From Mobula hypostoma (Eukaryota): a stretch of DNA of 64,000 nucleotides. The stretch is from NCBI RefSeq assembly GCF_963921235.1, contig NC_086097.1:5642001-5706000 (forward strand). The letters run 5' to 3'. Position 1 is the stretch's first letter. Each line of letters opens with the position of its first letter. This document shows, piece by piece, positions 1 to 64,000 of the stretch. The notes beneath the pieces are model-generated. The model was given only the letters and a program-made list of their open reading frames with translations, did not search any database and had not been told where the DNA came from. A program made the position numbers and the translations under genes.

Positions 1-649
1 ATGTTACAATTAACATTTGGATAGATCACTCTCTTGATGAATAAGACTAGAAACCACATCTTTATTAAATTATCTTGCCTGTAGCATTTTACTCTCTTGG
101 ATGTGTAATGGAAGCAGTTGGGACTTGATTTCCCATTACTCTTCTGACAATATACCATTCCCTTGGTGCTCCCACTCGGGTGTCAGCCTGGATTACTTAC
201 TGAGGTCCCTGCAATGAGACTTAGAGTTACACCATCTTACTCTGAGGGAAGTTGACACTTGAAAAGACAGGAGCAGAATCAGAAACAGGTTTATTATCAC
301 TGACATATGTCATGAAATTTATGTTTTGTGGCAGTTCAAGTTCACGTTTAATTGTCATTCAACCATACACATGAATAAAGGCAAATTAAACATCATTCCT
401 CTGAGGCCAAGGTGCAAAAGACAGTACCAACTGTCACTCACAGTACTCAGCACATACAGTTATGGCAGAAAAATATGCAGTTAGAACAAAAATAATATTG
501 AGAAAAGTAACAAGACTGCCCATAACTTGGACTGTATTATTACTTTTCTCAATAATATTTTTGACAATGACAGGAGACCTGTACGGGAAAGTTTTTAAAG
601 TGCAAAAGTCATTGCACTGGGCAGTTCTGCTGTGCCTTTGGAACTGCAT

Positions 650-2220
650 ATCAGCACGTGGGAGATGGCTTTAACTAGTGTATTCACATTGCAGCGAGAG
701 AGAGCGAGAACAATGTGCGTGGGTAGACAACAGATCAATATGTAGTGCTAAGGAGAGTCATTACTCTGAAAGAAATAGATCCATACATTACACTCCCTCC
801 CTTTAAATTAATGTAATCTAAAACTATATTCAATTCTCTTTCATAAACCATATTCCAAATAAACATGCTTTCACAGTAACAGTCCAAAACTAACTTCGCA
901 GTTCTAAAGGTTCAGTCTTTTGGGTAGCACTCTGTTTCTTTCAGGATAGTACTTTGGGACCTGTGGAGTGGCAACAGATTTGGAAGGTGCTTGTCAAAGA
1001 TAACGTTCTCGTGATGCCTTTAAACCTGCGGAGTAGCATCAAGTTTGTTAGGCGTCTTTTATAACAAATTCTCGGTTTCTGGTGTCATGTTGCTGCCAGT
1101 GACATCATCACTGAGAGGTAAGTCCGGTGACTGTAATGTGTCTGTTCTATTGGATACAATCGATGTAGGTGTGTACTTCAGATGAGCATCAGTATCTGGT
1201 CCACATGACGTCTCCATCTTTGATCTCCAACATCCACAATGTACATCAGTGGTCCAGTTCTTGTAGCTATCCTACCAGGTGTCCACTTGTTTTCTTGGTA
1301 AACACGCCCTGTCCAGCCTCAAAGCTCCTTGCTGCTTCACTTGGTAACTGGTTGGACTGTTTACTCTCCTCTTCTCTCCATAGATCTGATTTCAGGAGGT
1401 TGATGCGAGACCTCAGACTTCTGTTCATGAAGATCATTGCAGGTGTTTGATTTGTGATCGTATGAACAGAGTTCTGATACACAAATTGTTGTCCAGTAGA
1501 GGAATGTCTCCTTGTTCATTGCTTTAATGGATTTCTTGAACACTTGGATAAACTTTTCAGCTAACCCATTCATTGCTGGGTGGTGTGGAGTGGACTTGAA
1601 ATGTCTGATGCCATTTTTCTTCATGAATAGTCAGAATTTTTCTGATGTGTATTGTGATCCGTTATCACTCACAATCTGTTTCAGTAAGTCGTTTTTGCCA
1701 AAGATAGTCCTCCAGGCAGAGACAGTTTTACTGAAGTGGTTAACGTCATTGGTATAACCTCTGACCACTTTGAATGAGTATCTACAGCAAACAGAAACAT
1801 AGGGTCCACGAATGCACCAGCAAAGTCAATATGTACTCTTTGCTTTAGTGAAGATGGCACTCCCAAGGTGTGACAGTGCCTGTAGGGTGCATTTTGAAAC
1901 TTTTGGCATCTCGAACAGCTTTTGGCCAATTCTTCAATCTATTTATCAATTCCCTTCTCAATTAGCATTAAGTAGTTGTGCCAGTCTCTGGTTAGTGCTG
2001 CCATTTGGGTTGTAGTTGCCTGTTGATGCCACACTGAGAGCTTTGATTGAGTTCCAGTCTAGTTGGGTTTTTCTCAACCATTCACATCCAAAAAGTGCTG
2101 GCCCTCCACTTTTCAACATATAAAGCTCTAACTGCTGTGTCTGGCCTCCACAGGGTACATTAACATTCAGTTTGCCTTTGGGAGACACTTCTTCATCTGT
2201 TTAGGTCTCTAGTATCACTG
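650..2220 (-). mobile_element. Degenerate Ty3/Gypsy LTR retrotransposon (Mag/K02A2.6-like): protease end joined to integrase, PPT, partial 3' LTR
   Basis: Minus-strand ORFs give GGPALFGCEWLRK (protease C-end, 1958-2188), CSRCQ and RVHIDFAGAF..FLFAVDTHSKWSEV (integrase zinc-binding region and first D, 1681-1929) and STPHHPAMNGLAEKFIQVFK (integrase E motif, 1361-1624). Polypurine tract AAAGGGAGGGAG lies immediately before TGTAATG (LTR edge at 792). Left boundary is approximate. Confidence 0.85.
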
Positions 2221-2224
2221 AGAT

Positions 2225-4153
2225 CTCCCCTCTCCCTTACTCTACAGCTGCCCACAAAAGCCTGCGGATGAAAGTGACAAAAACAAGAAGAACCATGCTG
2301 GCTCAGACGTCGCCTGGAGTTACAAGACCCGCACCAGTGGTTGGGGAACCAGGACTACCTGCGAGAAATTGGTTACCGGAACAAACCATAAATAGACGAG
2401 CTGGACAACATAGAATTAATGGAATGCTACTTTAACAGCAACCCACATGAAAGAGGAAATATTGACACGTACCCCGTGACGGGTTAAAGGACCAGCAGAA
2501 ATGGAAAACACTTTGGAGTCCAGCATTACTATTAACTAATGGTATTTATTAGTAACTATGTAATACAGTAATATAAATGCAGATAAATAAAACAGGTTAG
2601 CAATGATTATATACAAGTAAGTATGGAAATATATGAAAACCAAACTTCTTCATGTCTAGCGGTAAATAAATAGTCTTATGATGATGAGTAAAGTTCAGTT
2701 CAGTTTGTGGTATTCAGTTGAGTAGTGATGGAGAGAGAGAGAGGTAGAGATTTAAGTCTTCAGGTGAGCTGACACCGTCGATCTTCCCGTTGTCCTCCGA
2801 AATCCTTTAGAAGTCACCGACTGTGACCACAACAAAGGGGACCATTCTTCTGTAGTGGAATTATCAACCCAGGTGAGGGTTGGACACATGAATAACTCCC
2901 CACCAGTCACACCCTTTTCACACTGCGGGAGCCACTGATCGATTCGCCTGACTGATCCTCCAAAACCCACCTTTTCTGTAGTCACAACAAAGCTCATTCA
3001 GTGTCCAGAACCATGTGTCAGTAGGTCTAACAGCTGACCTTCTATTTATCTCACCGTACTGAATACCAACTGTGCATCAAATAGCTCCTCCCTTCTCTCC
3101 ATGTAAGAACTTGGAAGCTGCTAGTGTCCTTGCAAAAGTGTAAACAAACTGTGAGCAGCCTTCGCCTCTCTCTCTCTTTCTTTCTCTCTCTTTTTAACAA
3201 GGTGTTTGTGTTCCACAAAATTCACTCTCTTTTAAAAGCATAGTTCATAGGGTTAATTCAGGACCCCGTCACAATATCAAGCACATGTGGAAACATCTGG
3301 CAAAAATGAAGACCGTCATCCACATTCACGGAAAAACATCTAGCTACCCAGCGATCAAACATTATCAACAGAGGATTGCTATTACATCTTGAATTGGAAG
3401 ACATAAAGTCATGATCCACCCCAGCAACATCACTGCAGAACTGAGCCAATCGGGAAATACAAATTCAAACCCCACCTCCACAACTGACAGATAGCGCAAA
3501 GGAAATAGCATCACCTTTTATATGGGAAGTGAAAGTTCAAACCTCACCTTGGGGCTTATCAATGGCGGCTGCTGTAATCAGAGAGAAGATCAAAGCTAAC
3601 CTAGCGACTGTCAATCAACAAACCAGATTCCCCTTCCCCAGACTCAGTGACAGCATTCTATCAGACAGCATGCTAGGAGCAGCCTATGCAGCACCACTCA
3701 CAATTGCAACCTCCAACATGACTGAGACCTATAACCTGATATATGCATTGGCAGCAGCAGTCCTAGAAATGCTAGGCTACAAAATGAAATACTGTTATAA
3801 CCACCACCCCCGGAGACGATGATTGGAAGCCAGGATGAAAACCACAAAAGTGGAGGTCAATAGACTAACTAAGCTGCAGAAAGGAGGAAAGACCAAAGTC
3901 CTATCTCGGCTACTAAGGAAGTACAGAGATAAATCCATAGCCGAAGCACTGGAAACTGCCAAGGGTGGTTAACAGCTCTGGCTACCAGACCACAGAGGTA
4001 CACTAAGAACACAAAGGCCAAGCAAATAAATGCACTCTTTTGCAAAAAACCAGGAAAAAGTATTCACACAGTTCTAGAACATCAACACGCCAGTACATGA
4101 ACCAATCAAAGCAGCAAATGAGGAGTACTGGAAGGATATATGGGAGAAAGAAG
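2225..4153 (+). mobile_element. 5' part of a Rex6/R4(Dong)-like non-LTR retrotransposon, degenerate, split by a solo LTR and cut off by an LTR element
   Basis: Translated pieces MLAQTSPGVTRPAPVVGEPG, ELMECYFNSNPHERG, STFTEKHLATQRSNII..GLL..LELEDI, TETYNLIYALAAAVLEMLGYKM, SIAEALETAK and EYWKDIWEK match my recollection of the fish Rex6 ORF N-terminal half. The copy has stops and frameshifts, and no RT domain is present. Confidence 0.7.
2463..3273 (-). mobile_element. Solo LTR (family A)
   Basis: TG...CA termini (TGACACG / GTCACA), 4-bp TSD ATAT at 2459-2462 and 3274-3277, AATAAA on the minus strand near the left end. A second copy lies at 12528-13479. Confidence 0.85.
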
Positions 4154-4976
4154 TGAAACTCCTTTTTACCAGGCATTTCTAGAACAATGGTTAGTTAGCC
4201 CTTCGTTAACAAGCCAATGGACTTAGCTGTGAGAAAACCACCTTCCCAAACTCCATACATCTAGGATCGATATGACTCTGGTTCCACCAGACTGTGAGAG
4301 CCAGGATGTTTCCAACACCCACACCCCCGCAATCAGAGAAAGCACCGTGTAAATGCTGCCCACTTGCAATTACCCATTGGCAAGAAATAACAGATTGTAC
4401 ACTGCATACAGTTATAAAGGAAGTATACTTATAAATTTCATCTTTATCAAACAGTTAGTAGGAAAAAGAAAGAAAGAAAATGGCCCATTACAATTAACCC
4501 AGTCCAAATATGCACATAAGCTGGAGCTCATTTTGCAGCTGACTTTAACTCACGTGCTGAAGCCACAATCTGTGTGAAAGCACTCATTACCTTCCGAGTG
4601 TCGCTGGACATCCATCTCAAATGAAAGGACTCCCCCATGGGAATATTGGCCCTTCCTCCTTGAAACCATTCTTCTGCACAAAGCACCTTGCATAACAAGG
4701 ATGGCATCCTCAGCCTTCTTCCCTCCTGTCTTCTTTCAGCTCTCATCAAAAGCTGATGACCCACACCAGAGTCCAAACTTCTCCACCAAGCATTTTCTAT
4801 AACCTTTTCCCATTTCCACCATCCTGATTGGCTGACACAATGTTCCTAAGTTGAACATAGTCCCTTATCTTTAGATCAAACCCAAACATGCTTAAAGCAG
4901 ACAGATTGCTCCAACAAAACTGCTAAAATGAAACCTCTACAGCATAGCAATAAAAAATCTTCTCCAGAGCATTACA
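4154..4976 (-). repeat. 3' LTR of the PNMA-gag element
   Basis: TG...CA (TGAAACTC...CATTACA). Preceded on the minus strand by PPT GGTGGGGGAGAA (4977-4988). Aligns by eye to 6974-7585. Confidence 0.85.
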
Positions 4977-5479
4977 TTCTCCCCCACCAAAAAGGTACTA
5001 GCCTGTCTATGGGTTTCCTGACTCTTTGAGAGCTCCTTATCCCATCTTCGGCTCCTCCAAATTCAACCAGCCCCTGTGGCTCTTCCTGTGTACCAGAGAG
5101 TGCTTCCTCCTGTCTATCACTCGTGTCTTTCAGCCACTCAGGTCCCCCCGTTCTGTGACTGAACTTAATTTCCTTCAGTTTAAGCAGATGCTGACAAACA
5201 TCTTCAGTCTCTGCTTGTTCTTAATACTAAATGTGTCAAATACTGGTTGCAAAAGGATCTATAAAGCAAAGTAACTTGAGAATGTTCATCAAGTATGGCC
5301 TTAGCATAAACACCTTCAAATGGATGGATACATCAGAGTTTGGTCCCACTAAACCTTCAGGAATAGTGCTTTGTACTTTAGTATTTTCCTTGATACACTG
5401 GTAGGAATGTATCCTCTCTGAAACACCAGTCCATTCCTTTACTGGGTCCCTCCGTAGTTTTACCTCTTTTCTTCACTGT

Positions 5480-6860
5480 TTGATTAACCGCTGACTTACT
5501 TTCCAAAGATTTTCCTGTCCTTCAGAGTCTCTGTTGAAATGTCCATCTTCTCCACAGTTGCAACAGGAAACACTGGTCACCTACCTGGTCGAGGGACCTC
5601 ACTCAGTGGCAGCCTTCACCTTGGTACGTCTCACCAGTGAGTCCGGCTTCCTATAGGTTTTGTCATGCTTGGTGGCAGCACCAGCTGATATAATCCATAA
5701 TACCTCATTCTCAGATCTTTCCCCATATCCTGCAAAACCCCCGCTTGTGTGGCATCGGGGATGCTTTAGCAACAGAGGTTACTACTGAGGACTGTACCCT
5801 GCTGATGGAGGCAAACCGCTCTTCCATCACGTTTTCCTCCTCTCTAGCTTCTCTGAGTAACTCGGTAAAAGATGGAGGAGGATGCATCTTGTGGGTCATT
5901 CGAACATGTAGAGCAATCAGGTCATGTGACAGCGCGCCCTTCACAGCTTGCTCCGTCCTCAAGCGATTTCTCTCAGACAGTAGAATGGCCCCTTTGTGGC
6001 ACCAACAATGCAGCAGCTTCTCCAACCTGAAAATGTGGGCAGACAACTTCTCTCCTTCCTCCTGGAATGCGTGCCTAAACTTCATCCTAAGGTCGGCTAC
6101 ACTTCCAACAGTGCCAAAAGCATCTTCCAAAGCTTGCAGATAATTAGTTGATGTGGCTAATAGATTTTCTGCCTTGAGGAACCTCACTATATCAGCAGTT
6201 GGCTCCTTTAAGCTCTCTACCAGTGTCTGTTTTTTTGTATTATCTGAGCACGGCCACTCATCCAGTAACTGAGATGTCTGCTCAGCCCAAGCCTCATATT
6301 CTTCTTCCCCATCAGGTGTGGGCTTGACCCCAGAGAACACTCCCAGCCTACAATAACTTTGGCTCTCTGCAGGTACACTTCTGCATTTATCAACCAGCCA
6401 AAACCAGCTCAGAATGTAAATCAACAGCTGAAGGACCCATTAGCCCTTTCACATCAGACAACTCCTTCTCCTCACTCTGCAAAAATGAGAGCAACTTGTC
6501 TTTAAAGTCTCCGCCCTCAGCTACAGGAAACTTGCCTTCCAGTTTGGCACCCTCATCTTCACTCCCCACTTCTCTGAGAGTATGGACGGCCCATGGCTCT
6601 ACTTCTCCAGGTGTCCCAGTGGCACCAGGCAGATCCGTTCCCATTATGCCCCTGCTAATCTGGACGAACACAGCATCCTTACCAGCCAATTGATCAAAAT
6701 GCCATTCAACAAGGGTAACTTTCCCTAATACTTTAATGGTACTTAAACCCCTGATCAACAATTCATCTGGGCTACAGATATCACCCCTGCTCAGAACACA
6801 AGCATTAGTTGCGAGTAATCTCTTTGAATCCCACCAAAGCTTAGTCTCTGCAGCACCCAA
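5480..6860 (-). pseudogene. PNMA (paraneoplastic Ma antigen)-like retrotransposon gag, frameshifted
   Basis: ORF 5711-6424: YCRLGVFSG..EEEYEAWAEQTSQLLDEW..KKQTLVESLK..YLQALEDAFG..KFRHAFQEEGEKLSAHIFRLEKLL (PNMA capsid with MHR-like QxxGE). The upstream ORF 6390-6911 resembles the PNMA N-terminal domain. Frameshift near 6400, start apparently TTG, damaged knuckle CCNCGEDGHFNRDS near 5510-5570. Confidence 0.8.
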
Positions 6861-6953
6861 AATCAAGTATCTTAATTCTTTCCCAAGCATGAGTTTAACC
6901 ACACAATCCACTTAATAAATTCTTACAACACATTCACAATATTAACAAATCAG

Positions 6954-6972
6954 ATCCCGGATGAGCCCCACA
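6954..6972 (-). promoter_or_regulatory. Primer-binding site, tRNA-Pro type
   Basis: Minus strand TGTGGGGCTCATCCGGGAT immediately inside the 5' LTR, versus the canonical tRNA-Pro PBS TGGGGGCTCGTCCGGGAT. Confidence 0.8.
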
Positions 6973-6973
6973 A

Positions 6974-7585
6974 TGGAATCGCTTTTTACCGGGCGTCTCT
7001 AGAGACATGACTGGTTAGCCCCTCACTAACAAGCTAATGGACTCACTGGTGAGAGAACCACCTTTCTTGAATTCCGTACGTCTAGGGTTGATATGGCTTG
7101 GAGCCCACCAGACTGGGTGAGCTGGGATGTTTCAACCACCCACACCTCCCAATCGGAGTGAAAATTTTTAAAATGCTGCCCACTTGCAATTGTCCGGAAG
7201 AAATAACAGATCATACACCACATACAATCATAAAGAAAGTATATTTACAAATTTCAGCTTTATTGAACAGTTAGAAGGAAAAAGAAAAGAAAAGAAATAA
7301 AAAGGGCCCATTATAGTTATCCCAGTCCAAATGTGCACATAAATTAGAGCTCATCTTGATGGGCTCTTTAACTCATATGCTGGATCCACGGTCTGCGAGA
7401 AAGCACACACCACCTTCTGAATGTTGTTTGAAATCCATCTCAAAACATGGGTCTCCCAGGGGAGTATTGGTCATTCCTCCTTGAAGCTATCCATCTGCGC
7501 AAAGCACCTTGTGCAACAGGGTCGCATCCTCAGCCATCTTCCCTCTTGTCTTCTCCCAGCTCCCACCACAAAGACCTTGACCCAC
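6974..7585 (-). repeat. 5' LTR of the PNMA-gag element (truncated)
   Basis: Colinear with 4154-~4770; ends at the (CA)n microsatellite 7586-7616. Confidence 0.8.
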
Positions 7586-7587
7586 AC

Positions 7588-7616
<29 letters not shown>

Positions 7617-7619
<3 letters not shown>

Positions 7620-8052
7620 AAACAGAGAGAACGATGTTGTTTACTTAAGTACCGATGGCTTAGACTGTGGATTTCAGCTGTAGGAGTCGCAAACAGGAAT
7701 ATTTCATGATTCCCATCAGAGATGTACATGAAAAGTCGCCACGTATCGGTGCCATCTCGAGCTATTGGATGTTGGACTCTCGCCATATTCCACCGAAATA
7801 CAACTCTGGGCGGCACGGGAGGTCGTTCCTGCCTGTGGCCATCGAACTTTGCAGCTCCTCCCGTGGAGGGTCAGACACTCTGAGCCAATAGGCTGGTCCT
7901 GGACTTATTTCCATCTGGCATAGTTTGCATTTTGTTGTTTGATTGTTTGTGGTTTTTGTATTGCTATATTTATGCTCTATTCTTGGTTGGTGCAGCTGTA
8001 ACGAAACCCAATTTCCCTCGGGATCAATAAAGTATGTCTATCTATCTATCTA
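7617..8052 (+). mobile_element. Non-autonomous Rex1/Babar LINE derivative (short copy)
   Basis: 7770-8052 closely matches 10138-10420, including RSFLPVAIEL and the tail AATAAAGT..(TCTA)n. Confidence 0.7.
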
Positions 8053-8589
8053 TCTGGACAAAGGCGTAGAGGGAAAGTGTGAGGGAGAAACAAATGAAAT
8101 AGATTAAACAAATTAAGGGAAAGTAAAATAAAGGGACTGACAGAATAACCAACTCTGTTAATGGGTAGCATCTGAATTGTTTTGTCATTGATGGATTCAT
8201 CATAACATCCCATTCCCAAGTATTTGTGTAATAATCTTGAAAACATATGTAATGTCCGTCTGATATAAACCATATTCATACAAGACATTTTACAACAAAC
8301 GGAGTTGTAATTTAAACAATTTATGGCACTAGAAACACTGACAAACTTATTACAGAGAAAGATTACTTGCTCTTAATTACTCCCATGGAGTGACTGGCAA
8401 GGAAAAATGCATGAGGAGGCTGACAATTCTAATGCTCTTCACTTTATTATTAATCATGGGAGGCTGACAACAGAGGAATTTTATTGCCATAACCGGTATT
8501 CAGAATTAACAACCCAATGAGATGTTATATTTCTGTCTGTCAAGGATGCTCTCCGGTTTTTAATTAAAGTGCACAAAAATACTTATTCC

Positions 8590-9165
8590 AAAACACAAGA
8601 ATACAAGACCACCGCGGTAGCACAGTGGTTAGTGCGATGCTATTACAGCTTCAGGCATCGGGGTTCAGAGTTCATTTTCAGCATCCTCTGTATAAGTTCA
8701 CACGTCCTGTCCATGAATATATGGGTTTCCTCCCACAGTCTAAAGACATACAAATTGATCATTGTAAATAGTCCTGTGATTAGGCTGGGGTTAATTAGAT
8801 GGGCATGCAGCCTCTATATTCCTTATTTTTTAATGATGATAATACTGCAAAATATTTCATCATGGTAGCCCAGCGGCTAGCATGACACTATTACAGCTCA
8901 GGGTGTCAGAGTTCAGAGTTCAGAGTTCAATTCTAGCGTCCTCTGTCAGCCATTCAGCGTCCTCACTGTGACCACCAGGGTTTCCTCACAGGACAGTTTA
9001 CAATGACTAATTAACTACTAACCCGCTCCAAAGATGTATGGGTTAGTAGGTTAATTGGTCATTATAAATTGTCCTGTGATTATGCTAGTTTAAATTGGTG
9101 GGTCGCTGGGTGGTGCCATTGGGCCAGAAGGGCCTGTTCCACAATGTAACTCTAAATAATAAAAA
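8590..9165 (+). mobile_element. Two adjacent HE1-like V-SINE copies
   Basis: tRNA-like head (GGTAGCxxAGxGGTTAG), GGGTTTCCTC / TCCAAAGA V-domain-like core, AATTGGTCATTxTAAATTGTCC, and CR1-like tail GGGCCAGAAGGGCCTGTT. Confidence 0.6.
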
Positions 9166-9179
9166 AAGAGATTCCGCAG

Positions 9180-9478
9180 ATGAAGAAATTCCAAGGTATC
9201 ACACACAAAATGCTGGAGGAACTCAACAGGCAAGGCAGTGTCAGTGGAGGGGGATAAAGAGTCGATGTTTCAAGCTGAGACCCTTCATCAGAACTGGAAG
9301 AGAAGAGGAGGTTGGGAGGAGAGGAAGGTGGTAATGGGTGGGTGGGTGGGTGGGTTAGGGAGGATGAAGTAAGCAGCTGGGAGTCGATATGAGAATATGG
9401 TAAAGAGTAAAAGAAGCAGGAAGCTGACCGGTGACAACAATGGACCGTGGGAGAAAGGGAAGGAGGAAGCAAAATGAG
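9180..9478 (-). mobile_element. Penelope-like element 3' fragment
   Basis: Family tail TGCTGAGTTCCTCCAGCATTTTGTGTGT, hammerhead motif and pyrimidine-rich tract, all shared with 39434-39850. Confidence 0.75.
9259..9296 (-). ncRNA. Minimal hammerhead ribozyme motif (PLE-associated)
   Basis: Minus strand CAGTT-CTGATGA-AGGGTCTCAGCTT-GAAA-CATC-GACTC. Confidence 0.6.
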
Positions 9479-9683
9479 AATCAGATTTAAGATCACCAGA
9501 TATGTTGTGAAATGTGTTAACTTCCAACACTAGTCCTATGTTCTAGGTTCTATTTCCTAACAGATCAAAGTTCAAAGTATATTTATTATCAAAGTATGTA
9601 TACTATATACAACATTGAGATCCATCTCCTTGCAGGCAGACACATGATAAATAAGTATAGAGAAAAAAGCTGACTAACACTAA

Positions 9684-9714
<31 letters not shown>

Positions 9715-10420
9715 TATTCAGTTTAGTGAGCAGAGCAGCGGACACCCCGGCTGAAATCTGGAGGAAAACATACAGAGGATGCAGAGGGGGATCACAAAGG
9801 TGAGGAAAGCGGACCGGGTCAAGACAACAGAGATTTATGGAAAAGAGAAGTTGGGTGGGTAATAAAATGGACGAGTTCACGGCGCTAGCCAGGCATCAGA
9901 GAACATTTCGGGAGTGCAGTGTTATGTGTTTTACTGGAACGGGGCTGCACGAGGACATACCCGATCAAAACTTTTCCATGGACGGCTTCCAGACCGTTCG
10001 GGCTGACCGGAAGTGCACTGAGAGTGGTAAGCGTGAAGGAGTTGGGGGCTTACTGTTCTGTTTAACAACAGATGGTGCAATCCAGGTCATATTACGATTG
10101 AGGAACGTGTTTGTAGACCAGATATTGAACTTTTTGCTGTTGGACTCTGGCCATATTCCACTGAGATACAACACTGGGTATCATGGGAGGTTATTCTTGC
10201 CTGTGGCCATCGAACATGCAGCTCCTCCCATGGAGGATCAGACACCCTGAGCGAATAGGCTGGTCCTGGACTTATTTCCATCTGGCATAGTTTGCATTTT
10301 GATGTTTGATTGTTTGTGGTTTTTGTATTGCTATATTTATGTTCTGTTCTTGGTTGGTGCAGCTGTAATGAAACCCAATTTCCCTCAGGATCAATAAAGT
10401 ATATCTATCTATCTATCTAC
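9715..10420 (+). mobile_element. Non-autonomous Rex1/Babar LINE derivative (endonuclease N-part fused to 3' end)
   Basis: NKMDEF..FRECSVMCFT..LHEDIPD..DGFQTVRADR..ESGKR (APE endonuclease start) joined at ~10157 to the ORF2 C-terminus and a (TCTA)n tail. Confidence 0.8.
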
Positions 10421-10549
10421 TACGGAGGGTAGTACCCATGATGGAGCTGACTAATTTTACAAGTTTATACAACTTATTTTGATCTTGTGCAGAAGCCTCC
10501 CACCCCCCATACCAAATGGTGATTCAGCCAGCAGGGACACCAGACTGGT

Positions 10550-10805
10550 TCACTGCCCTATCCTATCAGATTACTTCTTCTTCCACATTTTACCTCCTAG
10601 CTTTTTATTGTATTCCTGCTCCCCCACCCAACACCCACTCACTTGCTAATTTGAACACCTCCCTCTCCCACCACCTTCTTGTTCTGGCTTCTGCCCCCTT
10701 CCTTTTCAGTCCTGATGAAGGCTTTCGACCCAGGGTGTTGACTCTTTATTCCTCTCCACAGATGCTGGCTGACCTGCTGAGTTCCTCCAGCAGTTTGTGT
10801 TTTTT
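10550..10805 (+). mobile_element. Penelope-like 3' fragment with decayed hammerhead (10707-10743)
   Basis: CAGTC-CTGATGA-AGGCTTTCGACC...GTTGACT with GAAA lost, followed by the family tail. Confidence 0.65.
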
Positions 10806-11069
10806 TTCCAAATTATCATGGATTGAGATTCTTCAAAATATTTTAAACCAGAAAATCAAAGCTAGACTGTAATCCTAAATTTACATATGCAACTATTACA
10901 ATTCTTAACTCATAGACATTCATTACTTCTGGTAGGCGTGGACCATCAGCTTCAAAGACTGACTGCCTGTAAAAATAGTAATATTAACCAAAAGCAATTT
11001 TGATCTAATTGATCTGGAATATCTTTGTTTATTTATGTCTTTAAAGTAAAGCTGGTGGTTGGTTCCTTA

Positions 11070-11270
11070 AGATTGGCATTATCAGGGGTTGGGATAAGCT
11101 TCCACTACCCATTAAATGCTCCCAATTGCCTACGTCTCTAATAAGTTCTGACAATCATGTCCAGCTCCTAGCCTTCACGTCTGGCTTAGCTATTAAGCCC
11201 AGCAGAACTGTTTCTACTGATGAGAGAAGGGGCAAAGGTGGGTTACTGGCCCTAAAACCAGTTGCTTCGG
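11070..11270 (+). mobile_element. RTE-related non-autonomous repeat (family R1), partial
   Basis: Matches the reverse complement of 14350-14490/15340-15400, 38100-38300 and 44790-44950. Confidence 0.55.
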
Positions 11271-11600
11271 GACTTTTTCCCAGGGTTGAAATGTCTAATA
11301 CCAGACGGCATGCAATTAAGGTGAGAGGGGGTAATTTCAAAGGAGATGTGAGGGACAAGTTTTTTCCACAGGGAGTGGTGGGTGCCTGGAATGAATTGCC
11401 TGGGGTGGTGGTAGAGGCAGATATATTACAGACTTTCAAGAGACTTTTAGATAGGCATGTGAATGTGAGGAAAATAGAAGGGTACTGACCTTATGTTGAC
11501 AGAAGCGATTAGTTCAGTTGGCTATTTGATTATTAATTTATTTGGCTTGGCATAACATTGTGGTGGAAGGGCCTGTTCCTGTGCTGTTCTATGTTCTAGG
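11270..11600 (+). mobile_element. CR1 LINE 3' end
   Basis: LFPRVEMSNTRRH..KFFPQGVVGAWNELP..FKRLLDRH and 3' UTR GAAGGGCCTGTT..TGTTCTATGTTCTA. Confidence 0.85.
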
Positions 11601-12042
11601 TTCTATTTCCTAACAGGTCAAAGTTCAAAGTACATTTATTATCAAAGTATGTATACTATATACAACCTTGAGATCCATCTCCTTTCAGGCAGACACAAAG
11701 TACATCAGTGATTCTAATTCCAATTCTAAATGTTCTAATTGTTCCTGCTCCAACCACTTCCTCTGTCAGCTTCTTCCATATACACACCACCCTCTGTATG
11801 AAGAAACTGCTCCTCAGTTCCTCTCTCTATGCCCTCTAGTTTCCTCTGGGAAAAATTCTCAGTGCATTTGCCCTGTCTACGACTCTCATGATTTTATACA
11901 CCTCTGTAAGATCTCCCTTCCATTTCCAACAATCCAAGGAATGAAATTCTCATCTGTCCAATCTTTCCCTATGACCCAGGCCCTCGAGTCCTGGCTGGAT
12001 TCTCATCAATATAGATGTATGATAGCAAAACATAAATATATA

Positions 12043-13763
12043 CAGTGGATGCCGGTTAATTGGATCACATCAGGACATTTTGGCCTAATTAAGCATCTGC
12101 CCCAATTAGCCAAAGTTTCATGGAATTAGTTAAAAAGTATAAGAGACAAGCTGAATAACAAGCTATGTATTTAAATGAAATACAAAACAAATTAGAACAC
12201 TACCAATACTACTGCAGTACTGTAAAACTACAGTATATTAATTCCTAATAGTTATCAACAGAGGAATTCATCCAGTGTACGGATAAACAAAATCAGTGTA
12301 GTCAATCAGAACAGATATTAGACTACCTTCATGCAATGCTGTTGATGATTGCATCCTCCAATCTTCATTTTCATTTTAATATTACAGACAATTGCTGGTA
12401 CCTTCAAATTCTTCACAATTTCTAACTTAGTGAATTAGTGAAATCATTTCATTTTCACTCCCAGCCATTTCTGGCTTCTCCAAATCTGAATGCTTGAAAC
12501 TACAGACAGCAAAATATTTCAGAATAGTGTCACATACCCTGTGATGGGTTAAAGAACCAGCAGAGATGGGAAACACTTTGGAGTCCAGTATTGCTATTAA
12601 CTAATGATATTTATTAGTAACTATGCAATATAGTAATATAAATGTAGATAAATCAAACAGGTTAGCAATGATTATATATAAGTAAGTATATCAATAAGTG
12701 GAGAAATATATATAAAAATCAAGCTTCTTCAAGTCTAGGGGTAAAAAGATACAGTCTTAAAGTTCAGTTCAGTTCGTAGTTTTGAGTTGAGTAGTGATGG
12801 ACAGAGAGAGAGGGAGAGAATTGAGTCTTCAGTTGAACTGACGCCATCGATCTTCTCGTTGTCCTCCGAAATCCTTCAAAAGTCACCGACTGTGACTTCA
12901 ACAAAGGGGACTGGTTTTCTGTGTTGGAGCTATCACCCAGGCAAGGGTGGAAACATGGACAACTCCCCACTGGTCACTGCCTTTCCTTTTCACTGCAAGA
13001 GCTGCTGATCGATCTGCCTGATCGATCCTCCAAGAACCCACTTTTTCTGCAGGCACAACAAAGCTCATTCAGTGTCCAAAACATGTGTCTCTGGTCTATT
13101 ATCTGACCTCCTATTTATCTCACCGTACTGAGTATCAACTGTCATTCAAATAACTTCTTCTTCCTCTCTCTGTGTAAGAAATGCACAAGCAGGCAAATGT
13201 CCTTGTGAAGTATCAACACGCTGCTGAAAAATCAGAACATCGATCGGCCATTAAATAACGTAACCCTCCATCACCATAGCAACTTACGAGCTGCTCGGTG
13301 CCATGTCCAATTCAGCAGAAATCCAAAAGTTAACCGGTTCTTTCTTGTGCCTTAAAATGATGGTCTAACAGTTAGTCTTCATCTCTCTCTCTTTTCAAAA
13401 CAACATGTTGGTGTTAAATAACTTTCTCTCTCTCTTTTCAAAAGCACAGTTCACAGGGGTAATTCAGGACCCCATCACAATAGTCTTACTGTTTATTTCT
13501 CACCAACCAACAGTGACAAAAATCACTTTTTTTTAAACACAAATGAAACTGATGCTACTTAAAAACTGTTCACAAAAGAGCGCATGACTGACGTTAGTTA
13601 CAACCTGTTCAACAACAGTCTCCTGCCCCAAGAAAGTGACCTAGTGTCCCAAATAAGCAAGTGGAATCCCAGCAATTTTCTCAATTAGTTTTTGTTTTTT
13701 AAGAGTTGTGTCAAATAAGTGGCTGCCACAATTAAATGATGGCCCAAATAACCAAATCCATAG
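12043..13763. mobile_element. Tigger/pogo-like non-autonomous DNA transposon, interrupted by a solo LTR
   Basis: Imperfect TIRs CAGTGGATGCCGGTTAATTGG and CCAAATAACCAAATCCATAG, each flanked by TA. Confidence 0.6.
12528..13479 (-). mobile_element. Solo LTR (family A)
   Basis: TGTCAC...ATCACA, 4-bp TSD ATAG (12524-12527 and 13480-13483). Colinear with 2463-3273 apart from an extra segment near 13200-13400. Confidence 0.9.
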
Positions 13764-14019
13764 TATTTCTAATTTCCAGGGCCTAATCCTGAATAAGGTT
13801 ATTTGTTCCCAACTAAAGATCTCCCTATTTTACACATTCACAGATACTATTGGGGCCATTTATCCCACGTAGGAACAGAATTAGCCCATTTGGCCCATTG
13901 AGTCTGCTCCATCATTCCATCAGAACTGATTTATTATCCCTCTCAACCACATTCTCTGCCTTCTCCCGGTAACCTTTGATGCCCTGATTTATTCACATAT
14001 CATAAGTCCCTTTGTTGGT

Positions 14020-15410
14020 CGGGGTCAACCATGGAAGTTACATCCAAGCTGTCAATACACAAGAGAGGGCAGTATGATATGGAGAGCAAGCTGCTGCCCA
14101 AGTAGTAGGGTCCCCTTTTCCACACAACCGATGAATCCAAAGGACCAATGCAGTTTAGAATTAGCAATATTGCGAGAGTTTCCAGTCAGTGTTGAACTTA
14201 AGCTAGGTCTGGCTTATGGGCTCCAGCTCCGAACTTTTCCTCGGGGTTTACCCCCGAAGCCTTCCACATGAGTGGTGATCAGCGGAGGTTTGAGATCAGA
14301 GTTTTCCTTCTCCAAGATGAGCTGCCAACCACGGCTGATGAGCTCCATCTGCCCAAAGTCAGGAACCTGCCTTTGCCCTTCTCCTGTCAGTAGAAACTGT
14401 CCTGCTGCCTCAGGCTTAGAAGCTAAGACGCACCTGAAGGCCAGGAGCCACACTTGGTTGTCAGAGGCTATTTGAGATGCATGTCATTTGTCACGTGATT
14501 GGCAACAATGAATATCAATCGAGTCAGGTTTTATAAAAACAATCAAACATTTATTAAACGCTACTTAATATAAAAAAATAAACAAACAAAAATCTTAACC
14601 GGAAGTAAACTGCTACGCGTCCATTTAACAAACCACCACTCAGTGCTAGTTCTTAAAGTGATAAATGAGAGAACAGTTCTTAAAGTGGTAAATTCAAACA
14701 CAGTTCTTAGAATGGTAAATTCGGAAGTCCAAGAGATTTATACAGTCAATTAGGAGAGAGCTTCCTGAAGTAAAGAATTCCTCGAAGAGACAACGTTAGT
14801 GCCAATCCCAGCCAGATCTTGCCTTGTCCGCAGGATTCATGACGACGGAAATAAAATGGTTTAAAGGCACTGACCTTTTCCTCTGGATACTAGATACTGC
14901 ACAGCCTTTTCTGCTTCTTTTAGGAGAGACTGTCTCATGTTCTTTCTTGAACAAATTCAATAATGGTCGATTCCCTCCAAAACTGCTGAACTTCAGGTTC
15001 CCGTCTTCACTCTCAAATATTACTGAAAAGATACATCAACAAACCTGACAACGATTGGTTAAATTGCTGGCCCAACACTTTTGTACCTTACAACAGAACA
15101 TAAAACTCCGTTTCAAATCAAAACTGCGTCATAAGGCAAATATGCATCAGAGGGGAGTATCTGGCTGATGTTCTAGCTGGAAAACTAACTGCGTCACCCC
15201 AGGGGTCTCCTTTTATTCCAGATGAACATGTCATCATGTAACCTCGTATCGGTGGGAAATTTACATCATGTGACCTCCGCAAGACCACTACATCATCCTC
15301 ATAAGACAGTCACAAGATATCCATAAGGTATGTAACACATTGGGAGCATTAAACAGGTAGTGGGAGCTTATCTCAACTACCAGACCCCAGCTATGACAAC
15401 CTTAAGAAAC
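14020..15410 (-). mobile_element. RTE-related non-autonomous repeat (family R1), split by a solo LTR
   Basis: Contains the RTE 5'UTR-type motif GGAGAAGGAAAACTCTGATCTCAAACC on the minus strand; colinear with the uninterrupted copy at 37730-38310. Confidence 0.65.
14489..15337 (-). mobile_element. Solo LTR (family B)
   Basis: TGTCACG...GTAACA with 4-bp TSD CATT (14485-14488 and 15338-15341). The empty-site sequence is visible in the paralogous repeat near 38230-38255. Confidence 0.85.
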
Positions 15411-15619
15411 CTATTCCTCTGTGCAAAAGTCTTCCCTGCCAGAACACAAGGCCAAGTCCTCTACCTATCTCTCTTTTAGCCCCTTCCTTTCGCACTTCCC
15501 ATTTTATAAAGAATGAAGCAAACTGGAGCAGAACATGAACAATCTGAAACTCCTGATTATCCCATCGCTCCATTCTCTCAGTCTCAGGAATTATATTGGA
15601 GAGAACAACATTACCCAGG

Positions 15620-16515
15620 TGCACACACAAAATGCTGAAGGAATTCAGCAGGTCAAGCAGCATCTATGGAAATGAATAAATAGTCAATATTTGGTTGAAA
15701 ATGTTGACTATGTATTAATTTTTCCGCCACTTCCGCCATACTTCCATACTTCCGCCACCTTCAACAGGATCCCACCACTAAGCACATCTTCCCTCTCTAC
15801 CCCCTTCGCTTTCCGCAGGGATCGTTCCCTCCGCAACTCCCTGGTCCACACGACCCTCCCCACGGATCTCCCACCGGCACTTATCCCTGTAAGCGAAAGT
15901 TCTACACCTGTCCCTACACCTCCTCTCTCCCACTTCAACTCTGCTTCACATTCCCATCCGGATATGTCCATACATGGCATCCTCTACTGCCATGATGAGG
16001 CCAAGCTCAGGGTGAAGGAGCAAAACCTCATATACCGTCTAGGTAGTCTCCAGCCCCTGGGCATGAACTCTTTGAATTCTCCAACTTCCGGTAATTCCCT
16101 CCCTTCCTTATCCCAGTTTCACTCTGCCCCCTTCTCCAGCTGCCTATCATCTCCCTCTTGGTTTTCCCTCCTTCTACTACCCATTGTGTTTTCCCCTATT
16201 CTTTCTTCACCTTTCCTGCCTGCCTCCCCTCCCCCACCCCTTTATCTTTCCCCTTACTGGTTTTTCACCTGGAACCTACCAGCCTTCTCCTTCCCACCCT
16301 CCCCCCACCTTCTTTATAGGGCCTCTGCCCCTTCCCTCTACAGTCCTGACGAAGGGTTCCAGCCGGAAACATTGACTGGTCGTTTCCACAGATGCTGCCC
16401 TACCTGCTGAGTTCCTCCAACGTGTTGTGCGTGTTGCTTTGACCCAAACATCTACAGAATATTTTGTATTCATTTCCATAGATGCTGCCTGGCCTGCTGA
16501 ATTCTTCCTGCATTT
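15620..16515 (+). mobile_element. Penelope-like element: deleted 3' portion with inverted tail at its 5' end and duplicated tail at its 3' end
   Basis: AFRRDRSLRNSLVH and HFNSASHSHPDMSIHGILYC..EQNLIYRLGSLQP match the ORF at 39860-41011. Inverted tail at 15620-15700, hammerhead at 16341-16378. Confidence 0.85.
16341..16378 (+). ncRNA. Minimal hammerhead ribozyme motif (PLE-associated)
   Basis: CAGTC-CTGACGA-AGGGTTCCAGCCG-GAAA-CATT-GACTG with a perfect 5-bp stem I. Confidence 0.65.
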
Positions 16516-16517
16516 CA

Positions 16518-17115
16518 GAATCAGGTTTAATATCACTGGCTAAAACATGCCTTGCGGCAGCAGTACAGAGCAATACATAATAATAAAAACTATATATTAC
16601 AATAAGAAGTATATATATATTAAATAAATAGTGAAAAAGTGAGGGGAAAAAGTAGTGAATTCGTTGTCCATTCAGAAATCTGATGGTGGAGTGAAGAAGC
16701 TGTTCCTGAAATGCTGAGTGTCTGTCTTCAGGCTCCTGTACTTCCTCCTTGATGGAGGCAATGTGAAGAGGGCATGTCCTGGATGATGGGGGTGCTTAAA
16801 GATGGATGCTGCCTTTATGAGGCATCATCTTTTGAAAGTGTCCTGGCTGCTGGGTAGTCTAGTGCCCATGATGTAGCTGACTGGGTTTGCAACTTTCTAC
16901 AGCTCTTTCCGATCTGCTGCAGCAGCCCCTCCATGCCAGATGGTGATTCAAACCTTTAGAATCTCTCTACAGTACATCTGCTTCAACTTACGAGTGTTTT
17001 TGGTGACATACCAAATCTCCTCAGACTTCTGATGAAATGTAGCTATTGTGCCTTGTCATTTCATCGGTGTGTTGGGACCAGGATATTGACCCCAGAAACT
17101 TGAATCTGCTCACCA
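16518..17115 (-). mobile_element. Rex1/Babar LINE 3' fragment
   Basis: Family hallmarks (GAAGCTGTTCCTGAA..CTCCTGTAC..CTTGATGG; AAGGCAGCATCCATC) shared with other copies in the window. Confidence 0.65.
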
Positions 17116-18482
17116 CTTGTAGAATCTCTTCTGTTAATAACACATCCCTAGATTTAGTTTAGAAAACCTGTCACTTTAATGTAGATTAAACTGTCAGTGG
17201 GGTGATAAGGAACTCGTTTATTGAGAGTTGAGCGTTGGGTGGGGGGGGGAGCGGGTGGGAAGCAACTTTTCGAAATAGTGATGGGATTGAAAAATCTCAT
17301 CAAATTTACTAAGTACCTGAAAGGCTTAACCTCAGCCTGGACTTTGAGCCTGCAAGTGGCTGGAATGCACATGATGGACCAAATGGCCTCTTCTGTGTTG
17401 TAGGTCTCTATGCTCCTCTCATTCAGTGTCTGAAGGGCTGAAGCTGAAGACTGCACTACCTCAGGCTAAACATTTACGGAGATACAAATGTGGCCTTGAA
17501 CTGACCATTTTAAAAGGCTGTAAATTTGATAATATACAGACTAACAGCTCTCATGTTGGAGCATCTTGTCTGTTAAAACGCTATTTGCTAAGCCTATCTC
17601 ATGTATCCTCAAGTGTTCCAGCACAGGGCACCTAGATTCTGATATCACACCATCAGACAACACAAAACACATTAAGCTCCTTGTATGGAACACAGTTCCG
17701 ACCATTTCTTGCCAGGAGCCTCAATAAGGCAAACTGAGTATCTTCTACTGAATTCATTTGAGAAGCTATCAAAGGAGCTAATTTCAATATTATGTTTTAT
17801 TTATATGTTACTGTGTACTTTACCTTCTTGTGTTTTTTCTTGTGCTGCATCAGATCTGGACTAGCAATTATTTTATTTACCTCTACATTTGTGTACTGCA
17901 AATGACATTAAACAATCTTGAATCCCTTGAGTCTCTTGAATTAGCTTCAACTGATTAAAAAATAATCACATATTAGCTTCTCTCCCCAGTGCAAATGGTC
18001 AATAGTCACAAGGCAAAATAAATTTATGTGCATGAGTGTTTTGAAAAGATCCTCACATTTCAGTGTCAAAAGTATATGGAACACAAGCCAGAATAGACTT
18101 TCTCTTCCTTTTCCACAGATGTCTCACCAATCTCCTATTGAATGCTGATGGAACACAAACTGTTATGGAAAGAGCAATGAAGAACTTTTTTGCATCTGGA
18201 TGGCCAAGGACAGACAAAGATGGAGGACTTTCGTTGTTGCTCTAAACGTAGGTTAATTTGGATTCCAACTTGGAGCAAACATGGGAGAAAGGCATCCATC
18301 TCCATCCACCCTTTATTACCCCTTGAAACAGCAATGTCTTTTCATAAAAGTTTTTTCATTGAAAACCCTGGAAAGCTTTCAGCTCGGGTGATTTTTGAAA
18401 AGGTGTTGAACTCCCCACCAAGCTTTGTCCACAATGTACTGTGATGGTCACCATCGTCATTATGTAGCATGTCGTATGACAT

Positions 18483-19130
18483 CAGAAAAGTCCATCTCCC
18501 CCACACCCCCATCCTCACCACATTCTACAGAGGTTGTATTGAGAGCATCCTGAGCAGCTGCATCACTGCCTGGTTCGGGAATTGCACCATCTCGGATCGC
18601 AAGACCCTGCAGCGGATAGTGTGAGGTCAGCTGAGAAGATCATCGGGGTCTCTCTTCCCACTATTACAGACATTTACATCACACGCTGCTCCTGTAAAGT
18701 CAACAGCATTGTGAAGGACCCCACGAACCTCTCACACAAACTCTTCTCCCTCCTGCCACCTGGCAAAAGGCACCAAAGCATTCAGGCTCTCATGACCAGA
18801 CTGTGCAACAGTTTCTTCCCCCAAGCCATCAGACTCCTTAATACCCAGAGTCTAGACTGACATCTACATCATTTATTATTATATTGTAATTTGTCCTCTA
18901 CTGTGTCTATTGTCTTGTTTATTATTTACTGTACTGCCCTGCACTATTTTGTGCACTTTATGCAGTCCTATGTAGGTCTGTAGTCTAGTGAAGTTTTTGT
19001 GTTATCTTATGTAGTCTAGTGTAGCGTTGTGTTGTCTCACTTAGTCTAGTGTAGTTTTGTGTTGGTTCGTGTAGCACCATGGTCCTGGAGGAACGTTGTT
19101 TTGTTTTTACTGTGTACTGTACCAGCAGTT
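18483..19130 (+). mobile_element. Rex1/Babar LINE 3' end with short tandem repeats in the 3' UTR
   Basis: ILTTFYRGCIESILSSCITAWFGNC..RSAEKIIGVSLP..KDPT..LFSLLP..SFFPQAIRLLN; roughly 33-bp GTAGTCTAGTG units at 18978-19075. Confidence 0.85.
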
Positions 19131-19133
19131 AAT

Positions 19134-19447
19134 GGTTGGCATCTGTTAGTCTTGCGAGACCATGGATCTGCGCCTGGAAAGTCTTCACTCTCCAGGGCGC
19201 AGGCCTGGGCAAGGTTGTATGGAAGACCGGCAGTTGCCCATCTGCAAGTCTCCCCTCTCCATGACACCGATGTTGTCCAAGGGAAGGGCAAGGGCCGATA
19301 CAGCCTGGCACCAGTGTCGTCGCAGAGCAATGTGTGGTTTAGTGCCTTGATCAAGGACACAACACGTTGCCTCGGCTGGGGATCGAACTCACAACCTTCA
19401 GATCGCTAGTCCAATGCCTTAACCACTTGGCCATGTGCCATAAGCCA
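19134..19447 (-). mobile_element. tRNA-derived SINE (A/B boxes, CORE-like segment, RTE-like tail)
   Basis: TGGCCAAGTGGTTAAGG (A box), GAGTTCGATCC (B box), GTGTCCTTGATCAAGGCACTAAAC. Second copy at 31424-31690. Confidence 0.8.
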
Positions 19448-19494
19448 CGTTTATGGTTGAAATGACAATAAAAAGCAACTTGACTTGACTTGAT

Positions 19495-19890
19495 CATTGT
19501 GTGCCATGTCGTATGACATCATCATTATGTGCCGTGTCATATGATGTGCACGATCATGGTCTCCATGACCATGATTGTTCTGGGATATTTTTTCTACTGA
19601 AGTAGTTTGCCATTGCCTTCTTCTGGGCAGTGCCTTTACAAGATTGGTGACCCCAGCCATTATCAACAGTCCTTCGAGATTGTCTGCCTGACGTCAGTGA
19701 TTGCATAACCAGGACTGGTGATACGCACCAGCTGTTCATATGACCACCCACCACCAGCACACATAATCATAACTCTAATAAGGGGACTAAGTAGGTGTTA
19801 CACCTTGCCCAAGAGTGAATTGCAGGCTAGCGGAGGGATGGAGTGCCTTAAATTTCATCTGTTAGAGATGCATCTCCACCCTGCCACCAA
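19495..19890 (-). mobile_element. RTE-related non-autonomous repeat (family R2)
   Basis: GAAGGCAATGGCAAACTACTTC motif (BovB/RTE 5'UTR-like) and (ATG)n tail; copies at 24270-25835, 28325-28585 and 57455-57750. Confidence 0.6.
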
Positions 19891-21689
19891 AAATGTGAGG
19901 GCAGCAGAGTGAAAAGATAACTTGTCTTTGAAGGCACTGCCTCGGGCTGAATGCCAGCTTCCAACCCCACCAAGCTCTAGAGATCAGGTCAGAATGAGGT
20001 GCATCAATCACATCCTTGTGATGCTCAGGTAAAACCATGATTAGTAAAGCTGCATCATGGGCCCATGAAGTTCATGAAGTTGAAATGCTAATGGAAAAAG
20101 CTCATTGAAACATGGAGAAAGCCCGCATCAACATGTAGAAAGCTCGTGTAGAAACCACATTGAGTGGGTTCAAGAGGGACTGCGAGGCTGAGGCTACCTT
20201 GGCTTAGCAGAGACAACGGTGTATGAAGTAACAGCTGACTTAGACAGAAGTGATCTTCTCTCTAAGAAGGTGCCTGAAGAACTGACCAATGGTGCAAATC
20301 ATCTAATATGATATGGTGTAAATGGCAGTAAGTAAAGAACACAGGCTGTAAGTATTTTGGTCAACTGCACGTCACTGGCTGGATAATTGATCCTCTTTCT
20401 CAACAATAAATTTATCTTTAAATGCTCTGATGGAGAGTTCACCTCTATTATCAAGCAAGACTGCCCATTGAATGATATCCATTCAGCTCTATTTTGTACT
20501 TTCAGACTAACAGGTTCTTTGACTTAATTGATTTGTCTTTGCCTTTTCTGAGTGGAAATTAGCAACCAAATTCATTGTGGCCATAGTTCCCTTTATAGAC
20601 AATAGACAATAGACAATAGGTGAAGGAGTAGGCCATTCAGCCCTTTCACTGTGATCATGGCTGATCATCCACAATCAGTATCCAGTTCCTTATGTTTACT
20701 GATGTTGTTTCGAAGCCAAGATAACAGCTTACTGGGAGTTTGAGAGCAAAGGAATTCAATAAAAAATATTACCAATAACACTTTTTTGAAGTAAATTGTG
20801 GTAATCCATCACCACAAACAATGAAGAAGTGAGAGAATTTGCGTGATGTGCAGGCTGGTGCGCTGCAAAATCAATGCACTTGGAGTTGGAGCCTTGCTGG
20901 TTGGAGTGAACGATTTGGAGGGGAGAAGGCAGGATAGAGGAGTTCAAATGCCTGTCCAGCTGGGCCGGGTGCGAAGGTGAATCATTCTAAGCTCCAAGCC
21001 AACTTGGAGAAGTCGCGAACGGCTTCTTCAGCAGCAAAATCTAGGCTCGAAGTGAATGGCTGGGTGGGATATTCACAGCCCAGGGCAACTCACCATGCTG
21101 CAGCCTGGGTTCTAACACGAGGTACAATAGGCCATTTGGACAATCTAAAGACTGGAAGACAGGGTGATGGGCGAGGTTGGATCGTTCAAGGCGCCAAGCC
21201 AATTTGGAAAGGTTGAGAGTGGCTACTCTGGCAGAAAAATCTAAGCCTGAAGCGATTCACCACAGAGGGGCCAGGTCACAGGGCAAGGTTCAGACAATAT
21301 AAAGGCTGACACAGTTAGTCTGGGGGTTCCTCTCTCCAGTTCACTAGGTTAATGAGACTGTCCTCTGCTGCTTTGCTTCATGTCTGCGAACTTCACAGCG
21401 ATTTGCCCCACAAGTATGATGAACTGAAAGGTGAGGCTTTGGGCCTACTCTGGGCGGCTCCAGGGATTTTGACCTAAGGACTCAATTTGGTTCAGAATGA
21501 TGTTGTTGTTGCTTGCTTCTATTGTTTGCATAATATTTTTGTGTTTTTTTTTCTCTTGGGTTTGGTCTTTTTTTTACTTGGGTACTTTTGGGTTCCTTGC
21601 TTTTTGACCGCCTGTAAGCAAACAAATCTTAAGGTTGTATAAATTATATATTCTTCAATAATAAATGCACTTTGAATCTTTGAACCCAT

Positions 21690-22232
21690 GTACTCTAAAA
21701 GCTACAGATACATAGAATTCTAACACAGATAAAGCCCTCCCCACCATGGAGCCCATCTACACAGAACGCTGTCACAGGAAAGCGACATCCATCTTCAAAG
21801 ATTCCCGCCACCCAGGCCATACTCTTTTCTCCCTGTTGCCATCAGGAAGGTGGTACAGGAGCATCAGGACCTATGTCAATGGTTTCAGGAATAGATCCTA
21901 CCCCTCAACCATCAGGTTCTTGAACCAGAGGGGATAACTTCACTCACCCATCATTGAACTTACTTCACAACTATGGACTAATTTTTAAGGGCTCTACAAA
22001 TCGTGTTCTCGATATTTATTGTTTATTATTATTATTATTACTTTCTTTTAGTATTTGCACAATTTCTTGTCTTTTACATACTGGTTGTTTGTCCTTGTGC
22101 AATTTTTCATTGACTCTGCTATGTTTCTTACTATTTGCTGTGAATGCCCACAAGAAAATAAATCTCAGGATAATATACGGTGACATATATATATACTTTG
22201 ATAATAAATTTACTTCCAATTTTGAACTTCAA
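21690..22232 (+). mobile_element. Rex1/Babar LINE 3' fragment
   Basis: IYTERCHRKATSIFKD..HPGHTLFSLLPSGRWYRS..YPSTIRFLN; tail AATAAATTTACT..TTGAACTT. Confidence 0.8.
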
Positions 22233-22349
22233 TGAATTTGTCTTGCTCTTTTTGTGAGTAGAAATTGGTAACTGTGTTTATTGTTCACATGGCTTCCTGA
22301 TTTTTTTTAATGCTAAGATAATGATGCTTCCGCAGATCTAACTAAACAA

Positions 22350-22830
22350 GAGCACACACAAAATGCTGGAGGAACTCAGCATGCATGGTAGCAACTATGG
22401 CAAAGAGTAAACAGTCAACGTTTCGGGCCGAGACCCTTCATCAGAACTGGAAATGAAGGGGAGAAGTCAGAGTAGGATCAGGGAAGGGGAAGCAGAAGGC
22501 GATAGGTGAAATAAGGAGAAGAAGAAGTGTTGAAATAAAGACCTAGGATCCTCAGAGGGTCGAATTGAGAAGCTTGAAAATGTCTCTGGAAGCCATATGG
22601 CACAAGATGGTGGTGAAGACAAGTTGCCAGGAAGTGTATGTGGCTGTGGTAGTGGGTTGGGGTGAGCACAGAGTCAAAGAGTCGGAAGGCGGCAGAGATC
22701 ACAGAGCGGGAGCAGTGAGAAAGAGTATCACTGAATTCCCATCGAAGGCAAGACTTAAGCTTCTTCAGGGTAGGAATCCCTCAAAGAGATTTTGCAGTAG
22801 TAGTAGTAATGAGCAAAAAAATCTTCAACT
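22350..22830 (-). mobile_element. Internally deleted Penelope-like element (ORF N-terminus fused to 3' tail)
   Basis: ISAAFRLFD..HSHIHFLATCL..LVPYGF (PLE N-terminal HxxFLxxCL..LVPxG-type motif) is followed within ~100 bp by the hammerhead and family tail. Confidence 0.65.
22412..22449 (-). ncRNA. Minimal hammerhead ribozyme motif (best-preserved copy)
   Basis: Minus strand CAGTT-CTGATGA-A-GGGT(CTCG)GCCC-GAAA-CG-TT-GACTG: intact core, stem II and ACGT palindrome. Confidence 0.75.
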
Positions 22831-22904
22831 GAGAAAAAAACAGGTTGGCAAGCGGAAGAAGTGCTTCACCTGCCCCTACACCTCCTTCCTCACTGCAATT
22901 CCCC

Positions 22905-24135
22905 TTCTACCTTCTACGCTCCAAAGAATAAAGACCCAACTTGTTCAACCTTTCTCTGTAACTTAGGTGCTGAAATCCAGGTAATATTCTAGTAAATCTT
23001 CTCTGTGCTCTCTCTATTTTGTTGACATCTTCCGTATAATTCGGTGACCAGAACTGTACACAATAATCCAAATTTAGCCTTACCAATGCCTTGTACAATT
23101 TTAACATTACATCCCAACTCCTGTACTCAATTCTCTGATTTATAAAGGCCAGCATACCAAAAGTTTTCTTCACCATCCTATCCACATGAGATTCCACCTT
23201 CAGGGAACTATGCACCATTATTCCTAGATCCCTCTGTTCTACTGCATTCTTCAATGCCCCATCATTTACCATGTATGTCCTATTTTGATTAGTCCTACCA
23301 AAATGTAGCACCTCACATTTATCAGCATTAAACTCCATCTGTCAATGTTCAGCCCACTCTTCTAACTGGCCTAACTCCCTCTGCAAGCTTTGAAAACCTA
23401 CTTCATTATCCACAATGCCACTTATCTTAGTATCATCTGCATACTTACTAATCCAATTTACTACTCCATCATCCAGATTATTAATGTATATGACAAACAA
23501 TATTGGACCCAGTACAGATCCCTAAGGCACACCACTAGTCATCGGCCTCCAATCAGACAAACAGTTATCCACCACTACTCTCTGGCATCTCCGTCCAGCC
23601 ACTGCTGAATCCATTTTACTACTTCAATAGTAATACCTAACGATTGAACCTTCCTAATTAACCTTCTGTGTGGAACCTTGTCAAAGGCCTTACTGAAGTC
23701 CATATAGACAACATCCGTCACTTTACCCTCATCAACTTTCCTAGTAACCTCTTCAAAAAATTCAATAAGATTTGTCAAACATGACCTTCCACGCACAAAT
23801 CCATGTTGACTGTTCCTAATCAGACCCTGTCTATCCAGATTATTATATATACCATCTCTAAGAATACTTTCCATCAATTTACCCACCACTGACATCAAAT
23901 TCACAGGTCGATAATTGCTATGTTTACTCTTAGAACCCTTTTTAAACAATGGAACAACATGAGCAATACGCCAATCCTCCGGCACCATCCCCATTTAATG
24001 ACATTTGAAATATTTCTGTCAGAGCCCCTCCTATTTCTACACTAATTTCCCTCAAGGTCCTAGGGAATATCCTGTCAGGACCCGGAGACTTATCCACTTA
24101 CATATTCCTTAAAAGTGCTAGTACTTCCTCTTCTT
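22905..24135 (-). mobile_element. CR1 LINE ORF2 (RT) fragment
   Basis: VPEDWRIAHVVPLFKKG..NYRPV..QHGFVRGRSCLTNL..VYMDFSKAFDKVPH; MEFNADKCEVLHFG..LDYCVQFWSP. Confidence 0.95.
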
Positions 24136-24523
24136 TATGTTGCTTTTAACAAAAAAATTTACACAAAACAGAACTACCAATATCTACACAGATATTACAT
24201 AGAACATGGAGCAGTACAGCACAGAAACAGGCTTTTTGGCCCATAGTATTATGATAAACCAATGGTGTCCAAGTGGATATGTGTCTTTACCGAAGGAGGT
24301 GTAAGACACTTCTTCCCTTCGCCAGCCTGGAGGCCACCATTGGGCAAGTTGTAGCACCTGCTAAGGCCTCTGATCAGGGTTAATTGAAGCCATGGGAGCA
24401 GGTGGTGGGTGGTCGTATGAGCAGCTGGTGCATATCACAATTCCTGGTTATTTGACCACTGGTACCAAAATATAAGATCTCTGAAGAGTATTGATAATGG
24501 ATGGGGTCACCCATCTTGTAAAG

Positions 24524-25715
24524 CAGTGGTCCCCACCCACCGGCCGCAAAGCATGTGCTACCGGGCCGCAAGGAAACGATATGATTTGGCGATAGGAGTC
24601 AGCTGCACCTTTCCACATTCCCTGTCACACACTGTTGAGCTTGAACGCATGCGAGGTCGTTACCTGCGCGTCATCCATGTCGGTGTGGGAAGAAGATCAA
24701 CTCCTCAAGCTTGCAAATGACGGCGGGCTGAAAAGTATGTTTGACATAACATCTCTGCCGGCATTCAGGATCAAAATCAAGGCTAAATATCCTGAGATAG
24801 CCACGAAAGCACTGAAAACGTTGCTTCCATTTCCAACATTTTTCTGCGAAGCGGAGTTTTCTGCAATGAATGCAACGAAAACTAAATTGCGGAATAGACT
24901 AGACATAAGGAACCCCCTTCGAGTATCGCTGTCTCCCATCACCCCTCGATGTTGTTGCAGGAAAACAAGCCCAGGGCTCCCACTGATCGGCGATATTGGT
25001 GTGTTGCAATGATTTTATATGTTCATACGGGGAAAATATGTGCTGTGTGTTTGATATCCAAACGTTACTTAAAATGTTTTGATGTTATTGACTTATAAGT
25101 GACTTATATAACCATATAACAATTACAGCACGGAAACAGGCCATCTCGGCCCTTCTAGTCCGTGCCGAACGCTACTCTCACCTAGTCCCACCGACCTGCA
25201 CTCAGCCCATAAACCTCCATTCCTTTCCTGTCCATATACCTATCCAATTTTTCTTTAAATGATATCGAACCTGTCTCTACCACTTCTACTGGAAGTTTGT
25301 TCAACACTTACTTCAAACTCCTCTGATAATTGACTTATCGCTATATTCATGCGAGGAAAATATGCGCTGTGTGTTTAATGTTAAATACGTTAGATAAACC
25401 CTTTTAGAAACAAAATTGAGTGTATTAGCCACTTATCACCTATATTCTGGTCGTGATTAATACCCCCCCCCCACCATCCCGAACGGAATCGCCAAAAACG
25501 AATTGCAGAAAAAAAGGCACGTACACGCATACGCAAGTTACGCATGCGCACTGATGCCCGCTCAAGGCTTCATGGTCATTGTAGTCAACGTATTTGACTG
25601 CTGCTCTTGTCCGTTGGCAACCCTAACCCCCCACCCCCCCGTCGAGTCGGCTGGTCCGCAAGAATATTGTCAATATTATACCGGTCCGCAGTGCAAAAAA
25701 GGTTGGGGACCCCTG
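24524..25715 (+). mobile_element. Non-autonomous hAT transposon (Buster/Charlie group) retaining the transposase C-terminal dimerisation region
   Basis: TIRs CAGTGGTCCCCA / TGGGGACCCCTG and perfect 8-bp TSD TTGTAAAG (24516-24523, 25716-25723). ORF EEDQLLKLANDGGLKSMF..YPEIATKALKTLLPFPT..CEAEFSAM..KTKLRNRLD..LRVSLS. Confidence 0.92.
25107..25310 (-). mobile_element. CR1 3' end embedded in the hAT element
   Basis: Close match to the CR1 tail at 58600-58800 (AACCATATAACAATTACAGCACGGAAACAGGCCATCTC..). Confidence 0.85.
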
Positions 25716-25944
25716 TTGTAAAGGTACTGACCAGAAGAAGACAATAGCAACCCACTTCTGTAGAGAAATTTGCCAAGAATAATCATGCTCATGGAAAGAC
25801 GATGATCACCCAGGCCATACGACACGGCACATAACAAACAAACCCATAAACATGCACTTGTTCAGTGAATCCCTTGTGGTTACAGTTCTTTGTATCATTA
25901 TGGCATACATAAATAGTTGTACCAGCTTTGGTCTGCCAACTGCT

Positions 25945-26442
25945 AAAGGCAGAATCTCTCAGTGGCTACCCACTTCAGTCCCATCCTGACATGTCTGCAT
26001 GTGACCACCTCTACTGCCATGATGAGCCTAATCTCTGGTAGTCTCCTACTTGATGGCATGAACATCAATTTCTCTAACAACCGGTAATTTTTACCCTGTA
26101 CCTCCTTCTCTCTTTTTTCCCATTCCTCATTCTGGTTACCCTCTCACGCATTCTCCACCTCCTCAACTGCCCATCACCTCCCTCTGGTTTCCCTTCTCCT
26201 TCCCTTTATTCCAAAGTAGATTGTCATCTTCGATTAGATTCCTTCTTCTTCAGCCTTTTTCCTCTTCCACCTCTCCCCTCCCATTTTTTACTTCATTTAC
26301 CCTCCCACAGCTGTCCATCTACCCCCTCACTTGGTCTCACCTTCACCTGCCAGCTAGTCATCCTTCCCTCCATCACATTCTTAGCCTTCTTCGCCTTTCC
26401 TTCCAGCACTGATGAAGGTTCTCAGCCCAAAAAGTCAACTTT
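25945..26442 (+). mobile_element. Penelope-like 3' fragment with decayed hammerhead (~26404-26440); remaining tail at ~27730-27830 beyond the CR1 insertion
   Basis: CTACTGCCATGATGAG segment, pyrimidine tract, CTGATGAAGGTTCTCAGCCCAAAAAGTCAACT. Confidence 0.65.
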
Positions 26443-26444
26443 TC

Positions 26445-27728
26445 ATAGAAACATAGAAAACCTACAGCACAATACAGGACCTTCGGCCCATAAAGCTATG
26501 CCGAACATGTCCTTACCCTAGTACTGCCTAGGGTTACCCATAGCCCTTTATTTTTCTAAGCTCCATGTACCTTTCCAGAAGTCTCTTAAAAGACCCTATT
26601 GTTTTCGCTTCCACCACTGTCGCTGGCAGCCCAATCCATGCACTCACCAATCTCTGCACAAAACATTTACCCCTGACAGCTCCTTTGTACCTACTTCCAA
26701 GCACCTTAAAACTATGCCCTCTTGTGTTAGCCATTTCAGCCCTGGGAAAAAGCCTCTAACTATCCTCACGATCGATGCTTCTCATTATCTTGTACACCTC
26801 TATCAGGTCACCTCTCATCCTCTGGTGCTCCAAGGAGAAAAGGCCGAGTTTACTCAGCCTATTCTTATAAGGCATGTTCCCCAATCCAGGCAACATCCGT
26901 GTAAATCTCCTCTGCACCCTCTCTATGGCTTCCACATCCTTCCTGTAGTGAGGCGACCAGAATTGAGCACAGTACTCCATGTGGGGTCTGACCAGGGTCC
27001 AATATAGCTGCAACATTACCTCTCAGCTCTTTTCCGTGGATTGTCAGCTTGTCGTGGTGGAGAAGCTTGTGTGGTCCTGTGATCCCAAGAGCAATGTCGT
27101 CTGGAGCTATGCTCCTGGTAGGGTCACCCATGACGGTAAGGTAGAGGGTGAGGTCCCTGACAAAGAACAATCCAACCAAGACCTCAACGGTGGAACAGGC
27201 GGACGAAGTTACTTCGAACTCAATGGCTGTGAAGGCGGATGAAGGCTGCAACAAATCCATCAGCTCCAATCATCGTGGTTTCCATGCCATTGGAATCAGT
27301 TGGTTGATTTGTGAAGTACCGTGTGCTTCTTGGAGTGCAACATCAAGTACACGTTAAACAAATACACGCACAGGCATCTTCGCTCTGTGGGCTACTTCTT
27401 CAGAATGAAGACCATCATCCTCAACCTCGAGGGATAGCCTTGACGACGACCTCTCAGCACTTAAACTTAATCCTACGGTTGATGAAGACCAATGCACCAT
27501 ATGCCTTTTTAACCACAGAATCAACCTGCGCAGCAGCTTTGAGTGTCCTATGGACTCGGACCCCAAGATCCCTCTGATCCTCCACACTGCCAAGAGTCTT
27601 ACCATTAATACTATATTCTACCATCATATTTGACCTACCAAAATGAACCACCTCACACTTATCTGGGTTGAACTTCATCTGCCACTTCTCAGCCCAGTTT
27701 TGCATCCTATCAATGCCTGGCTGTAACC
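26445..27728 (-). mobile_element. CR1 LINE 3' portion, split by an RTE-derived insertion
   Basis: MQNWAEKWQMKFNPDKC.., LVRPHMEYCAQFWSPH.., (CATAGAAA)n tail. Confidence 0.92.
27032..27448 (+). mobile_element. Short non-autonomous RTE/Rex3-type element
   Basis: 5' CTTGTCGTGGTGGAG..GGTAGGGTCACCCA resembles RTE (Rex3/BovB) 5'UTRs. (GAC)n tail; TSD ACCTCTCAGC(T/A)CTT at 27018-27031 and 27449-27462. Confidence 0.75.
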
Positions 27729-28847
27729 TTTTTATTTCCCTCCATTAATGCTTCCTGACTTGCTAAGTTCCTCAGCATTTTGTGGGTGTTACTTAAAATT
27801 TCCAGCACCTGCTAAATGCCTAGTGTTTATGAAAGGTTGGCATGTCTCACATTTTGATCAATAGTTATAAGGCACATCAATGATAGAATAATGTAGGACA
27901 GAAGCGTTTGATGAATCTGAGAGTAGGTTAAAGGGTCAGCACAACATTGTGGGCTGAAGGGGCTGCACTGTGCTGTAATGTTCTATATTCAATGTAATAT
28001 CATCCATTGATGCTGGGAATGTTGTGTCAATGGACAGAAGAGAGACAGGAACCTGAAGATCCACTTTTGACAATTCAGGAACAGTTTCATTCTGTCCACT
28101 ATCAGATTTCTGAATGGTCCATGAACACTAACTCGTTCTTTTTTGTTGTGTTTTGCAATTTATAGTAATTCTATGTCTTGCGTACTGTGACCAAAAAACA
28201 ATAAATCTCAGATCATATAAATCAGGGATAATTAATCTTATTATGACTTGCATATGCTCTACTTCCATTCAACGAAACAGAATTTTGCAAGTGGAGAACA
28301 ATAGAAACTCTTTTGAACATCTTTAGGTGGTGGGGTGGAGTTACGTCTCAACCCAAAGAGGCGTAAGGTGCTCTTTTCCTCCGCTAGTCTGGAGGCCATC
28401 CTTAGGTAAGGTGTAACACTTGCTTCGCCCCTGATCTCTGAAGTGTATTGATAGTGGCTGGGGTTACCCTTCTTGTAAAGACATTGCCCAGAAGAAGGCA
28501 ATGCAAACCACTTCTGAAGAAATATTTGCCAAGAACTATCAAGATCATGGAAAGATATGAACGCCCACATCATACAACATGACAAAGAGTGCAATAAACA
28601 AATCAAATGGCTGACTAAATGAAACACTTCCATACAAATGATGTCTATGTCCTTCCATTTTCCTCACATTCTTTTACCTATCAAAATATTCTTCTCATGG
28701 GCCACAGAGCCAGGTATAGTAACATATAACATCTCACTAAACATTCAATGCCTAACCGAAAAAAAATCAGTCAGTTTGTACTTAATGTAATCTGCTGTTT
28801 TATTTTATATGTGGTCACTTACAATTTACAAAAACATTTGACGACAG

Positions 28848-29470
28848 CAACACACACAAAATGCTGGAGGAACTCAGCAGGTCAGGCAGCATTTATGAAA
28901 ATGAATAAACAGTCAATGTTTCAGGCTGAGACCCTCCATCAGGACTGGAAAGGAGAGGGAAAGATGCGAAATAAGAAGATGGGGGAAGGGGGGGAATGCA
29001 AGTTAGCAGGTAATAGGTGAAAGCAGGTGAGGGGGAAGGTGGGTGGGTGGGGGAGAAATGAAGAAGTAAGAAGCTGGGAGGCAATTGGTTCAAAAGGTAA
29101 AGAGCTGAAGAAGAGAGACTGAAGAGTTACCAGAGTTTGGAGGAATTGATGTTCATGCTGTCAGGTTGGAGGCTACCCAGACAGAACATGAGGAATTGCT
29201 CTTCCAACCTGAGAGTGTCCTCTTCATAGCAGAAGAGAGGATCTTGGACTGATATGTCGAAGTGGGAGCAGAGATTGGAATTAAAATAGTTGGCCACTGG
29301 GAAATTCTGCTTTTTGGAGATGGAGTAGAAATGCTTGACAAAGCAGATCCCCAATCTACCAATCTATGTTGGGTCTCACCAATGTAGAGGAGATCACATC
29401 AGAAACATCAGATACAGTAGGTGACCCCAACAGATTCACAGATGAAGAGTTGTCTTACCTGGAAGGACTA
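28848..29470 (-). mobile_element. Penelope-like 3' fragment with hammerhead-like motif (28910-28947)
   Basis: KKQNFPVANYFNS..LRLEEQFLMFCLGSLQPD; CAGTC-CTGATGG-AGGGTCTCAGCCT-GAAA-CATT-GACTG (one core substitution). Confidence 0.8.
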
Positions 29471-29829
29471 TTTGAGATTGACTTTTTCTTCCAACACTTT
29501 GTGTAAGTTTTAATAGAAAGTCAATAATGACAGTATTGGAAATTTTGAAGAGTATTTCGGCTTTTTAGCGCTTTTATTGAAATAATTATCATTGTGCTTA
29601 CAGGCCCTGACATGGAGAGCTGTGCTGTAAGTGAATATTTAGTTATCCGCAAGAAATGGCAAAATTTTTGAATTTGCAGAATGGAGGAAACCATATTCAT
29701 TGGTAACTGTCATGGAATCAGTGAAGCAACTCACCATGAGTATTTGGGAACCCTACATTGTCCTATTGGTGAATGAGTTTCCAAAATTTTGTCACTTCAT
29801 TAAGCACCACAAAAGGTAGGCTTTCCTGG

Positions 29830-30300
29830 TGGGCACTCATTTCCCATTCCCATTCTAACATAGCGGTTCATGGCCTTCTCTACTGTCATGATGAAGCCAC
29901 ACTTAGGTTGGGGGAGCAACATCTCATATTATGTCTGGGAAGCCTCCAACCTGATGGCAATTTCTCCACCCTCTCGCTTCTATCTTTTTCCATTTGCCAT
30001 TCTGGTTATTCCCCTACCTCATCTCCTCTCCTTAAATGCCCAACACCTCCCTCTAGTGCCTCTCCTCCTTCCCTTTCATCCATGATCCACTCTCCTCTCC
30101 TATCAGATTCCTTCTTCTCCAGTCCTTTGCCTTTTCCACCCATCACCTCCCATTTTCTTACTTCATCACTCCTCCCCATCCATCTGGCTTCACCTGTCAC
30201 CTTCCAGTTTGTCCTCCTTCCCCTTCCTCCACCTTCTTATTCTGGCTTCTACCACCTTCCTTTCCAGGCGTGATGAAGGGTCTCACCCCAAGATGCTTAT
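29830..30300 (+). mobile_element. Penelope-like 3' fragment, decayed
   Basis: HSHSNIAVHGLLYCHDEATLRLGEQHLILCLGSLQPDG; decayed GTGATGAAGGGTCTC near 30270. Confidence 0.75.
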
Positions 30301-30534
30301 TCATTTCCACTTGCTTTTAGAGTTGAAGTTTCAAAAAATAGGTTGTGAGCAACCTACAAAGCAAATTGCAGAGGTATTCCATGTCTAACATTGATAGGTT
30401 ATGATTTACGGGTTGCTTTTGAGGCTAAAGATTAATGGCATTCATTACTACCAATCAGGCTGGTATCAAACTTTTAACTTAGTTTTTAAATTTAGTGGTA
30501 CAGTGTGGAATGGGGCCTTCTGGCCTTTTGAATA

Positions 30535-31032
30535 AGAATCAGAATTAGGTTTAATATCATCAGCATTAGTTATGACATTTGTTAACTTTCCTGCAGCAGT
30601 ACAATGCAATACATGACAAAAACAGAAAAAAACTGATCTGCAGTAATTATACATATGAATATTAAATAGTTACATTGAAATAAGTTGTGCAAAAACAGAA
30701 ATCAATAATAAAAAGTAGTGACGTAGTGTTCATGGGTACAATGTCCATTCAGAAATTGGATGGCAGAGGGGGAGAAGCTGTTCCTGAATCGCTGAGTGTG
30801 TGCTTCCTTCGTGATGGTAAAAATGAGAAGAGGGTATGTCTTAGGTGGTAGAGATCCTTAATGATGGGCGCCACTTTCTTGAGGAACCGCTGCTTGAAGA
30901 TGTCCTGGATACTATGGAGGCTAGTGCCCATGATGGAGCTGAGTAATTTTACAACTTTCTGCAGCTTACTTCAATCCAGCGCAATATTTCCCCAACCCCA
31001 CATCCCAGAAGATGACGCAGCCAGTGAGAATG
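30535..31032 (-). mobile_element. Rex1/Babar LINE 3' fragment
   Basis: GTSLHSIQDIFKQRFLKKVAPIIKD..HTLFSFLPS. Confidence 0.75.
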
Positions 31033-31044
31033 CTCTTCCCCAGC

Positions 31045-31270
31045 AACCCCCGGTTTAACCCAAGCCTAATAGCAAGTCAATTTACAATGATCAATTAACC
31101 GATGAGTCTTAGTAGGTTAGTTGGGAGGAAGCTGGTGCACCCGGAGGAATCCCATACATTCCTCGGGGCGGACGTACAAACTCCTTCCAGGTGACAGTAG
31201 GATTGAACTCCAAATTCTGACACCCTGAACTGTAATAGTGTCATGTTAACCACTACGCTAATGTGGTGTC
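31045..31270 (-). mobile_element. HE1-like V-SINE
   Basis: Minus strand GGAGTTTGTACGTCCGCCCCG..GGGATTCCTCCGGGTGCACCAGCTTCCTCCCA. Confidence 0.7.
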
Positions 31271-31423
31271 TATAAATTGTTAAATTTATAACACATTTGA
31301 GATCAACTTGATTTTTTAAAGTGAGAAGTGGAGCCGGGGTGACCTGCAGATAACTGCATATGCCTGGACTCTTTCCGTTTTGTTTTTTACATTCTGTGTT
31401 TTTCTTGGTCTCTTTGACCATTT

Positions 31424-31690
31424 GCATGGCCAAGGGGTTAAGGCATTGGACTAGCGACCTGAAGGTCGTGAGTTCGAACCCCAGCCGAGGCAACGTGTTG
31501 TGTCTTTGAGCAAAGCACTTAATCACACACTGGTGCCAAGCTGTATGGGTCTTAATGCCCTTCCTTTGGACAACATCGGTGGCATGGAGAGGGGAGATCT
31601 GCAGCATGGGCAACTGCTGGTCTTCCATACAACTGGAGAGTGAAGATTTTCCAGGCGCAGATCCATGGTCTCGCAAGACTAATGGATGCC
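31424..31690 (+). mobile_element. tRNA-derived SINE, same family as 19134-19447
   Basis: A box TGGCCAAGGGGTTAAGG, B box GAGTTCGAACC, GTGTCTTTGAGCAAAGCACTTAA. Confidence 0.8.
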
Positions 31691-32519
31691 TGATGTGCAA
31701 TTTATTTTCTTTTGCATGTGGGGGGTTGGATGTTTATCTCTGAATGGGTTCCATGGTTTTCTTTATTTTGTGGCTGTTTTGAAGATGAATCTCAGGGTTG
31801 TGCACTGCAGACATACTTTATATGAAATCATTTGACCTACTTTGAGAGAGAAGATGGAACAAAGAATGGATATATTTTAGCATTAATCATGAAATATAAA
31901 CTGAAAAATGGGTATTTGTGTTAGTGTTTCATTATATTTTAATGGAAGATATTAAGTACAAGATAAATAGCATTGTATTAGACATCAGAGAAACACAGCA
32001 AACACATAATTACCGCATAAATGCTAATCTGCTGAACTATTAACATTCTTAAATAAAGCAAATATCAGATTACATGAAGTGATATTTATCAATCCTTATG
32101 AAGGAGCGTATTATACAGTCCTGTTTCTTGCCTTCGGCAGTCACTGGTAAACATCAAAACTCTTTGGTGATGTGATTTGCTGGAGGGAGTTTCTTTCCTC
32201 TGCTGAAGCAGAAGTGAACAGGTACAGAAAGAAATGAAGAGACAAGGGACACTGGACAGGAAAATAACAGGCCACGCTCGGTACTCAGACGACTGAGTCA
32301 GTACATCTGTGAAGAAAGATAGGACTGTGATCCTTTCCACTCACATTTGATTCATGTTTCTTTCATTTATTCTAGTTCCAAATTAATGTCAAACTCCACA
32401 ATTGTTAAAAAGCTGAAAAGAACAGGGTCAGGGGGATTTCTGATCCCTGTGTTCCATTATATTTAGAAAAATCTCACACCTAAAATTGATTACCTGATGC
32501 ATCTAACCCAGACCCACAA

Positions 32520-34160
32520 CACCTCCTCATTAGTCAAGAAGACACAGTAACAAGGAGAGTGAGGCATGCAAGGTTCTGTGTCTCCATTCCAGCAACATAC
32601 AGGAACATCATCGGTAGCATCCTATCTGGCTGCATCATTGTGTGGTATGGAAGCTGCAAGCGGTCAGACCACAAGACCCAAAAGACAATAGTAAACACCA
32701 CCAAGAGGATCACTGGGGTCTTCCTCCTCTCTATTTGAGACATTTACTGAGAGCATTTTAAATGAAACAAGCCAGCAAGCAAGTTTATTTGTATAGCACT
32801 TTTCAAACACAAGGCTATTCAAAGTGCTTGACATAGAACAAGATATAAAAATCAAACATCAAATTTCAGACAAATAAGAAAATAAAATCATTTAAAAAAT
32901 GATAAATGGAAGTTACAGTGCAATACATTCTGATTAAAAGCTATATTGAAAAGAAAAGTTTTAAGCTTTGATTTAAAAGTGCTTAAAGTTGGGGCAAACA
33001 TTGGATCCACTAGAAGGTTATTCCAGATATCTAAAAGCTGCTTCACCATGTTTAGTTTTCAGCCTGAGAACGGTAAGCAGACCGGCCCCAGATGACCAGA
33101 GAGCTCGGGAAGGTTTAAGCCATAGAAAGGGTGCAGAGGAGATTTACAAGGATGTTGCCTGGATTGGGGAGCATGTCTTATGAGAATAGGTTGAGTGAAC
33201 TTGGCCTTTTCTCCTTGGAGTGACGGAGGATGAGAGGTGACCTGATTGAGGTGTATAAGATGATGAGAGGCATTGGTCGTGTGGATAGCCAAAGGCTTTT
33301 CCCCAGGGCTGAAATGGCTAGAACGAGAGGGCACAGTTTTAAGGTGCTTGGAAGTAGGTACAGAGGAAATGTCACGTGTAAGTTTTTTACACACAGAGTG
33401 ATGAGTGTGTGGAATGGGCTGCCGGGGACGGTGATGGAGGTGGATACGATAGGGTCTTTTAAAAGACTTTTCGATAGGTACATGGAGCTTAGAAAAATAG
33501 AGGGCTATGGGTAACTCTGGGTAATTTCCAAGGTAGGGAAATGATCGACACAGCATTGTGGGCTGAAGGGCCTGTATTGTGCTGTAGGTTTTCTACGTTT
33601 CTATGTTTCAATAATGCAGCAAGAGGTCGGAGAAATATTTTGGCCCTAGACCAATCAGTGCTTTATAACCCAGTCATAATATTTTAAAATCAATCCTCTG
33701 ATGGACAGTGTAGTGATTTGAGAACGGGAGTGGTGTGTTCTTAGTGAGGTCTCTTGCAGTAGCGTTTTGAATGAGCTGCAAGAGACCTCACTAAGAACAT
33801 ACCACTACACAGAGACCATTACACATGAAGGGGCCAAAGCATTGTTAATGATCCCTACCAGCCATTCCACAATCTCTTTGACCCCCTACCATCAGGAAGG
33901 AGGTACAGGAGCATCAGGACCAGCACTGTCAAACTGCGTAACAGCTCTTTCCCCCAGGCTGTGAGATCAATGTATACCCTGCCACCACCGAGGTCTCATC
34001 ACTAGGACAGCAAGCTGTTTACAGTTTACTGTACTATTTAACTGTGCTGCGCATGATATATACTTTGAATTATATTCTATTAATTTATTTGGTCGATGCA
34101 CCATTTGGTTATATATATGTACAGTCAGATGACAATGAATTTTTACTTGAACTTGAATTT
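32520..34160. mobile_element. Nested LINE fragments: Rex1 (+; 32520-32755 and ~33810-34160), L2-like 3' end (-; ~32765-33120 and 33610-33790), CR1 3' end (+; 33122-33610)
   Basis: Rex1 and CR1 peptides in the ORF track (MRGDLIEVYKMMRG..WNGLP); L2-type tail TTTATTTGTATAGCACTTTT. Confidence 0.7.
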
Positions 34161-34749
34161 TATATATGTAGAAACCAAGTGCATAATCAGAATTCATTGG
34201 GAATATTACCCACTCGAATCCCAGAATGAAGTTATCATCACTGATAGTGTGTTGCTTAGAAGCAGCAGTAGAGTGAAAGGCATTAAAATTACTATACACT
34301 CAGTGAACCCAGTACAGAAGCGCACTCTCATGAACTGTTCTTTCAGGATCTCTCAAGGTGGAATATTATTCTTGCCCTTAAAATTTATTTATTTATCTAT
34401 CTATTTTAAACAATAGACAATAGACAATAGGTGCAGGAGTAGGCAATTTTATGTACCTCTCTGCCTACCTACCTCTCTATCTATCTATCCATCCATCAAC
34501 TTATTAATTTTATTTACTTATCTATTCATCTATTTTTTTCCCTTCAGAGCAGAATAAATTGACTATTGCCTACACTGGCCGATTTAAACTCTGGGCCATC
34601 TTCAATTCGAACCACTGTCAATTCAGTATTGTGATTAATTTTAATAGTTTTGAAACAAAAACTTAGTATGTGAAAACTAATTAATTGTGCATGTTATCCA
34701 TTTGAAAGTGAGGGAAACGATGGTCTTCAGAAAAAGTCTGACATAAATA

Positions 34750-35930
34750 CACACTCAGTGCCGACTTTATTAGGAGCACCTGTACACCTGCTTGTTAATG
34801 CAATTACCGAATCAATCACATGGCAGCAACTCATGCATAAAAGCATGCAGACATGTCACAGGTTCTGTTATTGTTCAGACCAACCATCAGAATTGGGAAG
34901 AAATGTGGTATAAATGACTTTGGCTGTGGAATGATTGTTGATGCCAGATGGAATTACAAAATGGCACCTGCATACAATGCTCCCACAGTTGACATCTTCT
35001 GGATAAATCATGAATCCATTTATTTCATTTCTTTTATGCTTTTAATGTTTCTTTTTCTTTATCTTGAGTGTGATTCTGGAATTGTTGGAGCCTGTGATTT
35101 GCAGTTTGGAGATCATTTGAGTGTTCCAGCACTCTGCAGTCCCCAAAAGGAATCGGCAAGCCGGAGGCAGTGAGCGTGAACCTCATGGCAAGGAGACTGA
35201 GGGACGAGGCACAAGCTGACGTTCGTCTCCATTTCATTGATTAAAGCTTCCGTTGTTCTCTGTTTAAAATGACAAGGAAGGGTGTAACGTGGAGGAGAAT
35301 GTGGAGGTGGAGGGAGAGCACGGCTGCCTGCCTTTTGATCGCAGTCACATCACTTTGCTACGGAGGGGAGACTGCCTTTCCATCGCTGGTGGGATCACTC
35401 TCCTGCTGGATAGCGAAGAGGCTGCTGCTGTGCCCGGAGAAAGTTACCCAGGATTTTTCCATTTTGGATATGGATATGGATATAGACTTGGACTATGGAT
35501 TTCCTTTCCAGACCTATAGTTTTTCATATTCCATGTTTCTCTCTTGTTTCTTTTTTGTGTGGGGAGGAGGTTTGGGGGCCGATGTGTCTCGTTCCATTCT
35601 CGATTATTTCTTTGTGTGGGCAGCAGGGATCTGGGGATTGATGATTCTTTTCTTCCTTTGTTTTGTGGTCATCTCGAGAAGAAGAATTTCAGAGTTGTTT
35701 ACATTGGTAATAAACGAACTCTTGAACCTTTTCAGTATCTCAGAAACTGCTGGTCTCCTGGGATTTTCACACGCAACATTCCCTAGAGAATAGTGCAAGA
35801 AACAAAAATTACATCCAGTGAGCAGCAGTTCTGTGGGAAAAAATGACTTGATAATGAGAGAGGTCAGAGGAGAATGACCAGACAGGTTCAAGCTGACAGG
35901 AAGGTGACGTTAACTCAAATAACCACATCA
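34750..35930 (+). mobile_element. Tc1-like transposon 5' part, interrupted by an ~780-bp insertion (34953-35731)
   Basis: Terminus CACTCAGTGCCGACTTTATTAGG; peptides GKKCGINDFGCGMIVDAR, SISETAGLLGFSH and ERGQRRMTRQVQADRK match the Tc1 paired-like HTH region. Confidence 0.75.
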
Positions 35931-36344
35931 TCGTTTCAAGATGGTGCCGGTATCTCGCGTCTCTGCATGTGCTTTCCCGAGCAAACTGCCCTCTACACTA
36001 TCCTATACCTGAGAAACCCTCCTAAACCCCCAATCTGCTACATCTAGCAAGATCAACAGCACTGGCGAAGCTACTGACCCAGCTGGAGATCACCGCGTCA
36101 GAATTGCTTCTTCAACTCCGGACCGCACCTGGACCCGACCAGCAAGGCCTGGTCCGAGGCCCACTACGTTCCCGGAGACCCTCAGCCTGCCACCGTGCCG
36201 AAGCGCTTGGAGACGCGGCCCATTCCACCAGCACCTCTCCAAAGCAGATGACCACACAGAAGTGACGTCGGAGACCTCAAGGTGTCCCAGACGCTTCCCC
36301 AGAGCGCCCACCGTAAAGCCCCGTTGGTGGCCATCCATACTCAA

Positions 36345-36545
36345 TGACTAGGCCTCCACAGCTACCCGTGGCAACAAATTCCACAGATTCACCACTCTCT
36401 GGCTGAAGAAATTCCCACTCATCTCCGTTCTAAAAGGACGGCCCTCTAGTCTGAGGCTGTGTCCTCTGGTCTCAGACTCCCCCACCAAAGGACACATCAT
36501 CTCCACATCCACTCTGCGAAGGTTTTTCGCCATTCGATAGGTTTC
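36345..36545 (-). mobile_element. CR1 fragment
   Basis: SETRGHSLRLEGRPFRTEMSGNFFSQRVVNLWNLLP. Confidence 0.85.
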
Positions 36546-37729
36546 GAAGAGAATATAAAATGCCCAGGATGGAGAAAGCCCTTGGATTTAGGACGAGAAT
36601 ACTAACATTCCGTTTCAGAGCATGGTCTAGAAGCTGACTGCGGTGGACAGGAGGGCTCTACTCAAAACTGCCAGGTACCAGCCTATCCACCATCAAGGAA
36701 ATATATACAGAAAGGTGCCAGAACAAGGCCAGCAATATCATGAAGGATCTGAGTCACCCTGCTCATGGACTGTTTGTCCCACTTCCATCAGGGAGGAGGC
36801 TATGTAGCATCCACGCTAGGACCACCAGACTCAAAGAGAACCAGAAAGGATTAGAATTCTCCCATGCCATTTGATTTTTATATTGTCTTTGTTCATCCTA
36901 AATAGAATTATAATTTATCATTAAAATAATCAGTAATATGAAGTATAAGGTCTTAAAGCATTGAGACCACCAGACTAAAGAAGTTATTTTTTCCAAGCAG
37001 TAAAGCTGAAAAACACTTCCCCCCACTAACCCACCCTTCCACCACTGCTTTATCACTTCCTATCAGACACCATGTGTGCAGACTTTCCTGTGCCTAATGT
37101 CACATTACGGACACAGAATCAATCTATGTAAATAAGCTATCTTATGTATTTATATTTATTGTGTTTTTTATCATTGTGTTCTTTATCTTAGTGTGTATTT
37201 TTGTGCTGCATCAGATCCGGAGTAACAATTACTTCATTCTCCTTTACACACGCATACATGAAACTATTGTGATAATCTTGAATCATCCATTTCAGTTCAT
37301 CCTTCACTTATTCCAAAATGTTGTAACTGTTCCTGGGCATTCATTGTATCATGGAATGATGTATTAAATGGAAAGGTAAAACGGTACTCTGCTGTTGTAA
37401 TCGCCTAGCTTTGAAGGGGGAGTTCCGGCTCTCACTATTATTTGGCGAATAATGACAACTTTCAAGTATCTTGCCTCTAATTCTCCTTGGGGCTTCAGAG
37501 AATTGTTAGATCAGGAAAACATCGACCTTACTACACAATACAGATGTAGGTGTGTAGCAAAGAAATTAAAACAGGCAGTGAAAACTTCCAGAGAGCATCA
37601 CAAACGTTCTGCCTAATAACGTTTTATCTTTGATTATCTTGTATATCTTATTAATAGCATAATTTGGCTAAACTGGCCTGGACTATTAAAACCAGCTTAA
37701 GCCTTAAATGGCATTTCTCAGAGGCCTCC

Positions 37730-38310
37730 AGTGGTCATGCTCAGCCACAGATGATATGTCCTGGCTGTCTAGACATGCAACGCTGGACAGTACGATATGG
37801 AGGCAAGTTGTTGCCCATGTAGCAAATGACACCCCCCCGCCCACCATGCGTCTGAAGAACCCAAATGAATGGCAGAGACCGACACAGTTTGGCATCATCA
37901 GTGTCGTGGGAGTTTCCAGTCAGCATTGAACTCAGACAAAGACTGTCTTTAGGGTTTTATGTCAGGATTTTTCCCTTGGTGTTTACTCCTGAACCCTTCC
38001 CTATGAGTGGGTATAGCTGCAAGACAACGGAGGTTTGATAACAGAGTTTTCCTTCTCCTTAATGAGCTGCCAACTATGGCAGACAAGCTTCGTCTGTCTG
38101 AAACAACTGATTGTAAAGTGCCAGTAACCTGCATTTTCCCCTTTGCCTGTCAGTGGAAATAGTTTCTCCTGGTTTAATAGCTAAGCCGCATGTGAGCGCC
38201 AGGAGCTAGATTGATTGCCAGAGGCTATTTGAGATGCATGCTATTGGGAGCATTTAGTAGGTAGTGGGAGTTTATTCCTGTTACCACCCCCGGCTATAAC
38301 AACCTTAAAC
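37730..38310 (-). mobile_element. RTE-related non-autonomous repeat (family R1)
   Basis: Colinear with 14020-15410 minus the solo LTR. Confidence 0.65.
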
Positions 38311-39494
38311 AACTAAGACTGACATCACTAAATACAAATAAACTAACTATTATTTTGGTATGTGTTACGCTGAAATGATGGTCTTGCATTTAATCCTTTG
38401 GGATTGGGATTCAAGGATGTTAACATTCTCTCAGTTTGCAAAATCCTCCCTAAGATATTGAGAAATTGACATGTAAAGCAGCGGTGTTCCAATTTCCTGC
38501 CACAGTCCGAAGATGAACTGGTGAGTAGGTTAATTTGTCATTACAAATTGTCCCGTAATGAGGCTGGGGTTAAGTTGCTGGGGTGCAGCTTACTTTGTGC
38601 CGTATTTCTTAATAAACAAATAAATTAGTTTGAGACTTTTGCTTGTTTATGTAGAGTTTTCTTGGTAACTTCTGTTGTATTTCTTTATTTTTCCTGTAAA
38701 TGCCTGCAAGAAAATGAATCTCAAGATAATATATGGTGACATATATGAACTTTGATAATAAATAATATTTTGAACTTTGAAATTTTGCTTTCAAATTTGA
38801 ACTTTGAACTCCATGGTGGCACAGCCATTATCATAATGCGATTTCAGTGCCAGTGACCAGGGTATAATACCTGCTGCTGACTGTGAGGAGATAATAAGTT
38901 TTCCCTGTAATTGAGTGTGTTTCCTCCAGATGCTCTGCTATCCGCCCACACTTCAAAACATGTTTGAGTTAGTAATTGGTCACGAGGGTGTAATTGGGTG
39001 ATTGTGGCTCATTGGGCTGGTAGGGCCTGTTACCCTGCTTTATATCTATTAAACAAAAGCAAATAAATAAGTAAGCGAGGGTTAAGAGACTCATATGAGT
39101 TTCTATTTGAAGATGAAGTTGAGTGAGAGCAGTACCTAACACATTTGTCCTGATGGGAGATTTTATTTTCCTAAATATTGATTGGCATCTCCCTAGAGCA
39201 AGGGGTTTAGATGGGGTGGAGTTTGTTAGGTGTTTTCAGGAAGATTTCCTGACACAATATGTAGATAAGCCTACAAGAGGAGAGGCAGTACTTGATTTGG
39301 TCTTGGGAAATGAACCTGGTCAGGTGTCAGATCTCTCAGTGGGAGAGAATTTTGGAGATAGTGATCATAACTCTATCTCCTTTACAATGGCATTGGAGAG
39401 GGATAGGACCAGACAAGGGAGAAAAGCGTTTAAGCAAACACATCAAAGTTGCTGGTGAACGCAGCAGGCCAGGCAGCATCTCTAGGAAGAGGTA

Positions 39495-39532
39495 CAGTCG
39501 ACATTTCAGGCCGAGACCCTTCGTCAGGACTA
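39495..39532 (-). ncRNA. Minimal hammerhead ribozyme motif (PLE-associated)
   Basis: Minus strand TAGTC-CTGACGA-AGGGTCTCGGCCT-GAAA-TG-TC-GACTG; GUC triplet retained. Confidence 0.75.
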
Positions 39533-39859
39533 ACTGAAGGAAGAGTTAGTAAGAGATTTGAAAGTGGGAGAGGGAGGGGGAGATCCAAAATGATAGGAGA
39601 AGACAGGAGAGGGAGGGATGGAGCCAAGAGCTGGACAGGTGATAGGCAAAAGGGATATGAGAGGATCATGGGACAGGAGGTCCGGGGTAAGAGACGGCGG
39701 GAGGGGGGAACCAGAGGATGGGCAAGGGGTATAGTCAGAGGGACAGAGGGAGAAAAAGGAGAGTGAGAGAAAGAATGTGTGTATAAAAATAAATAACGGA
39801 TGGGGTACGAGGGGGAGGTGGGGCATTAGCGGAAGTTAGAGAAGTCGATGTTCATTCCA

Positions 39860-41011
39860 TCAGGCATCAGGTTGGAGGCTACCCAGACGGAATATAAGGA
39901 GTTGTTCCTCCAACCTGAGTGTGGCTTCATCTTTACAGTAGAGGAGGCCGTGGATAGACATGTCAGAATGGGAATGGGATGTGGAATTAAAATGTGTGGC
40001 TACTGGGAGATCCTGCTTTCTCTGGCGGACAGAGCGTAGGTGTTCAGCAAAGCGGTCTCCCAGTCTGCGTCGGGTCTCACCAATATATAGAAGGCCACAT
40101 CGGGAGCACCGGACGCAGTATATCTCCCCAGCCGACTCACAGGTGAAGTGTTGCCTCACCTGGAAGGACTGTCTGGGGCCCTGAATGGTGGTAAGGGAGG
40201 AAGTGTAAGGGCATGTGTAGCACTTGTTCCGCTTACACGGATAAGTGCCAGGAGGGAGATCAGTGGGGAGGGATGGGGGGGATGAATGGACAAGGGAGTC
40301 GCGTAGGGAGCAATCCCTGTGGAAAGCAGAGAAAGGGGGAGAGGGAAAGATGTGCTTAGTGGTGGGATCCCGTTGGAGGTGGCGGAAGTTACGGAGAATA
40401 ATATGTTGGACCCGGAGGCTGATGGGGTGGTGGTGGTAGGTGAGGACCAGGGGAACCCTATTCCTAGTGGGGTGGCGGGAGGATGGAGTGAGAGCAGGTG
40501 TGCATGAAATGGGGGAGATGCGTTTGAGAGCAGAGTTGATAGTGGAGGAAGGGAACCCCCTTTCTTTAAAAAAGGAGGACATCTCCCTCGTCCTGGAATG
40601 AAAAACCTCATCCTGAGAGCAGATGTGGCGGAGACGGAGGAATTGCGAGAAGGGAATGGCGTTTTTGCAAGAGACAGGGTGAGAAGAGGAATAGTCCAGA
40701 TAGCTGTGAGAGTCAGTAGGCTTATAGTAGACATCAGTGGATAAGCTGTCTCCAGAGACAGAGACAGAAAGATCTAGAAAGAGTAGGGCCGTGTTGGAAA
40801 TGGACCAGGTAAACTTGAGGGCAGGGTGAAAGTTGGAGACAAAGTTAATAAAGTCAACGAGCTCAGCATGCATGCAGGAAGCAGCGCCAATGCAGTCATC
40901 GATGTAGCGAAGAAAAAGTGGGGGACAGATACCAGAATAGGCATGGAACATAGATTGTTCCACAAAGCCAGCAAAAAGGCAGGCATAGCTAGAACCCATA
41001 CGTGTGCCCAT
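39860..41011 (-). CDS. Penelope-like RT/GIY-YIG polyprotein, C-terminal 383 aa (truncated retroelement ORF, not a host gene)
   Basis: YIDD RT motif and GIY-YIG motif (IYC..LYIGET) in one uninterrupted frame. Confidence 0.8.
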   Translation of the reverse strand: MGTRMGSSYACLFAGFVEQSMFHAYSGICPPLFLRYIDDCIGAASCMHAELVDFINFVSNFHPALKFTWSISNTALLFLDLSVSVSGDSLSTDVYYKPTDSHSYLDYSSSHPVSCKNAIPFSQFLRLRHICSQDEVFHSRTREMSSFFKERGFPSSTINSALKRISPISCTPALTPSSRHPTRNRVPLVLTYHHHPISLRVQHIILRNFRHLQRDPTTKHIFPSPPFSAFHRDCSLRDSLVHSSPPSLPTDLPPGTYPCKRNKCYTCPYTSSLTTIQGPRQSFQVRQHFTCESAGEIYCVRCSRCGLLYIGETRRRLGDRFAEHLRSVRQRKQDLPVATHFNSTSHSHSDMSIHGLLYCKDEATLRLEEQLLIFRLGSLQPDA

Positions 41012-43289
41012 AGAAAAGCATTTAATTGGAGTAAGGGGAGTTATGAGGCTATCAGGCAGGAAATTGGAAGCTTAAATTGGAAACAGGTGTTCTCAGGGAA
41101 AAGTACGGAAGAAATGTGGCAAATGTTCAGGGGATATTTGTGTGGAGTTCTGCATAGGTACGTTCCAATGAGACAGGGAAGTTATGGTAGGGTACAGGAA
41201 CCGTGGTGTACAAAGGCTGTAATAAATCTAGTGAAGAAGAAAAAAAAGCTTACAAAAGGTTCAGAGAGCTAGGCAATGTTAGAGATCTAGAAGATTATAA
41301 GGCTAATAGGAAGGAGTTTAAGAAGGAAATTAGGAGAGCCAGAAGGGGCCATGAGAAGGCCTTGGCAGGCAGGATTAAGGAAAACCCCAAGGCATTCTAC
41401 AAGTATATGAAGAGCAAGAGGATAAAACATGAAAAAATAGGACCTATCAAGTGTGACAGTGGAAAAGTGTGTACGGAACCGGAGGAAATAGCAGAGGTAC
41501 TTAATGAATACTTTACCTCAGTATTCACTATGAAAAAGGATGTTGGTGATTGTAGTGATGACTTGCAGCAGACTGAAAAGCTTGAGCATGTAGATATTAA
41601 GAAAGAGGATGTGCTGGAGGTTTTGGAAAGCATCAAGTTGGATAAGTCGCCGGGACTGGATGAGATGTACCCCAGGCTACTGTGGGAGGCGAGAGAGGAG
41701 ATTGCTGAGCCTCTGGCGATGATCTTTGCATCATCAATGGGGATGAGAGAGGTTGCGGAGGATTGGAGGGTTGCGGATGTTGTTCCTTTATTTAAGAAAG
41801 GGAGTAGAGATAGCCCAGGAAATTACAGACCAGTGAGTCTTACCTCAGTGGTTGGTAAGTTGATGGAGAAGATCCTGAGAAGCAGGATTTATGAACATTT
41901 GGAGAGGTATAATATGGTTAGGAATATTCATCATGGCTTTGTCAAAGGCAGGTCATGCCGTACGAGCCTAACTGAATTTTCTGAAGATGTGACTAAACAC
42001 ATTGATGAAGGAAGAGCAGTAGATGTAGTGTATATGGATTTCAGCAAGGCATTTGATAAGGTACCCTTTGCAAGGCTTATTGAGAAAGTAAGGAGGCATA
42101 GGATCCAAGGGGACATTGCTTTGTGGATCCAGAACTGGCTTGCCCACCGAATGCAAAGAGTGGTTGTAGACGGGTCATATTCTGCAGGAGGTTGGTCACT
42201 AGCGGAGTGCCTCAGGGATCTGTTCTGGGACCCTGAATCTTCATGATTTTTATAAATGACCTGGATGAGGAAGTGGAGGGGTAGGTTAGTAAGTTTGCTG
42301 ATGACACAAATGTTGGAGGTGTTGTGGATAGTGTGGAAGGCTGTCAGAGGTTACAGCGGGACATTGATAGGATGCAAAACTGGGCTGAGAAGTGGAAGAT
42401 GGAGTTCAACCCAGTTAAGTGTGAAGTGGTTCATTTTGGTAGGTCAAGTATAATGGCAGAATATAGTATTAATGGTAAGAGTCTTGGCAGTGTGGAGGAT
42501 CAGAGGGATCTTGGGGTCCAAGTCCATAGGATGCTCAAAGCAGCTGCGCAGGTTGACTCTGTGGTTAAGAAGACATACGGTGTATTGGCCTTCATCAATC
42601 GTGGAATTGAATTTGGGAGCCGAGAGGTAATGTTGCAGCTGTATAGGATCCTGGTCAGACCCCACTTGGAGTACTGTGCTCAGTTCTGGTCGCCTCACTA
42701 CAGGAAGGATGTGGAAACCATAGAAAGGATATTGAGGAGATTTACAAGGATGTTGCCTGAATTGGGGGGGGGGAGAGCATGTCTTATGAAAACAGGTTGA
42801 GTGAAGTCGGCCTTTTCTCCTTGGAGTGACAGAGGATGAGAGGTGACCTGATAGAGGTGTATAAGATGATGAGCGGCGTTGACCATGTGGATAGTCAGAG
42901 GCTTTTTCCCAGGGCTGAAATGGTTGCCACAAGAGGACACAGGTTTAAGGTGCTGGGGAGTAGGTACAGAGGAGATGTCAGGGGTAAGTTTTTTACTCAG
43001 AGAGTGGTGAGTGCGTAGAATGGGCTGCTGGCAACGGTGGTGGAGGTGGATACGATAGGGTCTTTTAAGAGACTTTTCGACAGGTACATGGAGCTTAGGA
43101 AAATAGAGGGCTATAGGTAAGCCTAGTAATTTCTAAGACAGGGATATGTGGGCTTTGTGGGCTGAAGGTCCTGTATTGTGCTGTAGGTTTTCTGTTTCTC
43201 CTTGGGAAAGGAGAGGGGAGGGTGTCAATGAATTTTTGTTATCCCTATTGGCTTCAGGGTGACATAAGTTGTGAATTCTGAAGAAGATT

Positions 43290-44040
43290 AACAATGCTGG
43301 AAATACTCAACAAGTCAGGGAACATGTATGGAGAGAGCAACACACACAAAATGCTGGAGGATCTCAGCTGACCGCTCAGCGTCTATGGAAAAGATTACAG
43401 TCGACATTTCAGTCTGCTTATCTACTTCTGGTCTCATCAATATACACCAATACTCCATTTGCCACAAAAAGTGGACATTCCAGTAGTCACTCATTTTAAT
43501 TGCACTTCCCATTTCCATTCCAACTGTCAGCCCATGGCCTCCTCTACTGTCGTGATGAATGAACACTTAGTTTGGAGGAACAACACCTTATAATCAATTT
43601 GGGTAGCCTCTAACCTGACTTCTCCAAATTCTAATAATGTCCACGCCCCTTCACCATTCCCCATTCCCATTTCCTTCTCTTACATCTCCTAACCTGCCTG
43701 TCTCCTCCCTTGGGTGCTCCTCCCCCTTTTCTTTCTTCCATGGCCTTCCGTCCTTGGTTATCAAACTCTCCCTTCTCCAGCCCTGTATCTCTTTCACCAA
43801 TGAACTTCCCAGCTCTTTACTTCATCCCTTCCCCTCTTGGTTTCACCGATCACCTGTGTTTCTTCCACCCCCCCCCCCCACCTTCTAACACCGACTCCTT
43901 TTTTTTTCTCCAATCCTGATGAAGAGTCTCGTTCCAAAATGTCAACTGCACTCTGTTCAGTAGATGCTGCCTGGCCTGCTGAGTTCCTCCAGCGTTTTGT
44001 GTGTGTTGCTCGGATTTTCAGCATCTGCAGATTTTCTCTG
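43290..44040 (+). mobile_element. Penelope-like 3' fragment with inverted tail at its 5' end; decayed hammerhead 43911-43948
   Basis: Inverted tail 43290-43412 ending CAGTCGACATTTCAG; forward GIY-YIG C-terminal remnant, pyrimidine tract and tail. Confidence 0.75.
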
Positions 44041-44129
44041 TTACTACCATAGTGTATTCATTCAGATCTCTAGATGAATGCTAGAATATGACCCAGTCCA
44101 CTAACTGAAAGCAATCCCATAATCACTCC

Positions 44130-44575
44130 TGTGACTCCTGTGACCACCTCACTGTTGTCCTAATTTCTGGATCTTTGCTTTTAGCCTCTGCCTGTATGCA
44201 GGTAGGAGCAGGACAGCCAAGTGATCTGATTTACCAAAATGCATTCTGGGCAAGGAACAGTAGATGATCCTCAACTTAGTATAACAGTAGTCTGGTAAAT
44301 TGAGACCTCTGGTACTGCAGGTTGTATGCTGTTGGTAATTGGGCAGGGTTTTCTTCAAACAGGTCTGATTGAAGTCTCTGACTATTAACTTGAAACGCCT
44401 CGGGATGGGCTGTTTCTTGTCTGCAAACGACATCATGCAGTGTCGCGAGTGTTTGCTTATGGTCGGCTGCTGGTGGTATACAAACAGCAGTCAGGAGTAC
44501 ACAGGAGAACTCCCAGGTAAATAGAATTGATGGCATTTGACCGTGAGGTGTTCCAAGTTGGGGGAACATGAGACA
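44130..44575 (-). mobile_element. Rex1/Babar endonuclease fragment
   Basis: EFSCVLLTAVCIPP, DFNQTCLKKTLPNYQQH..CSTRG, HFGKSDHLAVLLLPAYRQRLK. Confidence 0.85.
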
Positions 44576-45984
44576 GTAAAATGTGAAAATAGTTGGAGCT
44601 GAATGCTTTATCTACAAGGCACTGTATGTACTTTGATAATAAATTTACTTTGAACTTTTAACATAGTCCTTTTGCATGATCATAGGATCTGGGCACTTTT
44701 CCTCATGTTATTTCTAATTTTTCCTCTCCCCCAGTTCATATCTGTGAGTTTTTGTTCGCAACACATTCACCAATACGAATTCATTCACCTGTCAGTAGAA
44801 ATCGTTTCACTGGTCTTAGCGGCTAAGCCACATGAGGGGACCAGGGGATGGGCTTGGTTGTCAGAGGATTTCCGAGATGCATAACATCAGGAGCATTTAA
44901 TAGGTAGTGGGAGCTTATCCTACTATCACCTCTGGCTATGGCAATCTTAAGAGACCTGCTTTAATTAAAACCAGTAAAAACAAACTGCAGATACTGGAAA
45001 TCTGATACAAAACCAAAAGATTCTGGATACCCTCAGAAGCTGGGAAAGCAGCTCTGGAGAAAAAAGTAAATTTTCAAGGCCAAAGACCCTATATCAGAAC
45101 TATGTCTAATTCAACATTGCATAAATTTGACCCTTAAGAACTGCCAACAGGAACATTATTCTACCATGTTAATGCCAGTACATTGAGGATTGTCAGTTTT
45201 ATCTGCTATATTCACTCCCAGACATAAATTATCTAACATGTCTCAACAAACTTTGACTCTAAGATGCATTTTCAATTTTCTTTAATTTCTTATCATACAA
45301 TTGTGACTAATTTTCTGTTAGTGTCATCTGGGCAGATAGCACGGCATTTGTTCTGTGATTATAATAAATTGTCAGCAAATAGAGACCATATGATCATAAG
45401 ACCATGAGATATGGGAGCAGAATTAGGCCACTTGGATCATTGACTCTGCTCCACCATCTCATCATGACTCATTTACTATCCCTCACAGCCCATTTTCCTG
45501 CATTCTTCCCATAACCTTTGATGCCCTTATTAATCAAGAACTTATCAACCTCCACTCTAAATATACCCAATGACTTGGCCTCCACAGCCACCTGTGGCAA
45601 TGAATTCCCTGACTAAGATTCATTCACTAATGAGGGTGGTGAATCCAGATGAATTCCAGCAGGTCATATAGTTTATGTGAAGAGCCTTTACTGATAAAAC
45701 TCATTAAGGCACACAACAATTATGGAAACTTATCTTTTAGGGATTTCTTTTGTTAAATTATGTGCATTCTTTGTCTAGTCAAGAGCTCACATGTTAATCA
45801 CTGCCCTGTGAATATCAACTATCACCTCAGGAGGCTTAACTGGGAACATTGTATTCCATTGATGTCTCTCATGGGGAACAGTACTGGCCAATTAATCAGC
45901 AGCAATAATTACTTGTACAATCAGCAAAATACTCAGACTTTTATGTTCCAAGATTCTTTTATTGCAACATACATGTCGAGGGGC

Positions 45985-46392
45985 TCCAGACCTCTCCTTG
46001 CTGGAATTCAGAAGAATGAGGGGTGACCTCACTGAAACCTATCGAATGTCGAAAGGCCTCGATAGAGTAGATGTGAAGAGGATGTTTCCTATGGCGGGGG
46101 AGTTTAAGACCAGAGGACATTGCCTCAGAAAGGAGGGATGCTCTTTTAGAACAGAGATGAGGAGGAATTCTTTTAGCTAGAGAGTGGTGAAGTTGTGGAA
46201 TTCATTGCTGTGGAGGCCAAGTCATCGGGTATTTTGGGATAGACTGTAAATTAGGGCAGGAGAAAAGACAGGGAGAAAGCGGGAGATTGGGGCTGAGAGG
46301 GAAAATGGATCAGCAATGATGAAATGGTGGAGCTGATTTGATGGGCCAAATGGCCTATTTCTGCTCCTCTATCTTATGGTCCTTTGGTCTTA
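45985..46392 (+). mobile_element. CR1 3' end
   Basis: LEFRRMRGDLTETY..TRGHCL..RTEMRRN; UTR GGGCCAAATGGCCTATTTCTGCTCCT..TCTTATGGT. Confidence 0.85.
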
Positions 46393-47929
46393 AATGTACT
46401 TACTGTATTAGAACTGTTTCTTGAATGATTTAAAGTTAATATTAAAATATGTTCAAAGTAATTTGTCATTTGGGCCTCTCTAAAAGGTTAAATTATATTT
46501 CATAATAAATTACTGTATAATGGCATATCCACTGGTAGTAAATTATGTGAAAAATACAAGCTTAAGGTAATACATTGATTATGATGCATAATCTCTGATT
46601 GCTTTTCATTTCTTAACATAGCTAAATTAAAATTATAATATTCATACACACTAGCATAAATCAGGACAAAGAATTCATTTAAGGGCTTGCATTCAAGGTG
46701 AGAGGGGATAATTTGAGAGATGTGACAGGCAGGTTTTTTACACAGGGACAGGTGGGTACTTGGAATGTGCTGTATGGGGTGGGGTAGAGGCTGATACATT
46801 AGAGACTTTTAAAGGACTTTCAGATAAGTACGGGAATGTGAGGAAAATGGAAGGATATGGACACTGTGTAGCTGGAATTTGTTCAGTTGGCCATTTGATT
46901 ACTAATTTATTTGGTTTAGCACGACGTTGTGGGCTGAATGGTCTGTTCTTGTGCTGTATTGTTCTACATTTCAAGTCAACAATGATGCAGATGTTCTTCA
47001 ATATCTGACATGTTTGTTGTTTCCTAAAATTAGGATGTTAGTAACAACACCAGTGGGGATAACCTCACTCAACTTCATTTGCACGAACAATGAACTGTTC
47101 TCACAAACTATGGACTCACTTTCAAGGACTCTTCATCTCATGTTCAACATAGTTATTTATTATTCTTTCATTTTCTTTCTTCTAGTACTTGAACACTTTG
47201 TGGCCTTTTGCACACAAGTTGTCTTTTCTATTGGTGCAGCCTTTTGTTGATTCTATTATAGTTATCGAGTATCTCAGGATTGTATTTGGTGACATAGATG
47301 TACTTTGATGATACATTAATTTTGAACTTTGAACTTTATCCATTGTGCATCATCTGACCAAGAATGTGTCCAGTCTTAACACTGAGGCCATTTTTTGTCA
47401 GTTCTCTGCTGACAGTGTATCAAATATCTCACATTTATTGTATAGAACATTAACGTAAATATACAGACAAATCATGGCTTATAACATGTTTTTCTAAGAA
47501 TTTATGGAATATTATGGTTTAACTTTAATCATGAATACTCGGGGTGTGCAGCGTGTCCAGGGAGGGGCAGCACCTCTGGTGAAGGGGCTCGTCATGTCCA
47601 TTCTGGGGCAGCTCACTCACCCTTGGCCCCACCAGACACTCAGCTCTCACCTGTGGATCTCAGCAGCTGTTTGCATAAATGAAAATATATATATATGTGT
47701 TAAAATTATGAATCAGGTCAAACTTTCACAGGCTCTCTATTCCGTAGAGTTCTGCTGGTTATTTTCTGCTCTCTTACAGTTTACCTGCTACCCCACTTTT
47801 CCACTACATTCGATTGGTAAGTGTAGCAGTGAAGTAGAGACACGCAAATGAGAGAGAGAGAGAGCCGAATGTGATGTCAATCCACTCTTTTGACACTACG
47901 AAGAGGTATGTGCAATTAGCTTGTTTATT

Positions 47930-49435
47930 TCAAAGTTCAAACTAAATATATTATTGGAGTACATATATGTCACCATATACTAGCATGAGATTCATTTTCT
48001 TGCAGGCATTTACAGTAAAACAAAAGAAATTCAATAAAAAACTGCACACAAAGACTGAGAAACAACCAATGTGCAAAAGACGGCAAACTGTGCAAGTAAA
48101 AACACAAATAATAATAATGATAAATAAACAAGTAAATAAAAAAATACTGAGAACATGAGTTGTAGAGTCATTGACAGTGAGTCCACAGGTTGTGGAATCA
48201 GTTCAAAGTTGAGGTGAGTGCAATTGAGGAGGACAGGATGGCGGCACGACGGCAGCGCGCGCGGCCTCTCTGATGATGAATATGTTACCTGTCAAGTAGG
48301 GGATCGTGCACAATTCTGATTTGATAGAGATGGACGTGACAGTACAGAGGAACATCTGGAAAACTTCTGAAATGCCTGCTTCGCTGCTGCTGCTGCTGTG
48401 TGGTAACCGGAATCTCCGGAGCAGAAGGCCCCGAATCCTCGGCTTTGCTTGTTTCAGCGACCAGGGCTAGGTCGAAGGCGCTCGGCAGAGGATGGCGCTC
48501 GGGAGGCTGTATCGGAGGGGATGGTCGGAGGCTCGAAGTTCACGGACGGACGGACTCAGTGTCCGCTGTGGTCGGCTGCTTCCAAGGCATCGGCAAGTTG
48601 ACGGTGCCTGGAGGTTTATGGCAGAGAGTTTCTCCCTTTTGCCGCCTGCTATCGGGGACTCGGGGACTTTTGAGAGTTCTTTTACCGTGCCCATGGTTTG
48701 CTCTTCATCAAATTATGGTTTTGCTTTGCACTGCTGTAACTATATGTTATAATTATGTGGTTCTGTCAGTGTTAGTCTTTGGTTTGTCCCGTTTTCTGTG
48801 ATATCACTCCGGAGAAACATTGTATCATTTTTTAATGCATGTATGCATTTCTAAATGACAATAAAAGAGGACTGAGTGTTCTCATAATCTACATTATCCA
48901 TATTGGTTCAGGAGCCTGATGGTTGAGGGGTAATAACAGTTCCTGAACCTGGTGGTGTGGGACCTGAGACTGTTATACGTCCTGCATGAAGGCAGCAGTG
49001 AGAAGAGAGCCTGACCTGGATGGCGGAGGGACTTGAGGATAGATGCTTCTTTCCTGTGTCAGAGCTCCTTGTAGATGAACTGAATGGTGGGGGGGGGTTT
49101 CCGTGTGATTGACTGAGCCGCATCCATTACTTCTGCAGGCACTTCCACTCTTGGACATTGGTGTTTCCATACCAGGCCCTGACGCAGCCTGTTGGCATGC
49201 TGTCCATAGAATTATATCAAAGTTTTAGATGACATGCTAAACTGGCGCAAACTTCTAAGAAAGTAGAGGTGCTGCCGTGCCTTCTTTGTGAAAGTACTTA
49301 AATGATGGTCACAGCACAGATCTTCTGAAATTATAACACTGAGGAATTTAAAGTTGCTGACCCTCTCCACTCTGACCCCAATGAGGACTGGCTCATGGAC
49401 CTCCGATTTCCTCCTCCTGCAGTCAATAATCAGCT
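47930..49435 (-). mobile_element. Rex1/Babar 3' fragment interrupted by a CpG-rich insertion (~48226-48890)
   Basis: Tail AAAGTTCAAA..; GGAGCCTGATGGTTGAGGGGTAATAAC segment as in 63330-64000. Confidence 0.7.
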
Positions 49436-49899
49436 CTCATTTTTCATATCTTCTAGTACTTCAAAGTATTTTTATTAGAGTTATTTTTATTTATATAATA
49501 ATGTTAAAAATAATACATAATTATACTGATATGACAAAATCAACAGTCAGTGCCTGTTGCCAATTGCAAAGATGAGGCTGAGACTTCTGAGACAGCTGGA
49601 CTCCCTGTCACTGAGAGAGGTTGGTGCTTGGTTCAGCCATTGGCATCTCCCGCAGACGAAGGAGTTCCGCTGGGTGTCACAGCAGGGTCCTGGTCTCTGC
49701 CTACAAATATACTCCGTGATGGTACAGTGCCTATGCTGCCGATAAACTTGTTCATGTTTTTCAATAAAGTTTTATGCATGAGTTCCACTGTACAGGTAAA
49801 TAGCTCCAGGTAATTTATAGTCATTCATTTGCTATTTGTTAAACTGCATTAGCATTGCACATGCAACAAATCTATTATTTTTGATATAACTTACATATC

Positions 49900-50140
49900 T
49901 ACTTAAGCCCTTCATCCTTACTGGGGCATAGGCTGCCTACAGCAGCTCACCAGGGTCCTCTGTCCTGGGCCGGTCTCTTTCAAGTTGTCCCCAGGCGTAG
50001 CCATCTTTGAAGATGCTTCCTCTCCCAGGGATGAGGTCTTTGGAGGTTCTGTAACTCCGGGTCTTTACACGGTGTGGTTGCTAGTCCCATGTGAACCCTC
50101 CTATTTTCAAAGCTGGACTTGTGACCATCCGCAGCAGAGA
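49900..50140 (-). mobile_element. Short RTE-derived element
   Basis: Minus strand reads AQDRGPW*AAVGSLCPSKDEGLK* (RTE ORF C-end type), joined to a 5'UTR-like segment. Confidence 0.5.
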
Positions 50141-50294
50141 TTTTTTTTATATATAAACAATGTTCCACCCTGGATTTATTCAATCACACCACCATCAATT
50201 CGGTAACATCATAATATTTAGCAGCCACAGGATTAACTGATCAAACAGTCACTTAGAGTAGGATCTGCCAACGTGAGGGTATGACTTTATTAAG

Positions 50295-51910
50295 AGATCA
50301 TGTTCCAGTACAATAATTTGCTAATGAAACCTCATGGACAGTGTTCTCAGGGATTTACCACTCTTGTTTGTTTACCTAGATGATTTTTTGGTAGCCAGCC
50401 CTTCTAGAGATGAACATCTCTTCAGCTTGAAAATCCTTTTCAAATGCCTTAGTCAGCACCACCTTATTGTTAGGCCGGTGAAGTGCCCGTTTGATCAGTC
50501 CCTGGTCGATTTCCTCGGACACCGCGTCAATGCAGCAGGGGCAGTTCCCCTGGTGGCTAAACTTGGGTCTGTTAAGCGCCTCCCTCAGCCAGTCATCGTT
50601 AAGGCCCTGCAGAAGTTTTTGTGCATGGTGAACTTATATCACCATTTTGTCCCCAAAGTAGCTCAGCTCACTTGCTAACTCTGCAAGGCCTTTAAGGGCA
50701 CAACGGCCAAGCACAGTAGGGTCCATGGTGTTTGCAGACACTAAGCAGGCATTGTCTAATGCAACTCTGCTAGCGCACCCTCTCCTAGATGTGCCGATGG
50801 TTCTCCACACTCTCACCAATTGTCACGGTGCATGAACAGTTGTTTAATGGCACTTAGCAACCTCTCACCTTTTTTAGCCGTCAGCTTCGTCCCTGTGAGC
50901 ACAAGTACAGCACATTAGACCGTGAGCTTTAGGGCCTGTAATTGGCAGTGCGGCAGTTTCATTGTATCCTAGAGAAGCGTCCATTTACAGCTTTTGTGGA
51001 TCATAAGGCCCTAACAGTCACCATAGCTAAGGTTTCTGAATCTTGGTCTGCTCGAACAGCAGCACCATCTCTCTTTTATTTCACAGTTCACCACAGACAT
51101 CCAGCATGTTGCGGGGAAGCGTAACCTTGTGGCTGACTGCCTTTCGCAGTCCTTCACTGGTACTATCCATCTGAACAGCGTTTCGACCATGCGAATGTGG
51201 ATTTGGTTGGCCCATTGTCCCCGTCCTGCGGGTTTACTCACCTCCTCACCATTGTTGAAAAGATCACATGTTGGCCGGAGGCAGTGCTACTGTTGTCCAT
51301 TTCAGTCGCGGAGGTGTTCATTGGCTTGTGGTTTGCTCGGTTTAGCATCCCATCGGCTATCTCTTCAGACCGAGAGACACAGTTTATGTCTGAGCTTTGG
51401 TGTGTGGTTGCCTGTGATCTGGGGGTCAAACTGCACCAGACATCAGCTCATTACCCTCAGGTCAACGGTCTGTGTGAGCAGTTCAACTATTCAATGAAAG
51501 CCGCTCTCCGTGCATGCCTCAGTGTGTGGACAGACTGCCGTGGGTCATGCTGGGCCTGAGGATGGCCCCTAAGGCAGACCTTCAGTGCTCTTCTGCAGAA
51601 CTCATTTCTAGGCAACCCCTGCGAGTGCCAGGAGAGTTCCTCCCAATGTCCACGGTCCCACTGTCTGCGTCGCAGCTGCGGTCGGCTTTTATGGACAACG
51701 ACAAAACTTTCACTCCAGTGCCCACGACACAACATGGCCTACCACGGTCGAACCTGTTGCCGAGTCTGCGGGAGGAAAAGTATGAGTTTGTACATCATGA
51801 CGGACATCGGGGTCCCTTACGGCTGCCTTATGACGGCCCATTCCATGTGTGGAAAGTGGAGGATAATTTTTTATGCTGGACTTTGGAGGCATCCCGGACA
51901 GTGTTTCTGT
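50295..51910 (+). mobile_element. Degenerate Gypsy pol fragment (RT-RNase H-integrase, with deletions)
   Basis: MDSVLRDLPLLFVYLDDFLVAS..FLGH; VRQFHCILEKRPFTAFVDHKAL; DLVGPL..LLTIV..WPEAV..SDRETQF..YPQVNGLCE; YDGPF. Confidence 0.9.
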
Positions 51911-54900
51911 GGAGCATCCAAATGGTGGTTATATATATATATATAAAACCAGCATTTGTTTGTTGTTGGAAAAAAGTGTGTGTTAGAAGTGACTACACGC
52001 ATGTCAATTTTTGTCAACACACCTACATAAGTCCTTTTCACCTGCTGCTTCAATATCTTGCGTGCTTTCTCACAAATGCTTTGAACGATCATCTATTTGT
52101 TATGTGCCATGTTGTGTGATGTGGACAATCATGGTCATTCCAATGACCATAAGATATAGGAGACAATTTAAGCCATTTGGCTCTCCTACATTTCATCATG
52201 GCCGATCCATTTTTCCTCTCAGTCTCAATCTCCTGCCTTCCCTGTATTCCTTCATACCCTGACCAATCGAGAATCTATCAACCTCTGCGTTAAATATCCA
52301 TAAAGACTTGGCCTCCATAGCTTCCTGTTGCAACAAATACCACAGATTTGTTATTCTCCGGCTAAAGAAATTCCTCCTCACCTCCATTTTAAAAGGACCC
52401 TCCTCATTCTTTGTAATTCCGGTGAATACAGGCCCAGAGCCATCAAATGCTCTTCATATGACAAACTGTTTAATCCTGGAATAATTTCCATGAACCTCCT
52501 TTGCCCATTTCAGCATACCCTTTCTAAGATAAGGGGCCCAGAATTGCTCACAGTACTCTAATGAGGCCTCACCAGTCCTTTATAAAGTTTTAACTTCACA
52601 TTCTTGCTTTAATAACCTAGTCCACTTGAAATGAATGCTAACATTGCATTTGCTTTCCTCACTATAGACTCAACCTAAAAATTAACCTTCAGGAAATCCT
52701 GCACAAGGATTCCCAAATCCCTTTGCACAGCAGATTTTTGTATTTTCTCTACATTTACAATAGTCAACCCTTTCATTTCTTCTACCAAAGTGCATGATGA
52801 TTCACTTCCTGAGACTGTATTCTGTCTACCACTTCCTTGCCCTTTCAGGTCATCTGTCTAAATCCTTCAACAGTCTCTATTTCCTCAAAACTACCTGCCC
52901 CTCCAGCTACCTTTGTATTGTCTGCAAACTTTGCAAAAAGACATCAATTCCTTCATCCAAATCATTGACATATAATGTAAAAAGAATCAGTTCCAATACA
53001 GATCCCTGTGGAACACTACAAGTCACCGGCAGCCAACCAGAAAAATTTCCCTTTATTCCCACTCTTTGCCTCCTGCAAACCAGCTACTGCTTTATCCATG
53101 CTAGAGTATTTCTGTAATTCCATGGGCTTGTAGCTTGTGAAGCAGCCTCATGTGTGGCACCTTGTCCAAGGCCTTCTGAAAATACAAGTACACAACATCA
53201 ACCAATTCTCCTTTGTCTATCCTGCTTGTTATTTCTTCAAAGAATTCTAACAGATTTGTCAGGCCAGATTTTCTGTTGAGGAAACCATGTTGACTGCGGC
53301 TTATTTTATCAAATCCCTCCAAGTACCCCGAAACCACATTCTTAACCATCGATTCCAACATATTCCCAACCACTGAGGTCAGACTAGCTAGCAAAAAATT
53401 TCACTTCTTCTGCGTCTCTCACTTCTTGAAGAGTGGAGTGACATCTGAAATTTTCCAGTCTTCTGGAACCATTCCAGAATGTAGTGATTCTTGCAAAATC
53501 ATTACTAATGCCTCCACAATCTCTTCTGCCACCTCCTTCAGAACCCTGGGTTTAACACCAACTGGTCCATGTGACTTATCTACCTTCAGACCCTTCTATT
53601 TGCAAAGAATCTTCTCTCTAGTTATGGTAACTTCACACAATTCATGACCCCTTTCACCTGGAACTTCCACCGTACTCATAGTGTCTTCTATAGTGAAGAC
53701 TGATGCAAAATTCTTATTCAGTTCGTCCACCATTACTATCTCTCCAGCATCATTTCCCAATGGTTTGAAAGCACTGTCACCTCTCTTTTACACTTCATGT
53801 ATCTGTGAAACTTTTGGTATCCTCTTTAATTTTATTGGCTAGTTTACTTTCATATTCTATCTTTACCTTCTTAATGACTTTTTAGTTCCCTTCTGTTAGT
53901 ATTTAAATGCTTCCCAATCTTGTAACTTCCCACTAATATTTGCTCTATTATATGCCCTCTCATTGGCTTTTATGTTGGCTTTGACTTCCATAGCTAGCCT
54001 TATCATCTTGCCTTTAGAATATTGCTTCCTCGTTGGGATGTATATACCCTGAGAGTTGCTTCCAGAAATTCCAGCCATTGCAGCTCTGCCATCATCCCTG
54101 CCACCGTTCTATCCCTATCAATTCTGGTCAATTCCTCACATGCCTCTGTAATTCCCTTTACTCCACTGTAATACTGATATATCTGACTTTAGCTTCGTCT
54201 TCTCAAATTTCAGGGTGAATTCAATCATATTATGATCACTTGCCTCTAAGGGTTCTTTTACCTTTAGCTTTCTAATCTACTCCGCTTCATTGCACAACCT
54301 CCAATCCAGAACAGTTGATCCCCTAGAGGACTCAACGATGAGCTAAATAGCCATCTCGTTGGCATTCTGGAAATTCCCACTCTTGGAATCCCACAACAAC
54401 CTGATTTTCTCAACCTACCTACATATTGAAATCCCCATAACTATTGTAATATTGCCCTTGTGGCCTGCATTTTCTACCTCCTGTTGTAATTTATAGGCCA
54501 CATCCTTACTACTGTTTGGGAGCCTGTATACAACTCCCATCAGTGTCTTTTTACCCTTAGCTCTATCCACAATGATTCAACACCTTCTGACCCAATGTCA
54601 CCTCTTGCTAATAATTTGATTTCATTTTTTACCAATAGAGCCATGCCACCCCCTTTGCCTTCCTGCTTATCCTTTCAAAACAATGTGTATCCTTGGACAT
54701 TTAGCACCTACCTATAATCTACTTTTAGCCATGATTCAGTGGTGCCTACATCATACTTGCCAATCTGTAACTGTGCTACAAGTTCATTGGCCTTATTCTG
54801 TATACTGTGCACATTCAGATTTAAAACTTTTAGTCCTGTATTCACCCTTTTCAATTTTGTCTGCCTTTTACATTGCAACTCTGCCTGTTAACTGCAATTT

Positions 54901-54968
54901 TGCCCTGTCATCAGCCTCTCCTTGCTAGGAGTATCAGTACACTTTGTCTTTGTTTGAAAGCCAACTAC

Positions 54969-55981
54969 ACCACAGGGGTGTGTTCTCAGCCCCATCCTCT
55001 ATTCTCTTTTCACCCATGACTGCTCTACCATTCACACCACCAACACCATTGTCAAATTTGCTGACGATACCGCCCTAATAGGTATCATATCAGACTGTGA
55101 TGAAACAGCCTATAGGGAGGAGGTACAACATTTGACAGAATGGTGTTGTCATAATAACCTGGACTTGAACATCACAAAAACCAAGGAGCTGATAGTAGGC
55201 TTCAGGAAATCAAGGCGCGTCGAGCACTCTGCTCTGCACATATACGGGAAAGAGGTGGAGAGAGTAGAGAGTTTCAAGTTCCTCGGCGTCCACATCTCGG
55301 ATGACTTCACCCGGACTGCCCATATCTCTTATCAGGCGGGGAAGGCCCAACAGAGGCTCTACTTCCTAAGGAAGCTAAAGCACGCTCTCCTCCCTCATCA
55401 CCTGCTGATCAACTTCTGTCGGACAACTATAGAGAGCCTCCTGACGTATTGCTGTGCAGTGTGGTTTGCCAGCTGCACAGAACAGAGCAGGAAGGACTTG
55501 CAGCGGGTGGTGAGGGTAGCAGAGCGGATTATTGGCACAACATTACCCTCCTTCAGAGACATTTATACTGGCAGACTTCAAAAGAAGGCTACTTGTATTT
55601 CAAAGGATCCCACTCATCCTGGACATCACCTGTTTTCTCCTCTACCTTCTGGGAAGAGATACAGAGCATTAAGGACGAAAACAAAGAGACTCTTTAACGG
55701 CTTCTACCCACAAGCAGTGAAACGTATAACACCTCCTTCCCTTCTCCTGCCCCCCTCCTAAGACGGTGGAAGCTAAATGCATCACACTTACAGGAATGGC
55801 AGCTGTGCAATAGCCCTACCTCCCCCCCATCCATATTATTAATTTTGGACTGCACTCCTGAGGTTTTAGAGTTTATTTTATGTATATATTCTTTGTCATG
55901 CTGCAAAACGTTGAGCTGCTAAACTGTGTTTCATTGCTCCACAACAATGACAATAAAGATATTCTTCTTCTTCTTCTTCTT
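54969..55981 (+). mobile_element. Young 5'-truncated Rex1/Babar LINE
   Basis: Uninterrupted frame 54970-55761 (PQGCVLSP..KFADDT..KTKELIV..FLGVHI..QQRLYFLRKLK..FYPQAV), AATAAA, (TTC)n tail, probable TSD CTAC (54965-54968 and 55982-55985). Confidence 0.92.
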
Positions 55982-57109
55982 CTACCTCACCTTCAGCACT
56001 ATCAATCCAGTTCCCATCCCCATGCCAAATTAGTTTGAATCCACCTGAACAACTCTATTAAACCTGCCCGCAAGGATATTGGACTCTCTCAGGTTCAGGT
56101 GAAATCTGTTCCTTTGGTATAGGTCATAACTTCCCCAGAAGAGATTCCAATGCTCCATAAATATGAACCCTTGCCCCCTGTATCAGTTCCTCAGCTACGT
56201 GTTTACCTGTCAAATCATCTTATTCTTACCCTCACTGGCAGCAATCCAGAGATTAATACCCTGGCAGTCCTGTTTTTCAGCTTTCTACCCAGCTCCCTAA
56301 AATCTCTCTTCAGGGACCTCCTCACTTTGTCTTTGATGCCAGTATGTACCAAGACTTCTGTCTGCTCACCCTCAGCGTTGAGAATGCAAAGCACTTGATC
56401 AAAGACATCCCCAATTCTGGCACCACAGAGGCAACATACCATCCAGGTGCCTCTGTCTATCGTGCCCACGAAACCTCGTCACTGTTCTTCTTCCTAAAGA
56501 ATTTCCTATCAGCGCTGCAGTCCTCTTCAGCACTCTGCTCTTCAGAGCCACCGCACTAGACTCAGTGCCAGAGACCTGCTCATTGTGGCTCCTTCCCTTG
56601 TAGGACATCCTCCTCCACCGTATCTAAAGTTGTATTGAGCGGAACTATTGAGGGGAACGGCCACAGGTGTGCTCTGCACTTTCTATACCTTCCTTCTCCT
56701 GACAGTCACCCAGTTACCTGTCTCCTGCATCTCAGGGGTGACTACCTCCCTGTAGTTTTTTTCTATCACCTCCACATACTCTGTATCTGCATAGTCGAAG
56801 GTTATCCACCTGCTGCTCCCGTTCCTTAACACATTCTCCCAGGAGCTGCAGCTCAGCGCACCTGGTGCAGATGTGTTTACCTGGGAGACATCCCACACAC
56901 AGTACAAAACACTCCCCCTGGAGCCAGTCTCATGATACTCTGCACTAATGGATGAGGACCGAACAATTAAGTACAGAGAGAGAGTAACTTACAAGACAAT
57001 CTACCTCACCCGAGCCTGATGAGCCAGTGACACCCTAGAGACTGGCACACCCCAAAACAATGGCTGCTCCGCTTGTCATTGAATTATTTTTAGTGGTCCT
57101 TTCTAATGA

Positions 57110-57450
57110 ATCCCTCTCGCTGATTGGTCACTCCTCAACTCAGAGACTCTGCCGTAAAACTCGGCGTTTGAAACCTCGATCGCTGCCCTCATTAAAACGC
57201 CACTCTTTTCACACACCCCTGGTGTGGATTGTCCAACTCAGAGGAAGCTGGCTCAAAGCTCTGCTTTTTAAATCTTGAATGCAGAACTAACTGAAAGGTA
57301 GCTCTTCTTACGCAATGTTTCTTGCTGATTGGTTGCTACTCAACTCAAGGAATTTGCCATGAAACTCTGACTTTTAAATTTTGATTTCCACCCGGATTAA
57401 AAAGTCGTTCTTTTTACACATCCCTGGTGTAGATTGTCCAACTCAGAGCT
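57110..57450 (-). repeat. Two diverged ~205-bp-period monomers at the CR1 5' end, each with a CCAAT box
   Basis: GCTGATTGGT..CTCAACTCA.....CCCTGGTGT(G/A)GATTGTCCAACTCAGAG at 57119-57242 and 57324-57447. Confidence 0.7.
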
Positions 57451-57909
57451 TTTCTTGGCAATTTTTTCTACAGAAGTGGGTTGTCATTGCCTTCTTCTGA
57501 ACAGGTGACCCCATTCATTATCAATACTCTTCAGAGGTTGTCTGCCTGGCTTCAGTGGTCCAATAACCAGGATTTGTGATATAAGTCAGCAGCTAAAATA
57601 ACCATCCACCACCTTGTCCCATGGCTTCACGTGACCCTGATCGGGGGCTAAGCAGGTGAAGCACCTTGCTCAGGGGTAACCTGCAGGCTAGCCGAGGGAA
57701 TGAGTGCCTTACACCTCCTTTGGTAAAGATGTATCGCCACCCCACCAGCCAGGTATAGAACAGTTCTTGCAACAACAGGTCACGGGTCAGGATCATTAGT
57801 GGTGCATCATGGAGAGGGCCATATGGCGGAAGAATCTTGGAAAGGGGGAAGGTCAGTGAATCAGTTTTTGGAGAGATCGTGACCTTGATCCTAGGTTGGA
57901 GCGCAAGGC

Positions 57910-58027
57910 GATGGTTACAGCTGAGTTCTCTGACTCCCCACTCATCAGGGGATGGTTACAACTAGGTACCTGGTTCCCCACTCATTGGGGGATGGTCACA
58001 ACTGAGTGCCCTGATACTCACTTATTG
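57910..58027. repeat. Minisatellite, three units of ~40 bp
   Basis: GATGGT(T/C)ACA..CTxxGT..CTG...CACT(C/T)AT units start at 57910, 57951 and 57991. Confidence 0.75.
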
Positions 58028-58488
58028 ACCCTGAACTCCACTTTTCTTTTCTCCAAATGATTAACTGAAGCTGCTTGAATCACAGTCTGGTATGGAGGGG
58101 CTACTGCACAGGATCAGAAAAAGCGACAGAAAGTTGCAAACTCATTTAGATCCATCAGTATCTAGGACATCTTGAAAAGGTGATGCCTCAAAAAGGCAGC
58201 ATCTGTCATTAAGGATCTCCGTCACCCAGATCACGCACTGCCAATGCAAAACAACAAATTTCATGATATATGCCAGTGATATTAAACCTGATTTGGATTC
58301 TGATTCAGATTATCTTGAGGGTCTTGTTTTCTAAGGTTCTTGACGAGATCAAATGACTGATCCCTTTCAGAAAGCCATTTGGCGAAGAGAGGGTGACATT
58401 ATCTAGAGTTTGGGTAGTGATGAATTTCTGATTTGGTGAAGAGTGGAAGAATGCTCTTGGTGATGGAGAACACTCAATAATGCGCTCT

Positions 58489-58489
<1 letters not shown>

Positions 58490-58521
<32 letters not shown>
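58490..58521. repeat. (CA)n microsatellite
   Basis: Direct reading; similar simple repeats at 7586-7616 (CA), 9684-9712 (TA/CA) and 60191-60214 (TA). Confidence 0.95.
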
Positions 58522-58523
<2 letters not shown>

Positions 58524-58589
58524 CCTTGTCATTCTGCTCTTGTGCTGAGCATACACACTTCAATATCTTCCCCAGTTTATCTCAAAATG

Positions 58590-59220
58590 GACCATATAAC
58601 CATATAACCATATAACAATTACAGCACGGAAACAGGCCATCTCAGCCCTTCTAGTCCGTGCCGAACTCTTACCCTATCCTATTCCCACCGACCTGCACTC
58701 AGCCCATAACCCTCATTCCTTTCTTGTCCATACATCTACCCAACTTAACTTTAAACAACAACATCGAACCTGCCTCAACCACTTCTGCTGGAAGCTCGTT
58801 CCACACAGCTACCACTCTCTGAGTAAAGAAGTTCCCCCTCATGTTACCCCTAAACTTTTGTCCTCTAATTCTCAACTCATGCCCTCTTGTTTGAATCTTC
58901 CCCACTCTCAACGGGAAAATGTCTAACCATGTCAACTCTATCAATCCCCCTCATAATTTTAAACACCTCTATCAAGTCTTCCCTCAACCTTCTACACTCC
59001 AAAGAATAAAGACCTAACTTGTTCAACCTTTCTCTGTAACTTAGGAGATGAAACTCAGGCAACATTTTAGTAAACCTCCTCTGTACTCTCTCAATTTTAT
59101 TGACATCTTTCCTATAATTCGGTGACCAGAACTGTACACAATACTCCAGATTTGGCCTTACCAATGCCTTATACAAATTCAACATTACATCCCAACTCCT
59201 ATACTCAATGCTATACTCAA
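58590..59220 (-). mobile_element. CR1 3' end, same subfamily as 22905-24135
   Basis: LYKALVRPNLEYCVQFWSPNY..; (ATATGGTT)n tail on the minus strand. Confidence 0.92.
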
Positions 59221-60384
59221 CCCTAAAGGGTTTGGCTTTCCCGCCATACATAGTGGAATATTCCTTTTATTTAGTAATGAGGATTTGTAAATGTGTATAT
59301 GTTGTTTGTATACTGTATTTAAGGTCGATACTTCTGTCTATTTTATAATATGATTGTAACTACATTGTGGGATGCATCATATTCTGATTCGTGTGTAGTC
59401 TAAGTTAGCTTTGTAGGTAATTGAAGATGGTAACTCATGCTGAAATAAAAATGTTCTCAGTAGAGAGAGAGATTAAGCTTCAAGGAGTTCACACTGGACA
59501 TAGCATGTAGCTATAATTGTGTACTCTGGTAGATTTTATTTGTAAACATTGGTAGTTTTCTCTTTCCTAATTTCACTAATTTTTGTAAGTTTGATTCTTT
59601 ACACACTCAATAAGCACCATTGCAAAATCCACACACGTAACACTCTTTCTCTCCTCAGTCCCAAAGAAACAAAGCAGAAAGTACTTGTTAGATCCTAATT
59701 GGCAGATAGTGTTCAATCCAAAAATGACAAACTGTTTTATATATATATTATTCTCACTTTGAATCAGCCTGTTGCCTAATTCAGGGAACAGCGTCTTGAC
59801 CTGCCCACAAAGCTTTCTCCTGTCAAACAGCTTGAAAGTAAGCCACTGTGGCTGTGTAAAATAGCTTGGGTCATGAAGAAGATAAGGTAGATTAATTCAC
59901 CCACAACAGAGGCTGAGAGTATGTAATCTGACAGACACTGGAAAAATAGAGTGGAGTCACCAACAATAAGGAGAAATGATGATTGATTGGAGAAAGAGCA
60001 TTGTGCCAGAGATGACAGAACCCTTGGGAACTGGTGAGTTAATGGAAAAAGAGTCAGAATAGAAGCTATCAAATACAATACAGATTAAACCCGACTGCCT
60101 TGAATATCACTTAGATGGCAGACCATTTTGTGGTGATTTGATTTTTCAGCTTGCCAGAACCTGTCTAAAGTTAAGTGATATGTTTTTGCCATATATATAT
60201 ATATATATATATATAAATCATTGTCTGGCGATTATAAGGACTTGGGAGGATATTGGTGCAAGCTTTCACATTTTGCTGGCCTAGGTCTCTTGCAGTAAAA
60301 GAAACAGAGAGTAATTACGTTTGTCATCAACACTTGCAAGACAAACCTGAAATCAGGAGTTTACAGTGGAACAGTATGACAATG

Positions 60385-61320
60385 AAAATGACACTTTATA
60401 AAAGTGGATTCTTGTGGAGGGGTAGGTAATGCTGAGGAGACAATGCAATTGCAGCAGGACTTAGAATGGGCAAAAAACTGGCAGATGGAATACAGTTTTG
60501 AGAAATGTATGATAATGCACTTTGGTAAAAGGAACAATTGTGCGGACTATTATCTAAATAGGGAGAAAATACAGACATCAGATGTGCAGCGGGACCTAGG
60601 AGTCCTTGTGCAATACTCCCAGGAGGTTAATTTACAGGTTGAGTCTGTGGTAAAGAAGGCAAATGCATCGTTGGAAATTATTTCAAGGCGAATAGAATAT
60701 AAAAACAAGGAGATAATGCTAAGGCTTAATAAGACATTAGTCAGGTCGCACTTGGATTATTTTGTCAACAGTTTTGGGCCCCATATCTCAAAAAATATGG
60801 GGCCCAAAACTGTCATTGAAGAGAGTCTAGAGGAGGTTCGTGAGGATGATTCTGGGAATGAAGAGGTTACCATATGAGGAGTGTTTGACAGCTTTGGGCC
60901 TGTACTCACTGGAACTTAGAAGAATGCGGGAGGATCTCATTGAAACCTACCGAATGTTGAAAGGACTAGATAGGGTGGATGTGGAGAGGATGTTTCCTAT
61001 GGTAGGGGTATCCAGAACTAAAGGGCACAGTCTCAAAATTTAGGAGTGACCCTTTAGAACAGAGGTGAGGAGGAATTGTTTTCAGCCAGAGAATAGTGAA
61101 TCTGTGGAATGCTCTGCCACAGACTGTGGTGGAAGCCAAGTTCATGGGTGTACTTAAGGTGAAAGTGATAGTTTCCTGATCAGTCAGGGCATCAAAGGTT
61201 ATGGCAAGAAGGCAGGTGTATGGGGTTGAGTGGGATCCAGGATCAGCCGTGATGGAATGGCGGAGCAGGCTAGGTTGGCTGAATGCCCTAATTCTGCTCC
61301 TATGTCTTATGGTCTAATGT
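60385..61320 (+). mobile_element. CR1 3' portion
   Basis: EWAKNWQMEY..KCMIMHFG..RDLGVLV..LGLYSLELRRMREDLIETY. Confidence 0.9.
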
Positions 61321-62089
61321 TCTTATTATAAGTACTTGTATTATCGAAGTATGTATACTGTACCAGCTGGTGGTGTACTAGCATTGCACTGGAATTCAAA
61401 AGAATGCGTGGGAATCTTATTGAAACCTACCAAATATTGAAAGGACTAGGTAAGGTGGATGTGGAGAAGATGTTTCCCATGGTGGGGGTATCCAGAACTA
61501 AAGGACACAGCCTCAAATTTTAGGGGTGACCTTTTAGAACAGAAGTAAGGAGGAATTGTTTCCAGCCAGAATCCTGGGTTCGAATTCGGTCAGCTCCTTG
61601 TACGTTTTCCATCCGTGCCAGATTGAGTGGCGAGCGAGCAACTCGGCCTTGCAAAGCACAGGCAAACAGCAAAGAAATTGCAAGGTTGCTGCCCAATGCA
61701 CCACAAGGTGAGGAGAGGAACGACAACAACAATGATGTATACGACATACAACCTTGGGATTCCTCTTCTTGCAGGCAGCCACAGAATGAAAAAAACACAA
61801 CAGAACCCATTTTTTTAAAAACTTGCGCAACAAAGACCATGAAAGAAAGAACAAATCGTGCAAACAATGAAAGCATATAGAAGGTGATCCGCAGAATCCC
61901 CGAAAGCGAGGCACAGCCACGGAGCCAGCACAATGCTGAGCTGATGGCCGATGATTGTGAGCTACAGCAGCAGAAACAATTCCACGCTGAAGCTCCAGAG
62001 GTTAGTTACTCTTGAAGCGTAAAAAGATTTAATTTTATTTTAAATCAGTATTTTATTTACCCACGCATTGCTGGTGTTTATTTGCCTCC

Positions 62090-62410
62090 AGTATCGTGGG
62101 TGGAACAGCTGCATAGTAGTAAGCACAATTACTTTATAGTGTTTGCCATTGTTGATTGGGGTTCAGTTCACCCTGCTCTCTGTGAGGAGTTTGTACATTC
62201 TCCCCGTGACCGTGCGAGTTTCCTCTGGGTCCTCCCATTTTCCAAAGATGTAAAGATAGGGTTAGGCTGAGTAAATTGTGAGATTGCTATGTTGGCACTG
62301 GAAATGGTGACTCTTGCGGGCTGCCCCCAATATAAACGTCAGTGATTTGATTTGCTATAAATAATGCATTTCGCTGTATGTTTCAACGTACATGTAACAA
62401 ATGAAGATAA
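62090..62410 (+). mobile_element. HE1-like V-SINE
   Basis: GGAGTTTGTACATTCTCCCCGTGACCGTGCGAGTTTCCTCTGGG..CCAAAGATGTA; another copy at ~38815-39055. Confidence 0.7.
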
Positions 62411-62952
62411 ACTCCTTTTGGCATGGTATGCATTAATACAAAAAGCCTAACTCAGACTTTGTGCATTGGACTAGGGTTGGATAGCACAACGACAGAAAAT
62501 TAGAAATCATGAAATTCACATCTACTCTTTGAACATTTATTAGGCCCTAAGGTTTAATACTAATATTTTAGAATAGAAGAAGGGCTTCCTGCAAAAAATA
62601 TAGTTACTTATTTACAATGCACCTGCAAGTTAGTAATAACTTTAAGTAAGATAGATGTTGACCACACTTTTGTAAATTAATGTTAACTTGACACTATTTA
62701 CATGATTAGTTACAATGCCACTATGGCCACAGCTGCAAGAATAATATATTCACAATGATTGGCCATAAAGTGAAAGTTGAATCAGTTTTATCCCTCAAAG
62801 GTATAGATCTGAAATATAAATGTATCTGTATTAAGCATAACAGCAGTCTTTAATTTTCTAATTGTGTTGATACTATATGACCTGTCACAACTTTTCTTAC
62901 TCTGAATGACCTCAGCGGATGAACCTCCACACCTTTAATTCTTCCCGTAACA

Positions 62953-64000
62953 GAATAATAATAACTTATTTGTAGAGCACTTTTCATACTGATAATGTAG
63001 TTCAAAGTGATTCACTATCAGATAAAGTGCAAGCATGAAAGAATGTAAAAAATAAAAGTAAACATGAAAATAAAAGGCAAAAAGATGTCAGTTAAAAGCA
63101 AGATTATATAGATTTCTTTATAAAAAAAATAGGTTTTGAGCTGGTGTTTAGAACTTTCCACTGAGTCTGCATCCCTTCTAATTTTGAATTCCACAGTTTG
63201 GGAGGGCAGCTCAAAAAAGCTGACCTGCTAATTATCTTCTGAGGGAGAATTTTTAAACTTAAGGGACTGGTGGAAGAAGACTGGAGAGCTCGAGCAGCAT
63301 TTCTAAAACAAAGTCAATTTGTGATGTATTCAAAGTTCAAACTTCAAAGTAAATTTATCAAAGTACCGTATACAGCCCTGAGATTCACTTTCTTGTGGTC
63401 AGTCACAGTAAGTGTAAGAACCACAACAGAACCAATGAACGACCATACCCAACAGGATGTCAAAAACATTGCAAATACAGAAAGAAAGAGAAGTAATATT
63501 GATAATAATAAAAAAATTAATAAATATTGAGAACACGAGATGACGAGTTCTTGGTTGTGGGAGCAGTTCAGTAATGGGGAGAATGAAATTATCCCCTTTG
63601 CTCAAGAGCCTGATGGATGAGGGGTAATAACTGTTCCTGAGCCTGGTGGTGTGGGTCCTGAAGCTCCTGTACCTTCTCCTTGATGGCAGCAGTGATAAGA
63701 GAGCATGGCCTGTGTGCTGGGGATTCCTGATGATTGGATGCTCCTTTCCTGCATCAATTCTCCGTGTAGATGTGCTCAATGGTTGGGAGGGTTTTACCCA
63801 TGATGGACTAGGCCGTTTCCACCACTTTGTCTAGTGCTTTCCTTTTCCTTTCAAGGCCAGAGGTATTTCCACACCAGGCTGTGATGCAACCAGCAATATA
63901 CCCTTTATCTATAGAAGCTTATTGATGTTTTGGATGTCCTCCTAAGTCTTTGCAAACTTCTAAGAAAGTAGAGGAGCTGCTTTGATTTTTTCGTAATGGT
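62953..64000 (-). mobile_element. L2-like 3' end (to ~63330) followed by a Rex1/Babar 3' fragment
   Basis: TTATTTGTAGAGCACTTTT tail; HALLSLLPSRRRYRSFRTHTTRLRNSYYPSSIRLL. Confidence 0.75.

What the first reader, a model, noticed from the sequence alone, without database searches (positions are those of the whole stretch)
9259..43948. Dispersed family of ~9 minimal hammerhead ribozyme motifs carried by Penelope-like elements
Seen: a recurring motif with consensus CAGTC-CTGA(T/C)GA-A-GGGT(CTCG)GCCC-GAAA-CG-TC-GACTG. Better copies lie at 9259-9296(-), 16341-16378(+), 22412-22449(-), 28910-28947(-) and 39495-39532(-). Decayed copies lie at 10707, ~26404, ~30266 and 43911. It has the hammerhead core (CUGANGA...GAAA...UH), a 5-bp stem I, a 4-bp stem II, an extra A after the core, and only the palindrome ACGU in place of stem III. 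Known: Penelope-like elements carry such minimal type-I hammerheads, which are thought to cleave as dimers through the palindromic stem III. Inference: at about one copy per 7 kb here, this genome may hold a very large number of ribozyme motifs, and sense-oriented copies could cleave host pre-mRNA. Most decay sits at CpGs in ACGTCG.
Basis: partly seen in the sequence, partly recalled or inferred. Interest (0 to 1): 0.75.

Follow-up and report, generated by a model that had tools for sequence, protein, structure and literature searches.

The report
Minimal hammerhead motifs in Penelope-like retrotransposons
The repeated motif is the known minimal hammerhead ribozyme carried in the 3' end of a Penelope-like retrotransposon, here amplified to a very large number of copies, most of them dead fragments.

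Summary
The motif lies at all nine stated places. CTGANGA-N13-GAAA occurs 4 times in the window against 0.24 expected.

The carrier is a Penelope-like element (PLE). [quoted passage not shown] Genome copies show the PLE hallmarks:
- tandem pseudo-LTRs;
- inverted, 5'-truncated partner copies;
- an optional 32-35-nt tail.

The motif has the published min-HHR features: core boxes, an unpaired A after A9, a 4-bp helix II, no helix III, and a palindromic ACGU. No Rfam hammerhead model matches it.

A strict pattern finds 85,487 copies in the 3.48-Gb genome, and 39,061 of them are one identical 33-mer. In the window only 2 of 9 copies keep every feature.

Cleavage is not shown. There is no covariation within the family and folding energies are uninformative. 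Every retrocopy spans the cleavage site, so its template RNA was uncut there.

Verdict: real and correctly read, a new member of a known kind. The suggestion that it cleaves host pre-mRNA is untested.

The parts
39433..41071 (-). 5'-truncated PLE copy. It comprises an open frame at 39860-41071 (RT motif YIDD, CX4CX2C linker, GIY-YIG), a CT-rich 3'UTR, the min-HHR at 39495-39532 and a tail reaching 39433. It is nested in a CR1/L2-like LINE on the + strand.
   Evidence: Pfam GIY-YIG at residues 317-391, E 3.9e-4, 21.1 bits, below the 22.6 cut-off. Translation. HHR passes the descriptor. LINE pieces.
22351..22462 (-). PLE tail copy of the older subfamily. The min-HHR at 22412-22449 keeps all features (GCCC helix II, ACGU, H17 = U).
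9200..9310 (-). PLE tail copy. The HHR at 9259-9296 has intact boxes, a weak helix II, a C.A mismatch in the palindrome and a 4-bp stem I.
15946..16438 (+). PLE copy running from the end of the ORF (15946-16107) to the tail. The HHR at 16341-16378 has intact boxes but G.G at the helix II closing pair and a C.A mismatch.
28846..29313 (-). PLE copy running from the end of the ORF (29161-29313) to the tail. The HHR at 28910-28947 has the core change A9 to G.
10665..10800 (+). Decayed PLE tail copy. The HHR remnant at 10707-10744 has lost the GAAA box.
25976..26443 (+). Decayed PLE copy with weak ORF-end pieces at 25976-26088. The HHR remnant at 26404-26441 has lost G12, and the tail is cut short.
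29842..30288 (+). Decayed PLE copy with the ORF end at 29842-29956. The HHR remnant near 30262-30290 has C3 changed and a deletion after helix II. It lies head-to-head with the copy at 28846-29313(-).
43461..44010 (+). PLE copy running from the end of the ORF (43461-43618) to the tail. The HHR remnant at 43911-43948 has lost G12 and has a broken helix II.
   Evidence: 79% and 71% identity to the 39433-40026(-) copy
43336..43416 (-). Tail-only copy, 5'-truncated inside the HHR. It is the inverted partner of the copy at 43461-44010(+).
15621..15692 (-). Tail-only copy, 5'-truncated inside the HHR. It is the inverted partner of the copy at 15946-16438(+).
16467..16515 (+). Second tail fragment lying directly after the copy at 15946-16438.
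27743..27793 (+). Tail fragment only.

Best explanation
The motif is the minimal type-I hammerhead ribozyme motif (min-HHR) of a Penelope-like retrotransposon. The CX4CX2C linker suggests the Neptune type.

**Position in the element (shown).** The element unit runs: short leader, a frame of about 1040 aa encoding RT and GIY-YIG, a CT-rich 3'UTR of about 300 nt, the 38-nt HHR, then a tail of about 70-105 nt. In tandem copies the 3'UTR-HHR-tail block forms the pseudo-LTR just upstream of the next frame.

**What the window copies are (shown).** Almost all are dead, 5'-truncated retrocopies of the 3' end. Several sit as head-to-head inverted pairs.

**How it works (inferred from the published family, not shown here).** A single motif lacks helix III and stays uncleaved. 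Two sense copies, in a tandem or read-through transcript or on two RNAs, can pair through the ACGU palindrome and swapped stem I strands. That forms a double hammerhead, which cuts 3' of GUC or GUU.

**A constraint that follows from the data.** The RT start sites defined by the 3' ends of insertions lie 70-105 nt downstream of the cleavage site. The 3' motif therefore has to stay uncut in any RNA that gets copied. Every one of the roughly 10^5 copies that span the site came from such an uncut RNA.
For: **The motif is real and more than chance.** It recurs at 4 exact matches against 0.24 expected. The descriptor gives 7 hits against 0-1 in shuffles.

**The carrier is a PLE.**
- The window frame at 39860-41071(-) has YIDD, a CX4CX2C linker and GIY-YIG at E 3.9e-4.
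- A genome copy has RVT_1 at E 4.8e-5 plus GIY-YIG at E 9e-4 in one 885-aa frame.
- The nearest Atlas clusters carry HTH_animal, DUF8422, GIY-YIG and RVT_1, at score 0.98.
- The HHR lies about 300 nt after the end of the frame in 10 of 11 protein-selected loci.
- The pseudo-LTR or tandem junction is present in both long copies examined.
- An optional 32-35-nt tail extension equals the start of the next unit.
- Head-to-head inverted pairs number 1,950, 959 and 472 sites at gaps of 0-30, 31-60 and 61-90.
- These are the structural traits listed for PLEs in PMC8557442 and PMC11167929 (passages read).

**The motif matches the published min-HHR** (PMC4209133, whole text read).
- The unpaired A after A9 is at least 90% conserved.
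- There is no helix III.
- Positions 15.2-16.2 read CG or UG in 24 of 31 rows.

**The HHR is the best-kept non-coding part between the old and young subfamilies.** The majority base differs at 3 of 38 HHR columns. It differs at 26 of 55 columns upstream, and at 7 of 28 and 13 of 40 downstream. All three HHR differences fall at positions the hammerhead consensus leaves free (N7, H17, and C-G to U.G in stem I).

**Copy number.** Strict pattern 85,487; one identical 33-mer 39,061; reversed controls 0.
Against: - No Rfam hammerhead model matches, even on 101-nt stretches at E up to 10.
- There is no covariation: 438 of 500 shuffles reach the observed share of paired cells, and only 2 cells have changes on both sides. 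The sample is one family, so this does not bear on the structure either way.
- The G10.1-C11.1 pair is G.U in 21 of 31 rows. Genome-wide, 39,061 exact copies have U against 5,864 with C. The most prolific lineage therefore departs from a feature that the 2014 paper calls highly conserved.
- Minimum-energy folds do not give the three-way junction. The dimer energy gain (-3.2 to -8.3 kcal/mol in the five better copies) is no better than shuffles (about -8, sd 3.4).
- Junctions of close direct pairs end exactly at C17 in only 3 loci of the 100 rows listed.
- The Pfam RT and GIY-YIG scores are below the curated cut-offs.
- In published work, min-HHR dimers cleave poorly in vitro (PMC4209133). For an Anolis PLE, ribozyme mutants did not affect insertion in vitro, and no RNA-seq reads ended at the site (PMC11167929, passages).
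Confidence: 0.8

Rival explanations
1. The hammerhead-like fold is kept in the PLE 3' end mainly as a structural module for reverse transcription. It would serve RT binding, RNA pairing or template switching. Self-cleavage would be dispensable or even selected against.
For: - All retrocopies span the cleavage site, and the RT start sites lie downstream of it.
- The dominant lineage has a weakened G.U closing pair: 39,061 copies against 5,864.
- At least 22 independent loci among the 100 rows join two units at the base of stem I (+6/+7 joined to -3/-4). Many inverted pairs also meet within a few bases of the CUGA box.
- Contigs of other runs break repeatedly 4 nt before the box.
- Published work: ribozyme mutants do not change insertion in vitro (PMC11167929), and PLE clades without HHR proliferate well (PMC8557442).
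Against: - The invariant core boxes are exactly those needed for catalysis. They are kept between subfamilies while the flanks diverge.
- Related PLE motifs do cleave in vitro, with the expected C3/G8 mutant behaviour (PMC11167929, PMC4209133).
- The junction hot spots were read off listed rows, not from a complete count. They could reflect amplification of a few dimer-shaped elements.
Confidence: 0.25
2. Most short copies belong to a separate non-autonomous, SINE-like or retrozyme-like element built from the PLE pseudo-LTR and mobilised in trans. They would not be 5'-truncated PLE copies.
For: - Many copies are only 70-160 bp.
- A recurrent 5' boundary lies 4 nt before the box.
- Identical inverted-dimer junctions recur at several loci.
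- Rare head-to-tail arrays of 40-62-nt and about 145-nt units exist.
- A 2026 preprint derives animal retrozymes from PLE pseudo-LTRs (10.64898/2026.07.22.740005, abstract and Results read).
Against: - 6 of the 13 window places run on into the end of the PLE frame.
- 5' limits are spread along the reference.
- Counts of inverted pairs fall smoothly with arm length: 1,950, 959, 472. That pattern is what 5' truncation gives.
- Close direct pairs are rare: 175, 88 and 56 matches, against 85,487 motifs.
Confidence: 0.15
3. The resemblance to a hammerhead is a chance feature of a repeat tail.
For: There is no Rfam hit and no covariation.
Against: - Several features not needed to find the motif agree with the published min-HHR: the extra nucleotide after A9, the palindromic 15.2-16.2, and the place in the PLE pseudo-LTR.
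- The core is conserved between subfamilies.
- The reversed-pattern controls are 0.
Confidence: 0.02

Closest known systems
min-HHR motifs of metazoan Penelope-like elements (Cervera and de la Pena 2014, PMC4209133)
   Same: - Type-I layout with an open stem I of 4-5 bp.
- CUGANGA, GAAA and UH boxes.
- One unpaired nucleotide between A9 and 10.1.
- No helix III, and palindromic 15.2-16.2.
- Location in the flanking repeats of PLEs.
- Most copies are single motifs from truncated elements, and some lie close together on opposite strands.
   Different: - Helix II is 4 bp, not the 7-8 bp described for Schistosoma.
- The dominant copy type has G.U instead of G-C at 10.1-11.1.
- The number of copies (85,487 strict) is about ten times the roughly 4,000 and 9,000 quoted in that paper for coelacanth and Xenopus.
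Canonical type-I hammerheads (Rfam Hammerhead_1) and non-LTR retrozymes of animals (PMC7229834; bioRxiv 10.64898/2026.07.22.740005)
   Same: - Same catalytic core and type-I topology.
- Dimer-dependent activity through a short palindromic helix III region.
- A few loci in this genome hold head-to-tail arrays of HHR units, as retrozymes do.
   Different: - There is no helix III or loop 3 at all, and no Rfam match.
- The copies are overwhelmingly dispersed or inverted, not tandem.
- They are part of an autonomous RT-EN element.
Poseidon PLE of Anolis carolinensis (PAc; PMC11167929)
   Same: - HHR lies in the pseudo-LTR.
- An optional tail of 30-40 bp is explained there by two internal RT start sites.
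- The units are arranged in tandem.
   Different: - In PAc the frame starts inside the HHR. Here the first Met lies about 67 nt after the end of the short tail, so the HHR is about 130-170 nt upstream of the frame.
- The linker here has the extra CX4CX2C motif, which is ascribed to Neptune and Nematis PLEs (PMC8557442).

Membership tests
PLE min-HHR (Cervera and de la Pena 2014) | Core boxes CUGANGA ... GAAA ... UH with the correct spacing | tested here: met
   4 exact matches in the window against 0.24 expected. 7 descriptor hits in 144 kb against 0-1 in shuffles. In the window, 3 of 9 copies pass the descriptor.
PLE min-HHR (Cervera and de la Pena 2014) | [quoted passage not shown] | tested here: met
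   Column 25 of alignment A1 is A in at least 90% of 34 rows.
PLE min-HHR (Cervera and de la Pena 2014) | Conserved G10.1-C11.1 pair | tested here: inconclusive
   G.U in 21 rows, G-C in 7 and other in 3, of 31 distinct rows. Exact 33-mers: 39,061 with U and 5,864 with C.
PLE min-HHR (Cervera and de la Pena 2014) | No helix III; palindromic 15.2-16.2 | tested here: met
   A15.1 is followed at once by CG or UG and then U16.1. Counts: CG 17, UG 7, other 7, of 31 rows.
PLE min-HHR (Cervera and de la Pena 2014) | Lies in the flanking repeat (pseudo-LTR) of a PLE | tested here: met
PLE min-HHR (Cervera and de la Pena 2014) | Self-cleavage as a dimer | not testable with these tools
   Only contigs of sequencing runs were on offer, with no raw reads. 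Co-folding was uninformative.
Rfam hammerhead families (type I, II, III, HH9, HH10) | Match to the covariance model, including helix III | tested here: not met
   No hammerhead hit at the gathering score or at E up to 10, on the whole window or on 101-nt stretches.
Penelope-like element, EN+ type | One frame with a reverse transcriptase followed by a C-terminal GIY-YIG endonuclease | tested here: met
   RVT_1 at E 4.8e-5 and GIY-YIG at E 9e-4 in one 885-aa frame. YIDD and GIY-YIG in the window frame. Both Pfam scores are below the curated cut-offs. Atlas clusters with the same domains score 0.98.
Penelope-like element, EN+ type | Pseudo-LTRs from partial tandems, inverted 5'-truncated partner copies, and an optional 30-40-bp tail | tested here: met
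   Tandem or pseudo-LTR junction in 2 of 2 long copies. 3,381 close inverted pairs. A tail of 32-35 nt in some copies, equal to the start of the next unit.
Penelope-like element, EN+ type | RT groups with PLE and telomerase RTs in a phylogeny; clade assignment (Neptune against Poseidon) | not tested
   Only the CX4CX2C linker motif was seen. It is ascribed to Neptune and Nematis PLEs in PMC8557442.
Non-LTR retrozymes | Head-to-tail arrays of short units, each with a hammerhead | tested here: not met
   None is in the window. Genome-wide there are only 175, 88 and 56 close direct pairs, against 85,487 motifs. Many of those pairs come from a handful of arrays.

The most novel reading that the evidence does not exclude
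In this very prolific PLE the minimal hammerhead may act mainly as a folded RNA module that steers reverse transcription. Self-cleavage would be held off or dispensable.

The reasons to consider this:
- Unit junctions of direct dimers, and perhaps of inverted dimers, cluster at the base of stem I.
- The most successful lineage carries a weakened G.U closing pair.
- All of the roughly 10^5 copies derive from uncut RNA.

If this is right, the PLE habit of inserting as double copies would be tied to the ribozyme fold itself.
Probability: 0.15. Interest if true: 0.6.

Novelty: new member of a known kind. Interest (0 to 1): 0.3.

Why it matters
- It gives a clean, very large natural set of one min-HHR: 39,061 identical copies plus tens of thousands of decayed ones, in a genome where the parent PLE still has many long open frames. 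That makes it a good system for asking whether PLE hammerheads cleave in vivo.
- The geometry found here sets a testable constraint on the proposed role. The RT start sites lie downstream of the cleavage site, so a copied RNA must be uncut at its 3' motif.
- For genome annotation, these motifs are PLE tails. They should not be called as independent ribozyme genes.

Tried and rejected
- **Rfam scans.** I ran gathering and E up to 10, on the whole window and on two 101-nt stretches. There was no hammerhead hit, as expected for a motif without helix III.
- **Folding.** RNAfold and RNAcofold of the nine window copies gave minimum-energy structures that pair the core with the 15.2-17 stretch instead of forming the junction. 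Dimer gain was no better than in 200 shuffles each. This is uninformative.
- **Covariation count** on 34 copies: none. The sample is one family, so the test has no power.
- **Sequencing runs.** No RNA holder was listed and all 22 runs are kept as contigs. Laying 4 of the 22 cannot show RNA ends, so there is no evidence on expression or cleavage. It did show thousands of contigs with the family in runs of three coded organisms and 38 in a fourth.
- **Cleavage footprint in DNA.**
  - The two tail-only window copies start about 10-13 nt before the site.
  - Only 3 loci among the 100 listed close direct pairs end at C17.
  - No pile-up at the site is visible in the 5' limits.
- **A larger random genome sample** could not be had. 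The density estimates therefore rest on 144 kb.
- **Solved structures** gave nothing for the PLE protein.
- **Full-text search** for five motif strings found no paper. 'Hammerhead ribozyme' + Penelope + shark found one review, which uses 'shark' only for the shape.
- **Chance motif and separate SINE readings** were considered and rated low; see the rival explanations.


Full report
**Observation**

- CTGANGA-N13-GAAA matches four times in the window, at 9268-9291(-), 16346-16369(+), 22421-22444(-) and 39504-39527(-). The expectation is 0.24, and none of 100 shuffles reached four.
- Reading the flanks and a self-comparison shows that the motif is part of a repeat of about 110-160 bp. The repeat has a CT-rich stretch, the 38-nt motif, and then a conserved tail.
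- The window holds 13 places of this repeat. Four are tail-only pieces: 15621-15692(-), 16467-16515(+), 27743-27793(+) and 43336-43416(-).
- I wrote a general descriptor that asks for intact boxes, a helix II of at least 3 bp with or without one unpaired base, UH, and a stem I of at least 4 bp. It finds 7 motifs in 144 kb (the window plus eight random 10-kb genome stretches), against 0-1 in each of 20 shuffles. All 7 belong to this family, and 3 are in the window.

State of the five 'better' copies:
- 22412-22449(-) and 39495-39532(-) keep every feature.
- 9259-9296(-) has a C.A mismatch in the palindrome.
- 28910-28947(-) has A9 changed to G.
- 16341-16378(+) has G.G at the closing pair of helix II.

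**The carrier**

At 39860-41071(-) there is a 403-aa open frame. [quoted passage not shown] Its stop lies about 330 nt upstream of the motif at 39495-39532(-).

The copy is cut off at its 5' side near 41030-41071 and sits inside a CR1/L2-like LINE on the other strand. A second piece at 43461-44010(+) shares the end of the frame (79% identity) and the 3'UTR-motif-tail (71%). In all, 6 of the 13 window places run into the end of this frame.

In the whole genome (3.48 Gb, 200 contigs):
- A search with the 403-aa protein gave 227,429 first-look candidates. 103 were scored, and their open frames reach 1,054 aa.
- In 10 of the 11 loci cut out other than the window's own, the hammerhead core lies about 300 nt after the end of the frame. 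The eleventh, L023, has a changed core.
- One 885-aa frame has RVT_1 (E 4.8e-5, 23.6 bits, cut-off 29.6) followed by GIY-YIG (E 9e-4).
- The nearest ESM Atlas clusters carry HTH_animal, DUF8422, GIY-YIG and RVT_1, at score 0.98.
- Solved structures gave nothing.

Upstream of two long copies, the 3'UTR-motif-tail block stands directly before the frame. In one case it is preceded by the frame of another copy. This is the partial tandem that makes a pseudo-LTR.

Some copies end with an extra 32-35 nt. In the tandem junction these are simply the first bases of the next unit. They correspond to the optional 30-40-bp PLE 'tail' that Frangieh et al. explain by two internal RT start sites (PMC11167929, passages read).

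Close head-to-head inverted pairs are common. With both CUGACGA boxes intact, there are 1,950 sites with a gap of 0-30, 959 with 31-60 and 472 with 61-90. Four such (-,+) pairs are in the window.

RT plus C-terminal GIY-YIG, pseudo-LTRs, inverted 5'-truncated partners, a tail and an HHR near the 3' end are the traits listed for EN+ PLEs in Craig et al. (PMC8557442, passages read). The CX2-5CxxC linker is ascribed there to Neptune and Nematis. I did not build an RT tree.

**The motif as a hammerhead**

Reading 5' to 3', the motif has:
- a stem I strand (CAGUC or UAGUC);
- C3-A9 (CUGAYGA);
- one unpaired A;
- helix II, GGGU/GCCY, with a 4-nt loop;
- G12-A14 and A15.1 (GAAA);
- C15.2 G16.2 U16.1 H17;
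- the other stem I strand (GACUG).

There is no helix III. A15.1-U16.1 and 15.2-16.2 form the palindrome ACGU.

Cervera and de la Pena (PMC4209133, whole text read) define min-HHRs of PLEs by just these traits. They name four that their search did not impose:
- consensus families within a genome;
- G10.1-C11.1;
- palindromic 15.2-16.2.

Here the extra nucleotide is at least 90% conserved. Positions 15.2-16.2 read CG or UG in 24 of 31 distinct rows.

The G10.1-C11.1 pair is only partly kept: G.U in 21 rows, G-C in 7, other in 3. Genome-wide the exact 33-mer with U11.1 occurs 39,061 times and the one with C11.1 occurs 5,864 times. CpG decay goes from C to T, so the C form cannot derive from the U form by decay. 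Two lineages must have been active.

No Rfam hammerhead model matches at any threshold tried. This fits a motif without helix III. It also means the motif is not a member of the Rfam-defined families.

**Numbers**

| Pattern | Matches |
|---|---|
| Strict pattern CTGANGAAGGGTNNNNGCCNGAAANNTNGACTG | 85,487 (42,625 forward, 42,862 reverse) |
| Pattern allowing only CpG-type transitions | 73,474 |

The same pattern read backwards gives 0, and there is no strand bias.

In the 144-kb sample I count 35 places of the repeat (13 in the window, 22 in 80 kb of random stretches; 2 of the 8 stretches had none), which is about one per 4 kb. 7 of them pass the descriptor.

Extrapolation from so small a sample is rough. 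It points to several 10^5 fragments and on the order of 10^5 formally intact motifs.

For comparison, the papers I read quote:
- about 4,000 min-HHRs in coelacanth and about 9,000 in Xenopus (PMC4209133);
- up to 120,000 canonical retrozyme hammerheads in the roughly ten-fold larger axolotl genome (PMC7229834, passages).

**Is the motif under constraint?**

Within the family there is no covariation. 87.1% of cells pair, the same as in shuffles (438 of 500 reach it), and only two cells have changes on both sides. That is what dead copies of one recent family would give, so it has no bearing either way.

A comparison of the older and the younger subfamily is more telling (17 and 16 rows; one row dropped at a locus edge). 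The majority base differs at 3 of 38 motif columns. It differs at 26 of 55 columns upstream, and at 7 of 28 and 13 of 40 columns downstream. The three differences are at N7, at H17 and at a C-G to U.G change in stem I, all allowed by the hammerhead consensus. The upstream part is CT-rich and aligns poorly, which inflates its figure.

**Mechanism**

Shown:
- the position of the motif in the unit;
- the tandem and inverted arrangements;
- the fact that insertions end 70-105 nt downstream of the cleavage site.

Inferred:
- A lone motif cannot form helix III and stays intact.
- Two sense motifs can form a double hammerhead through ACGU and swapped stem I strands, and then cut after GUC or GUU. This would trim unit-length RNA out of tandem transcripts, as proposed in 2014.

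From the geometry it follows that a copied RNA must be uncut at its 3' motif. Otherwise it would lose the RT start sites. Each genomic copy that spans the site records such an uncut template. This agrees with the Anolis result that unprocessed RNA is the main substrate in vitro (PMC11167929).

I found no footprint of cleavage in the DNA:
- Tail-only copies in the window begin 10-13 nt before the site.
- Only 3 loci of the 100 listed close direct pairs end at C17.

Thermodynamic folding neither supports nor contradicts the dimer. No raw RNA reads were available.

This was not tested, because I had no gene annotation. Published monomers are inactive and dimers are weak (PMC4209133). In inverted pairs the motif would be masked by its antisense copy.

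At one intact motif per roughly 20 kb, long introns could hold two sense copies, so the idea is not excluded. A strand-bias test would decide it.

**Verdict**

The finding is real and correctly interpreted. It is a new, very abundant member of a known kind, and it is of moderate interest.

Noticed in passing
G000 loci outside the window, e.g. C67:45319294-45321457, C50:67866254-67866700, C5:27282264-27282581, C63:13592830-13593147, C190:365085-365257, C5:177667671-177667803: Rare head-to-tail arrays made of little more than the min-HHR, with periods of about 40, 45 and 61-62 nt. The C67 array runs for about 2.2 kb. They resemble very small retrozyme-like satellites, and they are the places where a double hammerhead could form in cis.
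   Followed up: partly
rows listed (many contigs of G000); also L014:2488-2579, L017:8493-8585, L010:1497: Junctions of close direct dimers recur at the base of stem I. At least 22 independent loci join GACTG plus 1-2 nt, with 0-3 extra bases, to (A)GTC-CTGACGA. Inverted pairs often meet within a few bases of the CUGA box. Contigs of other runs break repeatedly 4 nt before the box. This may be a template-switch hot spot at the folded motif, or it may reflect amplification of dimer-shaped elements.
   Followed up: partly
window 39123-39458(+) and about 41030-43018(+): A CR1/L2-like LINE split by the nested PLE copy. It has an endonuclease-like piece before the PLE, and RVT_1 (E 3.3e-14) with an FADD motif after it.
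   Followed up: partly
window 5711-6439(-): An open frame of 242 aa with a strong PNMA (gag-derived) domain match, E 6.4e-40.
   Followed up: no
window 54958-55761(+): An open frame with the C-terminal part of RVT_1 and an ALKBH8_N-like stretch (both E 3e-11). It is probably another LINE fragment.
   Followed up: no
window 19375-19433(-): A weak tRNA-like match (23.4 bits, below the gathering score of 29). It may be a SINE head.
   Followed up: no
tail of the element, e.g. window 39433-39494(-) and 28846-28909(-): A short hairpin UGCUG...CAGCA in the tail keeps its stem in the old and young subfamilies while the loop differs (AGUUCCUC against CGUUCAC). It lies close to the 3' ends of insertions and could be an RT recognition element.
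   Followed up: no
L010:1080-1680 laid on runs X1, X5, X9, X19: Contigs of runs labelled as three other coded organisms hold the family in thousands of pieces, and a fourth holds 38. The family is therefore shared by several species or samples.
   Followed up: partly
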